This document shows positions 1-64,000 of a stretch of 64,000 nucleotides of DNA, piece after piece; position 1 is the stretch's first letter; every line of letters starts with the position of its first letter. Where the stretch lies: positions 16,206 through 80,205 of the forward strand of contig JBDIAS010000001.1 of the NCBI GenBank assembly GCA_039812465.1, read 5' to 3'. A program made the position numbers and the translations under genes. The notes under the pieces are model-generated. The model was not told the origin of the DNA. It saw only the letters and a list, made by a program, of their open reading frames with translations, and ran no database searches. The stretch is from Austwickia sp. Lineage in GTDB: Bacteria; Actinomycetota; Actinomycetes; Actinomycetales; Dermatophilaceae.

Positions 1-149
1 GCCCGGACGTCGGGTCCCCGGCCTTTACGGGGATGGGCGCTCGGGGTAGCGGCTGGCCGCGGACTCGCTTCTTCGGTGGGGATGCTCTTCCTGGGTGGGG
101 ACACACCGTGTTCGGCGTGGACGCTGCTGTAGGAGCGTCCACGCCGACG

Positions 150-365
150 AGCGTGTGTCCGCGTCGGCCGAGGGCGTCTGCGTCGGGCGGGCCTCTCGGT
201 GGGTGAGATGCCAGGGCGCTGTTCCCGCCCGTGGGCGGGAAGTGTCCGCGTCGGCGCTGGTGGTGGCGTGCCGTTGTTGCCCGTGGGCGGGAAGTGTCCG
301 CGTCGGCGCTGGTGGTGGCGTGCCGTTCCCGCCCGTGGGCGGGAAGTGTCCGCGTCGGCGCTCGT
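150..365. repeat. 52-bp tandem repeat, about 2.8 copies (221-272, 273-324, 325-~363; 14-nt seed at 154-167)
   Basis: Read directly: GTT(CCC/GTT)GCCCGTGGGCGGGAAGTGTCCGCGTCGGCGCTGGTGGTGGCGTGCC repeated head to tail. ORFs 95..772, 199..576 and the 5' part of 231..881 are just translations of this repeat. Confidence 0.9.
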
Positions 366-476
366 GCTGCGGGCCGGTCTCCCTGTCGGTCCCGTCACAC
401 CGGCTTCCGGGGGCTCAGGAGACCCGCCGGGGAGCCGACGGGGATGGTGTACTCATCTGTTGCAGGAGGATTCACC

Positions 477-881
477 GTGCCCAGGACCGCCGAGCCCCTC
501 CGGCCGGTCGCGCCACGACGCAGCGCACCGAACCGCGGCCGCCCCATGTACCACACCACCGCCGACGACGTCGTGATCGCCGATCACGCGCTCTGGACGC
601 GGGACGACGCCGATTTCTTCGCCTTGCTCGGCGGCACACGGGCGGTGTTCCCGCCCGTCGTCGCGCCGACGCAGCAGGTGCTCATGGCCCGCGCGCGCTG
701 CCAGGCGATGGAGCGCGGCGAGCGGTTCGACCCGGTGCGGTACCTGCACGAGCAGGCAGACCTCGACCCTGACCGCTTCGACGCCGGCCTCGTGGCCCTC
801 GCGCTGGACTTCTACGGCCGCCGTCGGCAGAGCATGCTCCGGGCGGTCGAGCGCCCGCAGGCGACCAGCCAGGTTGCCTGA
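477..881 (+). CDS. hypothetical protein (about 134 aa)
   Basis: GTG at 477 lies 6 nt after AGGAGGA (464-470). Third-position GC is high through to the stop at 881. Alternative ATG at 546. No recognisable family. Confidence 0.5.
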   Translation: MPRTAEPLRPVAPRRSAPNRGRPMYHTTADDVVIADHALWTRDDADFFALLGGTRAVFPPVVAPTQQVLMARARCQAMERGERFDPVRYLHEQADLDPDRFDAGLVALALDFYGRRRQSMLRAVERPQATSQVA

Positions 882-927
882 CTTCGGCCCCGGGCCCCGG
901 GGCACGTGGTCGCGGACGTCGCAGACG

Positions 928-1035
928 GCCTGAAAACCACTCGGATGCCCTGAGAACCCTCGCATGCCCTGAGAACCCTCGCATGCCCTGAGAACCCTCG
1001 CATGCCCTGAGAACCCTCGCATGCCCTGAAGCCCC
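928..1035. repeat. 19-bp tandem repeat GCATGCCCTGAGAACCCTC: 4 good copies (943-1018; the last three, 962-1018, perfect; the first GGAT for GCAT) plus degenerate flanking copies
   Basis: Read directly from the sequence. The period is 19, not a multiple of 3. Confidence 0.9.
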
Positions 1036-1037
1036 GG

Positions 1038-1123
1038 GATGGTGCGGACGCCTCAACTCCTGATGCGGACGCCTCAGATGTCGCGGGGGCGTCAGATGTC
1101 GCGGGGCCCGTCAGATGTCGCGG
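1038..1123. repeat. Short tandem duplications: TGCGGACGCCTCA x2 and TCAGATGTCGCGG x3 (starts 1074, 1092, 1111)
   Basis: The third TCAGATGTCGCGG copy contains the stop codon and last codons (R-D-I-stop) of the minus-strand gene 1111..2640. Confidence 0.85.
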
Positions 1124-2640
1124 AACGTGGTCACGCTGGCGCCCAGCGCGTTCAGGCGGTCGGCCAGGTCCTCGTACCCGCGGTTGATCACGTACACGTT
1201 CCGCAGGACCGAGGTACCCTCCGCCGCCAGCATCGCGATCAGCACGACGACGCCGGGGCGCAGCGCCGGCGGGCAGACAACCTCGGCGGCCCGCCAGCGG
1301 GTCGGCCCGTCCACCATGACCCGATGCGGGTCGAGGAGCTGTACGTGGGCGCCGACCTTGTTGAGCTCGGTCAGGTAGATCGCCCGGTTCTCGTACACCC
1401 AGTCGTGGATCAGCGTCCGTCCCTGCGCCACCGCGCCGATCAGCGCGAAGAACGGCAGGTTGTCGATGTTGAGGCCCGGGAAGGGCATCGGGTGGATCTT
1501 GTCGATCGGCGCATGCAGCGGCCCCGGGATCGTCGTGAGGTCCACGAGCCGGGTCTGACCGTTGGCCGAGGGGTACTCCTCCGTCAGCTCGTACCGCATC
1601 CCCATCCCGGCCAGCGTCGCCAGCTCGATCTCAAGGAACTCGATCGGCGCCCGGTTGATGGTGATCTCCGAGCCGGTGACCACCGCGGCGGACAGCAGGC
1701 TCATCGCCTCGATCGGGTCCTCGCTGGGGGAGTAGTCCACGTCCTCCTCGATCACGGCGCGCCCCCGCACGGTCAGCGTCGTGGTGCCGATCCCCTCGAT
1801 CTGCACGCCGAGGCGCTCCAGGAAGAAGCACAGGTCCTGGACCATGTAGTTGGAGCTGGCGTTGCGGATGACCGACGTCCCGTCGAACCGGGCCGCCGCC
1901 ATCAGCGCGTTCTCCGTCACCGTGTCGCCGCGCTCGGTCAGCACGATCGGCCGGGTCGGGCGCACGGAGCGGTCCACGCTCGCCAGGTAGCGCCCGTTCG
2001 TCGCCTCGACCGACAGTCCGAAGTTGCGCAGCGCGGTCATGTGCGGCTCGATCGTCCGCGAGCCGAGGTCGCACCCGCCGGAGAACGGCAGCGAGAAGTC
2101 GTCGAAGTCGTGGAGCAACGGCGCGAAGAACATGATGATCGTACGGGTGCGCCGGGCGGCGTCTTGGTCCATGGCGGACAGGTCGAGGCGCTCCGGCGGG
2201 ACGATCTCGAGGTCGTTGCTGCCCGGCAGCCAGCGTGTCTTGACCCCGATGCTCCAGAGCACCTCGAGGATCCGGTTGACCTCCTCGATGCGCGCGAGGC
2301 TGCGCAGGGTGGTCTTGCCCCGGTTGAGCAGCGAGGCGCACAGCAGGGCGACGGCCGCGTTCTTGCTGGTTTTGACGTCGATCGAGCCGGTCAGCTTCGT
2401 GCCGCCGGTGATCCGCAGGTGCTGCGGGCCGGAGCTCCCGAGGGAGACGAATTCGGAATCCAGCGAGGCGCCGATGCGGGCGATCATCTCCAGGGACAGG
2501 TTCTGCTTGCCCTGCTCGATGCGGGCGACCGCGCTCTGGCTGGTGCCGAGGTGGTCAGCGAGCTCGGTCTGGGTCATCCCCTGGTGACGACGGGCGTCGC
2601 GGATGAGGCCTCCGATGCGTGCCAAGTAGTCCTCGCTCAT
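1111..2640 (-). CDS. XRE-family HTH domain fused to a UDP-N-acetylglucosamine 1-carboxyvinyltransferase (MurA-family) domain
   Basis: N-terminus GMTQTELADHLGTSQSAVARIEQGKQN is a classic XRE HTH. The rest aligns by eye to MurA: KTSKNAAVALL (Lys22 region), SGGCDLGSRTIEPH (catalytic Cys loop PGGCAIGARPVDLH) and a C-terminal NRGYEDLADRLNALGA. Confidence 0.85.
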   Translation of the reverse strand: MSEDYLARIGGLIRDARRHQGMTQTELADHLGTSQSAVARIEQGKQNLSLEMIARIGASLDSEFVSLGSSGPQHLRITGGTKLTGSIDVKTSKNAAVALLCASLLNRGKTTLRSLARIEEVNRILEVLWSIGVKTRWLPGSNDLEIVPPERLDLSAMDQDAARRTRTIIMFFAPLLHDFDDFSLPFSGGCDLGSRTIEPHMTALRNFGLSVEATNGRYLASVDRSVRPTRPIVLTERGDTVTENALMAAARFDGTSVIRNASSNYMVQDLCFFLERLGVQIEGIGTTTLTVRGRAVIEEDVDYSPSEDPIEAMSLLSAAVVTGSEITINRAPIEFLEIELATLAGMGMRYELTEEYPSANGQTRLVDLTTIPGPLHAPIDKIHPMPFPGLNIDNLPFFALIGAVAQGRTLIHDWVYENRAIYLTELNKVGAHVQLLDPHRVMVDGPTRWRAAEVVCPPALRPGVVVLIAMLAAEGTSVLRNVYVINRGYEDLADRLNALGASVTTFRDI

Positions 2641-2654
2641 GCCGGTTAGCCTAA

Positions 2655-2666
2655 CTCATATATGAG
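2655..2666. promoter_or_regulatory. Perfect 12-bp palindrome CTCATATATGAG in an AT-rich island 15 bp upstream of the HTH-MurA start; candidate autoregulatory operator
   Basis: Palindrome read directly. ATGAGAT is repeated at 2662-2668 and 2684-2690. This is the only AT-rich patch in the region. Confidence 0.4.
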
Positions 2667-2860
2667 ATAACAACTGGTAGTAGATGAGATTGCCTCTCCG
2701 CACCAGAAGTCGTCTCCAACCGGGGAGCCGATGAGGACGACCGACCAAGTTTTGCATGGAGGCCTCGCCCCGACCGAATCACCCGGTCTCTCGGAGTGTC
2801 GCACGAGCCGGCGCCGCGGGGCGGGAAGGCGCTCCGGCGCGCCGCCCGACCTGCGCCGCA

Positions 2861-2960
2861 GTCGCCCCGCCGGCAGCAGTCGCTCCACTGGCCGCAACCG
2901 CTCCACTGGCCGCAACCGCCCCGCCGGCCGCAACCGCCCCGCCGCCCCGGCCGCTCCGCC
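2861..2960. repeat. 18-bp degenerate tandem repeat (CGCTCCACTGGCCGCAAC x2 perfect at 2881-2916, then CGCCCCGCCGGCCGCAAC and decayed copies)
   Basis: Read directly. Intergenic, between the HTH-MurA promoter and the fadB 3' end. Confidence 0.8.
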
Positions 2961-2988
2961 GGCCGCGAACCGCCCACCACGCGACGAC

Positions 2989-3019
2989 GACGCCCCGCCG
3001 GGTCTGCCGGCGGGGCGTC
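2989..3019 (-). terminator. 13-bp perfect-stem hairpin downstream of fadB
   Basis: GACGCCCCGCCGG-gtctg-CCGGCGGGGCGTC, 27 bp beyond the fadB stop. No clear U-tract. Confidence 0.45.
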
Positions 3020-3045
3020 GCTGTCGGTCAGAGGCGGTAGGTCGC

Positions 3046-5163
3046 TCAGGTGGCGACGCTGGCCACCCCCGGCGGGAGGAAGCGCGCCCCGGTGACCTTC
3101 TCGGAGACCCCGCTGCGGTCGAGCAGCGGGGTGAGCCCGCCGTTCCAGAACTGGAAGCCCGCGCCGGTGATCATGGCGAGGTCCAGGTCCTGGGCGGCGA
3201 TCGCGACGCCCTCGTCGAGCATCAGCCGGGCTTCTTCGGCCAACCCGGCGAGGACCGTCTCACGCACCTGCTCGGCGGTCAGGACCTCCGGGTTCTCCGG
3301 GGTGCGATACAGCGCGGCCACGGCGGGGTCGACCACCATGCCCTCCGGCCCGAACGTGTAGTAGCTCGCCTTCTTCTCCTCCACGACCCTGCGCAGGTTC
3401 TCCGAGACCGTGAACCGCTCCGGGAACGCGGCGGCGAGCGTCTCCCCGTTGTGCAGAGCGATCGCCGGGCCCACGAGGCCGAGCAGCACGAACGGCGGCA
3501 TCGGGGCGACCCCGGCGAACCCCTGGTCCGCCACCTCGATCGGGGTGCCCGCGTCGACGATCCGGCCGATGTCCGACATGAACCGGCCGAGCAGCCGGTT
3601 CACGATGAACGACGGGCTGTCCTTCACGAGGATCGCCGTCTTGCCCAGCGAGCGACCGGTCGCGAACGCGGTGGCGAGGGTCGCGTCGTCGGTGCGCTCG
3701 CCCTTGACGATCTCCAGCAGCGGCATGACGGCCACCGGGTTGAAGAAGTGGAACCCGACGACCCGCTCGGGGTGCGCCAGGTCGGCCGCCATCGCCGTGA
3801 TCGACAGCGAGGAGGTGTTGGTCGCGAGCACGCACTCCGGGCTCACGACCGCTTCGACCTCGGCCCAGACCTGCTTCTTGACCCCGAGGTCCTCGAAGAC
3901 GGCCTCGATCACGAACTCGGCGTCGGCGAAGTCGGACTTCTCGGTCGCCCCGGTCACCAGCGCCTTGAATCGGTTGGCTCGGTCGTTGGTGACGCGCCCC
4001 TTCTTCACGAGCTTGTCGATCTCCGCGTGCACGTACGCGATGCCCTTCTCGACCCGCTGCTCGTCCAGGTCGGTCATGACCACGGGCACCTTCAGACGCC
4101 GGACGAACAGGAGCGCCAGCTGGCTCGCCATCAGGCCCGCGCCGACGATCCCGACCTTCGTGACCGGGCGGGCCAACGCGCGATCCGGCGCGCCCGCGGG
4201 CCGCTTGGCCCGCTTCTGCACCAGGTCGAAGGCGTAGAGGCCGGCCCGCAGCTCGTCGCTCAGGATCAGGTCGGTCAGAGCGTCGTTCTCCCCGGCGAAG
4301 CCCTCCTCGCGCGTCGCGGTGCGGGCGGCGGCCATGAGGTCCAAGGCCCGGTACGGGGCGGGGGCGTACCCGCCCGTCTTCATGTCGGCCATCGCCCGGC
4401 CGGCCGCGATCGCGCCATCCCAGGCCGCAGCGTCGTCCAGGTCGATCTCGCGACGTGTCACGGTCACGTCACCCGTGAGCACGCGGGCGGCCCAGCGGAG
4501 CGATTCGGCGAGGAAGTCCGCGCCCTCCAGCAGCACGTCCGCCAGCCCCATCTCATGGGCGCTGGGGCCGTTGAGCATCTTGTTCATCGACAGGGGGTTC
4601 TCGATCACGACCTTGATCGCGTTCTCGATGCCGACGAGGCGCGGGACGAACCACGTGCCGCCCCAGCCGGGCACGAGGCCGAGGAAGCACTCCGGCAGCG
4701 CGAACGCGGGCATCGCGGCCGAGATCGTCCGGTAGGTGCAGTAGAGGTTGATCTCGACCCCGCCGCCGAGGACGAGCCCGTTGATGAAGGAGAAGCTCGG
4801 CACCCCGATGTCGGAGATCTTGGTGAAGGTGTCGTGGCCGAGCTCGGCGATGGCCCGAGCCTGCTCGCGGGTGGTCACCTGCGCCACGCCGGACAGGTCC
4901 GCCCCGGCCGCGAGGATGAACGGCTTGCCGGTGATCCCGATTGCCGCGATCTCGCCCGCGTCGGCCCGCACCTTCAGCCCGTCGAGCACCTCGCCGAGGC
5001 CGATCAGGGTCCGCGGGCCGAGGGTGTTGGGGCGGGTGTGGTCGTGGCCATTGTCCAGCGTGATCAGCGCCATCGTGCCGGCGCCGCCGGGCAGCTCCAC
5101 GTCTCGCGCGAGGGCGTGGGTGACGACCTCGTCGGGGAAGACCGCCTGGAAGTCGATGCTCAT
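3046..5163 (-). CDS. fadB: Fatty-acid oxidation complex alpha subunit (enoyl-CoA hydratase / 3-hydroxyacyl-CoA dehydrogenase)
   Basis: Starts MSIDFQAVFPDEVV. Crotonase N-terminal half followed by an NAD-binding GIVGAGLMASQ 3-HCDH half. The ATGA overlap with fadA indicates translational coupling. Confidence 0.9.
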   Translation of the reverse strand: MSIDFQAVFPDEVVTHALARDVELPGGAGTMALITLDNGHDHTRPNTLGPRTLIGLGEVLDGLKVRADAGEIAAIGITGKPFILAAGADLSGVAQVTTREQARAIAELGHDTFTKISDIGVPSFSFINGLVLGGGVEINLYCTYRTISAAMPAFALPECFLGLVPGWGGTWFVPRLVGIENAIKVVIENPLSMNKMLNGPSAHEMGLADVLLEGADFLAESLRWAARVLTGDVTVTRREIDLDDAAAWDGAIAAGRAMADMKTGGYAPAPYRALDLMAAARTATREEGFAGENDALTDLILSDELRAGLYAFDLVQKRAKRPAGAPDRALARPVTKVGIVGAGLMASQLALLFVRRLKVPVVMTDLDEQRVEKGIAYVHAEIDKLVKKGRVTNDRANRFKALVTGATEKSDFADAEFVIEAVFEDLGVKKQVWAEVEAVVSPECVLATNTSSLSITAMAADLAHPERVVGFHFFNPVAVMPLLEIVKGERTDDATLATAFATGRSLGKTAILVKDSPSFIVNRLLGRFMSDIGRIVDAGTPIEVADQGFAGVAPMPPFVLLGLVGPAIALHNGETLAAAFPERFTVSENLRRVVEEKKASYYTFGPEGMVVDPAVAALYRTPENPEVLTAEQVRETVLAGLAEEARLMLDEGVAIAAQDLDLAMITGAGFQFWNGGLTPLLDRSGVSEKVTGARFLPPGVASVAT

Positions 5164-6389
5164 CGCGCGCTCTCCTGCTTCGTCGCGGCACTCGGGCCGG
5201 TGTGGTGGGGGTTCTCCCAGATGACGGCGGCGCCCATCCCGATGCCGATGCACATGGCGGTCATCCCGTAGCGCACCTCCGGTCGCTGCTCGAACTGCCG
5301 GGCCAGCTGGATCATGAGGCGGACCCCGGAGGCGGCCAGCGGGTGGCCGCAGGCGATGGCGCCGCCGTACGGGTTCACGCGCGGGTCGTCGTCGGCGAGG
5401 CCGAAGTGCTCGGTGAACGCGAGCACCTGCACGGCGAACGCCTCGTTGATCTCGAACAGGCCGATGTCCTCGACGCTCAGGCCGGCGTTCGCGAGGGCCT
5501 TCTCCGCGGCGGGGACCGCGCCGTAGCCCATCACCTCGGGCTCGACCCCGGCGAAGCCGAAGGAGACGAGCCGCATCCGCACGGGAAGGCCGAGCTCGTC
5601 CGCCGCCTCCTGCGACGCGATGAGGCAGGCGGTGGCGCCGTCGTTGAGGCCCGCCGAGTTGCCGGCGGTCACGCGCCCGTGGGGCCGGAACGCGGTCTTC
5701 AGGCCCGCCAGGCCCTCCATCGTCACGTCCGGGCGCGGCGGCTCGTCCGTGGTCGCGAGGCCCCACCCGAGCTCCGCGTGCCGCGTGGCGACGGGCACGA
5801 GGTCGGCCTGGATATGCCCGGATGCGTAGGCCGCGGCGAGCTTGTGCTGGCTGCCCATCGCGTAGGCGTCCGCCCGCTCCTTGGTGAGCTGCGCGAACCG
5901 GTCGTGCAACGCCTCGGCCGTGTTGCCCATCGACAGCGCCTCGGGGTCGACGATCTTCTCGGCGATGAAGCGCGGGTTCGGGTCGACGCCCTGGCCCATC
6001 GGGTGGTGGCCCATGTGCTCCACGCCCCCGGCGATCGCGACGTCGTAGGCACCGAACGCGATCTGCGCGGCGGCGGTCGTGACCGCGGTCATCGCGCCGG
6101 CGCACATGCGGTCGATCGCGTAGCCGGGCACGGTGACCGGCAGGCCCGACAGCAGCGCCGCGGTGCGGCCGATCGTCAGGCCCTGGTCGCCGGTCTGCGT
6201 GGTGGCCGCGATCGCGACGTCGCCGACCCGGTCAGGCGGCAGCTCGGGGTGGCGGCGCAGCAACTCGCGAATACAGGAGACGACCAGGTCGTCCGCGCGG
6301 GTCTGAGCGTAGATGCCCGACTGGCCCGCTTTGCCGAACGGGGTGCGGACGCCGTCGACGAAGACGACCTCATGACGTGGGATGGACAC
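5160..6389 (-). CDS. fadA: Acetyl-CoA C-acyltransferase (beta-oxidation thiolase)
   Basis: Thiolase motifs (RMCAGAMTAV Cys region; C-terminal GGAIACGHP, MCIGIGMG). GTG at 6389 is preceded by GAGGGAG. Confidence 0.9.
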   Translation of the reverse strand: MSIPRHEVVFVDGVRTPFGKAGQSGIYAQTRADDLVVSCIRELLRRHPELPPDRVGDVAIAATTQTGDQGLTIGRTAALLSGLPVTVPGYAIDRMCAGAMTAVTTAAAQIAFGAYDVAIAGGVEHMGHHPMGQGVDPNPRFIAEKIVDPEALSMGNTAEALHDRFAQLTKERADAYAMGSQHKLAAAYASGHIQADLVPVATRHAELGWGLATTDEPPRPDVTMEGLAGLKTAFRPHGRVTAGNSAGLNDGATACLIASQEAADELGLPVRMRLVSFGFAGVEPEVMGYGAVPAAEKALANAGLSVEDIGLFEINEAFAVQVLAFTEHFGLADDDPRVNPYGGAIACGHPLAASGVRLMIQLARQFEQRPEVRYGMTAMCIGIGMGAAVIWENPHHTGPSAATKQESAR

Positions 6390-6545
6390 GGATACTCCCT
6401 CGCTGGTGGAACGGGCGGTACGGCGGGACGGCATCGTGACGGTGCGCCTCTTGTCAGTATTACTGACGAGTAGGGCAGATGCCAGGGGTGCCGAGCGCCG
6501 CTTCGCGAGCGGGGCGATGTCGGTCAGTGCTCGGCGAAGGGTCGA

Positions 6546-8108
6546 TCAGTGCTCGGCGGCGGGATGGTCGCTCTCGGCGGCCGGTTCGTCGCCCGCGCCC
6601 GCGGGCGGCTCGGCAGGCTGGGCCAGCGCGTCGAGGATGATCGGCGCGGCGACGTCCACCTGCCAGCTGCGCGCCCCCCGCTCGCGCAGAGCCTCCCGGA
6701 CCGCGGCGTCGTCGGCGGGCGGAGGCTCCCAGAGCAGCCGACGCAGCAGGTCCGGCGCAAGGAGGTTCTCCACCGGGACCCGGTGCTCGGCTGAGAAGGC
6801 GCTGAACAGCTCGCGCGCGCGGTTCAGCCGGGCCGCCGCCGCCGGGTCGCGGTCGGCCCAGGCCCGCGGCGGGGGCGGGCCGGTGCTCGTCACGTTGCGG
6901 GGGGGCAACTGCTCCTCCGGCAGCGCCAGCGCGCCCTTGGACGCGGTGAGCCAGTGCACCGCGTAACGCCGCGCGGAGCGGTTCGTGGTGGCCGCCACCA
7001 CCTCGGCCGCGCTGGCCGGCGCGGCCTGGGCGATGTCGACCAGTGCGAAGTCGGGGATGACGCGGCCGGGGGAGATGTCGCGGGTACGGGCGATCTCGTC
7101 GCGGGCGTACCACAGCGCCCGCGCGATCCCGAGCGTGCGCCGGCTGCGGATCTTGTGCAGGCCGGACAGTCGGCGCCAGGGGTCGACCCGCGCGGGCGGC
7201 CCGGCAAAGGAGGTCAGCGCGTCGAACTCCTCCTGCGCCCAGGCGAGCTTGCCCTGGGCCGACAGGTCGGCCTCGATCGCGTCGCGGAGGTCGACGAGGA
7301 CCTCGACGTCGAGCGCCGCGTAGCGCAGCCACGGTTCGGGCAGCGGCCGGGTGGACCAGTCGACCGCCGAATGCTCCTTGGCGAGCGTCATGTGCAGGTA
7401 GTGCTCCAGCACCGCAGCCAGCCCGACCCGCGGCTGGCCGGCCAGCCGGGCCCCGAGCTCGGTGTCGAACAGGCGCGCGGGCGCCAGCCCCACCTCGGCC
7501 AGGCACGGTAGGTCCTGGGTGGCGGCGTGCAGGACCCATTCGACGCCCTCCAGCGCGCGGGCCAGGGGGGTCAGGTCGGGGCAGGCGATCGGGTCGATCA
7601 GGATCGTGCCCGCGCCGGCGCGGCGGATCTGCACGAGGTAGGCGCGCTGGCCGTACCGGTAACCGGAAGCCCGCTCCGCGTCCACGGCGACCGGTCCGGT
7701 CCCGCCCGCCAGCGCGGCGGCCGCCTCCGCCAGCGCGTCCTCCTCCTCGACGACGTCGGGGATCCCGTCGCGGGGGTGGTCGAGCAGGAGGGGGGCGTCC
7801 AGCTCCTGGCCCCCGTCCCGGTCGCGGTGCTGGTCGTGGGCAGGGTCGTGGTCGTGGGTAGGGTCCTGTGCCTGGTGCGCTTCGGGGCCGGATCCCTCGG
7901 GTCCGCTTGCGCCGTCGGCAGGCTCGTCGGCTGGCTCCGCGTGGGCGCGGGCGCCGCGGGTTGCGGCCAGCTCAGCCTGCACGGCGGCCCGGGACGCGCG
8001 CGTGCGCCGCCGCCGGCCGGTGCGCACGGGTCGTTCGGTCGCGTCGGCGTCGCGGGCGTCTGCTTCTGCCGGGTCGGTGCGGTCCTGGTGGGTGCTCATG
8101 CCAACCAC
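6546..8108 (-). CDS. rnd: Ribonuclease D (DEDD 3'-5' exonuclease + HRDC) with an acidic/His-rich N-terminal extension
   Basis: VAVDAERASGYRYGQRAYLVQI..., HAATQDLPCL and SAVDWSTRPLP are typical RNase D exo motifs. The start may be GTG 8108 or ATG 8099. Confidence 0.85.
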   Translation of the reverse strand: MVGMSTHQDRTDPAEADARDADATERPVRTGRRRRTRASRAAVQAELAATRGARAHAEPADEPADGASGPEGSGPEAHQAQDPTHDHDPAHDQHRDRDGGQELDAPLLLDHPRDGIPDVVEEEDALAEAAAALAGGTGPVAVDAERASGYRYGQRAYLVQIRRAGAGTILIDPIACPDLTPLARALEGVEWVLHAATQDLPCLAEVGLAPARLFDTELGARLAGQPRVGLAAVLEHYLHMTLAKEHSAVDWSTRPLPEPWLRYAALDVEVLVDLRDAIEADLSAQGKLAWAQEEFDALTSFAGPPARVDPWRRLSGLHKIRSRRTLGIARALWYARDEIARTRDISPGRVIPDFALVDIAQAAPASAAEVVAATTNRSARRYAVHWLTASKGALALPEEQLPPRNVTSTGPPPPRAWADRDPAAAARLNRARELFSAFSAEHRVPVENLLAPDLLRRLLWEPPPADDAAVREALRERGARSWQVDVAAPIILDALAQPAEPPAGAGDEPAAESDHPAAEH

Positions 8109-8126
8109 CAGAATGTCACGGACCGT

Positions 8127-8708
8127 TCACCGTCTCACCCCTGGAAGCGGCGTGACGCCCTCGGTCAAGGGTGGCAACCCGGCCAGGGAGCAGAGCAGGT
8201 CGCTCCACGCGCGCAGGTGGCCGCCCAATTCGGGGCCGTCGGTGGTCCACGAGGCGCGCAACTCCAACTCGACGACCGGCTCGCGCTCCGACAGCGTCCC
8301 GAAGCTCTCCGAGACGACCCGCGTGACCGTCCCACCGAGGGCGCGCGCCCCGGGCTCGACCTCCTCCAGCGCGTCGGTCAGCCAGGACCAGCCGACCTCG
8401 CCGAGGAGCGGGTCGGCGGCCAGCTCCGGCTCCATCCGGGCGGAGGCGTAGGTGACCAACCGCCAGCTCCCGTCCCACGCCTCGGGGAAGCTGGGGTCGT
8501 GCAGGACGATGAACCGACCTGTCGCGGGAGGATCCTCCACCCCGGCGAGGACGACCTCGGCCGACACCGCCGTGCTGAACGGCGAGATGCGCTGGGGGGC
8601 GGGGGAGTCCTCGAGGCGGATCTCGGGACGGAGCCGGGCATGCGTGAGCGCGTCCACGGATCGCGCGAAGAGTTCGTAGGCCCCCCGCCGCGCATGACGG
8701 CTGTTCAC
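8127..8708 (-). CDS. DUF3000-like conserved actinobacterial protein
   Basis: Its position between rnd and hemE matches mycobacterial synteny (the Rv2680 position). GTG at 8708. Coding-like GC3. Confidence 0.7.
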
Positions 8709-8819
8709 GTTCGCACCATACGGCCGCGCGCGCGGCCTCGACGGGCACCACGCCGAATGGCTGGTCCCCGCCGGTCGACGGGTCGGGCCGGGCGGTGTGC
8801 GGCCCGCGGGGGCGCCCCC

Positions 8820-8855
8820 GTACACGCAGTCGTACGCGCAGTCGTACGCGCAGCC
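8820..8855. repeat. 12-bp direct repeat CGCAGTCGTACG x2 plus partial copies, in the DUF3000/hemE divergent promoter region
   Basis: Read directly: copies at 8825-8836 and 8837-8848, then CGCAGCC. Confidence 0.75.
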
Positions 8856-8884
8856 CGGGGCACGACCAGCCCGGACGTGTGAGG

Positions 8885-9934
8885 ATGGCTCGCGTGACCG
8901 ACGACCGCAACGCCCGGACCGACAGCCTCCTCGTGCGCGCCGCGCGCCGCGTCCCCGGCGAGCGGCCCCCGGTGTGGTTCATGCGGCAGGCGGGCCGGTC
9001 GCTCCCGGAGTATCGCGAGCTGCGGGCCGACGTCCCCATGCTCACCGCGTGCCTCGATCCGGCGCTGGTCACCGAGATCACGCTGCAGCCCGTGCGCCGC
9101 CACGGGGTCGACGCGGCGATCCTCTTCAGCGACATCGTCGTCCCGCTGGCGGCCGTCGGGGTGGACGTGGACATCGTGGCCGGGACCGGCCCGGTCGTGG
9201 CCCGTCCGATCCGCCGCCGAGAGGATCTGGCCCAGCTGACCTGTCTCGCCGAGGCTCACGTGAGCGAGGTGGCGCAGGCGGTGCGGCTGCTGGTCGCGGA
9301 GCTGGGCGAGACCCCGCTGATCGGGTTCGCCGGCGCCCCCTTCACGCTGGCCTCCTACCTGGTCGAGGGCGGGCCGAGCCGGACCCTCCAGCACACCAAG
9401 GCCCTCATGCACGGCGACCCGGAGCTGTGGCACGACTTGTGCACGGCGCTGGCCCAGATCGCCGGGGAGTTCCTCGCCGTGCAGGTGCGCGGCGGGGCGA
9501 GCGCGGTGCAGTTGTTCGACAGCTGGGTCGGGGCGCTGCCGCTGGAGGACTACCAGCGGTTCGTGGCGCCCTACTCTGCGGCGGCGCTCGCGGCGGTCGC
9601 CGAGACGGGGGTGCCGCGGATCCACTTCGGCGTCGGTACGGGGGAGCTGCTGGCCGCCATGGGTCAGGTCGGCGCCGAGGTGGTGGGCGTCGACTTCCGG
9701 CTCCGCCTCGACGAGGCGAGCCGCCGGATCGGGCCGGGCTACGCCGTCCAGGGCAACCTCGACCCCGCGCTGCTGTTCGCGCCGTGGCCGGTGATCGAGG
9801 CGCAGGTGCGTCGGATCGTCGCGGAGGGACGGGCCACGCCGGGTCATATCTTCAACCTCGGCCACGGGGTGCTGCCCAGCACCGACGCGGACGTCCTCAC
9901 CAGGGTCGTCGAGCTGGTCCACTCCCTGGGCTGA
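8885..9934 (+). CDS. hemE: Uroporphyrinogen decarboxylase
   Basis: [17 protein letters not shown] and [10 protein letters not shown] are signature HemE motifs. Confidence 0.95.
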
Positions 9935-10001
9935 CCGCGCTCCCCGAGGAGGTCGGCGGGGCCGGTGGGCGGGGCTTTGCGCGCTCGCCCAGAATGAGGC
10001 T

Positions 10002-10826
10002 ATGACCGACGCCACGAATCCCTCCAGCGCACCGGACCAGAACGCGGCCGCCCAACCCGTTGCCCCCGCCTCCGGGCCGGCCACCGCTGACGCGAGCCCC
10101 GCCGACGCGAGCGAGACCAGCGACGTACGCAACCTCGATCGCATCCGCGAGCTGAACGAGACCATCCGCTACGCCATGTGGTCGGTGTTCCGTGCGGCCC
10201 GGGCGTTGCCGGCGTCGGACGCCGAGCGGGAGGCGATGGCGGCCGAGGTGAACGGGCTGCTGGAGTCGTTGGCCGAGCAGGACCTGGTGGTGCGCGGCTG
10301 CTATGACGTCGCGGGCCTGCGGGCCGACGCCGACCTGATGTTCTGGTGGCACGCGCCGACGATCGAGGTGGCGCAGCGCGCGTACCAGGGGCTGCGCCGG
10401 ACCCGACTCGGCTCCCACCTGGAGCCCGTCTGGTCCGCGGCGGCGCTGCACCGGCCCGCCGAGTTCAACCGCAGCCACCTGCCGGCGTTCCTCGCCGGGG
10501 AACCGGCCCGCGCGTACGTGTGCGTCTACCCGTTCATCCGCTCGTACGACTGGTATGTGATGGAGGACGCGCAGCGGCGCGCGATGCTGGCCGAGCACGG
10601 CCAGATGGCGCGCGAATACGGCGACGTACGGGCCAACACGATCGCCTCGTTCGCGCTGAACGACTACGAGTGGGTGCTGGCGTTCGAGGCCGACGAACTG
10701 GACCGCATCGTCGACCTGATGCGCCACCTGCGCGGCTCCAAGGCCCGGCTCCACGTCCGCGAGGAGGTGCCGTTCTTCACGGGCCCGCGGCGCGACATGC
10801 AGCAGATCGTGGCCGCCCTGCCCTGA
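10002..10826 (+). CDS. hemQ: Coproheme decarboxylase (chlorite-dismutase-like HemQ/ChdC)
   Basis: YAMWSVF, VCVYPFIRSYDWY and NDYEWVLAFEAD are typical of actinobacterial HemQ. N-terminal Ala/Pro-rich extension. Confidence 0.9.
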   Translation: MTDATNPSSAPDQNAAAQPVAPASGPATADASPADASETSDVRNLDRIRELNETIRYAMWSVFRAARALPASDAEREAMAAEVNGLLESLAEQDLVVRGCYDVAGLRADADLMFWWHAPTIEVAQRAYQGLRRTRLGSHLEPVWSAAALHRPAEFNRSHLPAFLAGEPARAYVCVYPFIRSYDWYVMEDAQRRAMLAEHGQMAREYGDVRANTIASFALNDYEWVLAFEADELDRIVDLMRHLRGSKARLHVREEVPFFTGPRRDMQQIVAALP

Positions 10827-10856
10827 CCCAAATCGCGCCCTGCGCCCCTCGAGTGT

Positions 10857-11288
10857 CTAGTCGTCCTCGACGGGGTGCAGGCGCAGGGAGATCGAGTTGA
10901 TGCAGTACCGCTGGTCGGTCGGCGTGGCGTAGCCCTCCCCCTCGAACACGTGCCCCAGGTGGGATCCGCACGACGCGCAGCGCACCTCGACGCGGCGCAT
11001 CCCGAGCGAGAGGTCCTCCACGTACTCCACCGCCTCCCCGGCGAGCGGCGCGTAGAACGACGGCCAGCCGCAGTGGCTCGCGAATTTGGTCTCGCTGCGG
11101 AAGAGCTCGGCGCCGCAGGCGCGGCACGTGTAGACCCCGACCGCGGTGGTGTCGGTGTATTCACCGACGCCCGGCGGCTCCGTGCCGGCGCGGCGCAACA
11201 CCGCGAACTCCTCCGGCGTCAGCTGCTGCGCCCACTCCTCGTCCGTTCGCTGCACCGCGTAGCTGCCCTCGCGCATCGTGACCTCCAT
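10857..11288 (-). CDS. msrB: Peptide-methionine (R)-S-oxide reductase
   Basis: CRACGAELF ... CGWPSF ... RCASCGSHLGHVF zinc and catalytic motifs. Confidence 0.95.
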   Translation of the reverse strand: MEVTMREGSYAVQRTDEEWAQQLTPEEFAVLRRAGTEPPGVGEYTDTTAVGVYTCRACGAELFRSETKFASHCGWPSFYAPLAGEAVEYVEDLSLGMRRVEVRCASCGSHLGHVFEGEGYATPTDQRYCINSISLRLHPVEDD

Positions 11289-11361
11289 CCCACGTCGCCT
11301 CGCCGGTCCCTGCCGCCGACGATAACCGCTGGGGCTGGGCGCGGCTCGCCGAGGCTTCGGC

Positions 11362-11422
11362 GGTGTGGGCCTACGGTGTGGGCCTACGGTGTGGGCCTAC
11401 GGTGTGGGCCTACGGTGTGGGC
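11362..11422. repeat. 13-bp tandem repeat GGTGTGGGCCTAC x4.7 ending exactly at the ATG of the Prim-Pol gene
   Basis: Copies at 11362, 11375, 11388 and 11401, plus a partial copy at 11414-11422 followed immediately by ATG 11423. Confidence 0.9.
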
Positions 11423-12493
11423 ATGGCCAGCGACGCCACCACCCTGGAGATCCCGGCTCCCGACGGCACCGTGCGCACCGTCCGGCTGTCCAACGCGGAC
11501 AAGCCCGTGTGGCCGGACCCGGGGGACGGCGGGCCGATCACGAAGGCCGACCTCGCCGCGTACGTCATCTCGGTGCAGGACGGTCTGCTGCGCGCGCTGC
11601 GCGACCGTCCCGTCACCCTGCAGCGCTTCCGGGGCGGGGTCGCCGGCGAGGAGTTCTATACCAAGAACCCGCCGCGCGGCGCCCCCGCGTGGATCCGTAC
11701 GGTCATGTGCCGCTACCCGTCCGCACGCTCCCACCCCCAGCTGGTGCTCGACGAGATCGCGGCGGTGGTCTACGCGGTGCAGATGAGCACGGTCACGTTC
11801 CACCCGTGGCCGGTACGGGCGGACGACAACGACCTGGTCGACGAGCTGCGAATCGACCTGGACCCGCAGCCGGGGCGGGACTTCGCCGACGCGGTGGAGG
11901 CGGCCTTGGCGCTGCGGGAGCTGATGGCGGAGCTGGGACTGATGGCGTGGGCCAAGACCAGCGGCAACCGCGGCGTCCACGTCTATGCCCGCATCGCGCG
12001 CACCCACGAGTTCGCGGACGTGCGGCACGCGGTGATCGGCATCGCCCGCGAGCTGGAGCGGCGGCTGCCCGATCTCGTGACCACGGCGTGGTGGAAGGAG
12101 GAGCGGGGGGAGCGGATCTTCGTGGACTACAACCAGGCGGCCCGCGACCGTACGATCGCCTCGGCCTACAGTCCGCGGCCGCTGCCGCACGCGCCGGTCT
12201 CCACCCCGCTGCCGTGGTCAGCCCTGACGGGCGCGGAGCCGGCGGAGTTCACCGTACGGAGCGTGCCGGGGCTGCTCGCCGCGCACGGGGACGCGTGGGC
12301 GGGGATGGACGAGGCGGACTCCGTGGGCTCGATCGAGGCCGCGCTGGGCCTGTGGCAGGCCGATCTGGACCGTGGCCTGGGGGAGCTGAACTTCCCGCCC
12401 GACTATCCGAAGATGCCCGGCGAGCCGCCGCGCGTCCAGCCGAGTAAGAAGAACCCCGACAACTGGGACGGGGACGTCAAGCGCCCCCGGTGA
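11423..12493 (+). CDS. Archaeo-eukaryotic primase-polymerase (stand-alone LigD-Pol / Prim-PolC-like)
   Basis: LRIDLDP, KTSGNRGVHVY and FVDYNQ motifs of LigD polymerase domains. About 356 aa, with no ligase or nuclease domain fused. Confidence 0.85.
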   Translation: MASDATTLEIPAPDGTVRTVRLSNADKPVWPDPGDGGPITKADLAAYVISVQDGLLRALRDRPVTLQRFRGGVAGEEFYTKNPPRGAPAWIRTVMCRYPSARSHPQLVLDEIAAVVYAVQMSTVTFHPWPVRADDNDLVDELRIDLDPQPGRDFADAVEAALALRELMAELGLMAWAKTSGNRGVHVYARIARTHEFADVRHAVIGIARELERRLPDLVTTAWWKEERGERIFVDYNQAARDRTIASAYSPRPLPHAPVSTPLPWSALTGAEPAEFTVRSVPGLLAAHGDAWAGMDEADSVGSIEAALGLWQADLDRGLGELNFPPDYPKMPGEPPRVQPSKKNPDNWDGDVKRPR

Positions 12494-12505
12494 CCGGCGG
12501 GCCGA

Positions 12506-13585
12506 TCACCCCGCGTCCGAGACCAGGACGGCCCCGAGATCGTAGGCGGTCGCCCGCTCGATCTGCTCCAGCGTGCACGAGCGCGGCTCGCGGTCGGGCC
12601 GCCAGCGCAGGAAGGTCACGGCGTGCCGGAAGCGCACCCCCTCCAGCTGGTCGAAGGCCACCTCCACGACGAGCTCCGGGCGCAGCGGGACGTACCCGAC
12701 GTCCTTGGACGAGCTGAACCGGGACCGGTCGGTCTCCGCGTGCGCGACGGCCCCCTCGTCGTCGCGGACGACAAGCGGTTCCAGGAGCGCGATCAGCTCC
12801 CGGCGCATCGCCGCCGTGAAGGCGCCGATGCCGCCGACGTTGCGCAGTTGCCCGCCATCGTCGTAGAGGCCGAGCAGCAGCGACCCGACGCCGGTCCCGG
12901 AGGTGTGGACGCGGTAGCCGACGACCACCGCCTCCGCGGTGCGCTTGTGCTTCACCTTCAGCATCGTGCGCTTCCCGGGGGCGTACGGCGCCGCCCACGG
13001 CTTGGCCACGATCCCATCCAGGCCCGCGCCCTCGAACCGCTCGAACCAGGCCACCGCCTCGTCGCGATCCCTGCTGAGGCGGGTCACGTGCAGGCCGCTG
13101 GTCGCCGGCCACCCGGCGCCTAGCTCCTCGAGCGCGGCTCGGCGAGCCTCGAACGGCTCCTCCAGCAGCCCCGCGTCGCCGAGCGCCAGCAGATCGAAGG
13201 CGACGAACTCCGCGGGCGTCTCCCGGGACAGGCGCTGCACGCGCGACGCGGCCGGGTGGATCCGCGCGCTGATCGCCTCCCACGACAGGCGCTGTGCCCC
13301 GGGCGGCCCGACCCGTACGACCAGCTCCCCGTCGATCGCGCACCGCTGCGGCAGCGTCGCGCGCGCGGCGTCGACCACCTCGGGGAAGTAACGGGTGAGC
13401 GGCCGTTTGCCGCGGCTCGCCAGCTCCACCTCGTCGCCGTCCCTCAGGACGAGGCAGCGGAACCCGTCCCACTTCGGCTCGAACGCTAGCCCGCCCGCCA
13501 CCGCGTCGGGATCGGGCACGTCCGCGACGGCCTTGGCCAGCATCGGCACGAGCGGCAGCGGCAGGGGCAGGTCCATGCCGGCCAT
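12506..13585 (-). CDS. ligC: ATP-dependent DNA ligase, LigC-type (about 359 aa)
   Basis: Adenylation motif FEPKWDGFR, DGELV, LDGIVAK and LKVKHKRT. Only the last 359 codons of the 957-aa ORF are ligase-like. ATG at 13585. Confidence 0.85.
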   Translation of the reverse strand: MAGMDLPLPLPLVPMLAKAVADVPDPDAVAGGLAFEPKWDGFRCLVLRDGDEVELASRGKRPLTRYFPEVVDAARATLPQRCAIDGELVVRVGPPGAQRLSWEAISARIHPAASRVQRLSRETPAEFVAFDLLALGDAGLLEEPFEARRAALEELGAGWPATSGLHVTRLSRDRDEAVAWFERFEGAGLDGIVAKPWAAPYAPGKRTMLKVKHKRTAEAVVVGYRVHTSGTGVGSLLLGLYDDGGQLRNVGGIGAFTAAMRRELIALLEPLVVRDDEGAVAHAETDRSRFSSSKDVGYVPLRPELVVEVAFDQLEGVRFRHAVTFLRWRPDREPRSCTLEQIERATAYDLGAVLVSDAG

Positions 13586-13612
13586 TCTCGCGCCACCTGT
13601 CACGATGAACGC

Positions 13613-14803
13613 GTGGCAGGGGGGCGATGGCGAACGGCCGCGGGGGTGGCGGTCGCGACGACGGGCGTGGGCTGGGTCGCGTCGGCCGGCTGCGTCGGGC
13701 TCGCGGCGTACGTGCTGCGCCGGCTCACCTCCCCCGAGGAGCGGGCTGACGACGTGGTCGTGTACGAGGTCCGGGGCGCGGACGCCGAGGGCGGCCCCGC
13801 GGTGGTCCTGACCGTCACGGAGGAGACGACCGCACCGGGTCGCTACGGACTGTGGCTGCAGGGCGGCGCGGGGCACGCGCGCGTGGGCGAGGTGCGCGCC
13901 GTCGACGCGGCCGCGGGCGAGGTGACCCGGGAGCTGCTGGGGGTGGACGCCGGACGGTTGGAGCCGGGCTCCGCCCGCTGGAACATCTACCACCACGGCG
14001 CCCCGCCGGACGTCTCGCTGGGCCTGGCGTACGAGCCCGTGTGCGTCCCGGGCGAACTCGGCGACTACCCGGGCTGGTGGGTGCCGGGCGACCCCGACGG
14101 CCCGTTGGCCGGTCAGGGTCGCTGCGCGATCCTGGTGCACGGCCGCGGCGCCAGGCTGCACGAGTGCCTGCGCGGGGTGGGGGTCGCGGCCCGCCTCGGG
14201 ATCGCGAGCCTGGTCTGCAGCTACCGCAACGACGAGGGCGCGCCGGCCAGCCCGGACGGGCGGTACGGGCTCGGGCTGTCGGAATGGCGCGACGTGGACG
14301 CAGCGATGGAGTACGCCGTCTCGCGCGGCGCCGCCGGGTTCGACCTCTTCGGCTGGTCCATGGGGGGAGCGACCGTGCTCCAGGCCACCACGCGCTCGCG
14401 GCACGCCCACCGGATCCGCCACGTGGTGCTGGACGCCCCCGTGATCGACTGGGCGGACGTGCTGGCACACCACGTGACGCTCGGCCGGATCCCGGTGGCG
14501 ATCGCCCGGCTGGCCCCGCACGTCCTCCGCTCGCGCGCCGCCGGGCGGCTCGTCGGCGTCGAGGGGCCGGTCGACCTGTCCCGGGCCGACTGGGTCGCTC
14601 GCAGCGACGAGCTGAGCCACCCGGTCCTCCTGATTCATTCCATCGACGACGAATTCGTGCCCGTGGGCCCGTCGCTGGACGTGGCCGCGGCGCGGCCGGA
14701 CCTGATCAGATTCGAACGTTGGGCCGGCGCCCGGCACACCCAGGAGTGGAACACCGACCCGGATCGCTGGGAGCGGCTCGTCGCCGAGTTCCTCGCTGGC
14801 TGA
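13613..14803 (+). CDS. Membrane-anchored alpha/beta hydrolase
   Basis: N-terminal hydrophobic segment, nucleophile elbow GWSMGG, and a C-terminal D...H arrangement. Confidence 0.75.
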   Translation: MAGGRWRTAAGVAVATTGVGWVASAGCVGLAAYVLRRLTSPEERADDVVVYEVRGADAEGGPAVVLTVTEETTAPGRYGLWLQGGAGHARVGEVRAVDAAAGEVTRELLGVDAGRLEPGSARWNIYHHGAPPDVSLGLAYEPVCVPGELGDYPGWWVPGDPDGPLAGQGRCAILVHGRGARLHECLRGVGVAARLGIASLVCSYRNDEGAPASPDGRYGLGLSEWRDVDAAMEYAVSRGAAGFDLFGWSMGGATVLQATTRSRHAHRIRHVVLDAPVIDWADVLAHHVTLGRIPVAIARLAPHVLRSRAAGRLVGVEGPVDLSRADWVARSDELSHPVLLIHSIDDEFVPVGPSLDVAAARPDLIRFERWAGARHTQEWNTDPDRWERLVAEFLAG

Positions 14804-14981
14804 AGGCGTGCCGTCGTTCTCCCGATCCGACCAGCAGCGTCCCGATCTCTGCTCCTCGTTGTTGTCGACGCCGCGTCGGAAACAACTAACACCACCCGAG
14901 GACACCGTCCAAGTGATGTATTCGGTGCGGTGAATGTCCCCGGAGAGGTGTGCGTGTTGCACTGCGGTGCAAAGATGTCCC

Positions 14982-16121
14982 ATGGGCAAAAAGAAGAAGA
15001 AGGGCAAGCAGAAGGACGATGACGGTTCGGCGGCGGCACTCGACGCCGTGACCGACGCGCCGGAGCCGACCCCGACGCCGCCCGACGGCCCTGCGAGGAA
15101 GAAGACGAAGGGGAAGCGGGCGAAGAAGACCGACGCGCCTCCCGGGGAGGCGGCCGACGCAAACCCCGTTCCTGCGACCGGCGTGACCCCCCTCGTCGTG
15201 GTCGAGTCGGCGCCGGCGGATTCGGGAGAACCCGCGCCGACGAAGCGCTCGAAGGAACCGGACCACCCGCGCGCGTCCGAGGATCTGACCGAGGCCATCC
15301 GGGAGGCGCTCCGGATGCGGCCGGGGCTGCAGCTCACGGACATCGACCCCTCCGGCACCCCTGCCTTCGACGGGGACAAGAAGGACGCCGAGGCGGTGAT
15401 GGCCGACCGGGCCGACGAGATCGCCGACTGGCAGGAACGGCTCTACGCCGAGTCGAAGGAGGGTGGCACGCGCAGCCTGCTCCTGGTCGTGCAGGGCATG
15501 GACACCTCGGGCAAGGGCGGCATCATGCGCCACGTCGTCGGCCTGCTGGACCCGCAGGGCGTGGATATCACCGCGTTCAAGGCCCCGACCAAGGAGGAGC
15601 GCTCGCACCCGTTCCTCTGGCGCATTCGCCGGGCGCTGCCCGCGCCGGGCAAGGTGGGCGTCTTCGACCGATCCCAGTACGAGGACGTGCTCATCGTCCG
15701 CGTGCGGAACCTCGTGCCGAGCTCCACCTGGAGCCGCCGTTACGGGCAGATCAACACCTTCGAGCAGACGACGGTCCGCCAGGGCACCGCGATCGCCAAG
15801 GTGATGCTCCACATCAGCAGCGAGGAACAGAAGCGGCGCCTGGGCGAGCGCCTGGCACGCCCCGACAAGTACTGGAAGTTCAACCCCGGGGACGTCGACG
15901 AGCGCGCCCACTGGGACGATTACCAGGTCGCCTACCAGGCCGTCCTGGATCGAACGAACACGCAGCACGCACCCTGGTACGTCGTGCCCGCGAACGAGAA
16001 GTGGTACGCGCGCCTGGCGGTGCAGCACATCCTCCTGGGCGAGCTACGCGCCCTGAACCCCCAGTGGCCGGCGGCAAGGTTCGACGTCGCCGAGCAGCAG
16101 GCGCGCCTCGCGGCCACCTGA
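14982..16121 (+). CDS. ppk2: Polyphosphate kinase 2 family protein with a lysine-rich N-terminal extension of about 105 aa
   Basis: Core LLLVVQGMDTSGKGG (Walker A), FDRSQYEDVLIVRV and WYVVPANEKWYARL. N-terminus MGKKKKKGKQKDDD...RKKTKGKRAKK. Confidence 0.85.
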   Translation: MGKKKKKGKQKDDDGSAAALDAVTDAPEPTPTPPDGPARKKTKGKRAKKTDAPPGEAADANPVPATGVTPLVVVESAPADSGEPAPTKRSKEPDHPRASEDLTEAIREALRMRPGLQLTDIDPSGTPAFDGDKKDAEAVMADRADEIADWQERLYAESKEGGTRSLLLVVQGMDTSGKGGIMRHVVGLLDPQGVDITAFKAPTKEERSHPFLWRIRRALPAPGKVGVFDRSQYEDVLIVRVRNLVPSSTWSRRYGQINTFEQTTVRQGTAIAKVMLHISSEEQKRRLGERLARPDKYWKFNPGDVDERAHWDDYQVAYQAVLDRTNTQHAPWYVVPANEKWYARLAVQHILLGELRALNPQWPAARFDVAEQQARLAAT

Positions 16122-16151
16122 CACGCGCGCCACGCGGGGCTCAGCCGAGGG

Positions 16152-18452
16152 CTACACGCTCTTCCCGGACTCTGGAGCGTCCTTCGAGTCCTTGGTGTCT
16201 TTAGCGTCCTTGGTGTCCTTGGTGTCCCGGGGAGAGTGTTCGGAGCCGCCGACGCGGGCTCCCGGAAGGTCCGCGGACGCCGCGTGTTCGGCAGCCGCCG
16301 TGTCCGCCTCGTCCTCCGGCTCGGGCGCGCTGGTGCTCTGCAGGACCAGCACCGAGCGGCCCTCGACCGGCACGATGTCGCCGGGGGAGAGCAGCTCGTC
16401 GTCGCGGTCGGGCAGTCCGGTGGACAGCGCCGTGTTGATCGCGACGCGCCACCGGCTGGTGAAGTCCTCGACGGGGTCGGGGATCGTGAAGTCCACGGAC
16501 TCGTAGTGGGCGTTGAACATGAGGATGAAGTCGTCGTCCACGACGCGGCGCCCCAGCGAATCGGGGGCGTGGATCCCGTCGCCGTTGAGGAAGACGGCCA
16601 GGGTCCGGGCGAACCCGGCCGCCCAGTCCTCCTCCTCCATCTCCTCGCCGTCGACCGCGATCCACACGATGTCGCGCAGCTCGGACTCGCCGCCGTGGTC
16701 GGCGCTCCCCTTGAAGAAGCGGCGCCGGCGAAAGACGGGGTGCTGCATCCGCAGGGCGATCAGCGCGGAGGTGAAGTCCAGCATGTGCTGCTGGTCGCGG
16801 GTGAGCTCCCAGTCGATCCAGGAGAGCTCGTTGTCCTGGCAGTAGACGTTGTTGTTGCCGTCCTGGGAGCGGCCCAGCTCGTCGCCGTGCGCCAGCATCG
16901 GCACGCCCTGGCTGAGCATGAGCGTGGTCAGCATGTTGCGGGCCTGGCGGCGGCGGAGGGCCCGGATGTCGACGTCGTCGGTGGGCCCCTCGGCGCCGCA
17001 GTTCCAGGAGCGGTTGTGCGACTCGCCGTCGCCGCCGCCCTCCCCGTTGGCCTCGTTGTGCTTCTCGTTGTAGGACACCAGGTCCCGCAGGGTGAACCCG
17101 TCGTGGGCCACGATGAAGTTGATCGACGCGATCGGGCGGCGCCCGGAGTGCTCGTACAAGTCCGACGACCCGGTGAGCCGGGAGGCGAACTCGGACAGCG
17201 TCGCGTCCTCACCGCGCCAGTAATCGCGCACGGTGTCGCGGTACTTGCCGTTCCACTCCGTCCACAGCGGCGGGAAGTTGCCGACCTGGTAGCCGCCGTC
17301 GCCGAGGTCCCAGGGCTCCGCGATGAGCTTGACCTGGCTGATGATCGGATCCTGCTGGATCAGATCGAAGAACGCGCTCAGCTTGTCGACCTCGTGGAAC
17401 TGGCGGGCCAGGGTCGCGGCGAGGTCGAACCGGAAGCCGTCGACGTGCATCTCCGTGACCCAGTACCGCAGCGAGTCCATGATCAGCTGGAGGACGTGCG
17501 GGTTGCGCATCAGGAGGCTGTTGCCGGTCCCGGTGGTGTCGTAGTAGTGCTCCTTGGCGTCGTCGACGAGTCGGTAATAGGCCGCGTTGTCGATGCCGCG
17601 GAAGCACAGGGTGGGGCCCATCTCGTTGCCCTCGGCCGTGTGGTTGTAGACCACGTCGAGGATGACCTCGATGTCCGCGTCGTGCAGGGCCTTGACCATC
17701 GCCTTGAACTCCGTCACCTGCTGCCCGAGCGTGCCGGTGGAGGCGTACTCGTTGTGCGGGGCGAGGAAGCCGATCGTGTTGTAGCCCCAGTAGTTGCGCA
17801 GCCCCTTCTCCAACAGGTGGCTGTCCTGGACGAACTGGTGGACCGGCAGCAGCTCGATCGCGGTGACCCCGAGGGACTTGAGGTGGGCGATGATCGACGG
17901 GTGGGCGATCGCGGCGTACGTCCCGCGCGTCTGCTCGGGGACGTCGGGGTGGCGCATCGTGAGGCCCTTCACATGGGCCTCGTAGATCACCGACTCGTGG
18001 TACTCGTGCCGCGGCGGACGCTCGTGTCCCCAGTCGAAGAAGGGGTTGACCACGACCGAGACCATGGTGTGCCCGAGCGAGTCGTCGTCATTGAACTCGT
18101 TCTGCGCGTCGAAGCGGTAGGAGAACAGGGACTCGTCCCCGGCGCTCTCCCCGTGGATCGCCTTCGCGTACGGATCCAGGAGCAGCTTGGAAGGGTTGCA
18201 GCGGTGCCCGTGCGCCGGGTCGTACGGTCCGTGGACGCGAAACCCGTAGCGCTGACCCGGTTGCAGGGCGGGCACGTAACCGTGCCACACGTAGCCGTCC
18301 ACCTCGGTGAGCTCGACGCGTTCCTCCGCGCCGTCCTCGTCGATCAGGCAGAGCTCGACGCGCTCGGCCACCTCTGAGAAGAGCGCGAAGTTGACGCCGG
18401 TCCCGTCATAGGTGGCGCCGAGCGGATAGGGCCGTCCCGGCCAGATGTCCAT
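16152..18452 (-). CDS. glgX: Glycogen debranching enzyme
   Basis: Starts MDIWPGRPYPLGATYDGTGVNFALFS. GH13 motifs DVVYNHT, GFRFDLA, EPWD and FIVAHDGF. C-terminal KDTKD low-complexity tail. Confidence 0.9.
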   Translation of the reverse strand: MDIWPGRPYPLGATYDGTGVNFALFSEVAERVELCLIDEDGAEERVELTEVDGYVWHGYVPALQPGQRYGFRVHGPYDPAHGHRCNPSKLLLDPYAKAIHGESAGDESLFSYRFDAQNEFNDDDSLGHTMVSVVVNPFFDWGHERPPRHEYHESVIYEAHVKGLTMRHPDVPEQTRGTYAAIAHPSIIAHLKSLGVTAIELLPVHQFVQDSHLLEKGLRNYWGYNTIGFLAPHNEYASTGTLGQQVTEFKAMVKALHDADIEVILDVVYNHTAEGNEMGPTLCFRGIDNAAYYRLVDDAKEHYYDTTGTGNSLLMRNPHVLQLIMDSLRYWVTEMHVDGFRFDLAATLARQFHEVDKLSAFFDLIQQDPIISQVKLIAEPWDLGDGGYQVGNFPPLWTEWNGKYRDTVRDYWRGEDATLSEFASRLTGSSDLYEHSGRRPIASINFIVAHDGFTLRDLVSYNEKHNEANGEGGGDGESHNRSWNCGAEGPTDDVDIRALRRRQARNMLTTLMLSQGVPMLAHGDELGRSQDGNNNVYCQDNELSWIDWELTRDQQHMLDFTSALIALRMQHPVFRRRRFFKGSADHGGESELRDIVWIAVDGEEMEEEDWAAGFARTLAVFLNGDGIHAPDSLGRRVVDDDFILMFNAHYESVDFTIPDPVEDFTSRWRVAINTALSTGLPDRDDELLSPGDIVPVEGRSVLVLQSTSAPEPEDEADTAAAEHAASADLPGARVGGSEHSPRDTKDTKDAKDTKDSKDAPESGKSV

Positions 18453-18707
18453 GGGCAATCGCCTTTCTCGATGCTGGCGCCCGAGGTCGTGCGCGGCCTC
18501 GGGCGCTGTCGCGGCGCCGCCCTCCGCGCCCGCGGGCGAGCCGAACTCGTCGCGCCAGGAGGGATGCGCCGCGACCATACTGGCAGCACCGACCGACCGT
18601 TTTTTCGTCGGGGCGCGACCCCTGCTGAAGGGGTCGTCGCGAGTTGGACGAGGGGCGACGAATCCGTTAAGGTCGTGGGGCACGCCGGGGTTCCTCGGCA
18701 AGAGCAG

Positions 18708-18780
18708 GCGGACATAGCTCAGTTGGTAGAGCATCACCTTGCCAAGGTGAGGGTCGCGAGTTCGAGTCTCGTTGTCCGCT
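18708..18780 (+). tRNA. tRNA-Gly (GCC)
   Basis: Cloverleaf folded by eye: acceptor GCGGACA/TGTCCGC, anticodon loop TTGCCAA, T-loop TTCGAGT. Confidence 0.9.
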
Positions 18781-18826
18781 CGGTAGGCCTCTCGCAGGTC
18801 TGTCAGGAGGGTCCCGGAGCCCTCAC

Positions 18827-18900
18827 GGTGGAGTGGCCGAGAGGCGAGGCAACGGCCTGCAAAGCCGTGTACACGGGTTCAAATCCCGTCTCCACCTCCA
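18827..18900 (+). tRNA. tRNA-Cys (GCA), CCA encoded
   Basis: Acceptor GGTGGAG/CTCCACC, anticodon loop CTGCAAA, T-loop TTCAAAT, discriminator U, then CCA. Confidence 0.9.
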
Positions 18901-18907
18901 CCCTCAT

Positions 18908-18984
18908 GGGCGATTGGCGCAGGTGGCTAGCGCGCTTCCTTGACACGGAAGAGGTCACAGGTTCAAGTCCTGTATCGCCCACCA
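18908..18984 (+). tRNA. tRNA-Val (GAC), CCA encoded
   Basis: Acceptor GGGCGAT/ATCGCCC, anticodon loop TTGACAC, T-loop TTCAAGT, then ACCA. Confidence 0.9.
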
Positions 18985-18988
18985 TCGA

Positions 18989-19031
18989 GAACGGCCCCTG
19001 ACCAGCGGAGACGCTGAGTCAGGGGCCGTTC
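18989..19031. terminator. 14-bp perfect-stem hairpin between the tRNA cluster and the convergent GH13 gene
   Basis: GAACGGCCCCTGAC-(15 nt)-GTCAGGGGCCGTTC. Followed by the direct repeat GGGGCCGTT(C/T)TCGTGCG x2. Confidence 0.6.
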
Positions 19032-19064
19032 TCGTGCGGGGCCGTTTTCGTGCGCGGGGAGGGC

Positions 19065-20837
19065 TTAGGCCGCCCGAGAGTAGATCAACACCGTGTACGG
19101 CGCGATCGACAGGCTGATGTGCGCGTCGAGGTCGTCCTCGGACTGCGGGTGCGCGTCCATGTCGTACGCTTCCTCGCCAGCGAAATCCTCACTGTACGAC
19201 TGAGAGTCGGAGTTCAGGCGCAGGATCCAGCGACCGGCGTGCGGCATCCCGATCCGGTAGTGCTCGTAGGAGACGCTGGACAGGTTGACCACGACGACGG
19301 TGTCGTCGTCGGGCCCGCCGTCGGCCCACCGATGGAACGCGAGGACGTTGTTCTCCTCGTCGGCGTGGAAGACGTTGACGTGCTGGCCGGTCAGGCCCTT
19401 CGTCGTGCCGTCGAGGTTGCGCCGGAGCCGGATCAGGTCCCGGTAGAGGCGGACCACGCCGCGGTACTCCCGGTTCTGATCCCAGTCCAGCGGGACGTCG
19501 TCACGGAACCACCCGCCCTGCAGGAACTCCTGCCCCTGGAAGAGCATCGGGATGCCCGGTGACGTCAGCGCCAGCGCGGCACCGGCCGTCGAGCGCTTCT
19601 GCGCGTACCAGCCAGTGGGGTCGCCCTCGTCGATCTCGTGCGGCACCCGGGCCTGGCCGTTGGCGACCTCGTCGTGGGACTCGGTGTAGACGACCCGCTG
19701 GAACGCGTCCCCGTTGTAGATGGTCTCGACCGCTTCCCGGATCGAGGCCATGGACCGCCACGCATCCTCTGAGGCGATGACCGCCTCCCGCACGGGATGG
19801 ACGAACGCGCCGTCCCACTGGGCGTGAAAGGCGGCCCCGTGGTCCTCGACCTGGGTGATGGTCGGGTTGCGATGCATGTCCTCGGCGATCGTGATGCGGC
19901 CCGGGAACTGCTCGCGCACCGACAGGTTGATCCATCGCATGAGGTCCCAGCCCTCGGCGAGGTCGCGACCGGTGGCGTCGACGCTGCGGATGTAGGGCGT
20001 CATGTCGTAGCGCAGGCCGTCGAGGTGGTAGTCGTGCAGCCACATCATCGCGTTGCTGTGGATGAACCGCCGCACCTCCTCTCGGCCGTAGTCCGGCCGG
20101 GTGTCCCCCCAGGGTGTATTGGCTCGGTGGTCGTTGTAGAAGTAGATCCCGCCGAGGTCGTTCTCGCTCCACCCGTCGAAGCGCCACAGGTCCAGGTCGG
20201 AGGGTCCGAAGTGGTTGTAGACGACGTCCTGGATGACGGCGAGGCCGCGGGAGTGCGCCTCGCGTACGAACGTCTTCAGGGCGTCCGGCCCGCCGTAGCC
20301 CGACTCCACGGCGAAGATGTGCGCGGGGTTGTAGCCCCACGACAGGTCCCCGGCGAACTCGGCGAGCGGCATGAGCTGGACCGCGTTGACGCCCAGCTTC
20401 AGCAGGTGGTCGAGCTTCTCCAACGCGAGCTCGAGCGTGCCGACCTCGTCGTCCCGCCGGCGGTAGAACGAGCCCACGTGCATCTCGTAGATGACCAGCT
20501 CGTGGTGGTGGGGGATCGCGAAGTCGTCACCCTGCCAGTCGAAAGCGCCGTGATCGTAGATGACGCCGTTCCCGACGGAGCTGGTGACCTGCAAGGCGTA
20601 CGGGTCGATCCGATGCAGCAGCTGCTCGCCGTTCTTGAGGACGAACTTGTACTCCTGCCCCGGTGCTGCCTTGGAGACCTCGCCGTACCAGTGACCGTTG
20701 CCCTCGCTCGCCAGCTCGTCCGCCGTATCCGACCAGGCGTTGAAATCGCCGGTCACCCACACCCGCTCGGCGTGCGGCGCCCACACCCGGAAGGCGACTC
20801 CTCCTGAGAAGGGGATCGCTCCCATGCCTTCGACCAC
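19065..20837 (-). CDS. GH13 alpha-amylase-family enzyme, short 1,4-alpha-glucan branching-enzyme-like (CBM48 + catalytic domain)
   Basis: FRVWAP...V.GDFNAW (CBM48), YEMHVGSF, DVVYNHFGP, LDGLRYD, AEDMH and YTESHD. GTG 20837 follows GAAGGGAG. Alternative ATG at 20825. Confidence 0.8.
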   Translation of the reverse strand: MVEGMGAIPFSGGVAFRVWAPHAERVWVTGDFNAWSDTADELASEGNGHWYGEVSKAAPGQEYKFVLKNGEQLLHRIDPYALQVTSSVGNGVIYDHGAFDWQGDDFAIPHHHELVIYEMHVGSFYRRRDDEVGTLELALEKLDHLLKLGVNAVQLMPLAEFAGDLSWGYNPAHIFAVESGYGGPDALKTFVREAHSRGLAVIQDVVYNHFGPSDLDLWRFDGWSENDLGGIYFYNDHRANTPWGDTRPDYGREEVRRFIHSNAMMWLHDYHLDGLRYDMTPYIRSVDATGRDLAEGWDLMRWINLSVREQFPGRITIAEDMHRNPTITQVEDHGAAFHAQWDGAFVHPVREAVIASEDAWRSMASIREAVETIYNGDAFQRVVYTESHDEVANGQARVPHEIDEGDPTGWYAQKRSTAGAALALTSPGIPMLFQGQEFLQGGWFRDDVPLDWDQNREYRGVVRLYRDLIRLRRNLDGTTKGLTGQHVNVFHADEENNVLAFHRWADGGPDDDTVVVVNLSSVSYEHYRIGMPHAGRWILRLNSDSQSYSEDFAGEEAYDMDAHPQSEDDLDAHISLSIAPYTVLIYSRAA

Positions 20838-21057
20838 GTCGAACTCCCTTCGATCCCGGCCCACCGACGACGGGTGGGGCGCGACGAACGCTACCGGCCC
20901 CGAATGGTCCCGTACGTCGCCTTCGCGCGAATGGCCTCGTACGCCGCCTTCGGGCGGAGCCGCCATCAGCGCGACCCGAGGGCGAACGGCGCGGGTCGAC
21001 CGCGATGAACGCGCGTCCAGGCGGTTGACTTTGGCAGCCTCGACCCTAGAGTTATCT

Positions 21058-21076
21058 ACCAAATGTTCGTTCGGTA
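21058..21076. promoter_or_regulatory. PaaR-operator-like half site (reverse complement TACCGAACGAACATTTGGT), 33 bp upstream of paaG
   Basis: Shares ACCGAACG with the palindromic sites at 29822, 32846, 36743 and 41637. Confidence 0.4.
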
Positions 21077-21108
21077 TCCGGTCGTGGGCCGGACGCGAGG
21101 AGGACCGC

Positions 21109-21897
21109 ATGGAGCAGCTGCGTGTCGAGCGGGACGGCGGCGTTCTCACCGTCACCTTGAATGCCCCCGACAAGGGCAACGCCCTCAACGAACCGCTCAA
21201 GGTGGCCTTGCGAGACACGCTGGCTGACGCCGCTTCGGACTCCTCGGTGCGCGCGCTGGTCCTGACCGGCAACGGCAAGACGTTCTGCGTGGGGCAGGAC
21301 CTCGCCGAGCACGCTGCGGCGCTCGAGAAGGGCGGCCCGGAGCTGGCCTTCGCGACGGTGGGGGAGCACTACAACCCGATCGTCACCTCCCTGGCGACGA
21401 TGCCCAAGCCGGTCATCGCCGCCATCAACGGCACGTGCGTGGGGGCGGGGCTCGGCTTCGCGCTGGCGTGCGACATCCGGATCGCCGCGCAGGAGGCCAA
21501 GTTCGGGACCGCCTTCAGCGGTATTGGGCTCACCGGCGACTCGGGGCTCTCGGCGACGCTCGCGCGCGCCGTCGGGATGGCGCGGGCCAGCGAGCTGCTC
21601 ATGCTCGCCCCCACCTTCGACGCGGCGCAGGCGCTCGACTGGGGCCTCGTCGGCACCGTCGTGCCCGCAGCAGATCTGGCTGCCGCCGCGCAGAAGACCG
21701 CGGCCCGCCTCGCCTCAGGTCCGACGGCCGCGTACGCCATGATCAAGCGCTCCCTGCACGGGGCGTGGGGCGTGGACCTCGAAAGCGCCCTCGCCGCGGA
21801 GGGGAAGGGCCAGCTGGAGGTCGGGAGCACCGCCGACCACTCGGGCGCCGTCACGGCGTTCCTCTCCAAGCAGCGCCCGACGTTCACGGGTCGCTGA
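21109..21897 (+). CDS. paaG: 2-(1,2-epoxy-1,2-dihydrophenyl)acetyl-CoA isomerase (crotonase family)
   Basis: By-eye alignment to E. coli PaaG: FCVGQDL, YNPIV, PKPVIAAINGTCVGAG and the C-terminal AFLSKQRPTFTGR. Confidence 0.8.
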   Translation: MEQLRVERDGGVLTVTLNAPDKGNALNEPLKVALRDTLADAASDSSVRALVLTGNGKTFCVGQDLAEHAAALEKGGPELAFATVGEHYNPIVTSLATMPKPVIAAINGTCVGAGLGFALACDIRIAAQEAKFGTAFSGIGLTGDSGLSATLARAVGMARASELLMLAPTFDAAQALDWGLVGTVVPAADLAAAAQKTAARLASGPTAAYAMIKRSLHGAWGVDLESALAAEGKGQLEVGSTADHSGAVTAFLSKQRPTFTGR

Positions 21898-22127
21898 GGT
21901 TCCTCTCACCGATCGCTGTGCCCCGGGGGACCTTTCGCCGAGGCGCCTCAGCGACGGTGCGGGGCTCGGTCGGCCCAGTGGGCCGTCACTGAGCGGGGAC
22001 TCGCACAGGCAGGAAAAGTCCGGCGAGGCTCTCCGAACGGACGTCTCGGTCGTGTTGTCCGTATACTCGACCTCAAGCTCGTGCCTTATCGGGCGCACCG
22101 ACAACCAGATCGGCTGACCTTCAGACC

Positions 22128-22787
22128 ATGACTGTACGCACCGTTCCCGCGCCTCGGACTTCGTCCAAGGCGCGGCGAGGTCGGCCGGGTCATGATCTGG
22201 AGTCCGTGCTCAGCGGGGCCGTCCGGGTGTTCAACGAACGCGGCTATGACGGCACCAGTATGGAGGATCTCTCCCACGAACTGGGCATCACGAAGTCGGC
22301 GATCTATCACCACGTGTCGAGCAAGGAAGAACTGCTCCGCCTGGCGACCGAACGTGCGCTCGACGGGCTGTTCGCCGTGCTGGACGAGGTCTCTGCCCTC
22401 GACGGCACCGCGTTCCACCGCCTCGAAGAGCTCGTGCGGCGCAGCGTGCTGCTCCTCGTCGACGAGCTTCCGTTCGTCACGCTGCTCCTGCGGGTCCGGG
22501 GCAATACCCCGGTGGAGCGCCAGGCGCTGACCCGCCGCCGCCGGTTCGACACGTTGGTGACCGGGCTGGTCACCCAGGCGCGGGACGAAGGCACTCTGCG
22601 CGCCGACCTGGAGCCGGCGGTGGCCGCTCGGCTGCTGTTCGGGATGATCAACTCGGTCGTGGAGTGGTACCGGCCCCGTCGCGGCGACAAGCCCGAGGAC
22701 CTGGCCGAAGCGATCCGCCTGGTCGGGTTCAGCGGTCTGCGCCGCTGCGCTGACCCGGTGGCCTCGTGTCACGACATCGCGCTCTGA
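22128..22787 (+). CDS. paaR: TetR/AcrR-family transcriptional regulator, PaaR-like by context
   Basis: N-terminal HTH FNERGYDGTSMEDLSHELGITKSAIYHHVSSKEEL. Embedded in the paa cluster. Confidence 0.75.
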   Translation: MTVRTVPAPRTSSKARRGRPGHDLESVLSGAVRVFNERGYDGTSMEDLSHELGITKSAIYHHVSSKEELLRLATERALDGLFAVLDEVSALDGTAFHRLEELVRRSVLLLVDELPFVTLLLRVRGNTPVERQALTRRRRFDTLVTGLVTQARDEGTLRADLEPAVAARLLFGMINSVVEWYRPRRGDKPEDLAEAIRLVGFSGLRRCADPVASCHDIAL

Positions 22788-22944
22788 CTGACTCGTCGCT
22801 TTCTCACGCGCCGCGCTCTCCCTCCCCTCGCCTCGCACTGCGCTCTGCCGACGGCACGAACCAGCTCTCTCGAACGACATCAGTCTGGAAGACTTCGTCG
22901 ACACCAGATTGGAAGACTTCGTGAGGCCTCGAAGCCCGAACGAC

Positions 22945-22982
22945 GTCCGGCCCCGGCGATGAGCGCACCGCCGAGGCCGGAC
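22945..22982. terminator. 8-bp stem hairpin between convergent paaR and paaN
   Basis: GTCCGGCC-(22 nt)-GGCCGGAC. The large loop makes this a weak call. Confidence 0.3.
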
Positions 22983-22999
22983 TCCCTTCGCCCGCGAAG

Positions 23000-24694
23000 T
23001 CAGTCTCCAGAGGGCGCCGGCACGTGGCGCCGGCTCTGCAGCGTGTTGAACCGCCCGGACACGAAGGCCGGGTCGGACAGCGTGGCCGTGGCCGCCGGGT
23101 TGGCGGGGCTGCCGTGGAAGTCGCTGTAGGCCGCGGACTGGTTCACAAAGACGCCGCCGGTCAGGTTCTCCGACAGGTGAACGCCCGCGTCGAGCGCCGC
23201 CTCACGGGCCTGCTCCAGCACCTGCTCGCTCGTGGAGTACACCGACGCCGTCAGCGCGCCGTGGGCGCTCACCGTGTCGCGCAGGATCTGCAGGCTCTGA
23301 TCGGTGCCATCGGTCTCGATGACGAACGAGATGGGTCCGAACCACTCCCGCGTGTACGTGCCCTCGTCGGCGGCCTTGAGCGCCACGAGCAGCGGCGACC
23401 GGACGACGGCGTCCGCGTGCTGCGGGTGCTCCACGACCTCGGAGGCGCGCACGACCGTTCCGACGCCAGCGGCCTCGTCGATGCGCTCCAGGATGGCCTC
23501 GCTGGAGATGGCGCCGAGGATGCCGGTGGCGCGCTTGATGTCACCGAGGAGCCCGTCGAGCGCCTTGGTCAGGTCCGCGCCGAACTCCTGGGCGCTCTTG
23601 TGGCCCTGGTCCGTCTCGATGCCGGACGCCGGGATCAGCAGGTTCTGCGAGGTCGTGCACATCTGCCCGCTGTACAGCGACAGCGTGAACGCGAGGTTGC
23701 CGAGCATCCCCTTGTAGTTGTCGGTCGAGTCGACGATGACCGTGTTGAGGCCGGCCTTCTCCGCGTACACGTGCGCCTGACGCGCGTTGTCCTCGATCCA
23801 GTCACCGAACTGCGTCGACCCGGTGTAGTCGATGATCCGCACGTCCGGGTTCGTGGCGAGCTTGCCCGCGATGGGCTCGCCCGGCATGTCCGGAGTCATG
23901 AGGACGGTGTTGGGGTCGAACCCGGCCTCGGCGAGCACCTCCCGGGCGATCCGCACGGTGATGGCCACCGGGAGGATCGACAGCGGGTGCGGCTTGATGA
24001 TGACCGGGTTGCCGGTCGCGAGGCTGGCGAACACGCCCGGGTAGGTGTTCCACGTCGGGAACGTCACGCAAGCGATGACGAGGGCCACGCCGCGCCCGAC
24101 CGTGGTGAACGTCTTCTCCATGGTGAGCGGGCCGCCCTTGGGCTGCGGCTTGCTCCAGATGGCCGACTGCCCGTGGAAGTGCTGCTCCTTCCACGCGTAC
24201 GCCACGGCCTCGAGCCCGCGGTCCTGGGCGTGCGGGCCGCCGGCCTGGAAGGCCATCGCGAACGCCTGACCGGTCGTGAACTGCACCGCCTGGGCGATCT
24301 CGAAGCTGGCCTGGTTCAGCCGGACGAGGATCTCCGCGCACACGCCCGCGCGCTCGTCGGCGCTGGCGCGACGCCACGCCGCTCCCGCCTCCTTGGCGGC
24401 GGCGACCGCCTCGTCGGGGCCGAGGTAGGAGTACGTGACGTCGAGAGGAACCCCGTACGGAGACTTCTCGGTCGCGGGAACGGTGCCGGACTCGGGCTGG
24501 CCGAGATCGAACTTGTGGCCGAGCAGGGCCTGGAAGGCGGCGGCGCCCTCCTTGATCCCGTTCTCCGGGTAGCTGGCGTCCTTCGGGTTCTCCGAGAACG
24601 CCGAGAAGTAGCCGCGATCCTGGATGGCCGTCGTGGCCCGCTCGAGGAGCTCGCGATGGCGGGAGAAAAAGTCGGTCTTCGTGGACTCGGGCAT
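23000..24694 (-). CDS. paaN: Phenylacetic acid degradation aldehyde dehydrogenase PaaN (ring-opening; PaaZ ALDH-domain equivalent)
   Basis: 564 aa. N-terminus FFSRHRELLERATTAIQDRGYFSAFSENP is typical of PaaN. ALDH catalytic region SGQMCTTSQNLLIP. Confidence 0.85.
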   Translation of the reverse strand: MPESTKTDFFSRHRELLERATTAIQDRGYFSAFSENPKDASYPENGIKEGAAAFQALLGHKFDLGQPESGTVPATEKSPYGVPLDVTYSYLGPDEAVAAAKEAGAAWRRASADERAGVCAEILVRLNQASFEIAQAVQFTTGQAFAMAFQAGGPHAQDRGLEAVAYAWKEQHFHGQSAIWSKPQPKGGPLTMEKTFTTVGRGVALVIACVTFPTWNTYPGVFASLATGNPVIIKPHPLSILPVAITVRIAREVLAEAGFDPNTVLMTPDMPGEPIAGKLATNPDVRIIDYTGSTQFGDWIEDNARQAHVYAEKAGLNTVIVDSTDNYKGMLGNLAFTLSLYSGQMCTTSQNLLIPASGIETDQGHKSAQEFGADLTKALDGLLGDIKRATGILGAISSEAILERIDEAAGVGTVVRASEVVEHPQHADAVVRSPLLVALKAADEGTYTREWFGPISFVIETDGTDQSLQILRDTVSAHGALTASVYSTSEQVLEQAREAALDAGVHLSENLTGGVFVNQSAAYSDFHGSPANPAATATLSDPAFVSGRFNTLQSRRHVPAPSGD

Positions 24695-24785
24695 TCAACA
24701 CCTCATGTCTGGCAGGGACCAGCCGAGCGAGCGGCCGGGCATGTTCACGGTCGTTGCTGGTTGGCGTACGGGGCGAGGTGCCCCG

Positions 24786-26054
24786 TCACTCGTGGGGGGT
24801 CTCGCCGGGCTGCGGGGTGCCGGGCTGCTCGAGCACCTGGTAGGGCTGCCCGTCATAGGTGACGGTGCCGACCTGGGTGAATCCCGAGTATTCCGCGACG
24901 CGCACCGCGGCGGCGTTCCACTGCGGCACCGTCGTGCGGAGGCGACGGTCCTTCGCCACCTTACGGGCATGCTCGATCGCCGCGCGACCGAGCGAAGCGC
25001 CCCAACCGCGGCCGGCGTACCCGGGGCGAACCCCGATGGAGACGTCCAGCACGGTCGGGTGGCTCGGCGCGCCGGTCACCCGGGCGGCCTCACCGAAGCA
25101 GCAGTGACCCAGCAGGCGGCCATCCGCGTCGACGACGGCGCGGTAGCCCTCGTCCGGCATCTCGGCGCCGTCCTGGACATGCCAGGCACCCGGCGTCGGC
25201 GACATCGCCAGCGCCAGCCCGTCTTCGATCGTGAGCTGGCGGACGTGGAGCGGGCCGACGGGGTCGGCGACCTCGGTGGGTCGCTGGGCGCCCGCTGCCG
25301 CCGGGGCCTCGGACTTGCGCGCGGCCTGACGGTCCAGGAAGCGGGTCATGCGCTCCCGCTTGTCCTCGCTGTCGAAGAGCAAGGCCTGGGCCGCCACGTC
25401 GAACGTGGTGGTGGCGGGCCGGTGCAGGCGCAGGGCCAGCTTCGTGAGCTCGAGCGCGCGCCAGGACTGCTTGCCGATCTTTTCCGCGAGGGCCAGGCCG
25501 GCGTCGAGCAGCTGCCCGGGATCGTGCAGCCCGTCCACCAGACCCGCGTCGGCGGCCGCCTGGGCGTCCAGCGACTCGCCGGTGAATAGCATCCGGCGCG
25601 CCACGGGGAGCCCCGCCACCTGGGCCAGCCGCCAGTTGCCGCCGGCGCCCGCCAAGATGCCGAGGGCCAGCTCGGGCTGGGCGAACCGCGCACGAGGCGT
25701 GGCGAGCCGCAGGTCGCAGGCGAGGGCCAACTCGCAGCCGCCGCCGAGAGCCGGGCCGTCGACGAGCGCGATGGTCGGCCAGCGGTGGGCCTCCAGGCGC
25801 TCGAACAGGCCCGCGTTGATAGCCCGCAGAGCCGCGTCCGCGTCCCGGTCGCGCAACTGCGCGATGTCCGCGCCCGCGGCGAAGACACCGGGGGTCGTGG
25901 AGTAGAGGACGATCACGCACGGCTCGCGAGACGCATCCGTGAGGACCCGGTCGATCTGCTCGACCATCGCCTCGTCCAAGGCGTTGTGCTTATCCGGCCG
26001 GTTGAGGCCCAGCAGGAGGGCAGCGCCGCGCCGTTCAGTGTGTACCAGGGCCAT
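24786..26054 (-). CDS. PaaF-like enoyl-CoA hydratase fused to a C-terminal GNAT N-acetyltransferase domain
   Basis: Residues 1-~250: FAAGADI, GGGCELALACD and FAQPELALGI (crotonase catalytic Glu residues). An Ala/Pro linker follows. The last ~150 aa carry GNAT motif A, VRPGYAGRGWGASLGRAAIEHA. Confidence 0.8.
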   Translation of the reverse strand: MALVHTERRGAALLLGLNRPDKHNALDEAMVEQIDRVLTDASREPCVIVLYSTTPGVFAAGADIAQLRDRDADAALRAINAGLFERLEAHRWPTIALVDGPALGGGCELALACDLRLATPRARFAQPELALGILAGAGGNWRLAQVAGLPVARRMLFTGESLDAQAAADAGLVDGLHDPGQLLDAGLALAEKIGKQSWRALELTKLALRLHRPATTTFDVAAQALLFDSEDKRERMTRFLDRQAARKSEAPAAAGAQRPTEVADPVGPLHVRQLTIEDGLALAMSPTPGAWHVQDGAEMPDEGYRAVVDADGRLLGHCCFGEAARVTGAPSHPTVLDVSIGVRPGYAGRGWGASLGRAAIEHARKVAKDRRLRTTVPQWNAAAVRVAEYSGFTQVGTVTYDGQPYQVLEQPGTPQPGETPHE

Positions 26055-26067
26055 CTTTCACCGTTTC

Positions 26068-27195
26068 TTACTGGTCGAAGTCGACGGTCACTCGGTCACT
26101 GACCGGGTGGGCTTGACAGGTCAGCACGAAGCCGGCAGCCAGCTCGTTGGGCTCGAGGGCGAAGTTGATGTCCATGCTGACCTCGCCCTCGGTCACCTTG
26201 GCGCGGCAGGTGCCGCAGACGCCGTTCTTGCAGGCGTACGGGGCGTCGGGACGGAACTGCATGAGCGTGTCCAGGATGGTCGCGCCGTCGGTGGGCAGAA
26301 CGAACCTCTGGGACCGGCCGTCGAGGATGGTGGTCACGGTCGAACCGGACTGGGCGGTCGTGGTGGGCGGCGGCGTGCTGATGTCGCCCGGCTTGCCCAC
26401 GTGGAACAGCTCGCGGTGGATGTGATCCTCGTCGGCACCCGACTCGATGAGCACCTCGCGGGCCGCGTCGGTCATCGGCAGCGGACCGCAGAGGAACCAG
26501 TCGTCGATCTCCTCGTGGGACACCAGCTGGCGCAGGATCCGGCCGAGCCGGTCCGCGTCGAGACGTCCCGAGAGGATGTCGACGTCCACCGGCTCTTCGT
26601 CCAGCACGTGGATGAGCTGAAGGCGAGACGGGTAGGCGTTCTTCAGGTCCTCCAGCTCCTCCAGGAACATGATGTTCAAGGTGGTGCGGTTGACGTAGAT
26701 GAGCGTCGCCGTGCTGTTCGGCTCGGTCGCCAGCACGGAGCTGATGATCGACAGCACCGGCGTGATGCCGGAACCGGCCGCGATGGCGCCGTAGTTGCGG
26801 CTCGCCTCGGGGTCCAGGTCGACCGTGAAGCTCCCAGTGGGGGTCAGCACCTCGAGGGTGTCACCCACCTGTAGCTTCTCGGTCGCGAAGCCGGAGAAGA
26901 CGCCGTTCGGGATCCGCTTGACGCCGATGCGGAGCGTGCCGCTGGAGGCGGGGGCGCAGATCGAGTAGTTGCGGCGGATGTCGTCACCAAGGAAGGACGA
27001 GCGCACGGACAGATGCTGGCCCGGCTTGAACAGGAACTGCTCGCGCAGGTCCTCGGGCACATCGAAGGTCACCGCCACGGAATCCTCGGTCAGCCGCTCG
27101 ACCTCGGCCACCCGCAGTGGGTGGAACTGGAGGTGCCGGCGGCCCTTGCCCGCGGTGGGCAGGTCGGTCTGGTCGGGGACCACGGTGTCAGCCAT
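26068..27195 (-). CDS. paaE: Phenylacetyl-CoA epoxidase reductase subunit (FNR-like domain + C-terminal plant-type 2Fe-2S)
   Basis: RNYSICAP FAD motif, GSGITP NAD motif, and C-terminal CKNGVCGTCRAKV...LTCQA. Confidence 0.9.
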   Translation of the reverse strand: MADTVVPDQTDLPTAGKGRRHLQFHPLRVAEVERLTEDSVAVTFDVPEDLREQFLFKPGQHLSVRSSFLGDDIRRNYSICAPASSGTLRIGVKRIPNGVFSGFATEKLQVGDTLEVLTPTGSFTVDLDPEASRNYGAIAAGSGITPVLSIISSVLATEPNSTATLIYVNRTTLNIMFLEELEDLKNAYPSRLQLIHVLDEEPVDVDILSGRLDADRLGRILRQLVSHEEIDDWFLCGPLPMTDAAREVLIESGADEDHIHRELFHVGKPGDISTPPPTTTAQSGSTVTTILDGRSQRFVLPTDGATILDTLMQFRPDAPYACKNGVCGTCRAKVTEGEVSMDINFALEPNELAAGFVLTCQAHPVSDRVTVDFDQ

Positions 27196-27719
27196 CAGAT
27201 CGCCTTGAAGGAGTCGAAGGGTTCAGCACAGGATTTGCAGGTCCACAGGGACTTGCAGGGGGTGGAGCCGAATCGGCTCACCTCGTGGGTGTTCCGGGAG
27301 CCGCATCGCGGACACGTCATCGGGGTCATCAGGGTCAGACCGACCTTCGTCGAACTCGACGCCTTGGTGGGCCCGGGCGGAGCGATGCCGTACTCGCGCA
27401 GCTTCTCCCGTCCCTCCGCGCTGATCCAGTCGGTGGTCCACGCAGGAGAGAGCACGGTGTGGACGCGAACCTCCGAGACGCCGGCCTCGCGCACGGCCGC
27501 GGCGACATCCGCCGCGATGACGGCCGTGGCGGGGCAGCCCGTGTACGTCGGGGTGACGTCCACATCGACGGAGCCGTCGTCCCCGATCCGGAGGTCACGG
27601 ACGACCCCCAAGTCGCCGAGGGTGATGACGGGGATCTCCGGGTCGGGGACGGCCCGGGCGGCCGCCAACAGGCGGTCGACCCCCGGGGCCGTCACCGGCG
27701 CGGTCGAGTTGGTCACCAC
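27195..27719 (-). CDS. paaD: Phenylacetyl-CoA epoxidase subunit PaaD
   Basis: DPEIPVITLGDLGVV and the C-terminal CPRCGS...CKSC motifs. GTG overlaps the paaC stop. Confidence 0.85.
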   Translation of the reverse strand: MVTNSTAPVTAPGVDRLLAAARAVPDPEIPVITLGDLGVVRDLRIGDDGSVDVDVTPTYTGCPATAVIAADVAAAVREAGVSEVRVHTVLSPAWTTDWISAEGREKLREYGIAPPGPTKASSSTKVGLTLMTPMTCPRCGSRNTHEVSRFGSTPCKSLWTCKSCAEPFDSFKAI

Positions 27720-28486
27720 TCGGCACCCGGGTGCGAGCGGTGCAGGTGCTGCATCTCGGCCAGGATGTGCCCGAGGTGCTCGGAGTGGTAGCCGCGGCGA
27801 CCGCCGCGGGCGTGCCAGTGGGGCTCGGGCTGCGAAAGGTCGGCCTCCGCCAGGACCCGGTTGATGTAGACATCCCAGGCCGCCCGGAGGCCCGCCGGGT
27901 CCACCAGGACGCCAGGGAGCTGGTCCGCCAGGTCGGAGCTCTCGAAGAGCTCGTTGACGTACGGCCAGACGTCGTCGAGGCCCGCCTTCATCCGCTCGCG
28001 GGAGTAGTCGGTGCCGCCCGCCAGGCGGAGCACCCACAGCGTGGCGTGCTCCCGGTGGTAGGTGACCTCCTTGAGCGCCTTCGCCGCCAGACCGGCCAGC
28101 GTCTGGTCGCCGCACTGCCGCAGGGCCGAGTACAGCTCGAACTGGTAGGCGGAGAACGCCAGCAGCCGCGCCATGGTGCACGCGAAGTCGCCGTTGGGGG
28201 CCTCGACCATGTGGACGTTGAGGAAGTCCCAGTCGTCGCGCAGGTAGGCCATGTCGTCCTCGTCGCGGCCCTGCCCCTCGACCTCTCCGGCATAGGCGAG
28301 CAGGGTCCGGGCCTGGCCGAGGAGGTCCAGGGACACGTTCGCGATCGCGAGGTCTTCCTCGATCTGCGGCGCGTCGGCGATCCACTCGCACAGGCGCTGC
28401 GACAGGATCAGGGCGTCATCTCCCAGGCCCAGCGCGTAGCGCGCGAGCGGGGGGAGGGTGCGGGTCTTCTCGCTCGCGATCGTCAC
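27713..28486 (-). CDS. paaC: Phenylacetyl-CoA epoxidase subunit PaaC
   Basis: LGDDALILSQRLCEWI and HREHATLW are typical PaaC. 4-nt overlaps with its neighbours. Confidence 0.9.
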   Translation of the reverse strand: MTIASEKTRTLPPLARYALGLGDDALILSQRLCEWIADAPQIEEDLAIANVSLDLLGQARTLLAYAGEVEGQGRDEDDMAYLRDDWDFLNVHMVEAPNGDFACTMARLLAFSAYQFELYSALRQCGDQTLAGLAAKALKEVTYHREHATLWVLRLAGGTDYSRERMKAGLDDVWPYVNELFESSDLADQLPGVLVDPAGLRAAWDVYINRVLAEADLSQPEPHWHARGGRRGYHSEHLGHILAEMQHLHRSHPGAEW

Positions 28487-28809
28487 AGGTGCTCCGCCCC
28501 TTCGGGGACGTCGTAGAACGTCGGGTGCCGGTACGGCTTGTCGATGGACGGGTCGAAGAAGGGGTCCTTCTCGTCCGGGCTGCTCGCGATGATCGAGTCC
28601 GACGGGATGACCCAGATCGACACGCCCTCGGAGCGACGGGTGTAGGCGTCGCGCGCGTTGTGCAGGGCCAGCTCGGCATCCGGCGCGTGGAGGCTACCGA
28701 CGTGGTGATGGCTCAGGCCACGCTTGGCGCGGACGAACACCTCCCACAGCGGCCAGTCCCGCCGGGTCTTCCCGGCCTCCTGCGACGTGCTCTGCTCCGT
28801 GTTGCTCAT
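28483..28809 (-). CDS. paaB: Phenylacetyl-CoA epoxidase subunit PaaB
   Basis: WPLWEVFVR...[11 protein letters not shown]...A.DAYTRR is the conserved PaaB core. Confidence 0.9.
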
Positions 28810-29795
28810 GATGCCGCCTTCGTGATGTTGCGCTGTGCCTGCTTGTCGGCGTAGGCCGATGCGGCCTCACGCACCCACGCGCCGTTCTCGTGCGCCGCGA
28901 TCCGCTTGCGCATCCGCTGCACGTTGCACGGCCCGTCGCCCTTCACGACCCGCCAGAACTCGTCCCAGTCGATCTCGCTGAAGTCGTAGTGCCCGCGCTC
29001 CTCGTTCCACTTCAGGTTCGGGTCGGGAACGGACAGCCCCAGCACCTCCGCCTGGGGGACCGTCATGTCGACGAAGCGCTGACGCAGCTCGTCGTTGCTG
29101 AACCGCTTGATGCCCCACGCCATGGACTGAGCCGAGTGCGGCGACGAGTCGTCGTTGGGGCCGAACATCATCAGCGCGGGCCACCAGAACCGGTTGACGG
29201 CGTCCTGCGCCATCTCCTTCTGCTCGGGCGTGCCGTGCGACATGGTGTAGAGCAGTTCGTAACCCTGACGCTGGTGGAACGACTCCTCCTTGCAGATCCG
29301 CACCATGGAGCGCGCGTACGGACCGTAGGAGCAGCGGCACAGCGGCACCTGGTTCATGATCGCCGCGCCGTCCACGAGCCACCCGACGGCGCCGACGTCG
29401 GCCCAGTTGAGGGTCGGGTAGTTGAAGATCGAGGAGTACTTCTGCTTGCCGGCGTGGAGCATGTCGAGCAGCTCCTCCCGGCTGACCCCGAGGGTCTCGG
29501 CGGCCGAGTACAGGTACAGGCCGTGGCCGCCCTCGTCCTGAACCTTCGCGATGAGGATGGCCTTGCGCCGCAGGTTCGGCGCCCGGGTGATCCAGTTGCC
29601 CTCGGGCTGCATGCCGATGATCTCGGAATGCGCGTGCTGCGCGATCTGGCGGATCAGGGTCTTGCGGTAGGCCTCCGGCATCCAGTCCCGGGGCTCGATC
29701 CTTTGGTCGTCCGCGATCAGCTGGTCGAAGTGGGCCTGCTGATCGGCGGAAGACTCTGCCGCAGCGGGGGTGTCGGTGTCGTAGTTACCGTACAA
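28806..29795 (-). CDS. paaA: Phenylacetyl-CoA epoxidase catalytic diiron subunit PaaA
   Basis: [21 protein letters not shown] and [10 protein letters not shown] diiron ligand motifs. TTG start 4 nt after GGAGGAG. Confidence 0.9.
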
Positions 29796-29821
29796 GGGGC
29801 TCCTCCAGTCGCTCCTTTAGT

Positions 29822-29839
29822 ACCGAACGTTCAGTCAGT
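29822..29839. promoter_or_regulatory. PaaR-type operator ACCGAACGTTCAGTCAGT, 27 bp upstream of the paaA start
   Basis: Its reverse complement contains ACTGAACGTTCGGT, identical to the 14-mer at 32846-32859. Confidence 0.65.
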
Positions 29840-29890
29840 TTTTCATCGGGCGGTCAACGCTGTCAACAGCGCAGACGACCTCCCGACGTG

Positions 29891-29910
29891 CCCGTGACTC
29901 TCGTCACGGG
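29891..29910 (-). terminator. Hairpin CCCGTGAC-tctc-GTCACGGG downstream of paaJ
   Basis: 8-bp perfect stem about 60 bp beyond the paaJ stop. A second small hairpin lies at 29912-29928. Confidence 0.4.
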
Positions 29911-29969
29911 GCTCCGCATCGATCGGAGTCAGTGGTCAGACCCCTCGTCTCCTCGGAGCAGACCCAGTG

Positions 29970-31166
<1,197 letters not shown>

Positions 31167-31256
31167 GGCGACTCTCCGTTCGTTAGCTTCGTTGCTGACG
31201 TCTGCGGCTGGGAAACCGTGGTGGGGACGAGCGTACGTCCGCTCTCTGACAACGAC

Positions 31257-32777
31257 TCAGTCGAGCAGGCTGCCGCCGACCGCAGCGCGCCGGCGCAACC
31301 GGGGGCAGGGACGGTAGCGCCCGTCCCCGTAGTGGGCGCCCAGCGCGTCGAGCAGGTCGCACACCCACCGCGCCCCCACCGCGTCGCCCCAGGCCAGAGG
31401 GCCCTTCGGGTAGTTCACGCCGAGCTTCATCGCCTGGTCCACGTCCTGCGGGGAGGCGACCCCGCGGCCGGCGAGATCGGCGGCCTCGTTCGTGAGCATC
31501 GCGACGGTCCGGGCCACGAGGAGGCCGGCGAGGTCGTCGATGACGCTGACCGCCGCGCCGCCGGCCTGCAGGAGCCCCACGACCTGCGTCAGGGCCTCGT
31601 CGGGACAGCCGTCGGAGGGGGCCACGGCGAAGCGGGAGGCGGTCGCGGCATCGAGCGCTAGGTCCAGGACGACGGTCGGGCGACCCGAGGCCGCCGCGAG
31701 GGCTGTCGCGGTGGGGCCGGTGACCGGCACGAGGGTGGCCTGCCCGACCGACGCGGAGGGCACGCCCTGCGCGTCACCGCGATCGACGGTCACGCCGGCG
31801 TCGGCGAGCCGCGACCACAGCCCCTCCCAGGGGCCCCAGTCGCCGAGGACCTCGACACGCTCCGGGGCGGGGGCCGGTGGGGCCGTCTGGGGGGCCGGCT
31901 TGTCGGAGCCGTCGTAGGAGTAGAAGCCGCGCCCCGTCTTGCGACCGAGCAGCCCGGCCGCGACGAGCTCGCCCTGGGTGAGGGAGGGCATGTACCGCGG
32001 GTCGTTCCCGTAGCCCTCCCACACGCTGCGGGCGGAGGCGTAGTTGATGTCCTGCCCGATCAGGTCGGTCAGCTCCAGCGGCCCCATCCGGAAGCCGCCG
32101 GACTCCCGCACGATCGCGTCGATGGTGGCGGGGGAGGCGGTCTGCTCCTCGTACGCGCGCAGCGCCTCGCCGTAGAACGGCCGGGCGACGCGGTTGACCA
32201 CGAAGCCGGGGGTGGAGGCGACCTTGATCGCGGTCTTGCCCCACGCGGTCGCGGTCAGCGCGACCTTGTCGGCCGCGTCCGCGTCGGTGGTGAGACCGCT
32301 GATGACCTCGACCAGCCGCATGAGCGGGGCCGGGTTGAAGAAGTGCATCCCGACCACGCGCCCCGGATGGCGCAGGGGCGCCGCGATCGCCGAGATCGAG
32401 ATGGTGGAGGTGTTGCTCGTGAGCAGGCACTCGGGGGAGACGATGTCCTCCAGCTCCCCGAAGAGGGAGAGCTTGACGTCCAGGCGCTCGACAGCGGCCT
32501 CGACGACGAGCGCGGTCTCCGCCAGCGACCCGAGCCCCTCGCCGACCGTGAGCCGCTCGCCGGCGGCGCGGGCCTCATCCGCGTCCATGCGTCCCTTGTC
32601 GGCCAACGTGGCCAGGGTCGCGCGCAGCTGCTCCACCGCTTGGCTCGCCCGTCCCGGCGCGGCGTCGGTGAGGATCACCCGATGCCCGGCGACCGCGGCG
32701 ACCTGGGCGATCCCCGCGCCCATCGTCCCGACGCCGATGACCGCGACGGTTTCGGAGGGGGGAAGGGCGCTGACCAT
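31257..32777 (-). CDS. paaH: 3-hydroxyadipyl-CoA dehydrogenase (long form with an extra C-terminal domain)
   Basis: VAVIGVGTMGAGIA Rossmann motif, SNTSTISI and HFFNPAPLMRLVE. ATG at 32777. Confidence 0.8.
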   Translation of the reverse strand: MVSALPPSETVAVIGVGTMGAGIAQVAAVAGHRVILTDAAPGRASQAVEQLRATLATLADKGRMDADEARAAGERLTVGEGLGSLAETALVVEAAVERLDVKLSLFGELEDIVSPECLLTSNTSTISISAIAAPLRHPGRVVGMHFFNPAPLMRLVEVISGLTTDADAADKVALTATAWGKTAIKVASTPGFVVNRVARPFYGEALRAYEEQTASPATIDAIVRESGGFRMGPLELTDLIGQDINYASARSVWEGYGNDPRYMPSLTQGELVAAGLLGRKTGRGFYSYDGSDKPAPQTAPPAPAPERVEVLGDWGPWEGLWSRLADAGVTVDRGDAQGVPSASVGQATLVPVTGPTATALAAASGRPTVVLDLALDAATASRFAVAPSDGCPDEALTQVVGLLQAGGAAVSVIDDLAGLLVARTVAMLTNEAADLAGRGVASPQDVDQAMKLGVNYPKGPLAWGDAVGARWVCDLLDALGAHYGDGRYRPCPRLRRRAAVGGSLLD

Positions 32778-32827
32778 GACGACTCCGTAACGGGGAGGGG
32801 ACTTCCGCACATGGGGAAAGTCCCAGG

Positions 32828-32859
32828 GGTGAACGAACCAGCACTACTGAACGTTCGGT
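32828..32859. promoter_or_regulatory. Composite operator: GGTGAACGAACC (32828-32839) + ACTGAACGTTCGGT (32846-32859) in the paaH / diiron-operon divergent region
   Basis: The same two-box layout (GGTGAACGAAC, a 6-nt gap, then the GAACGTTCGGT palindrome) recurs at 41618-41650. Confidence 0.65.
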
Positions 32860-33014
32860 CTTGAAGGACCGGACTCATCGTCCGCGCCGGTCCTGGGCCG
32901 TGTCAACTTGTCGCGCGCTTGACGGGCCGTGCAGCGCGCCCGTCGGAGGCCACGCGCAGTCCGACGGCCTGCGGGTATGTCGGATCGCTCCGCCTGCGGC
33001 GGCAGCGTGGCGGA

Positions 33015-33032
33015 ACCGAACGAAGATTCAGT
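33015..33032. promoter_or_regulatory. Additional operator-like box ACCGAACGAAGATTCAGT, about 135 bp upstream of the diiron gene
   Basis: Shares the ACCGAACGA and TTCAGT arms with the other sites but has 4 extra central bases. A weaker call. Confidence 0.3.
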
Positions 33033-33164
33033 AAAGATGCCGTCCGCCTCAGTAGGATGGGACGATGGCGGTCAACGGGCCGTCGCACATCGGGGGCGCG
33101 TCCTGCGCCCGGCCCATCAGACTCGCCGCAGCCGCGACGGGTTCGGTGATGAGGAGAATCAGCC

Positions 33165-34193
33165 GTGTCTCAACGCTACGAGAAGATCGCGCACCTGCAG
33201 GAGTTCCCACCTGACACTCCGCAACCCAACATCTACCCGCTCAGCTGGCCGGACGGACCGGCCAAGATGGAGGAGATCTGGCAGTCCTCGCAGAAGGAGC
33301 TGTGGGATCCCGCCAAGCTGCCCTGGGACAGCTTCGACCCCGAGTCCTACACCTGGGAGCAGCGTGAGGCGATCGCCTACTGGTGGACGCTCTGCGCGGT
33401 CTTCGACGCGTCGGCCCCACCCGTCATGGCGACCGCGTTCGTGAAGACGTACGAGGACCACGAGGACGACGTCGTCCGGCGCTGCTTCTTCAGCATCACG
33501 CGCGACGAGGCTGCGCATGAGCACATGTGCAAGCACGCGATCACGAGGCTTCTGGACCACGACGACCCGCTCACGTACGCCCCCAAGACCGAGCTGGGAG
33601 AGCGCCTCCAGAAGAACGTCCGGTGGTTGTTCCACAACGGCGGGCGCTACTGGGAGGGCTACAAGCAGGCCGTCCCGAAGTACAGCCTCGCCGTCCTCTT
33701 CTCCTCGTTCCTCATGGGCGAGATCGCGGCCGCCACGATCTTCCACCAGATGGCCGCGGGCTGCACCGAGCCCGTGTTCCAGGAGGCGTTCCGTCGGATC
33801 GGACGCGACGAGGGCCGCCACATGGGCATCTGCCTCGCGGTGATGGAGCGCGACTACCCCAAGATCGACGTCAGCGACCACGACCTGATCACCAAGCAGA
33901 TCCGCGCCGGGTACCTGTTCTTGTCCGCCATCCTGTTCGAGCCGCCCACGGAGTTCTGGGACCTGCCGGACGACTACATCACCAACCAGCGCCTCGGGGA
34001 GCAGGTCGCCCGGGAGGCGGGCTTCGCCATCCCCGGCTACGAGGAGAAGCTGGAGAACTGGCGCCGGGCGATGCTCAACCTCAAGGGAGTGCTGGACCGG
34101 TACGGCGTCCCGTTCCCCGCGATCCCGGAGGTGGGGATCACCGGGATCGAGGTCACGGACGTCTCGATGGAGGACATCATCCCGGTCTTCTGA
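33165..34193 (+). CDS. Ferritin-like diiron-carboxylate protein (uncharacterised oxygenase/desaturase-type)
   Basis: Two (D)ExxH motifs about 100 residues apart (RDEAAHEH around aa 113-120; RDEGRHMG around aa 214-221) plus a bridging-Glu candidate, LMGEIAA (around aa 186). GTG start follows GAGGAGA. Confidence 0.7.
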   Translation: MSQRYEKIAHLQEFPPDTPQPNIYPLSWPDGPAKMEEIWQSSQKELWDPAKLPWDSFDPESYTWEQREAIAYWWTLCAVFDASAPPVMATAFVKTYEDHEDDVVRRCFFSITRDEAAHEHMCKHAITRLLDHDDPLTYAPKTELGERLQKNVRWLFHNGGRYWEGYKQAVPKYSLAVLFSSFLMGEIAAATIFHQMAAGCTEPVFQEAFRRIGRDEGRHMGICLAVMERDYPKIDVSDHDLITKQIRAGYLFLSAILFEPPTEFWDLPDDYITNQRLGEQVAREAGFAIPGYEEKLENWRRAMLNLKGVLDRYGVPFPAIPEVGITGIEVTDVSMEDIIPVF

Positions 34194-34221
34194 CCGGGCC
34201 CCGGAAAGGGCTGGTGACCCC

Positions 34222-35235
34222 GTGGGTCAGATCCGACTACACCCGTCGTCGCACGTCGTGCCCTGCGGCCCCGGGGACACGGTCCTGGAGGCGTTGGAGC
34301 GGGCGGGGTACGCCCTTCCCAACAACTGCCGCGCGGGAGCGTGCGGGGAGTGCAAGGTCAAGGTCCGCTCGGGCGAGTTCGACCAGGGCTTCGTCCTGGA
34401 CATGGCGCTGTCCCCGCTGGAGCGGGAGGTCGGCTACGGCCTGATGTGCATGGCCAAGCTGATCAGCGACGAGCTGGAGATCGAGTGGGGGACGCCCGAC
34501 GCGCGTCCGGCGATGTTCCCCGCGAAGGACGGACAGCGGTTCGTTCTGGTCGACAGCGTCCAGCGGACCCCGCGCATCACGGAGTTGGTGCTGCGGCCGA
34601 CGGCGTCGCCGCTGCGCTACTGGCCGGGGCAGTACGTCCGGGTCGGCGACCCCGAGGTGGGGCTGCCGATCCGGTCGTACTCCCTCGCCAGTGCCCCGCA
34701 CCCCGACGGTGAGATTCGCCTGCAGGTCACCCGCGTGGACGGCGGACGCACGAGCGCCTGGCTGCACGAGCTACGGCCAGGAGCGGTCATCACGTTGTCC
34801 GGGCCCCACGGGACGTTCGTGGGGGACCCGACGATCGAGACCCCGATCTTGTGTCTCGCCGCCGGGTCCGGCCTGGCGCCGATCCTGTCCCTCACGGAGG
34901 CGGCCTTGCGCCGGGGGTACAAGCGGCCGGTCACCGTGGTCTTTTCGGCCCGACGCCGGGAGGACCTCTACGACCAGGGGCTGCTGAAGTACTGGGAGAT
35001 GCGACACCGCAACTTCCGTTGCATTCCCACCCTGACGCGGGAGAAGGTGGAGGGGATACGGCACGGCCGCATTCCGGACATTCTGGCTGACGTGGTTCCG
35101 TCGCTGCGCGACCGGAGGGTGTTCATCGCGGGCGTGGAGGGGTTCGTCGAAGCGTGCCGGCGGGCGGTCCAGGCCCTCGGGGCCGACGACCGACGGATCT
35201 TCACGGAGGGCTTCTACGAGCAGCCGGACCGTTAA
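34222..35235 (+). CDS. Oxidoreductase: N-terminal plant-type [2Fe-2S] ferredoxin + FAD/NAD(P)-binding FNR domains (MmoC/BenC-type order)
   Basis: CRAGACGECKVKV...LMCMA cluster motif, RSYSLAS FAD motif and AAGSGLAPILS NAD motif. Confidence 0.85.
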   Translation: MGQIRLHPSSHVVPCGPGDTVLEALERAGYALPNNCRAGACGECKVKVRSGEFDQGFVLDMALSPLEREVGYGLMCMAKLISDELEIEWGTPDARPAMFPAKDGQRFVLVDSVQRTPRITELVLRPTASPLRYWPGQYVRVGDPEVGLPIRSYSLASAPHPDGEIRLQVTRVDGGRTSAWLHELRPGAVITLSGPHGTFVGDPTIETPILCLAAGSGLAPILSLTEAALRRGYKRPVTVVFSARRREDLYDQGLLKYWEMRHRNFRCIPTLTREKVEGIRHGRIPDILADVVPSLRDRRVFIAGVEGFVEACRRAVQALGADDRRIFTEGFYEQPDR

Positions 35236-35283
35236 CTCAACGGCGCGCGACCCGTGCCGCCAGAGGCGAGGAGGTGGCGGGTC

Positions 35284-36678
35284 GTGCGGCAGCTGAGCGG
35301 CATGGACAGCGAGTTCCTGGCGATGGAATCGGGTTCCGTGGTAGGCCACTTCGGCACCGTGACCCTGCTCGCGCCACCGGCGGACGGCCGGGTGTTGGAC
35401 GTACGCGTGGTGCGGGCGCACGTCGCCTCCCGACTCCATCTCGTGCCAGTGCTGCGCCAGCGCCTCGTGCCGGTGATGTGGGGCGTCGACCAGCCGTACT
35501 GGGTCGACGACCGCGCCTTCGACCTGACGCGGCACGTCCTGGAGGTACGGCTGCCCGAGGGCAGCGGTGTGGACCGTCTGTCCGAGGCGGTGGCGGACCT
35601 GCACCGGCACCGCCTCGACCGCAACAGGCCGCTGTGGGAGCTGTACTTCGTGACCGGTTTGTCCGAGGGGCGGTCGGCCTTCTACCTGAAGATCCACCAC
35701 GCCGTGATGGACGGCGCGGGGTGGGCGTCGCTGATGGGGGCGCTCCTCGACAAGGAACCGGGACCGCCCGACGTCCCCCCGCCGCGGGACTGGCGCCCGG
35801 AACCGGTGCCCACGCACTTGGAACTGCTCAGCATGAGCGGGTGGTCGATGGCTCGGACCTCCCTGCGCAGCATGAAGCTGGGGCTGGAGTTCATGGCGCG
35901 CGCCCCGGCCCTGACGGCGCGTCAGATCATGCCGCTGTCGCAGTCCGAGGTGATCCCGCTCACCGCGCCGCCAGCGCCGTTCAACCAGGAGATCTCAGGC
36001 GCCCGCAGCTGCGTGCTGGTCGATCTGCCCATGGACTCCGTCCAGACCGTCCGCCGATCCGTGGGGGCGACGGTCAACGACGTCGTGATGACCCTGTGCG
36101 CCGGCGCCCTCCGTCGCTGGCTGCAGGACCACGACGCGCTGCCCCCGCAGCCTCTGGTGGCCGTGGTTCCGGTCTCGGTGCGGGCGCGCGACGACCGAGA
36201 GCCCCTCGGCAACCGCCTGGGGCTCGTCCGGGGCTTGCTGCCCACCCACCTGGAGGACCCGCTCGCCCGGCTGGCGGCGATGCGCGAGGAGATGAATCGG
36301 GCCCGGGAGCGCCGAGAGGCGCTGCCGCCGCAGCTCCTGGTCGACGCCGCCGATTACGCCCCGCCGCTGGTCGCCGAGGCGGGGTGGTGGCTCACCTCGC
36401 GGGTGATGCGGCGCGTCAACGCCTGGAACGTCATGATCTCCAACGTACGGGGCCCTTCGGCGCCGCGGTTCTTCGCGGGGGCGCGGGTCATCGCGAACTA
36501 CCCGGTGTCCGTGATCGTCCACGGCCAAGGCCTCAACCTGTCGGTGTTCAGCATCGCCGGGCGCCTCTGCTTCGGTCTGGTGGCCGATCCCACGCTGGTG
36601 CCGGATCTGCCTCGGATCGGCGACTATCTCGCCGAGGAGCTCGAATTGCTCTGCAGCGCAAGCACTTCGGGCCATTAA
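35284..36678 (+). CDS. Wax ester synthase / diacylglycerol O-acyltransferase (WS/DGAT)
   Basis: Active-site HHAVMDG, an N-terminal LSGMDSEFLAME and NRPLWELY. GTG 35284 lies 9 nt after GAGGAGG. Confidence 0.85.
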   Translation: MRQLSGMDSEFLAMESGSVVGHFGTVTLLAPPADGRVLDVRVVRAHVASRLHLVPVLRQRLVPVMWGVDQPYWVDDRAFDLTRHVLEVRLPEGSGVDRLSEAVADLHRHRLDRNRPLWELYFVTGLSEGRSAFYLKIHHAVMDGAGWASLMGALLDKEPGPPDVPPPRDWRPEPVPTHLELLSMSGWSMARTSLRSMKLGLEFMARAPALTARQIMPLSQSEVIPLTAPPAPFNQEISGARSCVLVDLPMDSVQTVRRSVGATVNDVVMTLCAGALRRWLQDHDALPPQPLVAVVPVSVRARDDREPLGNRLGLVRGLLPTHLEDPLARLAAMREEMNRARERREALPPQLLVDAADYAPPLVAEAGWWLTSRVMRRVNAWNVMISNVRGPSAPRFFAGARVIANYPVSVIVHGQGLNLSVFSIAGRLCFGLVADPTLVPDLPRIGDYLAEELELLCSASTSGH

Positions 36679-36742
36679 CCCAGCCCAGGAGGGGATGGCG
36701 CGCCGCGCGTCACCGAAAAGATACCCGCCAGTACCTAGACAT

Positions 36743-36768
36743 CAGAACGTTCGGTTAGTAATACTAAC
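36743..36768. promoter_or_regulatory. Operator CAGAACGTTCGGTTAGT overlapping the 15-bp palindrome GTTAGTAATACTAAC, upstream of DUF485-actP
   Basis: Contains the exact 11-mer GAACGTTCGGT. It is 65 bp after the WS/DGAT stop and 222 bp before ATG 36981. Confidence 0.6.
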
Positions 36769-36980
36769 GGCATCCTGCCCGGCGTGACCTGGGCCACAGT
36801 GCTACCTGGCTACCTGACGGGTCACTCGCGCAGGAAGGAGGAGTGCGGTGCACGCTGCAGGCTCGACAGTGCGAGCAGGCAGCGACGCGCACCTCCGCGG
36901 CGACTGAAGCGCGGGCACCCCCTGGGAGCTGTCCCACATCCAGGGTTCCGTCACGGCACCTGCGGGTGCGAGACGAACCC

Positions 36981-37391
36981 ATGACGTCCGACGTCTCCTT
37001 CGTCTCACCCGTCACCGACGCCTCGGGCGCGCCGCACACGCTGGCGAGCCCGGCGGGAAGGAACCGCATGCCTCCCTCCACCGAGGATTCCAGAGCGGCC
37101 AGCCAGCGGTATTACCAAGGCATGGTCCAAGCCCGGCGCCAGATCATCGTGCCGCTGGTGCTTCTCACCCTGGTGTTCTTCTTCACTCAGCAGGTGCTCA
37201 CCAACTTCACGACTGCGTTGGACGGCATGGCCTTCTCGGGCATGAGCTGGGCGTACATCTACGCGTTCGCACAGTTCTTCTTCGTCATCATCCTGACGAC
37301 GATCTACCGAAGCCGCATGCAGCGCGTCGAGACCGAACTCGGTCGCCTGCTGCCCACGGCCGCCGCTGAGGCGGGGGAGGTTCACCGATGA
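36981..37391 (+). CDS. DUF485-family small inner-membrane protein (YjcH-like partner of ActP)
   Basis: Two TM segments (IIVPLVLLTLVFFF; WAYIYAFAQFFFVIILTTIY). ATGA overlap with the symporter gene. High GC3 from 36981. Alternative ATG at 37068. Confidence 0.75.
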   Translation: MTSDVSFVSPVTDASGAPHTLASPAGRNRMPPSTEDSRAASQRYYQGMVQARRQIIVPLVLLTLVFFFTQQVLTNFTTALDGMAFSGMSWAYIYAFAQFFFVIILTTIYRSRMQRVETELGRLLPTAAAEAGEVHR

Positions 37392-38995
37392 GCGTTCAGT
37401 CGGCAGTCCTGTTCGTCGTCCTGGTCGCCGTCACGCTCGGCATCACCTACTGGGCCGGCAAGCGCAACAAGAGCGTCGAGTCCCACCTGGTCGCCAAGGG
37501 CGCGATCTCCGGCCGGGCGAACGGAGTCGCCATCGCGGGCGACTTCATCTCGGCGGCCACGTTCCTGGGGACCACGGGCGCGATCGCGCTCGGCGGCTTC
37601 AACGGCTTCTACCTGGCCGTGTACATCCCCATCGCCTACCTGCTGTGCATGCTGCTCGTCGCCGAGCCGCTGCGAAACCTGGGGCAATTCACGCTCGGGG
37701 ATGTCCTCGCGACGCGGTTCCCGGGCCGGGACGTCCGCGCCGTGATCGCGATCGCGTCGATCGTCGTCTCGCTGCTCTACATCGTCGCCCAGTTCGTCGG
37801 CGCGGCGCTGCTCGTGCAGCTCCTCTTCGGCATCCCGTACTTCGTCGCGGCGCTGCTCATCGGTGTGCTGACGATGATCTACACGCTGTTCGGCGGGATG
37901 ATCGCGACGACCTACATCCAGATCGTCAAGACCGGGATGTTGCTCTTCTGCGGCGCGCTCCTGCTGGTGCTCGTCGTGATGCAGTATGGCTGGAACCCGA
38001 TGAACGTGTTCCAAGAGGTGGCCGACACCACGCAGAACAGGGCGCTGCTTCCCACGCGGGCCGGCATGGGCCCGCAGATCGAGCAGTTCTCCATGATCTT
38101 CGGCGTCACCCTCGGTGTCCTCGGCCTGCCGCACGTCATGATCCGCTTCCTCACCGTGCGGGACGGTCAGGCCGCGCGCACCTCCGCGGTCACGGCCATC
38201 TGGATCTTCGCGATCTTCCTCATCACGCTGCCGGTCATGTCGTACGGCGCGATGCTGATGGTCGGGCGCGACGCGATCCGCGCGGAAAGCCCGGGCGGCA
38301 ACCTGGCGATGCCGCAGCTGGCGAACCACATGGGAGGCGATCTGCTGCTGGCGTTCGTCTCGGCGGTCGCCTTCGCGACGATCCTCGCGGCCCTGTCCGG
38401 CCTGGTGATCGCCACGACCGGCTCGGTGACGCACGACATCTACACCAAGCTGGTGAAGAAGGGTCACGTGAACCACCACGCGCAGCTGCAGGTGGCTCGT
38501 ATCGCCACCTTCGGCAGCGTGGCCCTGTCGCTACTGATCGCGCTGGCCGCGCAGAAGCAGAACGTCGCCTTCCTCGCGACCCTCGCGATCGCCGTCGCGG
38601 CGAGCGCGAACCTGCCCGCGCTGCTCTTCACGATCTACTGGCGCAAGGCCACGGCGCAGGGCATCGCGATCGGCATGGTTGCTGGGCTGGTCACTGCCGT
38701 CGGCATCATCCTGGTGAGCCCCACCTTCCACGGTTCCGCGGAGACCGCGCTGCTGCCCTTCAGCAGCCCGGGCATCGTCTCGATCCCGCTCGGCTTCGTG
38801 GTCATGTGGATCGTGTCCTTGGCCACACAGCCGAAGGGCGCAGAGCTTGAGCAGGCGAACCGCACGTTCGACCGCATCCGGATCCAGGCCGTCACCGGCA
38901 TCGATCCCGACACGCTCGAGGGGACCGCGGAGCGCGAAGGGACGGACGAGCCGCTGACGACCGAGGAGGAGCACTCCTCGACGCCGACCGCCTGA
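37388..38995 (+). CDS. actP: Solute:sodium symporter family monocarboxylate permease (ActP-like; possible phenylacetate/acetate uptake)
   Basis: About 13 TM segments, SSF signatures (GDFISAATFLG, TYIQIVKTG) and DUF485 pairing. Confidence 0.8.
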   Translation: MSVQSAVLFVVLVAVTLGITYWAGKRNKSVESHLVAKGAISGRANGVAIAGDFISAATFLGTTGAIALGGFNGFYLAVYIPIAYLLCMLLVAEPLRNLGQFTLGDVLATRFPGRDVRAVIAIASIVVSLLYIVAQFVGAALLVQLLFGIPYFVAALLIGVLTMIYTLFGGMIATTYIQIVKTGMLLFCGALLLVLVVMQYGWNPMNVFQEVADTTQNRALLPTRAGMGPQIEQFSMIFGVTLGVLGLPHVMIRFLTVRDGQAARTSAVTAIWIFAIFLITLPVMSYGAMLMVGRDAIRAESPGGNLAMPQLANHMGGDLLLAFVSAVAFATILAALSGLVIATTGSVTHDIYTKLVKKGHVNHHAQLQVARIATFGSVALSLLIALAAQKQNVAFLATLAIAVAASANLPALLFTIYWRKATAQGIAIGMVAGLVTAVGIILVSPTFHGSAETALLPFSSPGIVSIPLGFVVMWIVSLATQPKGAELEQANRTFDRIRIQAVTGIDPDTLEGTAEREGTDEPLTTEEEHSSTPTA

Positions 38996-39020
38996 CGCCG
39001 CCCCGTCAGCACTGCACCCA

Positions 39021-39050
39021 GGCCGCCCGACGGATACCCGTCGGGCGGCC
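39021..39050 (+). terminator. 13-bp perfect-stem hairpin after actP
   Basis: GGCCGCCCGACGG-atac-CCGTCGGGCGGCC, 26 bp after the actP stop. Confidence 0.5.
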
Positions 39051-39074
39051 CGCGTCTGCCCAGGAGGTTGCACC

Positions 39075-40364
39075 ATGAGCTCGACCAAGGACCGGAGCTC
39101 CGCCCCGTCGCCGCCGGCCTGGGTGGTCCGGCTGTCCGGTAGCCGCATGCATTACGGCTGGATCATCGCCGCCCTCGGGATGACCACCGTGTTCGCCTGT
39201 CTCGGGATCGCGCGCTTCTCGCTCGGGATGCTGCTGCCCTCGATGCGGACGGACATGGACCTGTCCTACACGGACATGGGCTGGATCAGCACCGGCAACT
39301 TCGTCGGCTACCTGGTGGCCGCGCTGCTCTGCGGCAGGCTGGTCACGCTGTTCGGCGCGCGCGCCGTCGTCGTCGGCTCGCTCCTCATGATCGCGGTGAG
39401 CCTCCTGGTCGTCGCGGCCGCGAGCGCCGTTGCGCTGATCTGGCCGGCGTACCTCGTGACCGGGCTGGGCAGCGGGGCCGCGAACGTCGGGGTGATGAGC
39501 CTGGTGCCGCACTGGTTCTCCCGCCGGTGGCGGGGACGCGCCGCGGGCATCATGGTCATCGGCAGCGGGCCCGCCATCATGATGAGCGGCCTGCTCATCC
39601 CCGCGATCACGGCGCGTTGGGGCGCCGCGGGCTGGCGGCTCGGCTGGGTGGTCCTGAGTGGCGTCGTCTTCCTCGTGGCCCTCGTCGTGGGTCTGCTGAT
39701 CCGCAACCGCCCCTCGGAGCTCGGCCTGAAGGTGCACACCCACCGCTCGGACACGTCCGCGTCGGGCCATCCGGCGCCCGAGCCGGAGGCCACGCACGTG
39801 ACGCGGACGATGCTCCACCTCGGCGGCATCTACTTCCTCTTCGGGTTCACGTACGTCGTGTACGTGACCTTCATCGTGACCTTCCTCGTCCAGGAGCGAG
39901 GCCTGAGCGAGCGCACCGCCGGCTATTTCTGGTTCGTGGTCGGGGCGTTGAGCATCTTCTCCGGCCCCGTGTTCGGCGCGCTCTCGGACCGGGCGGGGCG
40001 CCGGATCGGGCTGGCCGTCGTGTTTGCCCTGCACGCCGTCTCGTACCTGCTGATGGGGCTCCACCTGCCTGAGGCGTCGGTCTTCGCGTCGATCGCGCTC
40101 TTCGGGTTCGCCGCCTGGAGCATCCCCGGCATCATCGCGGCGGCGGTCGGGGACTACACAGGGCCTGCGAAGGCCGCCACCATGTTCGGCACGTTGACGG
40201 TCGTGTTCGGCCTCGGGCAGGCGGCGGGACCGCTCGTGGCGGGGATGATCGCCGAGCGCAGCGGCGGCTTCTCGCTGGCGTTCCTCATGTCCGCCGTGCT
40301 CGCCGGCGCCGGGTGCCTGCTGTCACTCGCCCTCCGCCCGCCGCCGTCACACGCGACGGGATAA
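39075..40364 (+). CDS. MFS transporter (YbfB/YjiJ-like)
   Basis: 12 predicted TM helices. ATG preceded by CAGGAGG. Confidence 0.8.
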   Translation: MSSTKDRSSAPSPPAWVVRLSGSRMHYGWIIAALGMTTVFACLGIARFSLGMLLPSMRTDMDLSYTDMGWISTGNFVGYLVAALLCGRLVTLFGARAVVVGSLLMIAVSLLVVAAASAVALIWPAYLVTGLGSGAANVGVMSLVPHWFSRRWRGRAAGIMVIGSGPAIMMSGLLIPAITARWGAAGWRLGWVVLSGVVFLVALVVGLLIRNRPSELGLKVHTHRSDTSASGHPAPEPEATHVTRTMLHLGGIYFLFGFTYVVYVTFIVTFLVQERGLSERTAGYFWFVVGALSIFSGPVFGALSDRAGRRIGLAVVFALHAVSYLLMGLHLPEASVFASIALFGFAAWSIPGIIAAAVGDYTGPAKAATMFGTLTVVFGLGQAAGPLVAGMIAERSGGFSLAFLMSAVLAGAGCLLSLALRPPPSHATG

Positions 40365-40407
40365 CGCCGCGCGGCGCCTCCGGACGCGGGCGGGGGAGCC
40401 GGCGATG

Positions 40408-40443
40408 CGACGGGGGGAGCCGACGATGTCGGCTCCCCCGTCG
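40408..40443. terminator. About 16-bp stem hairpin between the convergent MFS and phaZ genes
   Basis: CGACGGGGGGAGCCGAC-gat-GTCGGCTCCCCCGTCG (one bulged G). Confidence 0.6.
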
Positions 40444-40471
40444 CGCGGTGCGCTTCTAGCTCTCGCCCCTT

Positions 40472-41545
40472 CTAACCCTCGCTCTGGGGCGCGTCGGCGG
40501 TCTTGGGGGTTTCGGCGGCCTTGGCCGCGTTGGCCTTCTGGGTCGCTGCTTCCTCCGCCTTCTGGGCCGCCGCCGCCTTCTTGGCGGTCTCTGCTTCCGC
40601 CTTCTTGGCCGCCGCAGCCTTCTTGGCGGCCTCTGCCTCCGCCTTGTGGGCCGCCGCCGCCTTCTTGGTCGCTTCGGCCTTCTTGGCGTCGATGGCCCTG
40701 ACGGCCTTGATCCCCTCCCGCAGGAACTTCGAGATCACCGGGCCGACGCGCTCGGGGCTGTCGACGAGCACCATGTGACCGCCGTCCCGCACCACGTGCA
40801 GGTGCGAGTTCGGAATGCACTTGGCGATGACCTTGTGGTTGAACAGCGGGGTGACCGGGTCGTCATCGCCCCCGATGATGAGCGTGGGCCTCCGGATCGC
40901 CCACAGCCACGGGAGGCTCGTCCACCCCATCAACGGCGCCATCCGGTACATCGCCGCCCGCAGGCTCGACGGCTTGTTCATGTCGAACGAGCTGATGAGC
41001 TCCGGCTCTTCGCGGAAACGCCCGCCGAACAGGTCGCCGGCCACCTTCTCGATCTTGCCCGGCTTGTAGCTCAGCGGGTTGACGAAGTGGATGAACGACT
41101 TCAACTTGCCGGGCTTGGCGAAGCCCCCGTACGAGGTGGAGACGAGCACGACGCTGTCGACGTGCCGCGGGTGCAGTAGCGCCATCGTCTGTGCGGTCGC
41201 GCCGCCGAAGGAGACGCCAAGAACGTGCGCCTTCTCGATGCCGAGGAAGTCCAGCACCAGGGTGCCGAGCTCGGCGAGCGCGAACATGTTCATCGGGAGG
41301 AGCGACAGTTGACTCTGCCCGATGCCCGGAGGGTCGAACATAATGATCCGGAAGCCCTTCAGGTAGGGCAGGAGCGACTTCCACAGGTCTACCTCGGCGA
41401 AGGCCCCGTTGAACATCAGCAGCGCCGGCCCGGTCCCGCCACACATCTGCACGTGGATGTTCAGCCCGCGCACGTTGATGGTGGTGGTCGTGACTTCGGC
41501 CTCAGAAATGCCGGCCAGCAGGTCGGAGATCGAAACTTCGGGCAT
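40472..41545 (-). CDS. phaZ: Intracellular PHA depolymerase (Pseudomonas PhaZ-type alpha/beta hydrolase) with a C-terminal Ala/Lys-rich repeat tail of about 75 aa
   Basis: By-eye alignment to P. putida PhaZ: LLMFNGAFAEVDL, MFDPPGIGQS, VLGVSFGGATAQ (Ser box), GWTSLPWLWAIRRPTLIIGGDDDPVTP and SHLHVV.DGGHMVL. Tail: (A/T)xKKAAAAxKAEAE x3. ATG 41545 follows AGGAGG. Confidence 0.8.
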   Translation of the reverse strand: MPEVSISDLLAGISEAEVTTTTINVRGLNIHVQMCGGTGPALLMFNGAFAEVDLWKSLLPYLKGFRIIMFDPPGIGQSQLSLLPMNMFALAELGTLVLDFLGIEKAHVLGVSFGGATAQTMALLHPRHVDSVVLVSTSYGGFAKPGKLKSFIHFVNPLSYKPGKIEKVAGDLFGGRFREEPELISSFDMNKPSSLRAAMYRMAPLMGWTSLPWLWAIRRPTLIIGGDDDPVTPLFNHKVIAKCIPNSHLHVVRDGGHMVLVDSPERVGPVISKFLREGIKAVRAIDAKKAEATKKAAAAHKAEAEAAKKAAAAKKAEAETAKKAAAAQKAEEAATQKANAAKAAETPKTADAPQSEG

Positions 41546-41617
41546 GGAGCCTCCTAGCGGCTGCACTGACGACTCAGCGACGGTAAGGCCGCGCGTCGTC
41601 CAGCGGCCGCCCCCTTC

Positions 41618-41650
41618 GGTGAACGAACGGCAGAAAACCGAACGTTCGGT
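41618..41650. promoter_or_regulatory. Composite operator: GGTGAACGAACGG + perfect 14-bp palindrome ACCGAACGTTCGGT (41637-41650), 92 bp upstream of phaZ
   Basis: The perfect palindrome was read directly. Same two-box layout as 32828-32859. Confidence 0.7.
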
Positions 41651-41829
41651 TACATCATGCGTCGGTGACGGAGCCCGGGGCCACGCAGGAGGCCTGTGGA
41701 ATCGATTACATCTTGCGCCACCGAGGCGCTGGTCAGCAAGGCGACGGCGGCGTGAGTCGCCCCTCACTGGTCGGTCGTACAGAAGTGCGGAAATCGTCTG
41801 CGGGAACCTCGCTGAGACGGTTGACTCCC

Positions 41830-41847
41830 ACCGGACGGTCGGTTAGT
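41830..41847. promoter_or_regulatory. Operator-like ACCGGACGGTCGGTTAGT upstream of the acyl-CoA ligase operon
   Basis: ACCG-NN-CG-NN-CGGT-N-AGT pattern. Shares the CGGTTAGT arm with the site at 36743. Confidence 0.5.
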
Positions 41848-42061
41848 TTTGGTGCCCACTCGTGGCGTGCGTCACACCCCGACGAACCCCGGTATGAGGG
41901 GCCGGCGGCTGAGCCATCCCAGCTCCCCGTCGGTGCATGGTCGAAGCACAGCACCGATCACCGCCGACCCTCAGAAAGAGGCCCGCCCTGCGGTCTCGGC
42001 CGTAGCCAGGGCGCAGCAGCGACGGACCTATGCCGTGCTCAGCACGGGATTGCGAGCAAGC

Positions 42062-43573
42062 ATGTACACATTTGCCACACCCCTCGACCGCGCCGTACGG
42101 ACCAACCCCAACGGGCGGGCGGTCTTCTGCGAGGGTCAGGAGATGACCTACGCCGAGCTGGCGGCTCGCTGCCGAAAGCTGGCTGGTGCCCTGAAGGCGA
42201 TGGGCCTGCAGAAGGGCGACCGCGTCGGCGTCGTCGGGCCCAACTCGGCGGCCTACTTCGAGCTCTACTTCACGGTCCCGGCCTGCGGGTACATCCTGGT
42301 GCCCGTCAACTCGCGCCTGGCCGGCCCCGAGATCCGCGACGTCCTCGACGACGCCGGCGTCAAGGTGTTGTTCCGGGACGGCGACTTCCCGGTGCCCGAC
42401 AGCGTCGAGAAGGTCATCGCGATCCCCGACGAGTACAACGCGCTGGTGGAGGCGGGCGAGGAGACCGCTCTGGGCGAGGGCGTCGAGGAGGACGACCTCG
42501 CGGTGCTCTTCTACACCTCCGGGACCACGGGCCTGGCCAAGGGCGCCATGCACACGCACAAGGGCCTCGTGCTGAGCGGCCTGCACTTCATGGCAGCGTG
42601 GCCGTTCGGGCCCGACACCTGCTGGATGATCTCCTCCCCGATGTTCCACACGGGTGGGATCCTGGCGGTCATGTCGACGGTGTGGGGCGGCGGATCCCAC
42701 GTGATCCTCCCGGCCTTCGACCCGGAGAAGGCGCTCGACCTGATCCAGAGCCAGGGCGTGACCCACACGCTGTTGGTTCCCACGATGCTGGCCGCCGCGG
42801 CGCGCGCGCAGATGGCCAACCCGCGCGACGTCTCCAGCCTGCGCTACCTCAGCCACGGCGCCGCTCCGGTCTCCGTCGAGACCCTGCGCCTCGCGCATGA
42901 CCAGTTCCCCAACGCCGAGCTCGTGCACCTCTACGGCACGACCGAGACGACCCCGATCACCGCGGTCCTCATGCACGAGGAGCGGCTCTTCGGGACCCCC
43001 CAGATCAAGTCCTGCGGCCAGCCGGCCATCGGGATGGAGCTGCGCATCCTCGACCCGGGCACGGGCGAGGAGGCACCCGCCAACGAAATCGGCGAGCTCT
43101 ACGTCCGCGGCGCGAGCGTCATGGAGGGATACTGGGGCAAGGAAGAGGACTCGGCGAGCGCGATCGTCGACGGGTGGTACAAGACGGGTGACCTCGGCTT
43201 CCTCGACGAGGGCGCGCACCTCTTCCTGGTTGACCGCGCGAAGGACATGATCGTCACCGGCGGCGAGAACGTGTACTCGGTCGAGGTGGAGAACGCGCTC
43301 GCGTCGCACCCGTCGGTGCACGAGGTGGCTGTCTTCGGTATCCCCGACCCGCGGTGGGGCGAGGCCGTCCACGCGGTGGTCGTGACGGACGTGCCGGTCA
43401 CCTCTGAGGAGCTGATCGCGCACTGCAAGTCCAGGATCGCCGGGTTCAAGGTTCCGAAGACGCTCGAGGTCAGCAGCAACCCGCTGCCGAAGTCGGCCGC
43501 GGGCAAGATCCTCAAGCGAGACCTGCGCGACCCGTTCTGGGCCAGCGCCGGCTCACAGGTTTCAGGGAGTTGA
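42062..43573 (+). CDS. AMP-dependent acyl-CoA synthetase/ligase (FadD-type)
   Basis: YTSGTTGLAKGAMHTH (A3), YGTTETT (A5), GDLGFLDEGAHLFLVDRAKDMI (A8) and PKSAAGKILKRDL (A10). Confidence 0.85.
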   Translation: MYTFATPLDRAVRTNPNGRAVFCEGQEMTYAELAARCRKLAGALKAMGLQKGDRVGVVGPNSAAYFELYFTVPACGYILVPVNSRLAGPEIRDVLDDAGVKVLFRDGDFPVPDSVEKVIAIPDEYNALVEAGEETALGEGVEEDDLAVLFYTSGTTGLAKGAMHTHKGLVLSGLHFMAAWPFGPDTCWMISSPMFHTGGILAVMSTVWGGGSHVILPAFDPEKALDLIQSQGVTHTLLVPTMLAAAARAQMANPRDVSSLRYLSHGAAPVSVETLRLAHDQFPNAELVHLYGTTETTPITAVLMHEERLFGTPQIKSCGQPAIGMELRILDPGTGEEAPANEIGELYVRGASVMEGYWGKEEDSASAIVDGWYKTGDLGFLDEGAHLFLVDRAKDMIVTGGENVYSVEVENALASHPSVHEVAVFGIPDPRWGEAVHAVVVTDVPVTSEELIAHCKSRIAGFKVPKTLEVSSNPLPKSAAGKILKRDLRDPFWASAGSQVSGS

Positions 43574-43587
43574 CACAAGCGTTGACC

Positions 43588-45213
43588 ATGCTCAGCACGA
43601 TGCCGGACTTCCCGTTGACGATCCGGCACATCTTCGAACACGGCCGGGACACCTATCCGGACAGCCAGATCATCACGCTCACGGCGGACGGGGAGCGACG
43701 CATCGACTTCGCCTCCCTCGCCAAGCGCGTGGGCAAGCTGGCGAACGCCCTCCACCGCGCGGGAGTGCGCGAGGGCGACCGGGTGGGCACGTTCGCGTGG
43801 AACAACCAGGAGCACCAGGAGGCCTACATGGCCGTCCCGTGTTCCGGCGCCGTGCTGCACACGATCAACATCCGTCTTGACCCTGAGCAGATCGCGTACA
43901 TCATCAACCACGCAGAGGACAAGATCCTCCTCCTCGACGCCAACCTCGCCGGGCACATCGCGCCCGCGTTGAAGAAGGCAGAGACGCTGGAGAAGGTCGT
44001 CGTCTTCGGGGAGGGGGACCGCTCGGTCCTCCCCGTCGAGTACATCGAGTACGAGGACTTCATCGCCGATGAGCCCGAGGACTTCGACTGGCCCGATATC
44101 GACGAGAACGCCGCCGCCGCGATGTGTTACACCAGCGGTACGACGGGCAACCCCAAGGGAGTCGTCTACAGCCAGCGGTCGACGTTCATCTTCACCCTGG
44201 GGATGGCCTCCGGCGAGGCCTTGATGATGAACTACCAGGATCGGGTCCTGCCGATCGTTCCGATGTTCCACGGCAACGCCTGGGGTCTGCCGTACGTGTG
44301 CTGGATGGTCGGGGCCGACCTGTACCTGCCGGCGTCGTACGCGCACGCTCCCCGGATCGCCCGGACGATCACGGACGAGAAGATCACGGTCGCAGGGGCC
44401 GTGCCCACCGTGTGGTGGGACGTGCTCGGCCTCGAGGACCCGTCCTTGGACCTCAGCTGCCTGCGCATGATCCTCTGCGGCGGGGCCGCCTCGCCGCGCA
44501 GCCTGATCGAGGCGTACAAGAAGCGCTACGGCGCCACGTTCGCCGCCGGGTGGGGCCTGACCGAGACGCACCCGATCGCGTCACTGGCGTTCCCGCCCCG
44601 TGGTTCCTCTCCCGAGGAGGCCCTGGATTATCAGGCCACCGCGGGGCAGGTGCTGGCAGGCGTGGAGGTCCGGCTGGTCGACTCCGAGGACAACGTGCTG
44701 CCGCGCGACGGCGAGACCTCGGGCGAGATCGAGGTCCGGGGCCCCTGGGTGACGACCAGCTACTACAAGGATCCGGCCGAGGACAAGTTCCACGACGGGT
44801 GGCTGCGCACGGGTGACGTGGGGACGATCGACTCCCGCGGCTTCATCCGGATCAGCGACCGGGCGAAGGACGTCGTCAAGTCGGGCGGGGAATGGATCTC
44901 CTCGCTCGACCTGGAGCGGGCGCTCCTGGAGCACCCCGACGTCCGCGAAGTCGCGGTGATTGCCGCCCCCGACCAGCGGTGGGGCGAACGGCCCCTCGCC
45001 TGCGTGGCCCTCAAGGAGGGCAGCACCGCCACCCCGGAGGAGCTGCGTGACTTCCTCAAGGGCAAGGTCGCCAAGTGGTGGCTGCCGGATCTGTGGTCCT
45101 ACATCGAGAACGTGCCCCGCACCAGCGTGGGCAAGTACGACAAGAAGCTGCTGCGGACGCAGTTGGCCGACGGTGCCCTGGACGTGAAGTCCGGGGGACC
45201 ATCCAAGGCGTGA
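43588..45213 (+). CDS. Long/medium-chain fatty-acid--CoA ligase
   Basis: YTSGTTGNPKGVVYS, GWGLTET, GDVGTIDSRGFIRISDRAKDVVKSGGEWI and PRTSVGKYDKKLLR. Starts 15 bp after the upstream ligase stop (gap 43574-43587). Confidence 0.85.
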   Translation: MLSTMPDFPLTIRHIFEHGRDTYPDSQIITLTADGERRIDFASLAKRVGKLANALHRAGVREGDRVGTFAWNNQEHQEAYMAVPCSGAVLHTINIRLDPEQIAYIINHAEDKILLLDANLAGHIAPALKKAETLEKVVVFGEGDRSVLPVEYIEYEDFIADEPEDFDWPDIDENAAAAMCYTSGTTGNPKGVVYSQRSTFIFTLGMASGEALMMNYQDRVLPIVPMFHGNAWGLPYVCWMVGADLYLPASYAHAPRIARTITDEKITVAGAVPTVWWDVLGLEDPSLDLSCLRMILCGGAASPRSLIEAYKKRYGATFAAGWGLTETHPIASLAFPPRGSSPEEALDYQATAGQVLAGVEVRLVDSEDNVLPRDGETSGEIEVRGPWVTTSYYKDPAEDKFHDGWLRTGDVGTIDSRGFIRISDRAKDVVKSGGEWISSLDLERALLEHPDVREVAVIAAPDQRWGERPLACVALKEGSTATPEELRDFLKGKVAKWWLPDLWSYIENVPRTSVGKYDKKLLRTQLADGALDVKSGGPSKA

Positions 45214-45348
45214 CCGGGGCTTCCACCCCGATCGATCGGCCTCGCGCCGCACGCAGTGCACGAACCAGTACGGAGTCGCCCGAGGGCGTCTTCCGTTGAA
45301 GACCAGACAACCGACCCTAGAGATTCCTCGACAGAGCGGGAGCGCACC

Positions 45349-46518
45349 ATGCCTGAAGCAGTAATCGTTGCCATCGGCCGCACGCCGATCGGCCGCGCCA
45401 TGAAGGGCTCGCTGATCGATCAGCGGCCGGACGACCTGGGCGCGCTCGTCGTTGACGAGGTTCTCAAGAGGGTCCCGCAGCTGGACCGCGCGGATGTCGC
45501 CGACGTCATCGCCGGGTGCGCCCTGCCCGGTGGCGAGCAGGCCCACAACATGGGCCGCATCGTCAGCCTCTTGGCCGGAGTCAACGCGCCCGGCTGCACG
45601 GTCAACCGCTACTGCTCCTCGTCGCTGCAGGCCGTCCGCATGGCCTTCCACGCGATCAAGGCCGGCGAGGGCGACGCGTTCGTGGCCGTGGGCATCGAGT
45701 CCAGCACCCACTCGCCGCTCGGCGTCTACGCCGACCAGCCGGAGACCGCCAACCCGCGGCTCTTCAAGGGCAACTCGGAGAACCTCCCGCAGGCCTTCAT
45801 GCCGATGGGTCTCACCGCGGAGCTCGTGGCGGACGAGTACGGGATCACCCGTGAGGAGATGGACCAGCTCGCCGTCCAGAGCCACGCCAAGGCCATCGCA
45901 GCGCAGGAGGCCGGCCACATCGCCGCCGAGATCATCCCTGTGCCGCTCGGCCAGGGACGTCCGGACGCCACCACCGACGACGGCCCCCGCAAGGGCGTCA
46001 CGATGGAGACGCTGGCCGGCCTGCGCCCGGTGTTCCGCCGGGGCGGCAAGGTGACCGCCGGCAACGCGTGCCCGCTCAACGACGGCGCGGCGGCCACGGT
46101 GATCATGTCCGACACCAAGGCCAAGGCGCTCGGCATCGAGCCGATCGCGCGCATCCTCTCCACGGGTGTCAGCTCGTGCGCCCCCGAGGCCATGGGTATC
46201 GGCCCGATCGCCTCGAGCCGCCAGGCGTTGGAGCGGGCCGGCAAGACTATCGACGACATCGGCGTCGTGGAGATCAACGAGGCGTTCGCCGCCCAGGTGA
46301 TCCCCTCGGCTCGCGAGATCGGGTTCGACCCCTTCACCGACAAGCTGAACCCGCTCGGTGGCGCAATCGCCCTCGGCCACCCGTTCGGCATGACCGGCGT
46401 CCGCATCCTCACGACGCTGCTCAACGGGATGAAGATCAAGGACGCCCAGTACGGCCTCGAGACCATGTGCGTCGGTGGCGGGCAGGGCATGGCGATCGTC
46501 GTGGAGCGGCTTTCCTGA
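45349..46518 (+). CDS. Acetyl-CoA C-acyl/acetyltransferase (thiolase, PhaA-like by context)
   Basis: NRYCSSSLQAV (active Cys), NPLGGAIALGHPFG and MCVGGGQG. Confidence 0.85.
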   Translation: MPEAVIVAIGRTPIGRAMKGSLIDQRPDDLGALVVDEVLKRVPQLDRADVADVIAGCALPGGEQAHNMGRIVSLLAGVNAPGCTVNRYCSSSLQAVRMAFHAIKAGEGDAFVAVGIESSTHSPLGVYADQPETANPRLFKGNSENLPQAFMPMGLTAELVADEYGITREEMDQLAVQSHAKAIAAQEAGHIAAEIIPVPLGQGRPDATTDDGPRKGVTMETLAGLRPVFRRGGKVTAGNACPLNDGAAATVIMSDTKAKALGIEPIARILSTGVSSCAPEAMGIGPIASSRQALERAGKTIDDIGVVEINEAFAAQVIPSAREIGFDPFTDKLNPLGGAIALGHPFGMTGVRILTTLLNGMKIKDAQYGLETMCVGGGQGMAIVVERLS

Positions 46519-46651
46519 TGACGCTCACACGTGGGTCGGTCTCCCCCCGGGCGCGGGAGACCCACCTCCCGTCTTCCCGCCGGGGGGGACCGCCCGCGTT
46601 CCGGTTCGACCGAGCGCCTCGTCCACACCAGCCACTGGAAGCGAGGGTCCC

Positions 46652-48769
46652 GTGACCGAACCACACCAGGGCGCCCCCACGAACGGTCAGGCTCCGTCCG
46701 CGGAGTCGGGCGCCACGTCAGCCAGCGCCGGGGCGGATCAGAGCGCCACCCCGCCGAAGCCGTCGACGGCGGCCCGCCAGAAGGCGAGCAGCTCGGCGCG
46801 GAGGGCCCCCGCGAAGTCCCGTACAACGCGGGCCGGATCGACCACGCCGAGAGCGACCCGATCGGCGAAAGCGACCTCGGGCAGCCCGAAGAAGACTGCC
46901 GCCGCGCGACCCGCCCAGGCGCGCACCAGCGTCGCGCGGGCGGTCACCAGCGCGCCGGGGGAGTCGCCGGCGGCGGCTCCCCCGCACGAAGGGGACGCCG
47001 GATGGGACGCGCAGGCACCGCGACCCGTGGAGCCCGTGCGCGACCAAGTTGATCACGCGGTCGAGCGCGACTCCGAGCACGAGGACGACGATCACCGCAT
47101 CGCGTTCGACGCGGAGAACCTCGCGGGCGGCGCGGGAGCGGTCAACGGGCCGAGCCCCTTCGTGGGGTTCGGCGTGCGGGACGCCGTCGGTGGTCTCGTC
47201 ACGTTGGGGAGCCGGACTCTGCGCAACCCCAAGGCGCTCGCGGCCGTGGCGCCTCGGACCGTCAAGGAGCTCGCCATGATCGGCCTCGGCCGATCGACGG
47301 TCGCGCCCGACAAGAAGGACAAGCGGTTCCGGGACGAGGCCTGGCAGGACGGAAAGCTGCGCAAGATCATGCAGCTCTACCTGACCCTGGGGGCCGAGGC
47401 CGACGAGATCGTCGAACACCTCGGGCTGCAGGAGAAGGACGTCGAGCGGGTCGAGTTCGTGACAGGCCTCATCCGGGAGGCGCTCGCGCCGACCAACAAC
47501 ATCATCACCAACCCGGCCGCTTTGCGGAAGGCGCAGCAGACGCGGGGCAAGAGCCTCGCGAAGGGTTTCAGCAACCTCGTCGACGACCTGCGCAACAACC
47601 ACATGATGCCGGCGCAGGTGAACCGCCAGCCGTACCACGTCGGCATCAACCTCGCCGTCACGCGGGGCAAGGTCATCTTCCGCAACGACGTCGTGGAGAT
47701 CCTCCACTACCGGCCGCAGTCCGAGAAGGTCGGGACGCGCCCGCTCGTGGTGATTCCGCCCCAGGTCAACAAGTACTACGCGCTGGACCTCGCGCCGGGC
47801 CGCAGCATGTACGAGTACCTGCTGCAGAACGGCATCCAGGTGTTCGGCCTCAGCTGGCGCAACCCGACGGCCAAGGAGCGGGACTGGGACTTCAACACGT
47901 ACGCGGACGCGGCCATCGAGGCCATCGACGTCGTACGGGAGGTCTCCGGGTCCGACGATGTCAACATCATGGGCGGCTGTGCCGGCGGCATGATGGTGTC
48001 GATCCTCTCGGCGATCGACGCGGCACGGGGCACGGGCCGTATCCATTCCTCGACCATGCTGGTCACGCTGCTGGACAGCCGGACGGACGCGGAGATCCTG
48101 CTCTTCGCCTCGCCGAAGACGGTCGAGGCGGCCAAGAAGCAGTCGAGCAAGAAGGGTTACCTCGACGGGTGGCGGATGGCGCAGGTGTTCGCCTGGCTCA
48201 GACCCAATGAGCTGGTGTGGAACTACTGGGTCAACAACTACCTGTTGGGCAACGACCCGCCGACCTTCGACATCCTGGCCTGGAATGCCGACACGACGCG
48301 GCTGCCGGAGGCCATGCACCACCAGCTGCTGGAGATCGTGATCTACAACAAGCTGACCAAGCCGGGGAAGGTCGAGATCCTCGACACCCCGATCGACATC
48401 AGCAACATCACCCAGGACACGTACGTGGTCGGCGGGGTCACCGACCACATCACGCCCTGGGAGGGGACGTACTCCACGACCCGGATGGTGTCGGGAGACT
48501 GCCGGTTCGTCCTCACCTCCAGCGGCCACGTGCAGACCCTCGTGGCGGCCCCGGGCCACCGCGGCCTGACCTATTACACGAACCCGGACCTGCCCAACGA
48601 GGCGGAGAAGTGGTTCGCGGGCGCCGAGAAGCACGACGGCACCTGGTGGGCGGACTGGGTGGAGTGGCTGAAGCCGCGCTCGGGCGAGTTGAAGGACCCG
48701 CCCGTCACGGCTGGTAACGAGAACTATCCGCCGATGGAAGAGGCGCCCGGTACGTATATCTTCACGTGA
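46652..48769 (+). CDS. phaC: Class I-type poly(3-hydroxyalkanoate) synthase with a basic Ser/Thr/Ala/Pro/Arg/Lys-rich N-terminal extension of about 140 aa
   Basis: RF.DEAWQ, PLVVIPPQVNKYYALDL, lipase-box MGGCAGG, GGVTDHITPW and SGHVQ. GTG 46652 follows GGAAGCGAGGG. The exact start is uncertain. Confidence 0.8.
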   Translation: MTEPHQGAPTNGQAPSAESGATSASAGADQSATPPKPSTAARQKASSSARRAPAKSRTTRAGSTTPRATRSAKATSGSPKKTAAARPAQARTSVARAVTSAPGESPAAAPPHEGDAGWDAQAPRPVEPVRDQVDHAVERDSEHEDDDHRIAFDAENLAGGAGAVNGPSPFVGFGVRDAVGGLVTLGSRTLRNPKALAAVAPRTVKELAMIGLGRSTVAPDKKDKRFRDEAWQDGKLRKIMQLYLTLGAEADEIVEHLGLQEKDVERVEFVTGLIREALAPTNNIITNPAALRKAQQTRGKSLAKGFSNLVDDLRNNHMMPAQVNRQPYHVGINLAVTRGKVIFRNDVVEILHYRPQSEKVGTRPLVVIPPQVNKYYALDLAPGRSMYEYLLQNGIQVFGLSWRNPTAKERDWDFNTYADAAIEAIDVVREVSGSDDVNIMGGCAGGMMVSILSAIDAARGTGRIHSSTMLVTLLDSRTDAEILLFASPKTVEAAKKQSSKKGYLDGWRMAQVFAWLRPNELVWNYWVNNYLLGNDPPTFDILAWNADTTRLPEAMHHQLLEIVIYNKLTKPGKVEILDTPIDISNITQDTYVVGGVTDHITPWEGTYSTTRMVSGDCRFVLTSSGHVQTLVAAPGHRGLTYYTNPDLPNEAEKWFAGAEKHDGTWWADWVEWLKPRSGELKDPPVTAGNENYPPMEEAPGTYIFT

Positions 48770-48892
48770 CCTCGACAGCGATGAGGGCTCACGCCCACGA
48801 CACGACCCACAAGACAGGTCTGCGCGTCCCGTCGCGCAGTACGAGCAAGCTGGGCGGATGCCCTCCGCCACACCAAAGGGAATGGAGAACCG

Positions 48893-49642
48893 ATGAGTGA
48901 GAACGAAGCCCGTGTGGCTCTGGTAACCGGTGGTACGCGGGGGATCGGCTCTGCCATCTCGCGGATGCTGGCGAAGGACGGCGTGAAGGTTGTCGCGGTC
49001 TACAACAGCAACGCCAAGGCCGCCAACGCCTACTCGGAGCAGGCCAAGGCCGAGGGCCTGGACATCGACGTCCGCCAGGCCAACATCGCGAACCCCTCCG
49101 ACTGCCAGACCCTCGTGGACTCGGTCGTTCGGGAGTACGGCCGGATCGACTGGCTCGTCAACAACGCCGGCATCGTGCGTGACCGCACCGCCGTCAAGAT
49201 GAACCAGCTCGACTGGGACCAGGTCATCAAGACCAACCTGTCCGGCCCGTTCTGGCTGGCCAAGGCGGCGCTGCCGTACATGTACGACGCGAACTACGGC
49301 CGCATCGTGAACATCTCGTCCTTCTCCGGCGCGCTCGGCCGCATCGGCCAGTCGAACTACGCCGCGGCGAAGTCCGGCCTGTTCGGTCTGACCAAGACGC
49401 TGGCCCTGGAGTCGGCGACCAAGGGCGTCACCGTCAACTGCATCATCCCCGGTGCCGTGACCACGGAGATGACCCAGAAGCTGCCCCAGGAGATCCTGGA
49501 CCAGGTCACGGAGACCATCCCGATGCGCGACTGGGCCACCGGCGACGACATCGCCGACGCGGTGCGCTACCTGTGCTCGGACGGCGCGCGCTACATCACC
49601 GGCGTGCTGCTTCCGGTGACCGGCGGCCTCTTGATGATCTGA
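48893..49642 (+). CDS. Acetoacetyl-CoA reductase / 3-oxoacyl reductase (SDR; PhaB-like by context)
   Basis: TGGTRGIG, NNAG and the S...YAAAK catalytic motif. Confidence 0.85.
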   Translation: MSENEARVALVTGGTRGIGSAISRMLAKDGVKVVAVYNSNAKAANAYSEQAKAEGLDIDVRQANIANPSDCQTLVDSVVREYGRIDWLVNNAGIVRDRTAVKMNQLDWDQVIKTNLSGPFWLAKAALPYMYDANYGRIVNISSFSGALGRIGQSNYAAAKSGLFGLTKTLALESATKGVTVNCIIPGAVTTEMTQKLPQEILDQVTETIPMRDWATGDDIADAVRYLCSDGARYITGVLLPVTGGLLMI

Positions 49643-49665
49643 GGTCCGCCTCTCACGTCTGCGCT

Positions 49666-49712
49666 CAGCAACGAGGTCCTCCGGCCGATCCGGCCGGGGG
49701 ACCTCGTTGCTG
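49666..49712 (+). terminator. 14-bp perfect-stem hairpin after the reductase gene
   Basis: CAGCAACGAGGTCC-(19 nt, itself self-pairing)-GGACCTCGTTGCTG, 24 bp after the stop. Confidence 0.6.
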
Positions 49713-49811
49713 TCGGCCGGGCCGGAACCGTTCGCGAGGGCGGCGCGTTGTCCAGCCGCGGCCGCGGATCGGTAGCCTGCCGCTGGGGCAGTCGCAGGCG
49801 GGGGAGGGGCC

Positions 49812-50264
49812 ATGCAGGAGGTACGTCCCGAGCAGGTGGACCTGCCCGGACCGGATTGGCAGTGGCGCCTGCGCCTGCACGCCTGGCGGGAGCGCATCCG
49901 CGCCAACCCCGCGACCCGGCAGCTCTACCGGTGGACCGTCGCCGGCATCGGGTTGGTCGTGGTCATCGCGGGCCTGATCATGGTGCCCTTTCCGGGACCG
50001 GGATGGCTGGTGGTCTTCATCGGCGTGGCCATCTGGGCCTCGGAGTTCCACTGGGCGCGCCGCCTGCTCGCCTTCGGCCGGCGGACGCTGGCGCGCTGGA
50101 ACGAATGGATGATGCGGCAGGGGTGGACTGTGCGCATCGCCGTGACCCTCGCGTGCTTCCTCGTGATCTGCGCGGCCTTCTGGGTGCTGTTGAAGGCGAT
50201 CGGCGTGCCGGGTTGGGTGCCGGAGGAGGCGCGCAACCTCTTGAGTACGTACGGGGGTCTCTGA
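49812..50264 (+). CDS. PGPGW-motif transmembrane protein (TIGR02611-like)
   Basis: MVPFPGPGWLVVFIGVAIWASEF signature. 3-4 TM segments. Confidence 0.75.
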   Translation: MQEVRPEQVDLPGPDWQWRLRLHAWRERIRANPATRQLYRWTVAGIGLVVVIAGLIMVPFPGPGWLVVFIGVAIWASEFHWARRLLAFGRRTLARWNEWMMRQGWTVRIAVTLACFLVICAAFWVLLKAIGVPGWVPEEARNLLSTYGGL

Positions 50265-50387
50265 TCCATTTCGCCGCGCGGCTCGCCACCTGCCTGGCCG
50301 CCGATGTGACCCGGCGAAAACGCTCGTACGTGCTGCTCTGACGGGTTTGGCGGCGGGCCTCATCGACGCTAGTCTGGGGCAGCACTC

Positions 50388-50461
50388 GGACGTATAGCTC
50401 AGTTGGTTAGAGCGTTCGCTTCACACGCGAAAGGCCAGGGGTTCAAGTCCCTTTACGTCCA
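50388..50461 (+). tRNA. tRNA-Val (CAC)
   Basis: Acceptor GGACGTA/TACGTCC, anticodon loop TTCACAC, T-arm AGGGG-TTCAAGT-CCCTT. CCA is not encoded. Confidence 0.85.
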
Positions 50462-50630
50462 CTGACGCCCTGTGGGGGTCACGCCCGCCAGGGCGGGGCC
50501 CCCACAGGGCGTCACTGTGATGGTGACATGAACCCCTGGGGTGGGCCCCCGCTGCCGAGCGAAGCGAGGCAGTAGGGGATCAAGTCCCTTTACGTCCACT
50601 GACGCTACGTCCACTGACGCCCTGTGGGGG
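50441..50630. repeat. Direct duplication of the tRNA-Val 3' end plus flank (50444-50478 vs 50581-50630, the second copy with an internal 15-nt duplication); att-site-like scar
   Basis: CAAGTCCCTTTACGTCCACTGACGC is identical at 50444-50468 and 50581-50605. TACGTCCACTGACGC is repeated at 50606-50620. CCTGTGGGGG follows both copies. Confidence 0.85.
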
Positions 50631-50729
50631 TTGTCGGCGGCCACGAGAAACTGCTCGGAGACGGCCACGAAACGGCCCTATTGCCACTCGGCAGCGCGGA
50701 TGACGGCCCAGCTCTGCGCACGCGACGCC

Positions 50730-50990
50730 GGAACCGCCGACGACGACCCCGTACCGCGCATGAGGTCCCGCGGATCCCCGGGCCTCCACCGGCGAAACCA
50801 GGCCCCCATCGGCGAACCGGGGACTCCATGGCCGCTCCGGGGCGTGGATGAGGTCCCGGAACTGCCGACGACGACCCCGTACCGCGCATGAGGTCCCGCG
50901 GATCCCCGGGCCCCCACCGGCGAAACCAGGCCTCCACCGGCGAAACCGGGCCCTCATCGGCGAGCGCGGGCTCCCATCGGCGCCCTGGCA
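50730..50990. repeat. 75-bp direct repeat with 128-bp period (50730-50804, 50858-50932). Each copy runs at its 3' end into, and is followed by, degenerate 20-bp units CCNCCAYCGGCGAAMCNGGS (3 and 4 units)
   Basis: Read directly. The two copies differ at 2 of 75 positions. The region lies upstream of ndh. Confidence 0.85.
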
Positions 50991-51187
50991 GTTTCTCCCG
51001 GCCTTTGACAGGGGATCACGCCTGGCAGAGCGGTGCCCCTCACGCATGGACGGGCCCCGGGGCCGGGGAGGACGCCCCGGCGGCATGGCGGCGGCGGGCG
51101 CGAATGGTCGGGGATCTGGGGGGTAGTTCACCCCGGAGGGGTGTGACCGGTAGCCCCGACCCACGCGCTGTCGAAGGGGGATCCGCT

Positions 51188-52609
51188 GTGACCGACGCGG
51201 AAGATGCCCGCACCCACGCCCACGCCCACCGAGTCGTCATCATCGGATCCGGCTTCGGGGGCTTGTTCGCGGCCAAGGCCTTGAAGCGCGCGGACGTGGA
51301 CGTCACGTTGATCGCGGAGAGCTCCGTGCACCTCTTCCAGCCGCTGCTCTATCAGGTCGCGACGGGGATCCTCTCGGAGGGGCAGATCGCCCCGGCCACG
51401 CGGGCGGTGCTCCACCGGCACCGCCGGGTCACCGTGTTGCAGGGCCTCGTCACCGGGATCGACCTGAAGGCGCGCGAGGTGACGTCGCGCTATCACGACG
51501 CGGTACGGCGCACCCCGTACGACTCCTTGATCCTGGCGGCGGGCGCCGGGCAGAGCTACTTCGGCCACGACGAGTTCGCCACGTACGCGCCCGGCATGAA
51601 GACCCTCGACGACGCGTTGGAGCTGCGGGCCCGCATCCTCGGCGCGTTCGAACGCGCCGAGCTGGAGGAGGACCCGCAGCGGCGACAGCGGCTGCTCACG
51701 TTCGTGGTCGTCGGCGCCGGCCCGACCGGGGTCGAGATGGCGGGGCAGATCCGCGAGCTCGCCAGCCGGACGCTGGCGCGCAACTTCCGGCGGATCGACC
51801 CGGGCCAAGCCCGGGTGGTGCTGGTCGACGGGGCCTCGCAGGTGCTGGCGGCGTTCGGGGACCGGCTCGGGCAGATCACCCACCGCGAGCTGGAGCGGCT
51901 CGGCGTCGAGGTGCGCCTGGGCGCCCAGGTCACCGACGTCGACGCGGACGGGGTGGTGATCCGCGGCAGCGACGGCGCGCAGGAGCGGATGGAGTGCGCC
52001 TGCAAGGTCTGGGCGGCGGGCGTGCAGGGGAGTCCGCTCGGGCGGATGGTCGCCGAGCAGGCCGGGGCCGAGGTGGACCGGGCCGGCCGCGTCGTCGTGA
52101 GCGACGAGCTGACCCTCCCCTTGCACCCGGAGGTCTTCGTGGTGGGAGACCTGATGGCCTTCCCCGGCGTGCCCGGCGTCGCGCAGGGCGCCATCCAGTC
52201 CGGGCGATTCGCCGCGGGGCGGATCCGCGAGCGCGTGAGCGCCGTCGCGCAGGGGCGTCCGGAGCGGGGCGCGTCGTTCAGGTACGTCGACAAGGGTTCG
52301 ATGGCGACGATCAGCAAGTACCGGGCGGTGGTATCGATCGGCCGGTTCCGGATGAGCGGGTTCCTCGCCTGGGTGGCGTGGCTGTTCCTGCATCTGCTGT
52401 ACATCGCGGGCTTCAAGCAGCAGATCACCACTCTGCTGCGTTGGTTCGTGACGTTCCTGGGCACGGGTCGCGCCGAGCGGGCCACCACGAACCAGCAGAT
52501 GGTCGGCAGGCTGGCGTTGGAGCGACTCGGCGCCGGGGTGAGCGGCGCGCTGCTGCGGGGCGAGCCGCTCCCGCCGGAAGACGAGCGCCGCCCGCGTCCG
52601 CTGACCTGA
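51188..52609 (+). CDS. ndh: Type II NADH:quinone oxidoreductase (NDH-2)
   Basis: [10 protein letters not shown] and [11 protein letters not shown] dinucleotide folds, C-terminal membrane-anchoring helices. GTG 51188 follows GAAGGGGGA. Confidence 0.9.
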
Positions 52610-52770
52610 GCGGGGAGGCTGATCTGAGCGGGGAGAACGGCGCCCGAGGCGGGAGCCCCGCGGCGCGCCAGGCGAGCCGCGTCGGGGGTTGTCGGACCTC
52701 GCCGTTACCCTGGTCGGGCACGCGTCCTTCGTACGACGTGTGCGTGCCGGCCACCCAAGGAGTTCGCACT

Positions 52771-54789
52771 GTGTCCAGTCAGATCACCCTCACCGTCGAC
52801 GGCGCGCCGCGAGAGGTGGCGCAGGGCACGACGTACGGTGACGTCCTTCCCGGCGGCAAGCAGGTAGTGGCCGCCCGGGTCGGCGACGACGTGTTCGATC
52901 TGTTCCGGCCCGCCTCCGACGGCGACGTGGTCGAGCCGGTGCTCCTCGACACCCCGGACGGCATCGAGGTGCTGCGCCACTCCGCCGCCCACGTGCTCGC
53001 CCAGGCGGTCCAGGAGATCGACCCGTCGGCGAGGCTCGGGATCGGGCCCCCGGTGCGCGACGGCTTCTACTACGACTTCGACGTCGCCGAGCCCTTCACG
53101 CCCGAGGACCTCAAGAAGCTCGAGAAGGCGATGCAGCGCATCGTCAACTCCGGGCAGACCTTCCGGCGCCGCGTGGTGAGCGAGTCCGAGGCGCGCGAGC
53201 TGCTGGCCGACGAGCCGTACAAGTTGGAGCTGGTGCTCCTCAAGGGGCGCACGAGCGACGACGAGGTGGGCGCGGTCGCCGAGGGCGCGGAGGTGGAGAT
53301 CGGCGGGTCGGAGCTCACGGTCTACGAGAGCGTCAACCGGGACGGCGAGGTCGTCTGGTTCGACCTCTGCCGGGGCCCGCACGTCCCGTCGACCAAGGTG
53401 CTCGGCAACGCGTTCAAGTTGATGCGCAGCGCGGCGGCGTACTGGCGGGGCGATCAGAAGAACGCGCAGCTGCAGCGGCTCTACGGCACGGCCTGGCCGA
53501 CCAAGGAGGAGCTGAGGGACTACCTCTTCCGGCTCGCGGAGGCCGAGAAACGCGACCACCGCAAGCTGGGCGTCGAGATGGACCTGTTCAGCTTCCCCGA
53601 CGAGGTCGGTTCCGGGCTGCCGGTGTTCCACCCCAACGGCGGCATCATCCGGATGGAGATGGAGGAGTACAGCCGGCGTCGGCACGTGGAGGAGGGGTAT
53701 CAGTTCGTCAACACCCCCCACATCACGAAGGGGCAGCTGTTCCAGCTCTCCGGGCACCTGGACTGGTACTCCGACGGCATGTTCCCGCCCATGCACCTCG
53801 ACGCGGAGCACCACCCCGACGGGACGCTGAAGCGGCAGGGGCAGGACTACTACCTCAAGCCGATGAACTGCCCCATGCACAACCTGATCTATCGCTCGCG
53901 CGGCCGCTCGTATCGCGAGCTGCCGATGCGGCTGTTCGAGTTCGGGACGGTGTATCGGTACGAGAAGTCCGGCGTCGTCCACGGCCTCACGCGTGCCCGC
54001 GGGTTCACCCAGGACGACGCGCACATCTATTGCACCCGCGAGCAGATGCGCGACGAGCTGGCCTCGCTGCTGACGTTCGTCCTCGACCTGCTGAAGGACT
54101 ACGGGCTCGACGACTTCTACCTGGAGCTGTCGACGAAGAACCCGGAGAAGTTCGTCGGCGACGACGCCACCTGGGACGAGGCCACCGAGGTGTTGCGTCA
54201 GGTGGCGACCGACTCCGGGCTGGAGCTCGTGCCCGACCCGGGGGGCGCGGCCTTTTACGGCCCGAAGATCTCCGTGCAGACCAAGGACGCGATCGGGCGG
54301 ACCTGGCAGATGTCGACGATCCAGCTGGACTTCAACCTGCCGGAGCTGTTTGAGCTCGAGTACCAGGCCCCCGACGGCACGCGGCAGCGGCCGGTGATGA
54401 TCCACCGCGCCCTCTTCGGCTCCATCGAGCGGTTCTTCGGCGTGCTGGTCGAGCATTATGCCGGCGCGTTCCCGGTGTGGCTCGCGCCGATCCAGGTCAC
54501 CTGCGTGCCGGTCGCCGACGAGTACCTCCCGCACCTGGAGGAGGTGGCGTCGCTGCTGCGCGCGCAGGGAGTGCGTGTCGACATCGACGCCTCCGACGAC
54601 CGGTTCCCCAAGAAGATCCGCAACGCGAGCAAGTCGAAGGTGCCGTTCACGTTGATCGCGGGGGAGGAGGACCGGTCTGCGGGGGCGGTGTCGTTCCGCT
54701 ACCGCGACGGGTCCCAGGAGAACGGGGTCCCCGTGAGCCAGGCCGTGGCCAAGATCGTGGAGGCGATCCGCACCCGCGCCCAGGTCTGA
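52771..54789 (+). CDS. thrS: Threonine--tRNA ligase
   Basis: TGS domain, [11 protein letters not shown] editing motif, class II motifs ([46 protein letters not shown]). GTG follows AAGGAG. Confidence 0.95.
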
Positions 54790-54949
54790 CCGGGTCTGGC
54801 CGCGACCGCCGGGCCCCTCTGACGGCCGCGGTTCCGGCGGCACGCTCAGGGCCTGCGGCCTCCGGCGGCGCGAGGCGGCATGCCAGGCGTGCGGGCTCGG
54901 ACGGCGCGGAGGCGTGTCCGAGGCGTGAGATCCGTGGTTGGATGCCCAC

Positions 54950-55420
54950 GTGAGGGCAGACCAGGGTCAACTGTGGCAGGTGACGCGCGCCCAGCCGGCG
55001 GACGCGTTCGCCCTCGCCGCCCTGGAACTGCAGCTGAACCGCGAACAGGGCCGCTCCGGCGAGGAGGGCTTCCTCGACCGGTACGCCGACGCGTGGCTCG
55101 TCGATGCGGAGCGGCGGCCCGCCTGGATCGCGAAGTCCATCGACGGGAGTCCTCGCGGCGGGCTGCTCCTCTACGTCGTCGACGGACTCCCGCGTCCGGG
55201 GCGGATCTCGCGCCCCTGGGTCCACCTCACGCACCTCTACGTGACCCCCGGCGCCCGGCGGATGGGCGTGGGGGAGGAATTGCTGCGGGAGGCGCTGGCG
55301 TGGGCCCGGGACCACCGCGCGTTGTGGGTCCAACTCGGTACGGGTTCCGGCTCCAGCCTCTTCCGCAGGTCGGGGTTCGCCCCGGCCGGTGGACGGCTGC
55401 TTCGGCTCGACCTGCCGTGA
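54950..55420 (+). CDS. GNAT-family N-acetyltransferase
   Basis: Motif A: LYVTPGARRMGVGEELLREALAWA. The start is uncertain (GTG 54950 or TTG 54938). Confidence 0.65.
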   Translation: MRADQGQLWQVTRAQPADAFALAALELQLNREQGRSGEEGFLDRYADAWLVDAERRPAWIAKSIDGSPRGGLLLYVVDGLPRPGRISRPWVHLTHLYVTPGARRMGVGEELLREALAWARDHRALWVQLGTGSGSSLFRRSGFAPAGGRLLRLDLP

Positions 55421-55579
55421 GCGCCCCGGCTCGGCTCCGCCCGTGAGACTGCGAAGCTCGAGCCGCCGTGCGCGCTCCGGGCCCGCGCCGCCGTGAGGGC
55501 TCCGGGCCCGAGCCGCTGTGAGGGCTCCGGGCTCGAGCCGCTGTGAGGGCTCCGGGCTCGAGCCGCCGTGACCGCCCCC
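55411..55579. repeat. 25-bp tandem repeat (consensus CCGC(C/T)GTGAGGGCTCCGGGC(C/T)CGAG), about 6.5 units. The first unit contains the GNAT stop codon.
   Basis: Units at 55463, 55488, 55513 and 55538 (the last two identical), with decayed units on both sides. Each unit is internally palindromic (GGCTC...GAGCC). Confidence 0.85.
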
Positions 55580-55611
55580 ATCGGGTCGTTGGCCGGGCCT
55601 AGGATCGGCCC

Positions 55612-56196
55612 ATGAGCGGGCACGAGGGCTCCGAGGCGAGCGGGAGTACCCCGCTGCGCGAGGATGGCGACTTCGCCGGGGTGAAGGACGGCTTCGAGCG
55701 GCTGTGGACGCCGCACCGGATGGCGTACATCAACGGCGACCGCCCGAGCCCGCACGCCGGCGACGGGTGCCCGTTCTGCGCCGCGCCCGGCCGCTCCGAC
55801 GAGGACGGCCTGATCGTCCACCGGGGCGAGCTGTGCTTCGTCGTGCTGAACCTCTTCCCCTACAACCCGGGCCACCTGCTGGTGTGCCCCTACCGCCACG
55901 TGCCCCTCTACGTGGACCTGACCGAGGACGAAACGGCCGAGTTCACGGCCCTCACGAAGCGAGCCATCCGGGCGCTGGAGGAGGCTTCTCACCCGATGGG
56001 CTACAACCTCGGCATCAACCAGGGCGCCGTGGCCGGAGCCGGGGTGGCGGCGCACCTCCACCAGCACATCGTGCCCCGGTGGGGAGGCGACATGAACTTC
56101 CTCCCGATCGTGGCTCAGACCAAGGCGCTGCCTGTGCTGCTGGAGGACACCCGCCGTTCCCTGGTCCACGCCTGGGCTGACATCTCGGTGGGTTGA
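55612..56196 (+). CDS. HIT-family nucleotide hydrolase/phosphorylase (Rv2613c-like Ap4A phosphorylase)
   Basis: CPFC, NLFPYNPGHLLV and AHLHQHIVPRWGGD histidine triad. Confidence 0.85.
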   Translation: MSGHEGSEASGSTPLREDGDFAGVKDGFERLWTPHRMAYINGDRPSPHAGDGCPFCAAPGRSDEDGLIVHRGELCFVVLNLFPYNPGHLLVCPYRHVPLYVDLTEDETAEFTALTKRAIRALEEASHPMGYNLGINQGAVAGAGVAAHLHQHIVPRWGGDMNFLPIVAQTKALPVLLEDTRRSLVHAWADISVG

Positions 56197-56363
56197 CATC
56201 ACCGTGGGGTGACTCACGTCGGTGCGGGGTAGCTCACTCCGTACGGGTGAGTCGTCCCACGCTGACGTGTGTCACCCAAGGGTTATGTTCGCCGAGGTGA
56301 GCAAGTGAGCAGGTGAGCAGGCGAGCAGGCGAGGACGCTGAGGAGCGAGGGGTGGGCAGGCGG

Positions 56364-57944
56364 TCAGCGGCGGGGGTCGACGCCCATCCGCAGCAGACCG
56401 TACGAGACCCCGTCCACCAGCGCCAGCCAGCTGGCCTCCACGATGTTGGCCGCCACGCCGACCGTCGACCAGGACGTGTCGCCGTTCTGGTGCTCGATCA
56501 GCACGCGGGTCACCGCGTCGGTGCCGTGGCTCGCCTCCAGGATCCGTACGCGGTAGTCGATCAGCTCGATCTGGCTCAGCTCGGGATACACCTTCAGCAG
56601 CGCGTACCGCAGCGCGTGGTCGAGCGCGTTCACCGGCCCGTTCCCCTCGCCCAGCGCGACATGGCGAGAACCGCCCGCGTGGATCTTCACGCTCGCCTCG
56701 GACATCGCGGGGGCGGCGCCCAGGTGATCGGTCGTGACCCTCCAGGACTCCACGTCGAAGTAGGTCAGGTCGGCGCCGAGCTGGCGGCGCAGCAGCAGCT
56801 CGAAGGAGGCGTCCGCGGCGTCGAACGTGTAGCCGACCGCCTCGAGCGTCTTGACCTCCTCCAGGACCCGGGCCAGCAGCTCCCGGTCCTGCGTCAGGTC
56901 GAGCCCGAGCTCCCGGCCCTTCAGCTCGATGCTGGCCCGCCCCGCCATGTCGGAGACCAGCATCCGCATCTCGTTGCCGACGGCCGCCGGGTCGTGATGC
57001 TGGTAGAGGTCGCTGTCGATCTTGATCGCGCTGGCGTGCAGCCCGGCCTTGTGGGCGAAGGCGCTCGCGCCGACGTACGGCTGACGCGACGTGGGCGCGA
57101 TGTTCGTGACCTCCGCGATCGAGTGGGCGATCCGGGTGGCCTCCTGGAGGTGCTCGTCGGGGACCAGCTGCACGCCCCGCTTGAGCTGCAGGTTCGCCAG
57201 CACGGTGATGAGGTTGGCGTTGCCCGTGCGCTCCCCGTAGCCGTTGACGGTCCCCTGCACGTGGGTCGCGCCGGCCGACACGGCGGCGAGGGAGTTCGCG
57301 ACGGCGCACCCGGTGTCGTTGTGGCAGTGGATGCCGAGCCGCGCCCCGGTGGCGTCCAGCACGTCGGTGACCGCCTCGCCGACCTGGTCGGGGAGCATGC
57401 CGCCGTTGGTGTCGCAGAGGGCGACGACCTCGGCGCCGGCCTCCGCCGCGACGCGCAGCACCTCGAGCGCGTACGCGCGGTCGGTGCGGTAGCCGTCGAA
57501 GAAGTGTTCCGCGTCGAGGAAGACGCGGCGCCCCTCGCCGCGCAGGAAGGCGATCGTGTCGCGCACCATCTCCAGGTTCTCCTCGGCGGTGGTGCGCAGG
57601 GCGAGCTCCACGTGCCGGAGGTGCGACTTGGCCACGAGCGTGATCACCGGGGTCTGCGCGTTCAGCAGCGCGCGCACCTGCGGGTCGTCGGCCGCGCGGG
57701 CGCCGGCGCGGCGGGTCGCCCCGAACGCGGTCAGGGTCGCGTTGACCAGGTTCAACTCGCGCGCGGCCCGCGCGAAGAACTCGGTGTCCTTGGGGTTGGC
57801 GCCCGGCCAACCGCCCTCGATGAACCCGACGCCCAGGTCGTCCAGGTGCCGCGCGATCGCCAGCTTGTCCTCCACGGACAGGTTGAGGCCCTCTTGTTGG
57901 GCCCCGTCGCGCAGGGTGGTGTCGTAGACGTGCAGCGAGCTCAC
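56364..57944 (-). CDS. cimA: (R)-citramalate synthase (LeuA-family, long CimA type)
   Basis: VYDTTLRDGAQQEG, HCHNDTGCAVANS, GERTGNA and a C-terminal LeuA-dimer-like regulatory domain. Confidence 0.8.
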   Translation of the reverse strand: MSSLHVYDTTLRDGAQQEGLNLSVEDKLAIARHLDDLGVGFIEGGWPGANPKDTEFFARAARELNLVNATLTAFGATRRAGARAADDPQVRALLNAQTPVITLVAKSHLRHVELALRTTAEENLEMVRDTIAFLRGEGRRVFLDAEHFFDGYRTDRAYALEVLRVAAEAGAEVVALCDTNGGMLPDQVGEAVTDVLDATGARLGIHCHNDTGCAVANSLAAVSAGATHVQGTVNGYGERTGNANLITVLANLQLKRGVQLVPDEHLQEATRIAHSIAEVTNIAPTSRQPYVGASAFAHKAGLHASAIKIDSDLYQHHDPAAVGNEMRMLVSDMAGRASIELKGRELGLDLTQDRELLARVLEEVKTLEAVGYTFDAADASFELLLRRQLGADLTYFDVESWRVTTDHLGAAPAMSEASVKIHAGGSRHVALGEGNGPVNALDHALRYALLKVYPELSQIELIDYRVRILEASHGTDAVTRVLIEHQNGDTSWSTVGVAANIVEASWLALVDGVSYGLLRMGVDPRR

Positions 57945-57977
57945 GCGGCTTCTCCTGGGTCGCTCGGGCGCGGAAAC

Positions 57978-58023
57978 GGGGGCGGTCCCCGGTGGCTCGT
58001 GAGAACCACGGGACGCCGCCCCC
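57978..58023 (-). terminator. GC-rich imperfect hairpin between the EF-G2-like gene and cimA (terminator or leader structure)
   Basis: GGGGGCGGTCCCCGGTGG-(10 nt)-CCACGGGACGCCGCCCCC. Confidence 0.35.
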
Positions 58024-58082
58024 GATCCTAGGGGTAGGCCGACGACCAGGTGAGGGCCGATCCTTCCTTGGCGGCCGGTACG

Positions 58083-60197
58083 TCAGTCCTTGGACGCCAT
58101 CTGCTCGGCGGCGAGACGCTGCGGCATCTGCTCGTAGCCGATCATCTGCCGGGTGAAGGAGCCCGAACCCTGCGACAGCGACCGCAGATCCACCGCGTAG
58201 CGGGACAGCTCCAGTTGCGGGATCTCGCCCTTCACCACGGTGGTGCCGTCCTGCTCGCCCTGCTCGGTGCCCTGGAGGCGGCCGCGGCGGCTCTGCAGGT
58301 CGGTCATCACCGCGCCCACGTAATCGTCCGGGATCGTGACCTCGAGCAGGTCGATCGGCTCCAGCAGGGTGGCGACGCCGGGCTTTCCGGCCGCCTCCTT
58401 GATGGCGAGCGAGCCGGCCACCTGGAACGCGGCGTCGGAGGAGTCCACCGAGTGCGCCTTGCCGTCGAAGAGCGTGACCCGCACGTCGACCATCGGGTAA
58501 CCGGCGATGCACCCCTTCTCGAGTTGAGCGCGGATGCCCTTCTCGACCGAGGGGATGAACTGGCGCGGCACGGCCCCGCCGACCACCTTGTCGACGAACT
58601 CGAAACCGCTGCCGCGCTCGCCCGGCTCGACCTCGATGTCGCAGACCGCGAACTGGCCGTGACCGCCGGACTGCTTGACGTGCCGACCCTTGGCGCCGGA
58701 CCTCGCGATGAAGGTCTCCCGCAGGGCGATCTTCAGGGGCTCGGTCTCGACGTCGACGTTGAGCTCGTTCTTGAGCCGATCGAGGACCATGTCGAGGTGG
58801 GTCTGCCCCATCGTCCAGAGCACGACCTGCGAGGTCTCCGCGTTGTGCTCCACGCGCAGCGAGGGGTCGCCCGCGGCGAGCCGCTGCAGGGCGTTCGGCA
58901 GCTTGTCCTCGTCGGCGCGGGTGGCGGCCCGGATGGCCGCTGGCAGCAGCGCCTCCGGCATGTCCCACGGCTTGACGACGCGCGGGGTCTCCTTGTCGGA
59001 GAGGGTGTCGGAGGTGCGGGCCGCGGGCAGCTTGCCGACGACGGCGATGTCTCCCGCGATGGCCTCATCCTTCGGGCGCAGGGTGTCCCCGAGCGGGGAG
59101 CTGAGCGGGCCGATGCGGACGTCCTCGTCGTGATCCTCGTAGCCGTCGACGCCGTGGCCCGCGAGAGCGCTCATGCGGCCGGAGACGTGCACGGCCGAGT
59201 CGGGGCGCAGGGTGCCGGAGAAGACCCGGACCACCGCGACGGCGCCGACGTAGGCGTCGGAGGTGGTCTTGATCACCTCGGCGAGCAGAGGCTCGTCGGC
59301 GCCGATCGGCACCTCCGCCACGTCGGCGCCGGCCGTCGTGTAGACCGCGGGCAGGCGGCGCATGGTGGGGGGCGGGAAACCGTGCTCGATGAGGTGCGCG
59401 AGGACGTCCAGTCCGGCTCCGGTCGCCACCGAGACCGGGAGCACGGGGAAGAACGTGGCCCGGGACAGCGCGGTGAGCAGCGCGTCCTCGACGACCCCGA
59501 ACGGGATCTCCTCACCCTCCAGGTAACGGTCCAGCAGGGAATCGTCCTCGGCCTCCTGGATGATGCCTTCCATGAGCGGACCCTGGTGGGTGTCGAAGTG
59601 CGCCACGTGCTCCAGGCCGGTCTTCGCGACCGTGCGCACCTCGCCCGTGTAGTCGTGGACCTCGCCCAGCACCAGGTCGATCGTGCGGTCCAGCGAGCCC
59701 TCCTTGCCCAGCTCCGGCACGGCCAGGGGCAGCACGCTCGCCCCGAAGGCGTCCTGGCACTCGTCCAGGATCGTCTCGAAGTCGGCGCGGCCGGCGTCCA
59801 GCTTGGTGATCACCACCGCCCGCGGCTTGGAGATCTGGGCGCACTCGTGCCAGAGCCGCCGCGTGCTCGCGTCGACGCCGTCAGCGGCTGACACCACGAA
59901 CACCACCGCGTCCGCGGCGCGCAGGCCCGCCCGCAGATCTCCCACGAAGTCGGGGAAACCCGGGGTGTCGATCAGGTTGATCACCACGTCTCCGCTGGAC
60001 ACCGCGGCGATCTGCAACTGCGACGATCGCTCGTCCCCGCGCGCCGGAGGCCGGTAGCCGGGGGTGGTGGTCGTGACGAGGTGGTCGAACAGCCGCGTCT
60101 TCCCCGACCCGCTAGGGCCGACAAGGGCGACGTTGCGCAACTGCTCCGGGGCCGTCACGACCGGAGATGACGTGGTGGATGATGGTCTGCCGCTCAT
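58083..60197 (-). CDS. fusA2: Elongation factor G-like protein (EF-G2 type)
   Basis: Divergent P-loop GPSGSGKT (not AHIDAGKT), DTPG, TKLD, and EF-G domains II-V recognisable (VVKGEIPQLEL, SGGHGQFA). Confidence 0.8.
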   Translation of the reverse strand: MSGRPSSTTSSPVVTAPEQLRNVALVGPSGSGKTRLFDHLVTTTTPGYRPPARGDERSSQLQIAAVSSGDVVINLIDTPGFPDFVGDLRAGLRAADAVVFVVSAADGVDASTRRLWHECAQISKPRAVVITKLDAGRADFETILDECQDAFGASVLPLAVPELGKEGSLDRTIDLVLGEVHDYTGEVRTVAKTGLEHVAHFDTHQGPLMEGIIQEAEDDSLLDRYLEGEEIPFGVVEDALLTALSRATFFPVLPVSVATGAGLDVLAHLIEHGFPPPTMRRLPAVYTTAGADVAEVPIGADEPLLAEVIKTTSDAYVGAVAVVRVFSGTLRPDSAVHVSGRMSALAGHGVDGYEDHDEDVRIGPLSSPLGDTLRPKDEAIAGDIAVVGKLPAARTSDTLSDKETPRVVKPWDMPEALLPAAIRAATRADEDKLPNALQRLAAGDPSLRVEHNAETSQVVLWTMGQTHLDMVLDRLKNELNVDVETEPLKIALRETFIARSGAKGRHVKQSGGHGQFAVCDIEVEPGERGSGFEFVDKVVGGAVPRQFIPSVEKGIRAQLEKGCIAGYPMVDVRVTLFDGKAHSVDSSDAAFQVAGSLAIKEAAGKPGVATLLEPIDLLEVTIPDDYVGAVMTDLQSRRGRLQGTEQGEQDGTTVVKGEIPQLELSRYAVDLRSLSQGSGSFTRQMIGYEQMPQRLAAEQMASKD

Positions 60198-60337
60198 GCC
60201 TCCTCACCCTGCCTGGATGAGTGCCAGCTCACAAGCTCTTCGAGCCAGGATTCCGTGACAGATGCACCACAGACGGCGACGCGACGCCCTCGAGCGGACG
60301 CGGGGCTCGGCCCGCGGGTCAGTACGCTGGCCCCACC

Positions 60338-60955
60338 ATGCTGAACCGATTCGCGCGCGCGTTTGTCACCCGGCTCCTCACCCCCGTGGCCCGGGTGGCT
60401 TTGCGTCTGGGGCTCACCCCGGACATGGTCACCATCTTCGGAACGCTCGGCGTGTGCTTCGGAGCGCTGGCGTTCTTCCCCCGGTACGAGCTCCTGACCG
60501 GCACCCTCGTCATCGTCCTGTTCGTCTTCTCCGACACCCTCGACGGCACGATGGCTCGCCTGTCGGGGCAGACCAGCCGCTGGGGCGCCTTCCTCGACTC
60601 CACGCTCGACCGGATCGGCGACGGCGCCGTGTTCGGCGGGCTACTGCTGTGCTTCGCCGCCCGCCCCGGCGGGGAACTCACCGCCTGGTTCGCCCTCGCG
60701 TGCCTGGTCTTCGGGTTCGTGACCAGCTACGCCCGGGCACGCGCGGAGGGGCTCGGCATCACCGCGGCGCAGACGGGCATCGCCGAACGTGCCGACCGCC
60801 TCGTCGTGACGCTCGTCGCGACCGGCCTGACCGGGATCTTCGGCCTCCCGGACCTGGTCCTGACGATCACCCTGGGGCTCCTCGCGCTCGCCAGCGCGGT
60901 CACCGTCCTGCAACGGATGACGGCCGTGCGCCGCCACATCCTCTCGACCCCGTGA
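60338..60955 (+). CDS. pgsA1: Phosphatidylinositol phosphate synthase (CDP-alcohol phosphatidyltransferase)
   Basis: DTLDGTMAR-x8-GAFLDSTLDRIGD motif. Synteny with patA-pimA. Confidence 0.9.
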   Translation: MLNRFARAFVTRLLTPVARVALRLGLTPDMVTIFGTLGVCFGALAFFPRYELLTGTLVIVLFVFSDTLDGTMARLSGQTSRWGAFLDSTLDRIGDGAVFGGLLLCFAARPGGELTAWFALACLVFGFVTSYARARAEGLGITAAQTGIAERADRLVVTLVATGLTGIFGLPDLVLTITLGLLALASAVTVLQRMTAVRRHILSTP

Positions 60956-62004
60956 GCGGCCTCGCCGACCGCGCGAGCCTGGTCGCCTACCGCGCCGGCT
61001 GGCACGCCGTACGAGGGATGCCGCCGGGGGCGGCGTACGGGCTGTTCGAACGACTCGCCGACGCCGCCTACGCGCGGGACACCACCGACGTGCGGCGGCT
61101 GCGCGCCAACTACGCGCGCGTGCACCCCCACGCCGAGCCCGCCGCGCTGGAGGAGATGGTGCGCGCCGGGATGCGCTCGTACCTGAGGTACTGGTGCGAG
61201 GCCTTCCGACTTCCCGAGCTGAGCCCCGAGCAGATCGTCGCCGCGGTGCGGGAGGTGGGCACCGGCCCGGCCCGCGCCGAGCTGGCCGCGGGGCGTTCGG
61301 TCGTGTGCTTCCTCGGGCACCTGGGCAACTGGGACCTGGCGGGGGCTTGGTCGAGCATCCGGTTCGGGCCGGTCACGACCGTCGCCGAGCGGCTGCGGCC
61401 GGAGGAACTCTACGTGCAGTTCCTGGACTTCCGGGAGCGGCTCGGCATGCGGGTGCTCCCGCTCACGGGGGGCGCGCCGCCGTTCCCCCTCCTGCGCGAG
61501 ACCGTGCGCGCGGGCGGCGCGGTGGTGCCGCTCCTGGCCGACCGGGACCTGACCGCCCAGGGGGTGGGCGTGACCTTCTGCGGGCGACCCGCCCGGATGG
61601 CGGTCGGCCCCGCGGCGCTGTCGCTGGCCACGGGGGCGGCCCTGTTCCCGGTGTCGGTGCGCTACGAACCGGCTCCCCGAGCGGAGCTGCCCGGGGGGTA
61701 CCGGAGCGTGGTCACCTTCCACGATCGGGTGGAGGACCCGGGGGAGGGGATGAGCCGGCAGCGGGCCGAGGCGATGACCCAGCGCTGCGCGGACGTCCTC
61801 GGCGACGTGGTGCGCTCACACACGTACGACTGGCACATGATGCAGCGGGTGTTCACGGATGACGCCCCGAGTGAGCTGCCCGCCGCGAGCCGGGTAGACC
61901 GTGGACGCCGCGGGACGCGGGGGCGTCAGGGGAGCCGAGAGGGTCGGGGGATACGGGAGTGTCGGGGGACCCGAGAGGGACGCGGGACCCGGGGGGACGC
62001 ATGA
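60952..62004 (+). CDS. patA: Phosphatidylinositol mannoside acyltransferase (LpxL/HtrB family) with an Arg/Gly-rich C-terminal tail
   Basis: HLGNWD (HX4D) motif. GTGA overlap with pgsA1 and ATGA overlap with pimA. Confidence 0.85.
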   Translation: MSGLADRASLVAYRAGWHAVRGMPPGAAYGLFERLADAAYARDTTDVRRLRANYARVHPHAEPAALEEMVRAGMRSYLRYWCEAFRLPELSPEQIVAAVREVGTGPARAELAAGRSVVCFLGHLGNWDLAGAWSSIRFGPVTTVAERLRPEELYVQFLDFRERLGMRVLPLTGGAPPFPLLRETVRAGGAVVPLLADRDLTAQGVGVTFCGRPARMAVGPAALSLATGAALFPVSVRYEPAPRAELPGGYRSVVTFHDRVEDPGEGMSRQRAEAMTQRCADVLGDVVRSHTYDWHMMQRVFTDDAPSELPAASRVDRGRRGTRGRQGSREGRGIRECRGTREGRGTRGDA

Positions 62005-63311
62005 GGGTCGGGATCGTGTGCCCGTACAGCTTCGACGTGCCCGGCGGCGTGCAGTTCCACGTCCGCGATCTCGCCGAGGCCCTGATCTGCGGCGGTCACC
62101 ACGTCAGCGTCCTCGCGCCCGCGGAGGAGGAGACCCCGCTGCCGTCGTACGTGGTGGGGACGGGCAAGACGGTCGCTGTGCGTTATAACGGGTCCGTCGC
62201 CCGGCTCGCGTTCGGTCCGATCACCGCGGGCAAGGTGGCGCGCTGGCTGGAGACCGGCGCGTTCGACGTGGTGCACATCCACGAACCCATCGCGCCCAGC
62301 CTGTCCATCCTGGCCCTCTGGGCGGTCGAGGGCCCGACGGTCGCGACCTTCCACACCAGCTTCGTGCGCTCGCGGGCCATGCAGGCGGCCTACCCGATCG
62401 TGCGCTCCAGCATCGAGAAGATCCACGGTCGGATCGCCGTGTCCGAGGCGGCGCGGGAGACCGTTATCACGCACATCGGGGGCGATGCGGTCGTGATCCC
62501 GAACGGGGTGTTCGTGGATCGATTCGAGCAGGCGGGCCTGCGGCCGGACTGGCGGGGGACCCCGACGCAGCCGACCGTGGCCTTCCTCGGGCGGCTGGAC
62601 GAGCCGCGCAAGGGGCTGTCGGTGCTGCTGGAGGCGGTGCCGGCGCTGCGCGATCAGCATCCCGGCGTGCGGCTCCTGATCGCGGGACACGGGGACGGCG
62701 GGGCGGCCCGGGACCGGCTGGCCGCGGCGGATCGCGCCGCCCTGGAGTTTCTCGGCGGGATCAGCGACGAGGACAAGCAGTCGCTGCTGCGCAGCGTGGA
62801 CGCGTACGTCGCCCCGCACACCGGCGGCGAAAGCTTCGGCATCGTGCTGGTGGAGGCCATGGCGGCGGGCGCGCCGGTGGTGGCCAGCGACCTGCCGGCG
62901 TTCACTCGGGTGCTCGACGACGGGCGCGTCGGCGTCCAGTTCCCGGTGGGGGACGCTGCGGCGCTGGCGTCCCGGTTGGGTGGGCTGCTGGCCGACCCCG
63001 CCGGGCGGGCGCGACTCGCCGACGCGGCCCGTCGGCACGCGCAGCGCTACGACTGGTCCACCGTGGCCGCGGACGTACTCGCGGTCTACGAGACGGTGAC
63101 GGCGGGCACGGATGCCGTCGAGGGGCGGGAATCCCGGGGGTCCGGTCCGGGGTACGGGCGCGTCATCCCGCACGTCCTGCCGTTCGCGCTGGCCGGGACG
63201 TCGGCCGAGGAGCTCGGCCCGACGTCGCCGGATGGGCGTCGGGGCCAGTCGTGGCGGGAGCGGGTGCGGCGCGCCACCCGCCGGCGCTGGCCAGGAAGGA
63301 GGCAGGCGTGA
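62001..63311 (+). CDS. pimA: GDP-mannose-dependent alpha-(1-2)-phosphatidylinositol mannosyltransferase, with a C-terminal extension of about 55 aa
   Basis: MRVGIVCPYSFDVPGGVQFHV, GGESFGIVLVEAMAAG and RYDWS. Aligns by eye along its whole length to M. tuberculosis PimA. Confidence 0.9.
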   Translation: MRVGIVCPYSFDVPGGVQFHVRDLAEALICGGHHVSVLAPAEEETPLPSYVVGTGKTVAVRYNGSVARLAFGPITAGKVARWLETGAFDVVHIHEPIAPSLSILALWAVEGPTVATFHTSFVRSRAMQAAYPIVRSSIEKIHGRIAVSEAARETVITHIGGDAVVIPNGVFVDRFEQAGLRPDWRGTPTQPTVAFLGRLDEPRKGLSVLLEAVPALRDQHPGVRLLIAGHGDGGAARDRLAAADRAALEFLGGISDEDKQSLLRSVDAYVAPHTGGESFGIVLVEAMAAGAPVVASDLPAFTRVLDDGRVGVQFPVGDAAALASRLGGLLADPAGRARLADAARRHAQRYDWSTVAADVLAVYETVTAGTDAVEGRESRGSGPGYGRVIPHVLPFALAGTSAEELGPTSPDGRRGQSWRERVRRATRRRWPGRRQA

Positions 63312-63850
63312 GCGTCCTGGAGATCGTCACCCTCGTGGTGGCGGTGTTGATCGCGTTCGCCTGGTACCTGACCTATACGGCAGCGCGGCTGGACCGATTG
63401 CACACGCGGATGGAAGGTACGTACGCCGCGCTGGACGCGCAGCTCGTCCGGCGGGCCGAATCCGTGCTGGAGCTCGCCAACTCCGGCGCGCTCGATCCCG
63501 CCGGGGCGCTGATCGTCGCCGGGGCCGCCACCGACTCCCTGGAGGGCGGCGAGGTCGACCAGGCCGAGCGCGAGGCCATCGAGAGCGAGCTGACGCACGC
63601 GATCCGGTTGGTGGTCCCGCGCGCTGCGGGGGCGGGCGGGGTCGGGACGGGCGACGCTGCCACCGAGGCGACCCACCGCCTGGACGACGCGCATCAGCGG
63701 GTGGCGATGGCGCGCCGTTTCCACAACGACGCGGTGACCGACGTCCTGCGGCTGCGGCGCAACCCGCTGGTGCGGGGATTCCGGCTGGCCGGGTACACCG
63801 AGTTGCCGCGCACGGTCGAGTTCGACGACGACGTGTCCGTGCGCCGCTGA
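63308..63850 (+). CDS. Membrane-anchored hypothetical protein (weakly LemA-like)
   Basis: N-terminal TM (LEIVTLVVAVLIAFAWYL). GTG lies 5 nt after AGGAGG and overlaps the pimA stop (GTGA). Confidence 0.6.
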   Translation: MSVLEIVTLVVAVLIAFAWYLTYTAARLDRLHTRMEGTYAALDAQLVRRAESVLELANSGALDPAGALIVAGAATDSLEGGEVDQAEREAIESELTHAIRLVVPRAAGAGGVGTGDAATEATHRLDDAHQRVAMARRFHNDAVTDVLRLRRNPLVRGFRLAGYTELPRTVEFDDDVSVRR

Positions 63851-64000
63851 GCCGCGGCGCGTTTCGGACCGCCCGATGCCGTGACCCGTTGTGCCGTAGG
63901 TCGTTCCGGTCCGACACCCGATCTCTGTGCCCCGGTCTCTAGGCTCGGACCTGGGCCAGGAGCCGGAATGGGCGGTCTTTGGTGAATGACGTTCACCCAG

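Follow-up and report, generated by a model that had tools for sequence, protein, structure and literature searches.

A palindromic box of predicted PaaR type before paa, transport, PHA, and diiron-reductase genes in Austwickia sp.

Genes and boxes in the window

The window, i.e., the whole 64-kb stretch of Austwickia sp. DNA that we analyzed, carries paa genes on both strands. The organism is a wastewater-type actinobacterium, and the box described here stands in front of seven operons. A paaG-like enoyl-CoA hydratase/isomerase gene (21109 to 21897, + strand; Pfam ECH_1, with PaaG as the best NCBIfam model at 228 bits, below the cut-off) follows a promoter-like site found by promoter scan, TTGACT-16-TAGAGT (21025 to 21052, +), which reads TTGACC-16-TAGAAT in genome L001. 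Just 3′ of the −10 element, with 34 bp left to the ATG of paaG, lies a box of an 18-bp class, ACCAAATGTTCGTTCGGT (21058 to 21075), with ACCACATGAACGTTCAGT and ACCAACCGTTCGGT as its counterparts at the aligned place in L001 and L002, respectively. The gene of a TetR-family repressor (22128 to 22787, +) sits between paaG and paaN, as it does in L001, L002, L103, L107, and L016, and the scan revealed no terminator-like site in the gap separating it from paaG. The operon of paaA-B-C-D-E, an ECH/GNAT fusion, and paaN (23000 to 29795, −) was assigned with Pfam and NCBIfam models (PaaN, 813 bits, above the cut-off). Its candidate operator (29822 to 29839), at the 27-bp distance from the paaA start codon that was described earlier, has a 14-bp core, ACCGAACGTTCAGT, and a nested +4 arm (TCAGTCAGT). 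The next genes are paaJ, for 3-oxoadipyl-CoA thiolase (29970 to 31166, −; NCBIfam pcaF/PRK09050, 669 bits, above the cut-off), and paaH (31257 to 32810, −; 615 bits with the PaaH model). The paaH box, ACTGAACGTTCGGT (32846 to 32859), was identified by motif match and conservation. Its distance of 69 bp from paaH in the preliminary description of this DNA holds with the shorter start of the L006 ortholog, while the longest open reading frame, starting at 32810, gives 36 bp. No PaaK-type ligase was found within the 64-kb window.

Three further genes encode a predicted ferritin-like diiron protein (33165 to 34193, +; ExxH motifs and a structural model), a Fer2-FAD-NAD reductase (34222 to 35235, +), and a WS/DGAT acyltransferase (35254 to 36678, +), the last two by domain assignments. 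A variant box, ACCGAACG-AAGA-TTCAGT (33015 to 33032), lies 133 bp before the diiron gene. The transport operon comprises DUF485 (37068 to 37391, +; start set by the ribosome-binding site and a 104-amino-acid L006 ortholog), an SSF/ActP-family symporter (37388 to 38995, +), and an MFS transporter (39075 to 40364, +), the transporters again being domain assignments. Its promoter-like site, TAGACA-18-AATACT (36736 to 36765, +; promoter scan), holds the box TCAGAACGTTCGGT (36742 to 36755) in the spacer. The SSF transporter is of one family with the phenylacetate permease of Pseudomonas and is arguably a classical paa function.

An alpha/beta hydrolase gene (40472 to 41545, −) had been called phaZ, a name that stands as a family-level guess: the product scores 161.9 bits against TIGR02240 (PhaZ), under the curated cut-off of 250.6. 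Its orthologs (57 to 61% identity) carry the automatic JGI label poly(3-hydroxyoctanoate) depolymerase, and its place beside PhaC and its AAKK-rich C-terminal tail are suggestive only. For the start at 41545, tblastn covers residues 1 to 277, and the L006 ortholog has 277 amino acids. The perfect palindrome ACCGAACGTTCGGT (41637 to 41650) lies 92 bp before this start, the distance originally given. On the other side, a promoter read from the sequence, TTGACT-17-TAGTTT (41821 to 41849, +), has its spacer filled by the box ACCGGACGGTCGGT (41830 to 41843). It precedes a cassette of ligase 1 (ATG at 42062), ligase 2, a thiolase, PhaC, and an SDR (PhaB-like) protein (42062 to 49642, +; profile assignments). 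The Pfam PhaC_N domain is clearly present in PhaC (46475 to 48769), which scores 607 bits against class II model TIGR01839 (cut-off of 855 not reached) and 489 bits against the class I model (cut-off of 623 not reached).

The 11-mer GAACGTTCGGT, previously noted at four loci, was reproduced with five matches: 29822 to 29832 (−), 32849 to 32859 (+), 36745 to 36755 (+), and both strands of 41637 to 41650, where it forms the perfect 14-bp palindrome. Shuffles of the 64-kb window gave 0.01 expected matches, in line with the earlier estimate of far less than one copy by chance. The copies had also been described as intergenic, which is true of all five strong sites when gene starts are set by homologs. 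For the 14-mer ACCGAACGTTCGGT with at most two mismatches, there were six matches (29822, 32846, 36742, 41637, 41830, and 22347) against 0.34 expected, a count reached in 0 of 100 shuffles, and five of the six fall in promoter regions. The match at 22347 falls inside the coding sequence of the TetR protein, and the orthologous locus of L001 has no equivalent of it; those at 8026, 30897, and 38859 appear only at three mismatches, which is chance level. With a weight matrix trained solely on sites from other genomes, the scores of 41637, 32846, 29822 (25 bits), and 21058 (20.1 bits) exceed the best of 200 null sequences (19.0 bits). The boxes at 41830 (14.1 bits) and 36742 (13.8 bits) are inside the null range on matrix score alone, and the case for both rests on conservation instead. 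A composite layout proposed for two sites was not supported: GGTGAACGAAC occurs twice, with gaps of 7 and 8 nucleotides before the palindrome, is missing from the corresponding positions of L006, and yields at least two matches at one mismatch or fewer in 24 of 100 shuffles.

Conservation of the boxes

Boxes were found at orthologous positions in L006, L097, L002, L103, L107, and L016; they are 84 to 100% identical to those of the relative compared, against 46 to 51% for the rest of the same intergenic DNA. Such retention was seen for paaG, paaA, and paaH and likewise for the DUF485-SSF-MFS operon, the PhaZ-like hydrolase, and the ligase-ligase-thiolase-PhaC-reductase cassette. The paaA box has orthologs before paaA in L006, L002, L103, L107, and L016, and the paaH box is kept amid diverging flanks in L006 (12/14), L097 (perfect), and L002. 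Each of paaG, paaA, and paaH has a palindromic box, a predicted PaaR operator, in its promoter region, and all three boxes are retained in other genomes. The weaker boxes listed earlier at 21058 (paaG), 33015 (diiron), and 41830 (ligase) are each kept in relatives as well, whereas the one placed upstream of the TetR gene (22032) shows no conservation there. In L105, L107, and L016, the orthologs of the TetR gene do have a box in front of them.

The boxes before the DUF485-SSF, hydrolase, ligase/PHA, and diiron genes are kept in three to seven genomes. The palindrome at 41637 is perfect in L006, L097, and L098, with variants in the same divergent region of L091, L103, and L112. The cassette has the same gene order in L091, L097, L103, and L112 (L006 ends inside ligase 2). 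In total, the hydrolase/ligase-PhaC cassette carries the box in seven genomes, and an eighth contig, which holds the hydrolase side only, has it too; in L091 and L112, the boxed cassette has no paa genes within 10 kb. At the ligase promoter, L006 shares an identical block of 44 bp with the window, and L097 retains the box. The transporter box TCAGAACGTTCGGT is identical in both of these genomes.

These footprints bear on whether the paa promoters are the only true targets, with the transporter, hydrolase, ligase, and diiron boxes being neutral or recently copied look-alikes kept through genome closeness. Besides the window, the transporter and ligase-promoter boxes were seen only in L006 and L097, no box stands in the ligase promoters of L091 and L103, and the scores of 36742 and 41830 do not rise above the null range. 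Still, the box between hydrolase and ligase persists at 57 to 60% protein identity in the nonsyntenic L098, L112, L091, and L103, the remaining intergenic DNA has diverged to about 50% identity, and the boxes lie exactly in promoter spacers; we consider the paa-only reading very unlikely. The claim that the regulon reaches beyond the classical paa genes is supported at the level of phylogenetic footprinting. The absence of matrix significance at 36742 and 41830 and their retention in only the two closest genomes count against the extended regulon.

The TetR-family regulator and the 18-bp variant

The TetR protein has both PF00440 (TetR_N) and PF17932 (TetR_C_24) above the cut-off. Its closest solved relative is SCO3833 (PDB 2IAI; E = 1.6e−59; 204 bits; near full length), to which a 2026 DAP-seq preprint gives the name PaaR as the repressor of the paa operon. 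This match bears out the earlier designation of the protein as a PaaR, and by sequence, it is orthologous to the PaaR of actinomycetes. Seven TetR orthologs from paa or PHA-cassette contexts have the recognition helix, KSAIYHHV, without any change. The ACCG..CGGT arms, said earlier to fit a PaaR site, are common to published PaaR and PfmR operators.

The reported effectors of PfmR are fatty acyl-CoAs. As Thermus PfmR comes second among the solved relatives (3VPR; E = 4e−21; 79 bits), with a regulon covering phenylacetate and fatty-acid metabolism and a similar operator, TACCGACCGNTNGGTN, the protein could instead be a PfmR/FadR-like general acyl-CoA sensor, induced by medium-/long-chain or phenylalkanoyl-CoA thioesters, with paa as just one part of a regulon for acyl-CoA and storage lipids. 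FadD-like ligases, a thiolase, PhaC, and WS/DGAT are among the candidate targets, and two orthologs lie outside a paa cluster, one beside a PHA cassette without paa genes (L091) and the other beside a GlpD-like gene (L105). Against this, SCO3833/PaaR is by far the better match (204 versus 79 bits), the top-scoring and most widely kept boxes are those of paaA and paaH, and the Thermus and Burkholderia PaaR proteins, when tested, respond to phenylacetyl-CoA. We regard a general sensor as improbable and favor a PaaR.

The diiron operon had been included in the box set; it does have a conserved box, but in place of the 14-mer, this is the 18-bp variant, which is 4 bases longer at its center. The variant precedes diiron-reductase genes in five genomes, and the half-sites of 33015 are found before the diiron gene in L006, L097, L091, and L103, while the central 4 nucleotides vary. 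With 4 bp more between them, the half-sites are turned by about 140 degrees relative to each other, an awkward geometry for a single TetR dimer. This spacing counts against PaaR at the variant, and another protein could own the site. The boxes at 33015 and 21058 might then be bound by another factor or be mere promoter elements, leaving the diiron-reductase-WS/DGAT genes outside the PaaR regulon. Elsewhere, the diiron pair has a MarR neighbor (L007 to L010, where no box was found at two mismatches or fewer) or PaaX neighbors, and in L110 and L111 it has no adjacent regulator gene; furthermore, the statistics of the 18-bp search pattern are partly circular because the pattern was derived in part from the window's own sites. 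PaaR seems the better candidate, and another factor unlikely, given that the half-sites are kept in five genomes, that the paaA box contains both registers, and that in L091 and L103, the first gene upstream of the diiron gene encodes the PaaR ortholog and adjoins both diiron and PHA genes. In addition, the variant equals the putative PaaR site AACGA-N4-TCGGT reported for Streptomyces pristinaespiralis.

The 341-amino-acid diiron protein is 70 to 77% identical across phyla and is annotated just as "hypothetical," with no Pfam family match. Its two candidate metal motifs, E115xxH118 and E216xxH219, are invariant. Compared with ferritin-like diiron oxidases of the four-helix-bundle type, the best fold matches of its model (pLDDT, 82) are to R2lox (R2-like ligand-binding oxidases) and are weak (TM, 0.45 to 0.5; 15% identity). 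The tie to lipid operons proposed earlier has the WS/DGAT gene as its sole basis; the gene is present here, but it is confined to this clade.

Predicted regulation and known systems

We propose, with a probability of roughly 0.72, that the boxes are operators of the PaaR at 22128 to 22787, acting through repression, acyl-CoA relief, and an extended regulon as follows. A PaaR dimer or pair of dimers would bind the ACCGAACGTTCGGT palindrome or the 18-bp version, whose half-sites are 4 bp further apart. The boxes lie within the −35/−10 spacer, across the transcription start, or immediately before the ribosome-binding site, where bound PaaR would block transcription. By analogy with characterized PaaR proteins, an acyl-CoA would relieve repression, most likely phenylacetyl-CoA. 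The regulon would include paaG, paaABCDE-ECH/GNAT-paaN, and paaH-paaJ; further, the DUF485-SSF-MFS uptake operon, the PhaZ-like hydrolase, and the cassette of two acyl-CoA ligases, thiolase, class-II-like PhaC, and reductase; and, via the 18-bp box, the uncharacterized diiron oxygenase-reductase pair, here followed by WS/DGAT.

This mechanism is of a known kind and not new, as both repressor and operator type are textbook. Actinomycete PaaR (C. glutamicum, S. pristinaespiralis, and SCO3833) is likewise a TetR-family repressor in or next to paa genes, with a palindromic ACCG..CGGT operator over paa promoters; here, boxes also precede the PhaZ-like hydrolase, ligase-PhaC, DUF485-SSF-MFS, and diiron-reductase genes. 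Thermus thermophilus PfmR (TTHB023), although similar in operator and in its joint phenylacetate and fatty-acid regulon, is more distant and has no PHA or diiron targets. The phenylacetyl-CoA-responsive TetR proteins called PaaR in Burkholderia cenocepacia and Thermus use an inverted-repeat operator, ACCGACCGGTCGGTT or CNAACGNNCGTTNG, of which the Burkholderia version, ACCGACCGGTCGGTT, resembles the box here, but they belong to another TetR lineage and their regulon is limited to paa operons. A PaaR-type TetR protein in the paaK cluster of the probably proteobacterial L093 shows 25% identity.

Pseudomonas controls its paa core through PaaX (GntR family) and its pha genes through a separate regulator. 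Luengo and co-workers reportedly described a phenylacetyl-CoA catabolon in Pseudomonas putida U, in which mcl-PHA synthase/depolymerase, FadD-type ligases, beta-oxidation, and a phenylacetate permease are coupled to the paa core. What differs here is that one TetR-type operator is common to all units. We found no paper linking PaaR to PHA genes in the literature searched, and a conserved link with PHA, transport, and diiron genes appears to be undescribed. What is apparently new is the conserved regulon content: in several genera, the paa operator is shared by a complete PHA synthesis/degradation cassette, an uptake operon, and the gene of an orphan diiron oxygenase.

A tentative extension, with the odds against it, is that in Dermatophilaceae-type actinobacteria (the wastewater polyphosphate accumulator lineage), one PaaR gates on aryl-acyl-CoA both the whole PHA cycle (class-II-like synthase, PhaZ-like depolymerase, and two acyl-CoA ligases) and the very highly conserved diiron oxygenase-reductase pair. 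If true, a single operator would run a Gram-positive "phenylacetyl-CoA catabolon," and the substrate of the orphan diiron enzyme might be expected to be related to phenylacetate. It could also explain why the former Tetrasphaera polyphosphate accumulators carry PHA genes while PHA is reportedly not detected in them in situ (PMC9123174). The boxes offer a testable condition, as aromatic acids yielding phenylacetyl-CoA might switch the pha genes on, and they are a first functional handle on the 341-amino-acid diiron protein.

Regulator and gene content

On sequence grounds, the recurrent boxes are predicted operators of PaaR, the phenylacetate-pathway repressor, and both this mechanism and the regulator family are already known. 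What appears new is the conserved presence, in the predicted PaaR regulon, of an orphan diiron oxygenase and an uptake operon alongside a cassette for the polyhydroxyalkanoate (PHA) cycle; no paper linking PaaR to PHA genes was found in the literature searched. The candidate regulator is the TetR-family protein encoded at 22128-22787 (+). Among solved structures, its closest match is the Streptomyces coelicolor PaaR, SCO3833 (2IAI; E = 1.6e-59), and the next is Thermus PfmR (3VPR; E = 4e-21), in line with its preliminary description as a PaaR-type regulator. A multiDAP atlas that includes SCO3833 reports 3 to 22 peaks per genome (10.64898/2026.06.06.730586). Orthologs with 74 to 88% identity occur in MAGs labeled Dermatophilaceae, Kineosporiaceae, Austwickia, and Streptosporangiaceae, and the recognition helix KSAIYHHV does not change across the orthologs of seven loci. 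The 22-bp motif of Corynebacterium glutamicum PaaR is reportedly ACTNACCGNNCGNNCGGTNAGT. The boxes in the window resemble the published operators of Burkholderia PaaR (ACCGACCGGTCGGTT), Thermus PaaR (CNAACGNNCGTTNG), Thermus PfmR (TACCGACCGNTNGGTN), and S. pristinaespiralis PaaR (putative; AACGA-N4-TCGGT).

Genes of the window (G+C content, 70%) were assigned with Pfam and NCBIfam. The forward-strand genes paaG (21109-21897) and TetR are followed on the reverse strand by paaN (23000-24694), an ECH+GNAT fusion (24786-26054), paaE, -D, -C, -B, and -A (26068-29795), the paaJ thiolase gene (29970-31166), and paaH (31257-32810). The forward strand then encodes a ferritin-like diiron protein (33165-34193), a Fer2-FAD-NAD reductase (34222-35235), WS/DGAT (35254-36678), DUF485 (37068-37391), an SSF/ActP-family symporter (37388-38995), and an MFS protein (39075-40364). 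Beyond a reverse-strand, PhaZ-like alpha/beta hydrolase gene (40472-41545) lie forward-strand genes for acyl-CoA ligases 1 (42062-43573) and 2 (43570-45213), a thiolase (45256-46518), PhaC (46475-48769), and an SDR (48893-49642). Homologs set the starts of the hydrolase (41545) and ligase 1 (ATG at 42062) genes, and with these starts all boxes are intergenic, as had been claimed.

The phenylacetate pathway is complete apart from PaaK, both here and in a syntenic Dermatophilaceae MAG (L001/L006): no PaaK-type ligase (PF14535, AMP-binding_C_2 domain) was found in the 64-kb window or in L001/L006. The fusion gene, which joins an enoyl-CoA hydratase domain to a GNAT acetyltransferase domain between paaN and paaE, is kept in L001 and a Kineosporiaceae MAG (L002) and may encode an alternative oxepin-CoA hydrolase. 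The long leaders matched no Rfam family; the only RNAs that Rfam identified in the window are four tRNA genes, three clustered at 18708-18981 upstream of a glgB-like gene and one at 50388-50461 after a PGPGW-domain gene.

Recurrence and placement of the boxes

The exact 11-mer GAACGTTCGGT is present at 29822 (−), 32849 (+), and 36745 (+) and on both strands of a perfect palindrome at 41637-41650; these four loci compare with ∼0.01 matches expected in the window, which bears out the reported recurrence. With up to two mismatches, the 14-mer ACCGAACGTTCGGT occurs six times (0.34 expected), a count reached in 0 of 100 shuffles. Five of these matches are intergenic (29822, 32846, 36742, 41637, and 41830). 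The sixth, at 22347, is internal to the TetR gene, and the corresponding place in L001 shows no match at ≤3 mismatches; it was rejected as an operator. Further matches at 8026, 30897, and 38859 appear only at three mismatches and at chance level. We also used a noncircular weight matrix, trained solely on sites from other genomes and compared with 200 null sequences (maximum, 19 bits). Sites 41637, 32846, and 29822 scored ∼25 bits and 21058 scored 20 bits; by score alone, 41830 (14.1 bits) and 36742 (13.8 bits) are inside the null range. A terminator predicted at 41830 was dismissed as the palindrome itself plus a T-run.

Two further elements of the preliminary description did not hold. The composite layout of GGTGAACGAAC and a palindrome, said to be separated by 6 nt, occurs twice in the window with gaps of 7 and 8 nt, and L006 lacks GGTGAACGAAC at the orthologous places. 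The putative related box at 22032, upstream of TetR, shows no conservation in L001. Autoregulation of TetR would more likely involve the promoter of paaG; between paaG and TetR the window shows no terminator-like site, and paaG-paaI-TetR are contiguous in L002.

At paaG, the box (21058-21075) is directly downstream of TTGACT-16-TAGAGT (21025-21052). The DUF485-SSF box is inside the spacer of TAGACA-18-AATACT, and that of the ligase operon fills the 17-nt spacer of TTGACT...TAGTTT (41821-41849). The paaA box, immediately 5′ of a GGAGGAG ribosome-binding site, ends 27 bp from the start codon, and the hydrolase box is 92 bp from its start, both distances reproducing earlier values. The 69 bp given for paaH is correct if the start is placed as in the L006 ortholog and becomes 36 bp with the longest ORF. 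Such placements of the predicted operators are classical repressor positions.

A conserved block, GACGTCCGACGTCT..TTCGTCTCACCCGTCACCGACGCC (∼36985-37025), lies in the ∼300-nt leader that separates the DUF485 start from the promoter carrying the box; it has no Rfam match and is probably noncoding, since its reading frame is disrupted by an indel in L006. In the hydrolase/ligase region, the blocks GTTACATCTTGCGCC and GGTCAGCAAGG (41700-41750) are conserved in the stretch flanked by the two boxes, and the ligase-1 leader (41856-42061; ∼200 nt) ends with a conserved hairpin, GCCGTGC...GCACGG, just 5′ of the ATG.

Conservation of the boxes and the diiron pair

The L001/L006 MAG is fully syntenic with the window, and its TetR and diiron proteins are 85 to 87% identical to those of the window. 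Boxes are present in L006 at paaA, paaH, DUF485-SSF, the hydrolase, and the ligase promoter, with 12/14 to 14/14 positions identical (15/18 in the 18-bp box), against 46 to 51% identity in the remainder of the same intergenic regions. A syntenic metagenome contig (L097; 66 to 89% protein identity) has boxes at paaH, DUF485-SSF, the hydrolase, and the ligase. Other boxes precede paaG, paaA, and paaH in L002, paaJ-H-Z and paaA in an Austwickia locus (L103), paaA (a perfect box) and the resident TetR gene in L107, and the resident TetR gene in L105. Two boxes occupy the divergent paaA-TetR region of L016. This locus and L011 were used from a paaH-anchored genome scan, in which relatives were ≤55% identical among the matches listed and belonged mostly to Betaproteobacteria and Solirubrobacterales. 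In L011, a distant Actinomycetota MAG, PaaR-type boxes at 6651, 9188, and 13191 precede PaaK, SDR-paaH, and a penicillin amidase gene, the last paralleling the known PaaX-pac regulation of Escherichia coli. The true PaaK gene of L011 is divergent from a hydrolase-ligase pair, with a PhaC gene nearby; this hydrolase was left out as an ortholog because it is only 25% identical.

In five genomes, the diiron gene is preceded by an 18-bp class of box, ACCGAAyG-N4-kTCrGT, whose half-sites are conserved and whose center varies: AAGA in the window (33015), GAGA in L006, AATA in L097, and ATTA and TTGA in L091 and L103. The site reported from Streptomyces is equal to this class. The half-site spacing of the class recurs in the paaG boxes of both the window and L001, and the paaA box contains both the 14-bp and the 18-bp registers (ACCGAACGTTCAGTCAGT). 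Possibly, two dimers bind the 18-bp class on registers 4 bp apart. With ≤1 mismatch, the pattern occurs in the window only at 21058, 29822, and 33015 (0.34 expected), a statistic that is partly circular because these sites helped to build the pattern.

The diiron protein (341 amino acids), annotated only as hypothetical, belongs to no Pfam family and contains two ExxH motifs that are invariant. Its predicted structure is a confident model, and the closest solved fold, weakly, is the R2-like ligand-binding oxidase (R2lox; TM score, 0.45 to 0.5). It is 70 to 77% identical across Actinobacteria, Alpha-, Beta-, and Gammaproteobacteria, and Halobacteriovorax, and its gene is always followed by the reductase gene (33165-35235 in the window; also L007, L091, L093, L103, L110, and L111). 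In several lineages the gene adjoins a paa regulator (PaaR-type TetR or PaaX), and elsewhere it adjoins a MarR gene or no regulator gene. An intrinsic link of the pair to paa was rejected: Paraburkholderia and Halobacteriovorax carry the pair alone, and another actinomycete has it beside MarR.

The PHA cassette, ligases, and transporter

A hydrolase gene facing a ligase-ligase-thiolase-PhaC-SDR unit, with a PaaR-type box between them, is found in the window, L006 (which ends within ligase 2), L097, L103 (ACCGAACGAACGATCGGT), L091 (ACCGACCGAATGATCAGT), and L112 (ACCGACCGTTCGGT). On a short contig (L098), the hydrolase ortholog (57% identity) occurs alone, preceded by a perfect box. No paa genes lie within 10 kb of the cassette in L091 and L112, and in L091 and L103 a PaaR ortholog directly adjoins the diiron and PHA genes. 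Only the window/L006/L097 clade has the second box, in the ligase promoter; in L091 and L103 this promoter retains TTGAC-N17-TAGCTT and lacks a box. Conservation of boxes at transporter, hydrolase, ligase, and diiron genes across relatives supports the suggestion that the predicted regulon extends beyond the classical paa genes. Of the ties originally proposed, those among transport, PHA, and paa genes are supported, and the lipid link is thin because WS/DGAT occurs only in the window/L006/L097 clade. In wastewater polyphosphate accumulators of a related lineage, pha genes are present and PHA was undetected (PMC9123174).

The symporter belongs to the ActP/MctC family, scoring under the equivalog cutoffs. 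The Pseudomonas phenylacetate permease is of the same family, and uptake is therefore plausible as a classical paa function. The closest structure to ligase 1 is feruloyl-CoA synthetase (8WEV), and those closest to ligase 2 are DmdB-like 6IHK and Thermus LC-FACS. Either box-preceded, FadD-like ligase may activate phenylalkanoates or supply the PaaK activity that is missing, and both are candidate substitutes. The top models for PhaC (class II) and the hydrolase (PHA_depoly_arom) both score under their cutoffs; hydrolase orthologs are automatically labeled poly(3-hydroxyoctanoate) depolymerase. The C terminus of the hydrolase (40472-40700) is an Ala/Lys-rich tail of ∼75 residues with AAKKAEA repeats, which is missing from the 277-amino-acid orthologs in L006 and L097 and recalls the histone-like tails of the PHA granule proteins PhaF and PhaM.

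Follow-up and report, generated by a model that had tools for sequence, protein, structure and literature searches.

A widespread gene pair accompanying the genes of phenylacetate degradation: a possible two-component phenylacetyl-CoA oxygenase

We analyzed a 64,000-nt stretch of the genome of Austwickia sp. (contig JBDIAS010000001.1; hereafter the window) and found that two of its genes, encoding a ferritin-like protein (X) and a reductase (RED), form a widespread, uncharacterised two-gene unit that travels with the genes of phenylacetate (paa) degradation. We consider the chances about even that X-RED is a self-contained two-component phenylacetyl-CoA ring oxygenase of the paa 'hybrid' pathway, probably an epoxidase. 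It is a candidate for the 'missing' ring epoxidase in bacteria without the usual five-subunit enzyme, and its substrate is likely phenylacetyl-CoA itself, not a lipid. We found no biochemical data on any member of the X family in the literature that we searched.

The X-RED locus and its proteins

As initially annotated, X, RED and a gene for a WS/DGAT acyltransferase are co-directional at 33165-36678, with intergenic gaps of 28 and 48 bp by ORF calling, and a control region of 387 bp separates the start of paaH (32777) from that of X (33165). The three genes present a GC3 of 0.91-0.95 in a host genome of 70% GC, which indicates that they are real genes. The WS/DGAT start at 35284 has the ribosome-binding site GAGGAGG 9 nt 5' and is also the start in the public gene call. 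The features of the window discussed here are as follows.

22128-22787, plus strand: TetR-family regulator (TetR_C_24), candidate PaaR-type repressor of the island
23000-32777, minus strand: paa operon (paaH, paaJ/pcaF, paaA, B, C, D, E, ECH-GNAT fusion, PaaN aldehyde dehydrogenase)
32778-33164, no strand assigned: divergent paaH/X control region, with palindrome 32846-32859 (ACTGAACGTTCGGT) and half-site 33016-33023
33165-34193, plus strand: X, 342 aa, ferritin-like with R2-like fold, putative dimetal oxygenase subunit
34222-35235, plus strand: RED, 337 aa, NAD(P)H:ferredoxin-type reductase with N-terminal plant-type [2Fe-2S], FAD and NAD domains
35254/35284-36678, plus strand: WS/DGAT acyltransferase with HHAVMDG
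36736-36765, plus strand: promoter-like site overlapping a palindrome copy (36742-36755)
40418-45213, both strands: alpha/beta hydrolase (minus) and two FadD-like acyl-CoA ligases (plus), with a perfect palindrome between them (41637-41650)

The island is flanked by PHA and glycogen genes.

The translation of X contains the three motifs first noticed in it, RDEAAHEH (113-120), LMGEIAA (183-189) and RDEGRHMG (214-221). The putative metal ligands are D81, E115, H118, E186, E216 and H219; E97 is likewise invariant, and the C-terminal tail reads DIIPVF. In alignments of 38 and 42 sequences (26-87% identity), H118 and H219 are invariant and E115, E186 and E216 each reach a frequency of at least 90%. 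The most divergent alignment has an acidic residue at position 81 in 19/19 sequences, and the putative ligand residues are retained down to ~30% identity. AF2 models of X reached pLDDT values of 82.9 and 89.4, the latter being all-helical, and the fold comparison called for by the initial annotation (Foldseek on the AF2 model) identified RNR R2 and R2lox as the closest, although distant, folds (TM 0.5-0.6). A helical bundle, two ExxH motifs and two further conserved carboxylates, all present in X or its model, characterize the ferritin-like diiron carboxylate superfamily. Alignments and predicted fold support the original view of X as a ferritin-like, putatively metal-binding protein, whose conserved carboxylates and histidines form a pattern typical of two-metal sites.

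X lies outside every characterised family, as had been suspected: no Pfam, NCBIfam or PDB family matched it above threshold, and the top sub-threshold profile scores were those of Rubrerythrin (20.6 bits; cutoff 22.8) and AcsF (15 bits). Membership of the PaaA/PaaC family is ruled out by profile searches, which returned no match to PF05138, TIGR02156 or TIGR02158, and by hhalign probabilities of 0.4% against PaaA and 0.1% against PaaC (87.8% for the PaaA-PaaC control); no PaaA structure was among the best 50 Foldseek matches. X is also ruled out as an RNR R2: window X has no PF00268 match, no profile hit among 1.84 billion representatives links X to any R2, the R2 radical-tyrosine position, four residues beyond the first His ligand, is occupied by Cys122 (invariant in alignment A1), and no nrdA/nrdE gene for an R1 subunit was found among the annotated neighbours of X loci. 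The sequence match to R2lox is marginal (7qbp; E of 0.038 in the single-sequence search and 1.2 in the profile search), and the fold match has a TM of 0.5-0.58. An AurF/CmlI N-oxygenase is rejected since window X has no PF11583 match at E<=0.01, and a precomputed match exists in only 11 of the 120 X homologues listed. BoxB showed no sequence or fold match to X.

The profile search confirmed that RED has the order Fer2, FAD_binding_6, NAD_binding_1, the opposite of the window PaaE (FAD, NAD, Fer2), in line with the earlier statement that X is not PaaA and RED not a duplicate of paaE. RED presents the motifs CxxxxCxxC (CRAGACGEC...C), RSYS and GSGLAP and belongs with the FNR-like reductases carrying an N-terminal plant-type ferredoxin domain (BenC/MmoC class). 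It is an equivalog of none of the named members, however, with scores far under each cutoff (143 vs 430 bits for BenC and 106 vs 500 for MmoC). The third protein belongs to the WS/DGAT family (TIGR02946; PF03007 and PF06974) by its TIGR02946 score (418.5 bits; cutoff 309.95), and its HHxxxDG site, HHAVMDG, is intact as first reported.

Distribution, genomic partners and regulation

Relatives of X were found in 562 of 185,579 species genomes, and we based locus counts on 83 non-redundant X loci, with the paa neighbourhood defined as within 8 kb. In 79-80 of the 83 loci, RED is the next gene after X, which bears out the proposal of a dedicated ferredoxin-first reductase; a stand-alone [2Fe-2S] ferredoxin takes its place in locus L021. 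Genes specific to paa were detected in the neighbourhood of X in 42/83 loci, in at least five arrangements spread over Actinomycetota, Alpha-, Beta- and Gammaproteobacteria and Campylobacterota. These arrangements include paaK-X-RED-paaABCDE in seven Comamonadaceae loci (ORF gaps of 13-16 bp in L026), paaZ-X-RED in four loci (paaZ-X-RED-paaX was also seen), and modules flanked by paaX in 24 loci, such as paaX-X-RED. X stands alongside paaABCDE in the window, in Comamonadaceae (in the same operon), and in Vitreoscilla, Azospirillum and Nonomuraea. The remaining 41/83 loci, including those of the predatory Bacteriovoracaceae, have no paa genes within 8 kb. The paa genes, initially treated as mere neighbours, are conserved functional partners of X-RED.

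WS/DGAT is a local, lineage-specific addition to X-RED. It follows RED in only 2/83 loci, the window and L010 (Kineosporiaceae), as well as in the fully syntenic L097 (Dermatophilaceae), which was fetched separately. No terminator-like site was found in the gap between RED and WS/DGAT, and the latter is probably co-transcribed with X-RED. The initial annotation had proposed a three-gene system and named a lack of conserved neighbourhood as grounds against it. These counts reveal exactly that for the third gene, whereas the X-RED pair is conserved across five bacterial classes.

The 14-bp palindrome ACCGAACGTTCGGT has 10 matches at <=3 mismatches, relative to 3.3 expected, and its copies place X within the paa regulon. 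The composite operator described earlier in the paaH/X region thus stands, whereas the further box at 33015 is a half-site only (ACCGAACG). One copy (29822-29835) lies upstream of paaA, and the position of the palindrome in the paaH/X region is conserved in L097 and L010, which also supports the suggested paa regulation of the X operon. The next unit, a DUF485-SSF permease pair, begins at the promoter-like site at 36736-36765. An orthologue of the TetR regulator (73% identity) is found directly upstream of X in L098 (TetR-X-RED) and between paaE and X in L021 (TetR-X-ferredoxin), and the hydrolase-ligase block adjoins X-RED or X-ferredoxin in these same loci.

Compact gammaproteobacterial clusters combine paaG, paaH, J and Z and the regulator gene paaX with X-RED (L100 and L105, the latter from Sedimenticola thiotaurini and with additional paaK and paaI). 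PaaG of the related loci L100, L073 and L049 scores 403-414 bits on TIGR02280 (cutoff 345). Neither paaABCDE nor another oxygenase was found in the 20-21 kb at L100 and L105. Carlstrom et al. 2015 (PMC4453571) reported aerobic growth on phenylacetate and expression of PAA proteins for S. selenatireducens CUZ, a congener of the S. thiotaurini in which we observed X-RED, and for Dechloromarinus NSS, two strains with no paaABCD in the genome and a 'paaE' as the sole gene left of the set; a homogentisate-type gene cluster was another candidate for these authors. In Variovorax, a sister clade of X (X', 49% identical) lies with RED' in a paa-like operon encoding a PaaZ-type MaoC domain, a PaaG-like ECH, a thiolase, a PaaK-family ligase, an ABC transporter and a PaaN (625 bits, above cutoff), adjoined by an arylpyruvate oxidoreductase. 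Neither PaaABCDE nor BoxAB was found at this cluster. X loci thus show the gene combination expected of a BoxAB-like system, a putative oxygenase and dedicated reductase encoded together with an aryl-CoA ligase and epoxide-processing enzymes.

Proposed function and alternatives

Under our proposal, NAD(P)H would supply electrons that RED passes by way of FAD to its own N-terminal [2Fe-2S] domain and on to X. There, a two-metal site bridged by carboxylates and histidines, either Fe/Fe or Mn/Fe, would receive them and activate O2. X-RED would convert phenylacetyl-CoA to the ring 1,2-epoxide, the PaaABC(D)E reaction on an unrelated R2-like scaffold, and the epoxide would proceed to PaaG and then PaaZ (or PaaN and a hydrolase). 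In the window, the X operon would belong to the TetR/PaaR-type paa regulon with WS/DGAT as a lineage-specific passenger. We lend a little less than even credence to a more specific version: an unrecognised two-protein phenylacetyl-CoA ring epoxidase on an RNR-R2-like scaffold that replaces PaaABCDE in bacteria such as Sedimenticola and Dechloromarinus and is a second isozyme in other hosts, where it may be adapted to low O2 or contain Mn/Fe, while the Variovorax sister clade may perform the same task on another arylacetyl-CoA. Because the X operon and paaABCDE occur together in the window, X-RED would there be either an additional epoxidase or an epoxidase whose substrate range has shifted.

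The co-occurrence of X and paaABCDE in many hosts would be odd if the two were purely redundant, and a complementary reaction fits it equally well. It is possible, if rather unlikely, that X-RED, as an oxygenase linked to paa, acts on a substrate other than that of PaaABCDE, which it would complement and not replace. It could be a hydroxylase salvaging shunt products (2-hydroxyphenylacetyl-CoA, 2-hydroxyphenylacetate) towards homogentisate, or an oxygenase for ring-substituted arylacetyl-CoAs. The co-operonic complete paaABCDE of Comamonadaceae and the common regulon of the window are consistent with such a role. So are a fumarylacetoacetate-hydrolase gene near RED in 12 loci (Azospirillum and related), a distant homogentisate-dioxygenase-like gene near RED in 10 of them, and the Sedimenticola CUZ homogentisate-pathway cluster, prominent on phenylacetate with O2 (PMC4453571). 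However, these HmgA-like/FAH neighbours are limited to one lineage and lie on the opposite strand, and the gammaproteobacterial and Variovorax clusters possess PaaG/PaaZ/PaaN-type enzymes with no other candidate for supplying their substrate.

In the initial annotation, X-RED was proposed to act on an acyl or aryl-acyl chain by oxidation or desaturation, with WS/DGAT esterifying the product or acyl-CoA into wax ester or triacylglycerol and directing aromatic carbon into neutral lipid. We rate this as very unlikely: 81/83 loci have no WS/DGAT, L098 shares the actinobacterial block and yet its TetR-X-RED abuts the hydrolase-ligase genes without WS/DGAT, profile and PDB searches found no similarity of X to acyl-ACP desaturases, and the conserved partners are paa genes. 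The gap of 48 bp without a terminator-like site, the retention of X-RED-WS/DGAT in three actinobacterial genomes of two families, and the flanking PHA and glycogen genes do agree with it. Fatty acids are ligands of R2lox (PMC9314684), one of the structural neighbours of X, and PaaX overexpression raised lipid titres in Rhodococcus opacus (PMC11186279). Any coupling of X-RED to lipid storage would be lineage-specific. It is also very unlikely that X and RED form a rubrerythrin- or R2lox-like O2/H2O2/NO reductase, protective during phenylacetate catabolism, or a regulator/sensor. The weak Rubrerythrin matches, the label 'rubrerythrin' given by JGI to some members, and many solitary X-RED modules without catabolic context point to such a role, but X is modelled with the large R2-type fold instead of that of rubrerythrin, and it has no rubredoxin domain. 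Moreover, the placement of X in operons, either after paaZ or with paaK on one side and paaA on the other, and its PaaX control argue for a pathway step.

Significance and comparison with known systems

The paa pathway serves the catabolism of styrene, phenylalanine and phenylalkanoates and is linked to virulence and tropone antibiotics; to our knowledge, its ring activation has so far been attributed to one enzyme, PaaABCDE. The pathway is reported in ~16% of sequenced bacterial genomes (PMC9493321). A phenylacetyl-CoA oxygenase made of X and RED would account for aerobic phenylacetate growth in genomes without paaABCD, answer the 'missing epoxidase' question of 2015, and correct pathway predictions in metagenomes, where every named record at present labels X as 'hypothetical'. 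The R2/R2lox branch of dimetal proteins would gain a new reaction type, and engineering a far simpler epoxidase.

PaaABC(D)E resembles X-RED in its pathway, regulon and often operon, in its ferritin-like protein(s) fed by an FNR-type [2Fe-2S] flavoprotein, and in cross-phylum sequence conservation (70-80% for X and 68-81% for PaaA), but it has five subunits instead of two and PaaE has the reversed domain order. BenC/MmoC/DmpP-type reductases share the [2Fe-2S]-FAD-NAD order and cofactor motifs of RED, which nevertheless forms a separate clade co-evolving with X. The top structural neighbours of X are RNR R2 and R2lox (Foldseek E ~5e-4 to 1e-3), at only 13-17% identity. X shares with R2 a conserved C-terminal tail and with E. 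coli R2 the ligand spacing D/E...ExxH...E...ExxH, at 81/115/118/186/216/219 in X and at 84/115/118/204/238/241 in E. coli R2; unlike R2, its partner is a reductase and the R1 subunit is absent. We know of no established substrate or reductase for R2lox. BoxAB is the benzoyl-CoA 2,3-epoxidase of a CoA-dependent aerobic 'hybrid' pathway, composed of a diiron oxygenase and a separate reductase. BoxB differs from X in being a larger PaaA relative, and BoxA is another kind of reductase than RED. By analogy, which draws partly on PMC4453571, X-RED would most likely work like BoxAB, through two-component aryl-CoA epoxidation.

Gene map and regulation of X-RED in the window

The gene of X, a 342-aa ferritin-like putative dimetal oxygenase subunit, is followed by that of its reductase, RED, and by a wax-ester/triacylglycerol synthase gene (WS/DGAT). 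The initial annotation had described these three ORFs, and we recovered all of them in the window with the same gaps (28 bp between X and RED, 48 bp between RED and WS/DGAT) and the same quoted motifs. We also confirmed by profile that WS/DGAT is a clear member of its family, and that the domain order of RED (Fer2-FAD-NAD) is the opposite of that of the window's PaaE (FAD-NAD-Fer2). The window is an actinobacterial sequence with a GC-content of 70%, and the GC3 coding signal is strong in the three genes. No terminator-like site was found in the gaps of X-RED-WS/DGAT.

Genes of the module and copies of the palindrome in the window
33165-34193, plus strand: X
34222-35235, plus strand: RED, Fer2-FAD-NAD
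35284-36678, plus strand: WS/DGAT
29822-29835: palindrome, upstream of paaA
32846-32859: palindrome, between paaH and X
36742-36755: palindrome, after WS/DGAT, overlapping a promoter-like site before the DUF485-SSF permease
41637-41650: palindrome, perfect copy, between hydrolase and ligases
41830-41843: palindrome, between hydrolase and ligases

The local map was taken from the public gene calls of an identical contig. The minus strand carries the genes of a PaaN aldehyde dehydrogenase and an ECH-GNAT fusion, then paaE, D, C, B and A, paaJ and paaH of the phenylacetate degradation (paa) island. Divergent from paaH, the plus strand carries X, RED, WS/DGAT, a DUF485-SSF permease and an MFS gene, beyond which lie a hydrolase (minus strand), two acyl-CoA ligases, a thiolase, PhaC and an SDR. 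The fusion (24786-26054, minus strand, in the paa operon) joins a PaaF/G-like enoyl-CoA hydratase to a GNAT acetyltransferase domain and is kept in the actinobacterial locus L097 and partly in L010. The region 41912-49642, which follows the island and encodes two FadD-like ligases, a thiolase, PhaC (764 aa) and a PhaB-like SDR, has the same gene order in L098, another actinobacterial locus, and glycogen branching/debranching-type genes lie upstream of the island (16152-21278). The paa genes are therefore flanked by genes for three storage polymers (glycogen, PHA, WS/DGAT).

The 14-bp palindrome ACCGAACGTTCGGT occurs at five intergenic sites of the island. Its positions are matched by equivalents in L097 and L010, and in the actinobacterial MAG locus L021 it lies upstream of paaA. 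The product of the flanking TetR gene (22128-22787) shares 73% identity with the TetR whose gene lies immediately ahead of X in L098, and ACCGAACGTTCGGT is probably the operator of this TetR-type paa repressor. The sites and the TetR likeness therefore place X-RED-WS/DGAT in a TetR/PaaR-type paa regulon here. The counterpart in proteobacteria is PaaX, whose effector is phenylacetyl-CoA.

Family and fold of X

The initial annotation had recognised no characterised enzyme in X, and our searches agree: no Pfam or NCBIfam family scored above threshold, and no solved structure in the PDB gave a significant sequence match with the single sequence or the profile. The closest named relative (87% identity) is from a Dermatophilaceae MAG. 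Searching 1.84 billion representative proteins with a profile returned only 257 matches at E<=0.001, mostly fragments; the core family falls into a single cluster at 50% identity, beside which stand a few divergent full-length relatives, and this search gave no tie to RNR R2, AurF or PaaA. No relationship of X to PaaA or PaaC was detected by hhalign. Named database records always call the family 'hypothetical' or 'ferritin-like', and no characterisation of it was found in the literature searched outside subscription journals. One database copy of 342 aa (P0122) differs by a consistent set of substitutions (P>L, A>V, T>I, R>C and H>Y), such as would arise if every C were read as T; it looks like a database artefact, a gene call on bisulfite-converted reads.

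AlphaFold models of X are confident: pLDDT was 82.9 and rose to 89.4 once the alignment was made more diverse. Among solved structures, RNR R2/NrdF and the R2-like ligand-binding oxidase have the closest folds (E ~5e-4 to 1e-3, TM 0.5-0.6, identity 13-17%); neither PaaA nor BoxB was among the best 50 fold matches, and a viral fold library added nothing beyond RNR R2. The putative ligands, D81, E115-x-x-H118, E186 and E216-x-x-H219, have an R2-like spacing and are kept in homologues down to ~30% identity. E216 is lost only in the two most distant sequences, one of which also lacks E115 and E186; E97 is invariant as well. X is not an RNR subunit, because the radical-tyrosine position of R2 is Cys122 in X. 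The protein ends in an invariant hydrophobic tail, (E)DIIPVF (residues 336-342, window 34170-34190), which is VIPIF in the Variovorax sister clade and similar in distant relatives, model confidence being low there. It is reminiscent of the tail by which RNR R2 binds R1, and RED might be its docking partner. We conclude that X represents a new family of proteins, employed in a system of a type already known.

Distribution and gene neighbourhoods

Relatives of X were found in 562 of 185,579 species genomes, patchily across Actinomycetota, Alpha-, Beta- and Gammaproteobacteria, Bacteriovoracia and Campylobacterota, at 70-80% identity. Neighbourhoods were counted on clustered ORFs of 83 non-redundant loci, many of them from MAGs. 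RED lies directly downstream of X in 79-80 of the 83 and is less conserved than X (48-71% identity across loci). A paa-specific gene lies within 8 kb in 42 loci, the other half having no paa context at that distance; a Liv-type ABC transporter lies within 8 kb in 25, and a PaaX regulator flanks the module in 24. From cluster and genome sizes, we put the chance of a random gene lying so close (8 kb) to a paa cluster at <~1%, even in a paa-bearing genome. The three-gene system proposed initially was not borne out as a conserved unit: WS/DGAT follows RED in only two of the 83 loci (the window and L010) and in the fully syntenic L097, fetched separately. An alpha/beta hydrolase encoded next to X-RED was rejected as a third component: its orthologues are limited to Actinobacteria, and the hydrolase of Vitreoscilla shares only 23% identity with it. 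Two distant relatives of X (P0121, P0130) have contexts with neither reductase nor paa genes, which are therefore uninformative.

Gene orders around X-RED by lineage
Comamonadaceae: paaK-X-RED-paaABCDE (ORF gaps of 13-16 bp in L026)
Gammaproteobacteria: paaZ-X-RED followed by a paaX gene of opposite orientation
Azospirillum, Paucibacter, Alcaligenaceae: paaX-X-RED
Arcobacter: ABC transporter-paaF-X-RED, paaX; two genes on, paaK, paaJ, paaI and paaH on the opposite strand (sequence stops inside paaH)
Actinobacteria, window, L097 and L010: paaH divergent from X-RED
Actinobacteria, L098: TetR-X-RED
Actinobacteria, L021: paaZ-paaABCDE-TetR-X-ferredoxin
Vitreoscilla plasmid pVF1: X-RED beside paaI-paaK-paaABCDE...paaZ

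That these arrangements differ by lineage argues against mere inherited synteny. The Paucibacter genes form a three-gene island amid housekeeping genes, and on pVF1 X is annotated as 'hypothetical protein' and RED as '2Fe-2S cluster-binding protein'. In L021, where X lies directly after paaABCDE-TetR, the place of RED is taken by a stand-alone [2Fe-2S] ferredoxin (108 aa, 8986-9312). Divergent from paaX-X-RED, an Azospirillum MAG (L094, 7006-8289) and two further loci (L036, L037) encode a 136-aa protein and a 272-aa PaaA_PaaC-family protein, the latter 25% identical to PaaA.

Two compact gammaproteobacterial clusters, annotated across 20-21 kb, contain neither paaABCDE, the usual five-subunit phenylacetyl-CoA epoxidase, nor another oxygenase. 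L100 consists of malic enzyme, then paaJ, paaH and paaG (minus strand), paaZ, X and RED (plus), and paaX (minus), followed by unrelated genes; L105 (Sedimenticola thiotaurini) of paaK, paaI, paaJ, paaH, an ECH in the paaG position, paaZ, X, RED, paaX and an ABC transporter. A COX3 and COX4_pro gene pair is inserted between paaI and paaJ of L105 (2232-3146). The ECH of L100 and the related loci L073 and L049 is a bona fide PaaG (403-414 bits, cutoff 345), which isomerises the ring 1,2-epoxide. With PaaG present and paaABCDE absent from the cluster, something must therefore make this epoxide.

Sedimenticola selenatireducens CUZ and Dechloromarinus NSS grow aerobically on phenylacetate, and their genomes lack paaABCD and retain only a 'paaE' (Carlstrom et al. 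2015, PMC4453571), this one paper being our source for genome-wide absence. We infer that this 'paaE' corresponds to RED and its unnamed neighbour to X, an arrangement seen directly only in the congeneric S. thiotaurini.

The X' clade, ~49% identical to X, is found on Variovorax chromids and plasmids in a paa-like operon of a PaaZ-type MaoC hydratase domain, a PaaG/oxepin-hydrolase-like ECH, a DUF35-thiolase, PaaN (above cutoff), a PaaK-family ligase, X', RED' and an ABC transporter. Neither PaaABCDE nor BoxAB was found there, and the operon is a second, paralogous instance of a paa-like cluster without PaaABCDE. It adjoins an indolepyruvate/arylpyruvate ferredoxin oxidoreductase, an enzyme that makes arylacetyl-CoA. 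In L102 (chromid) and L104 (plasmid), where PaaZ is split (MaoC domain and PaaN), the PaaK-family ligase, X'-RED' and arylpyruvate ferredoxin oxidoreductase are accompanied by a GlcD-like oxidase, and the operon may be a route for another arylacetate.

Possible roles of X-RED

We give about an even chance to X-RED being a paa ring epoxidase that acts on phenylacetyl-CoA. X and paaABCDE occur together in an operon or genome in Comamonadaceae, the window, Vitreoscilla, Azospirillum and Nonomuraea, as expected of a complementary paa-linked oxygenase, for example in the salvage of 2-hydroxyphenylacetyl-CoA to homogentisate or on substituted arylacetyl-CoAs. A homogentisate-pathway cluster in the CUZ proteomics and HmgA-like and FAH genes adjoining the module in Azospirillum point the same way, but no lineage other than Azospirillum and its relatives has such neighbours. 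We regard this role, the main rival, as rather unlikely. A peroxidase or sensor would fit the solitary X-RED modules but not the embedding in operons, and is very improbable. The coupling to neutral-lipid storage put forward in the initial annotation, with WS/DGAT esterifying the X-RED product, has adjacency in three genomes as its sole basis, and we would be surprised if it proved correct. If WS/DGAT belongs to the pathway, one could equally speculate that it unloads phenylacetyl-CoA onto an alcohol, freeing CoA. The thioesterase PaaI likewise frees CoA from phenylacetyl-CoA, and no gene for it was seen in the annotation of the window's paa island.

As a ring epoxidase, X-RED would pass electrons from NAD(P)H through the FAD and [2Fe-2S] of RED to the dimetal site of X, which would activate O2 and epoxidise the ring of phenylacetyl-CoA. 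Its mode of action would then resemble that of BoxAB, and its task would be that of PaaABCDE.
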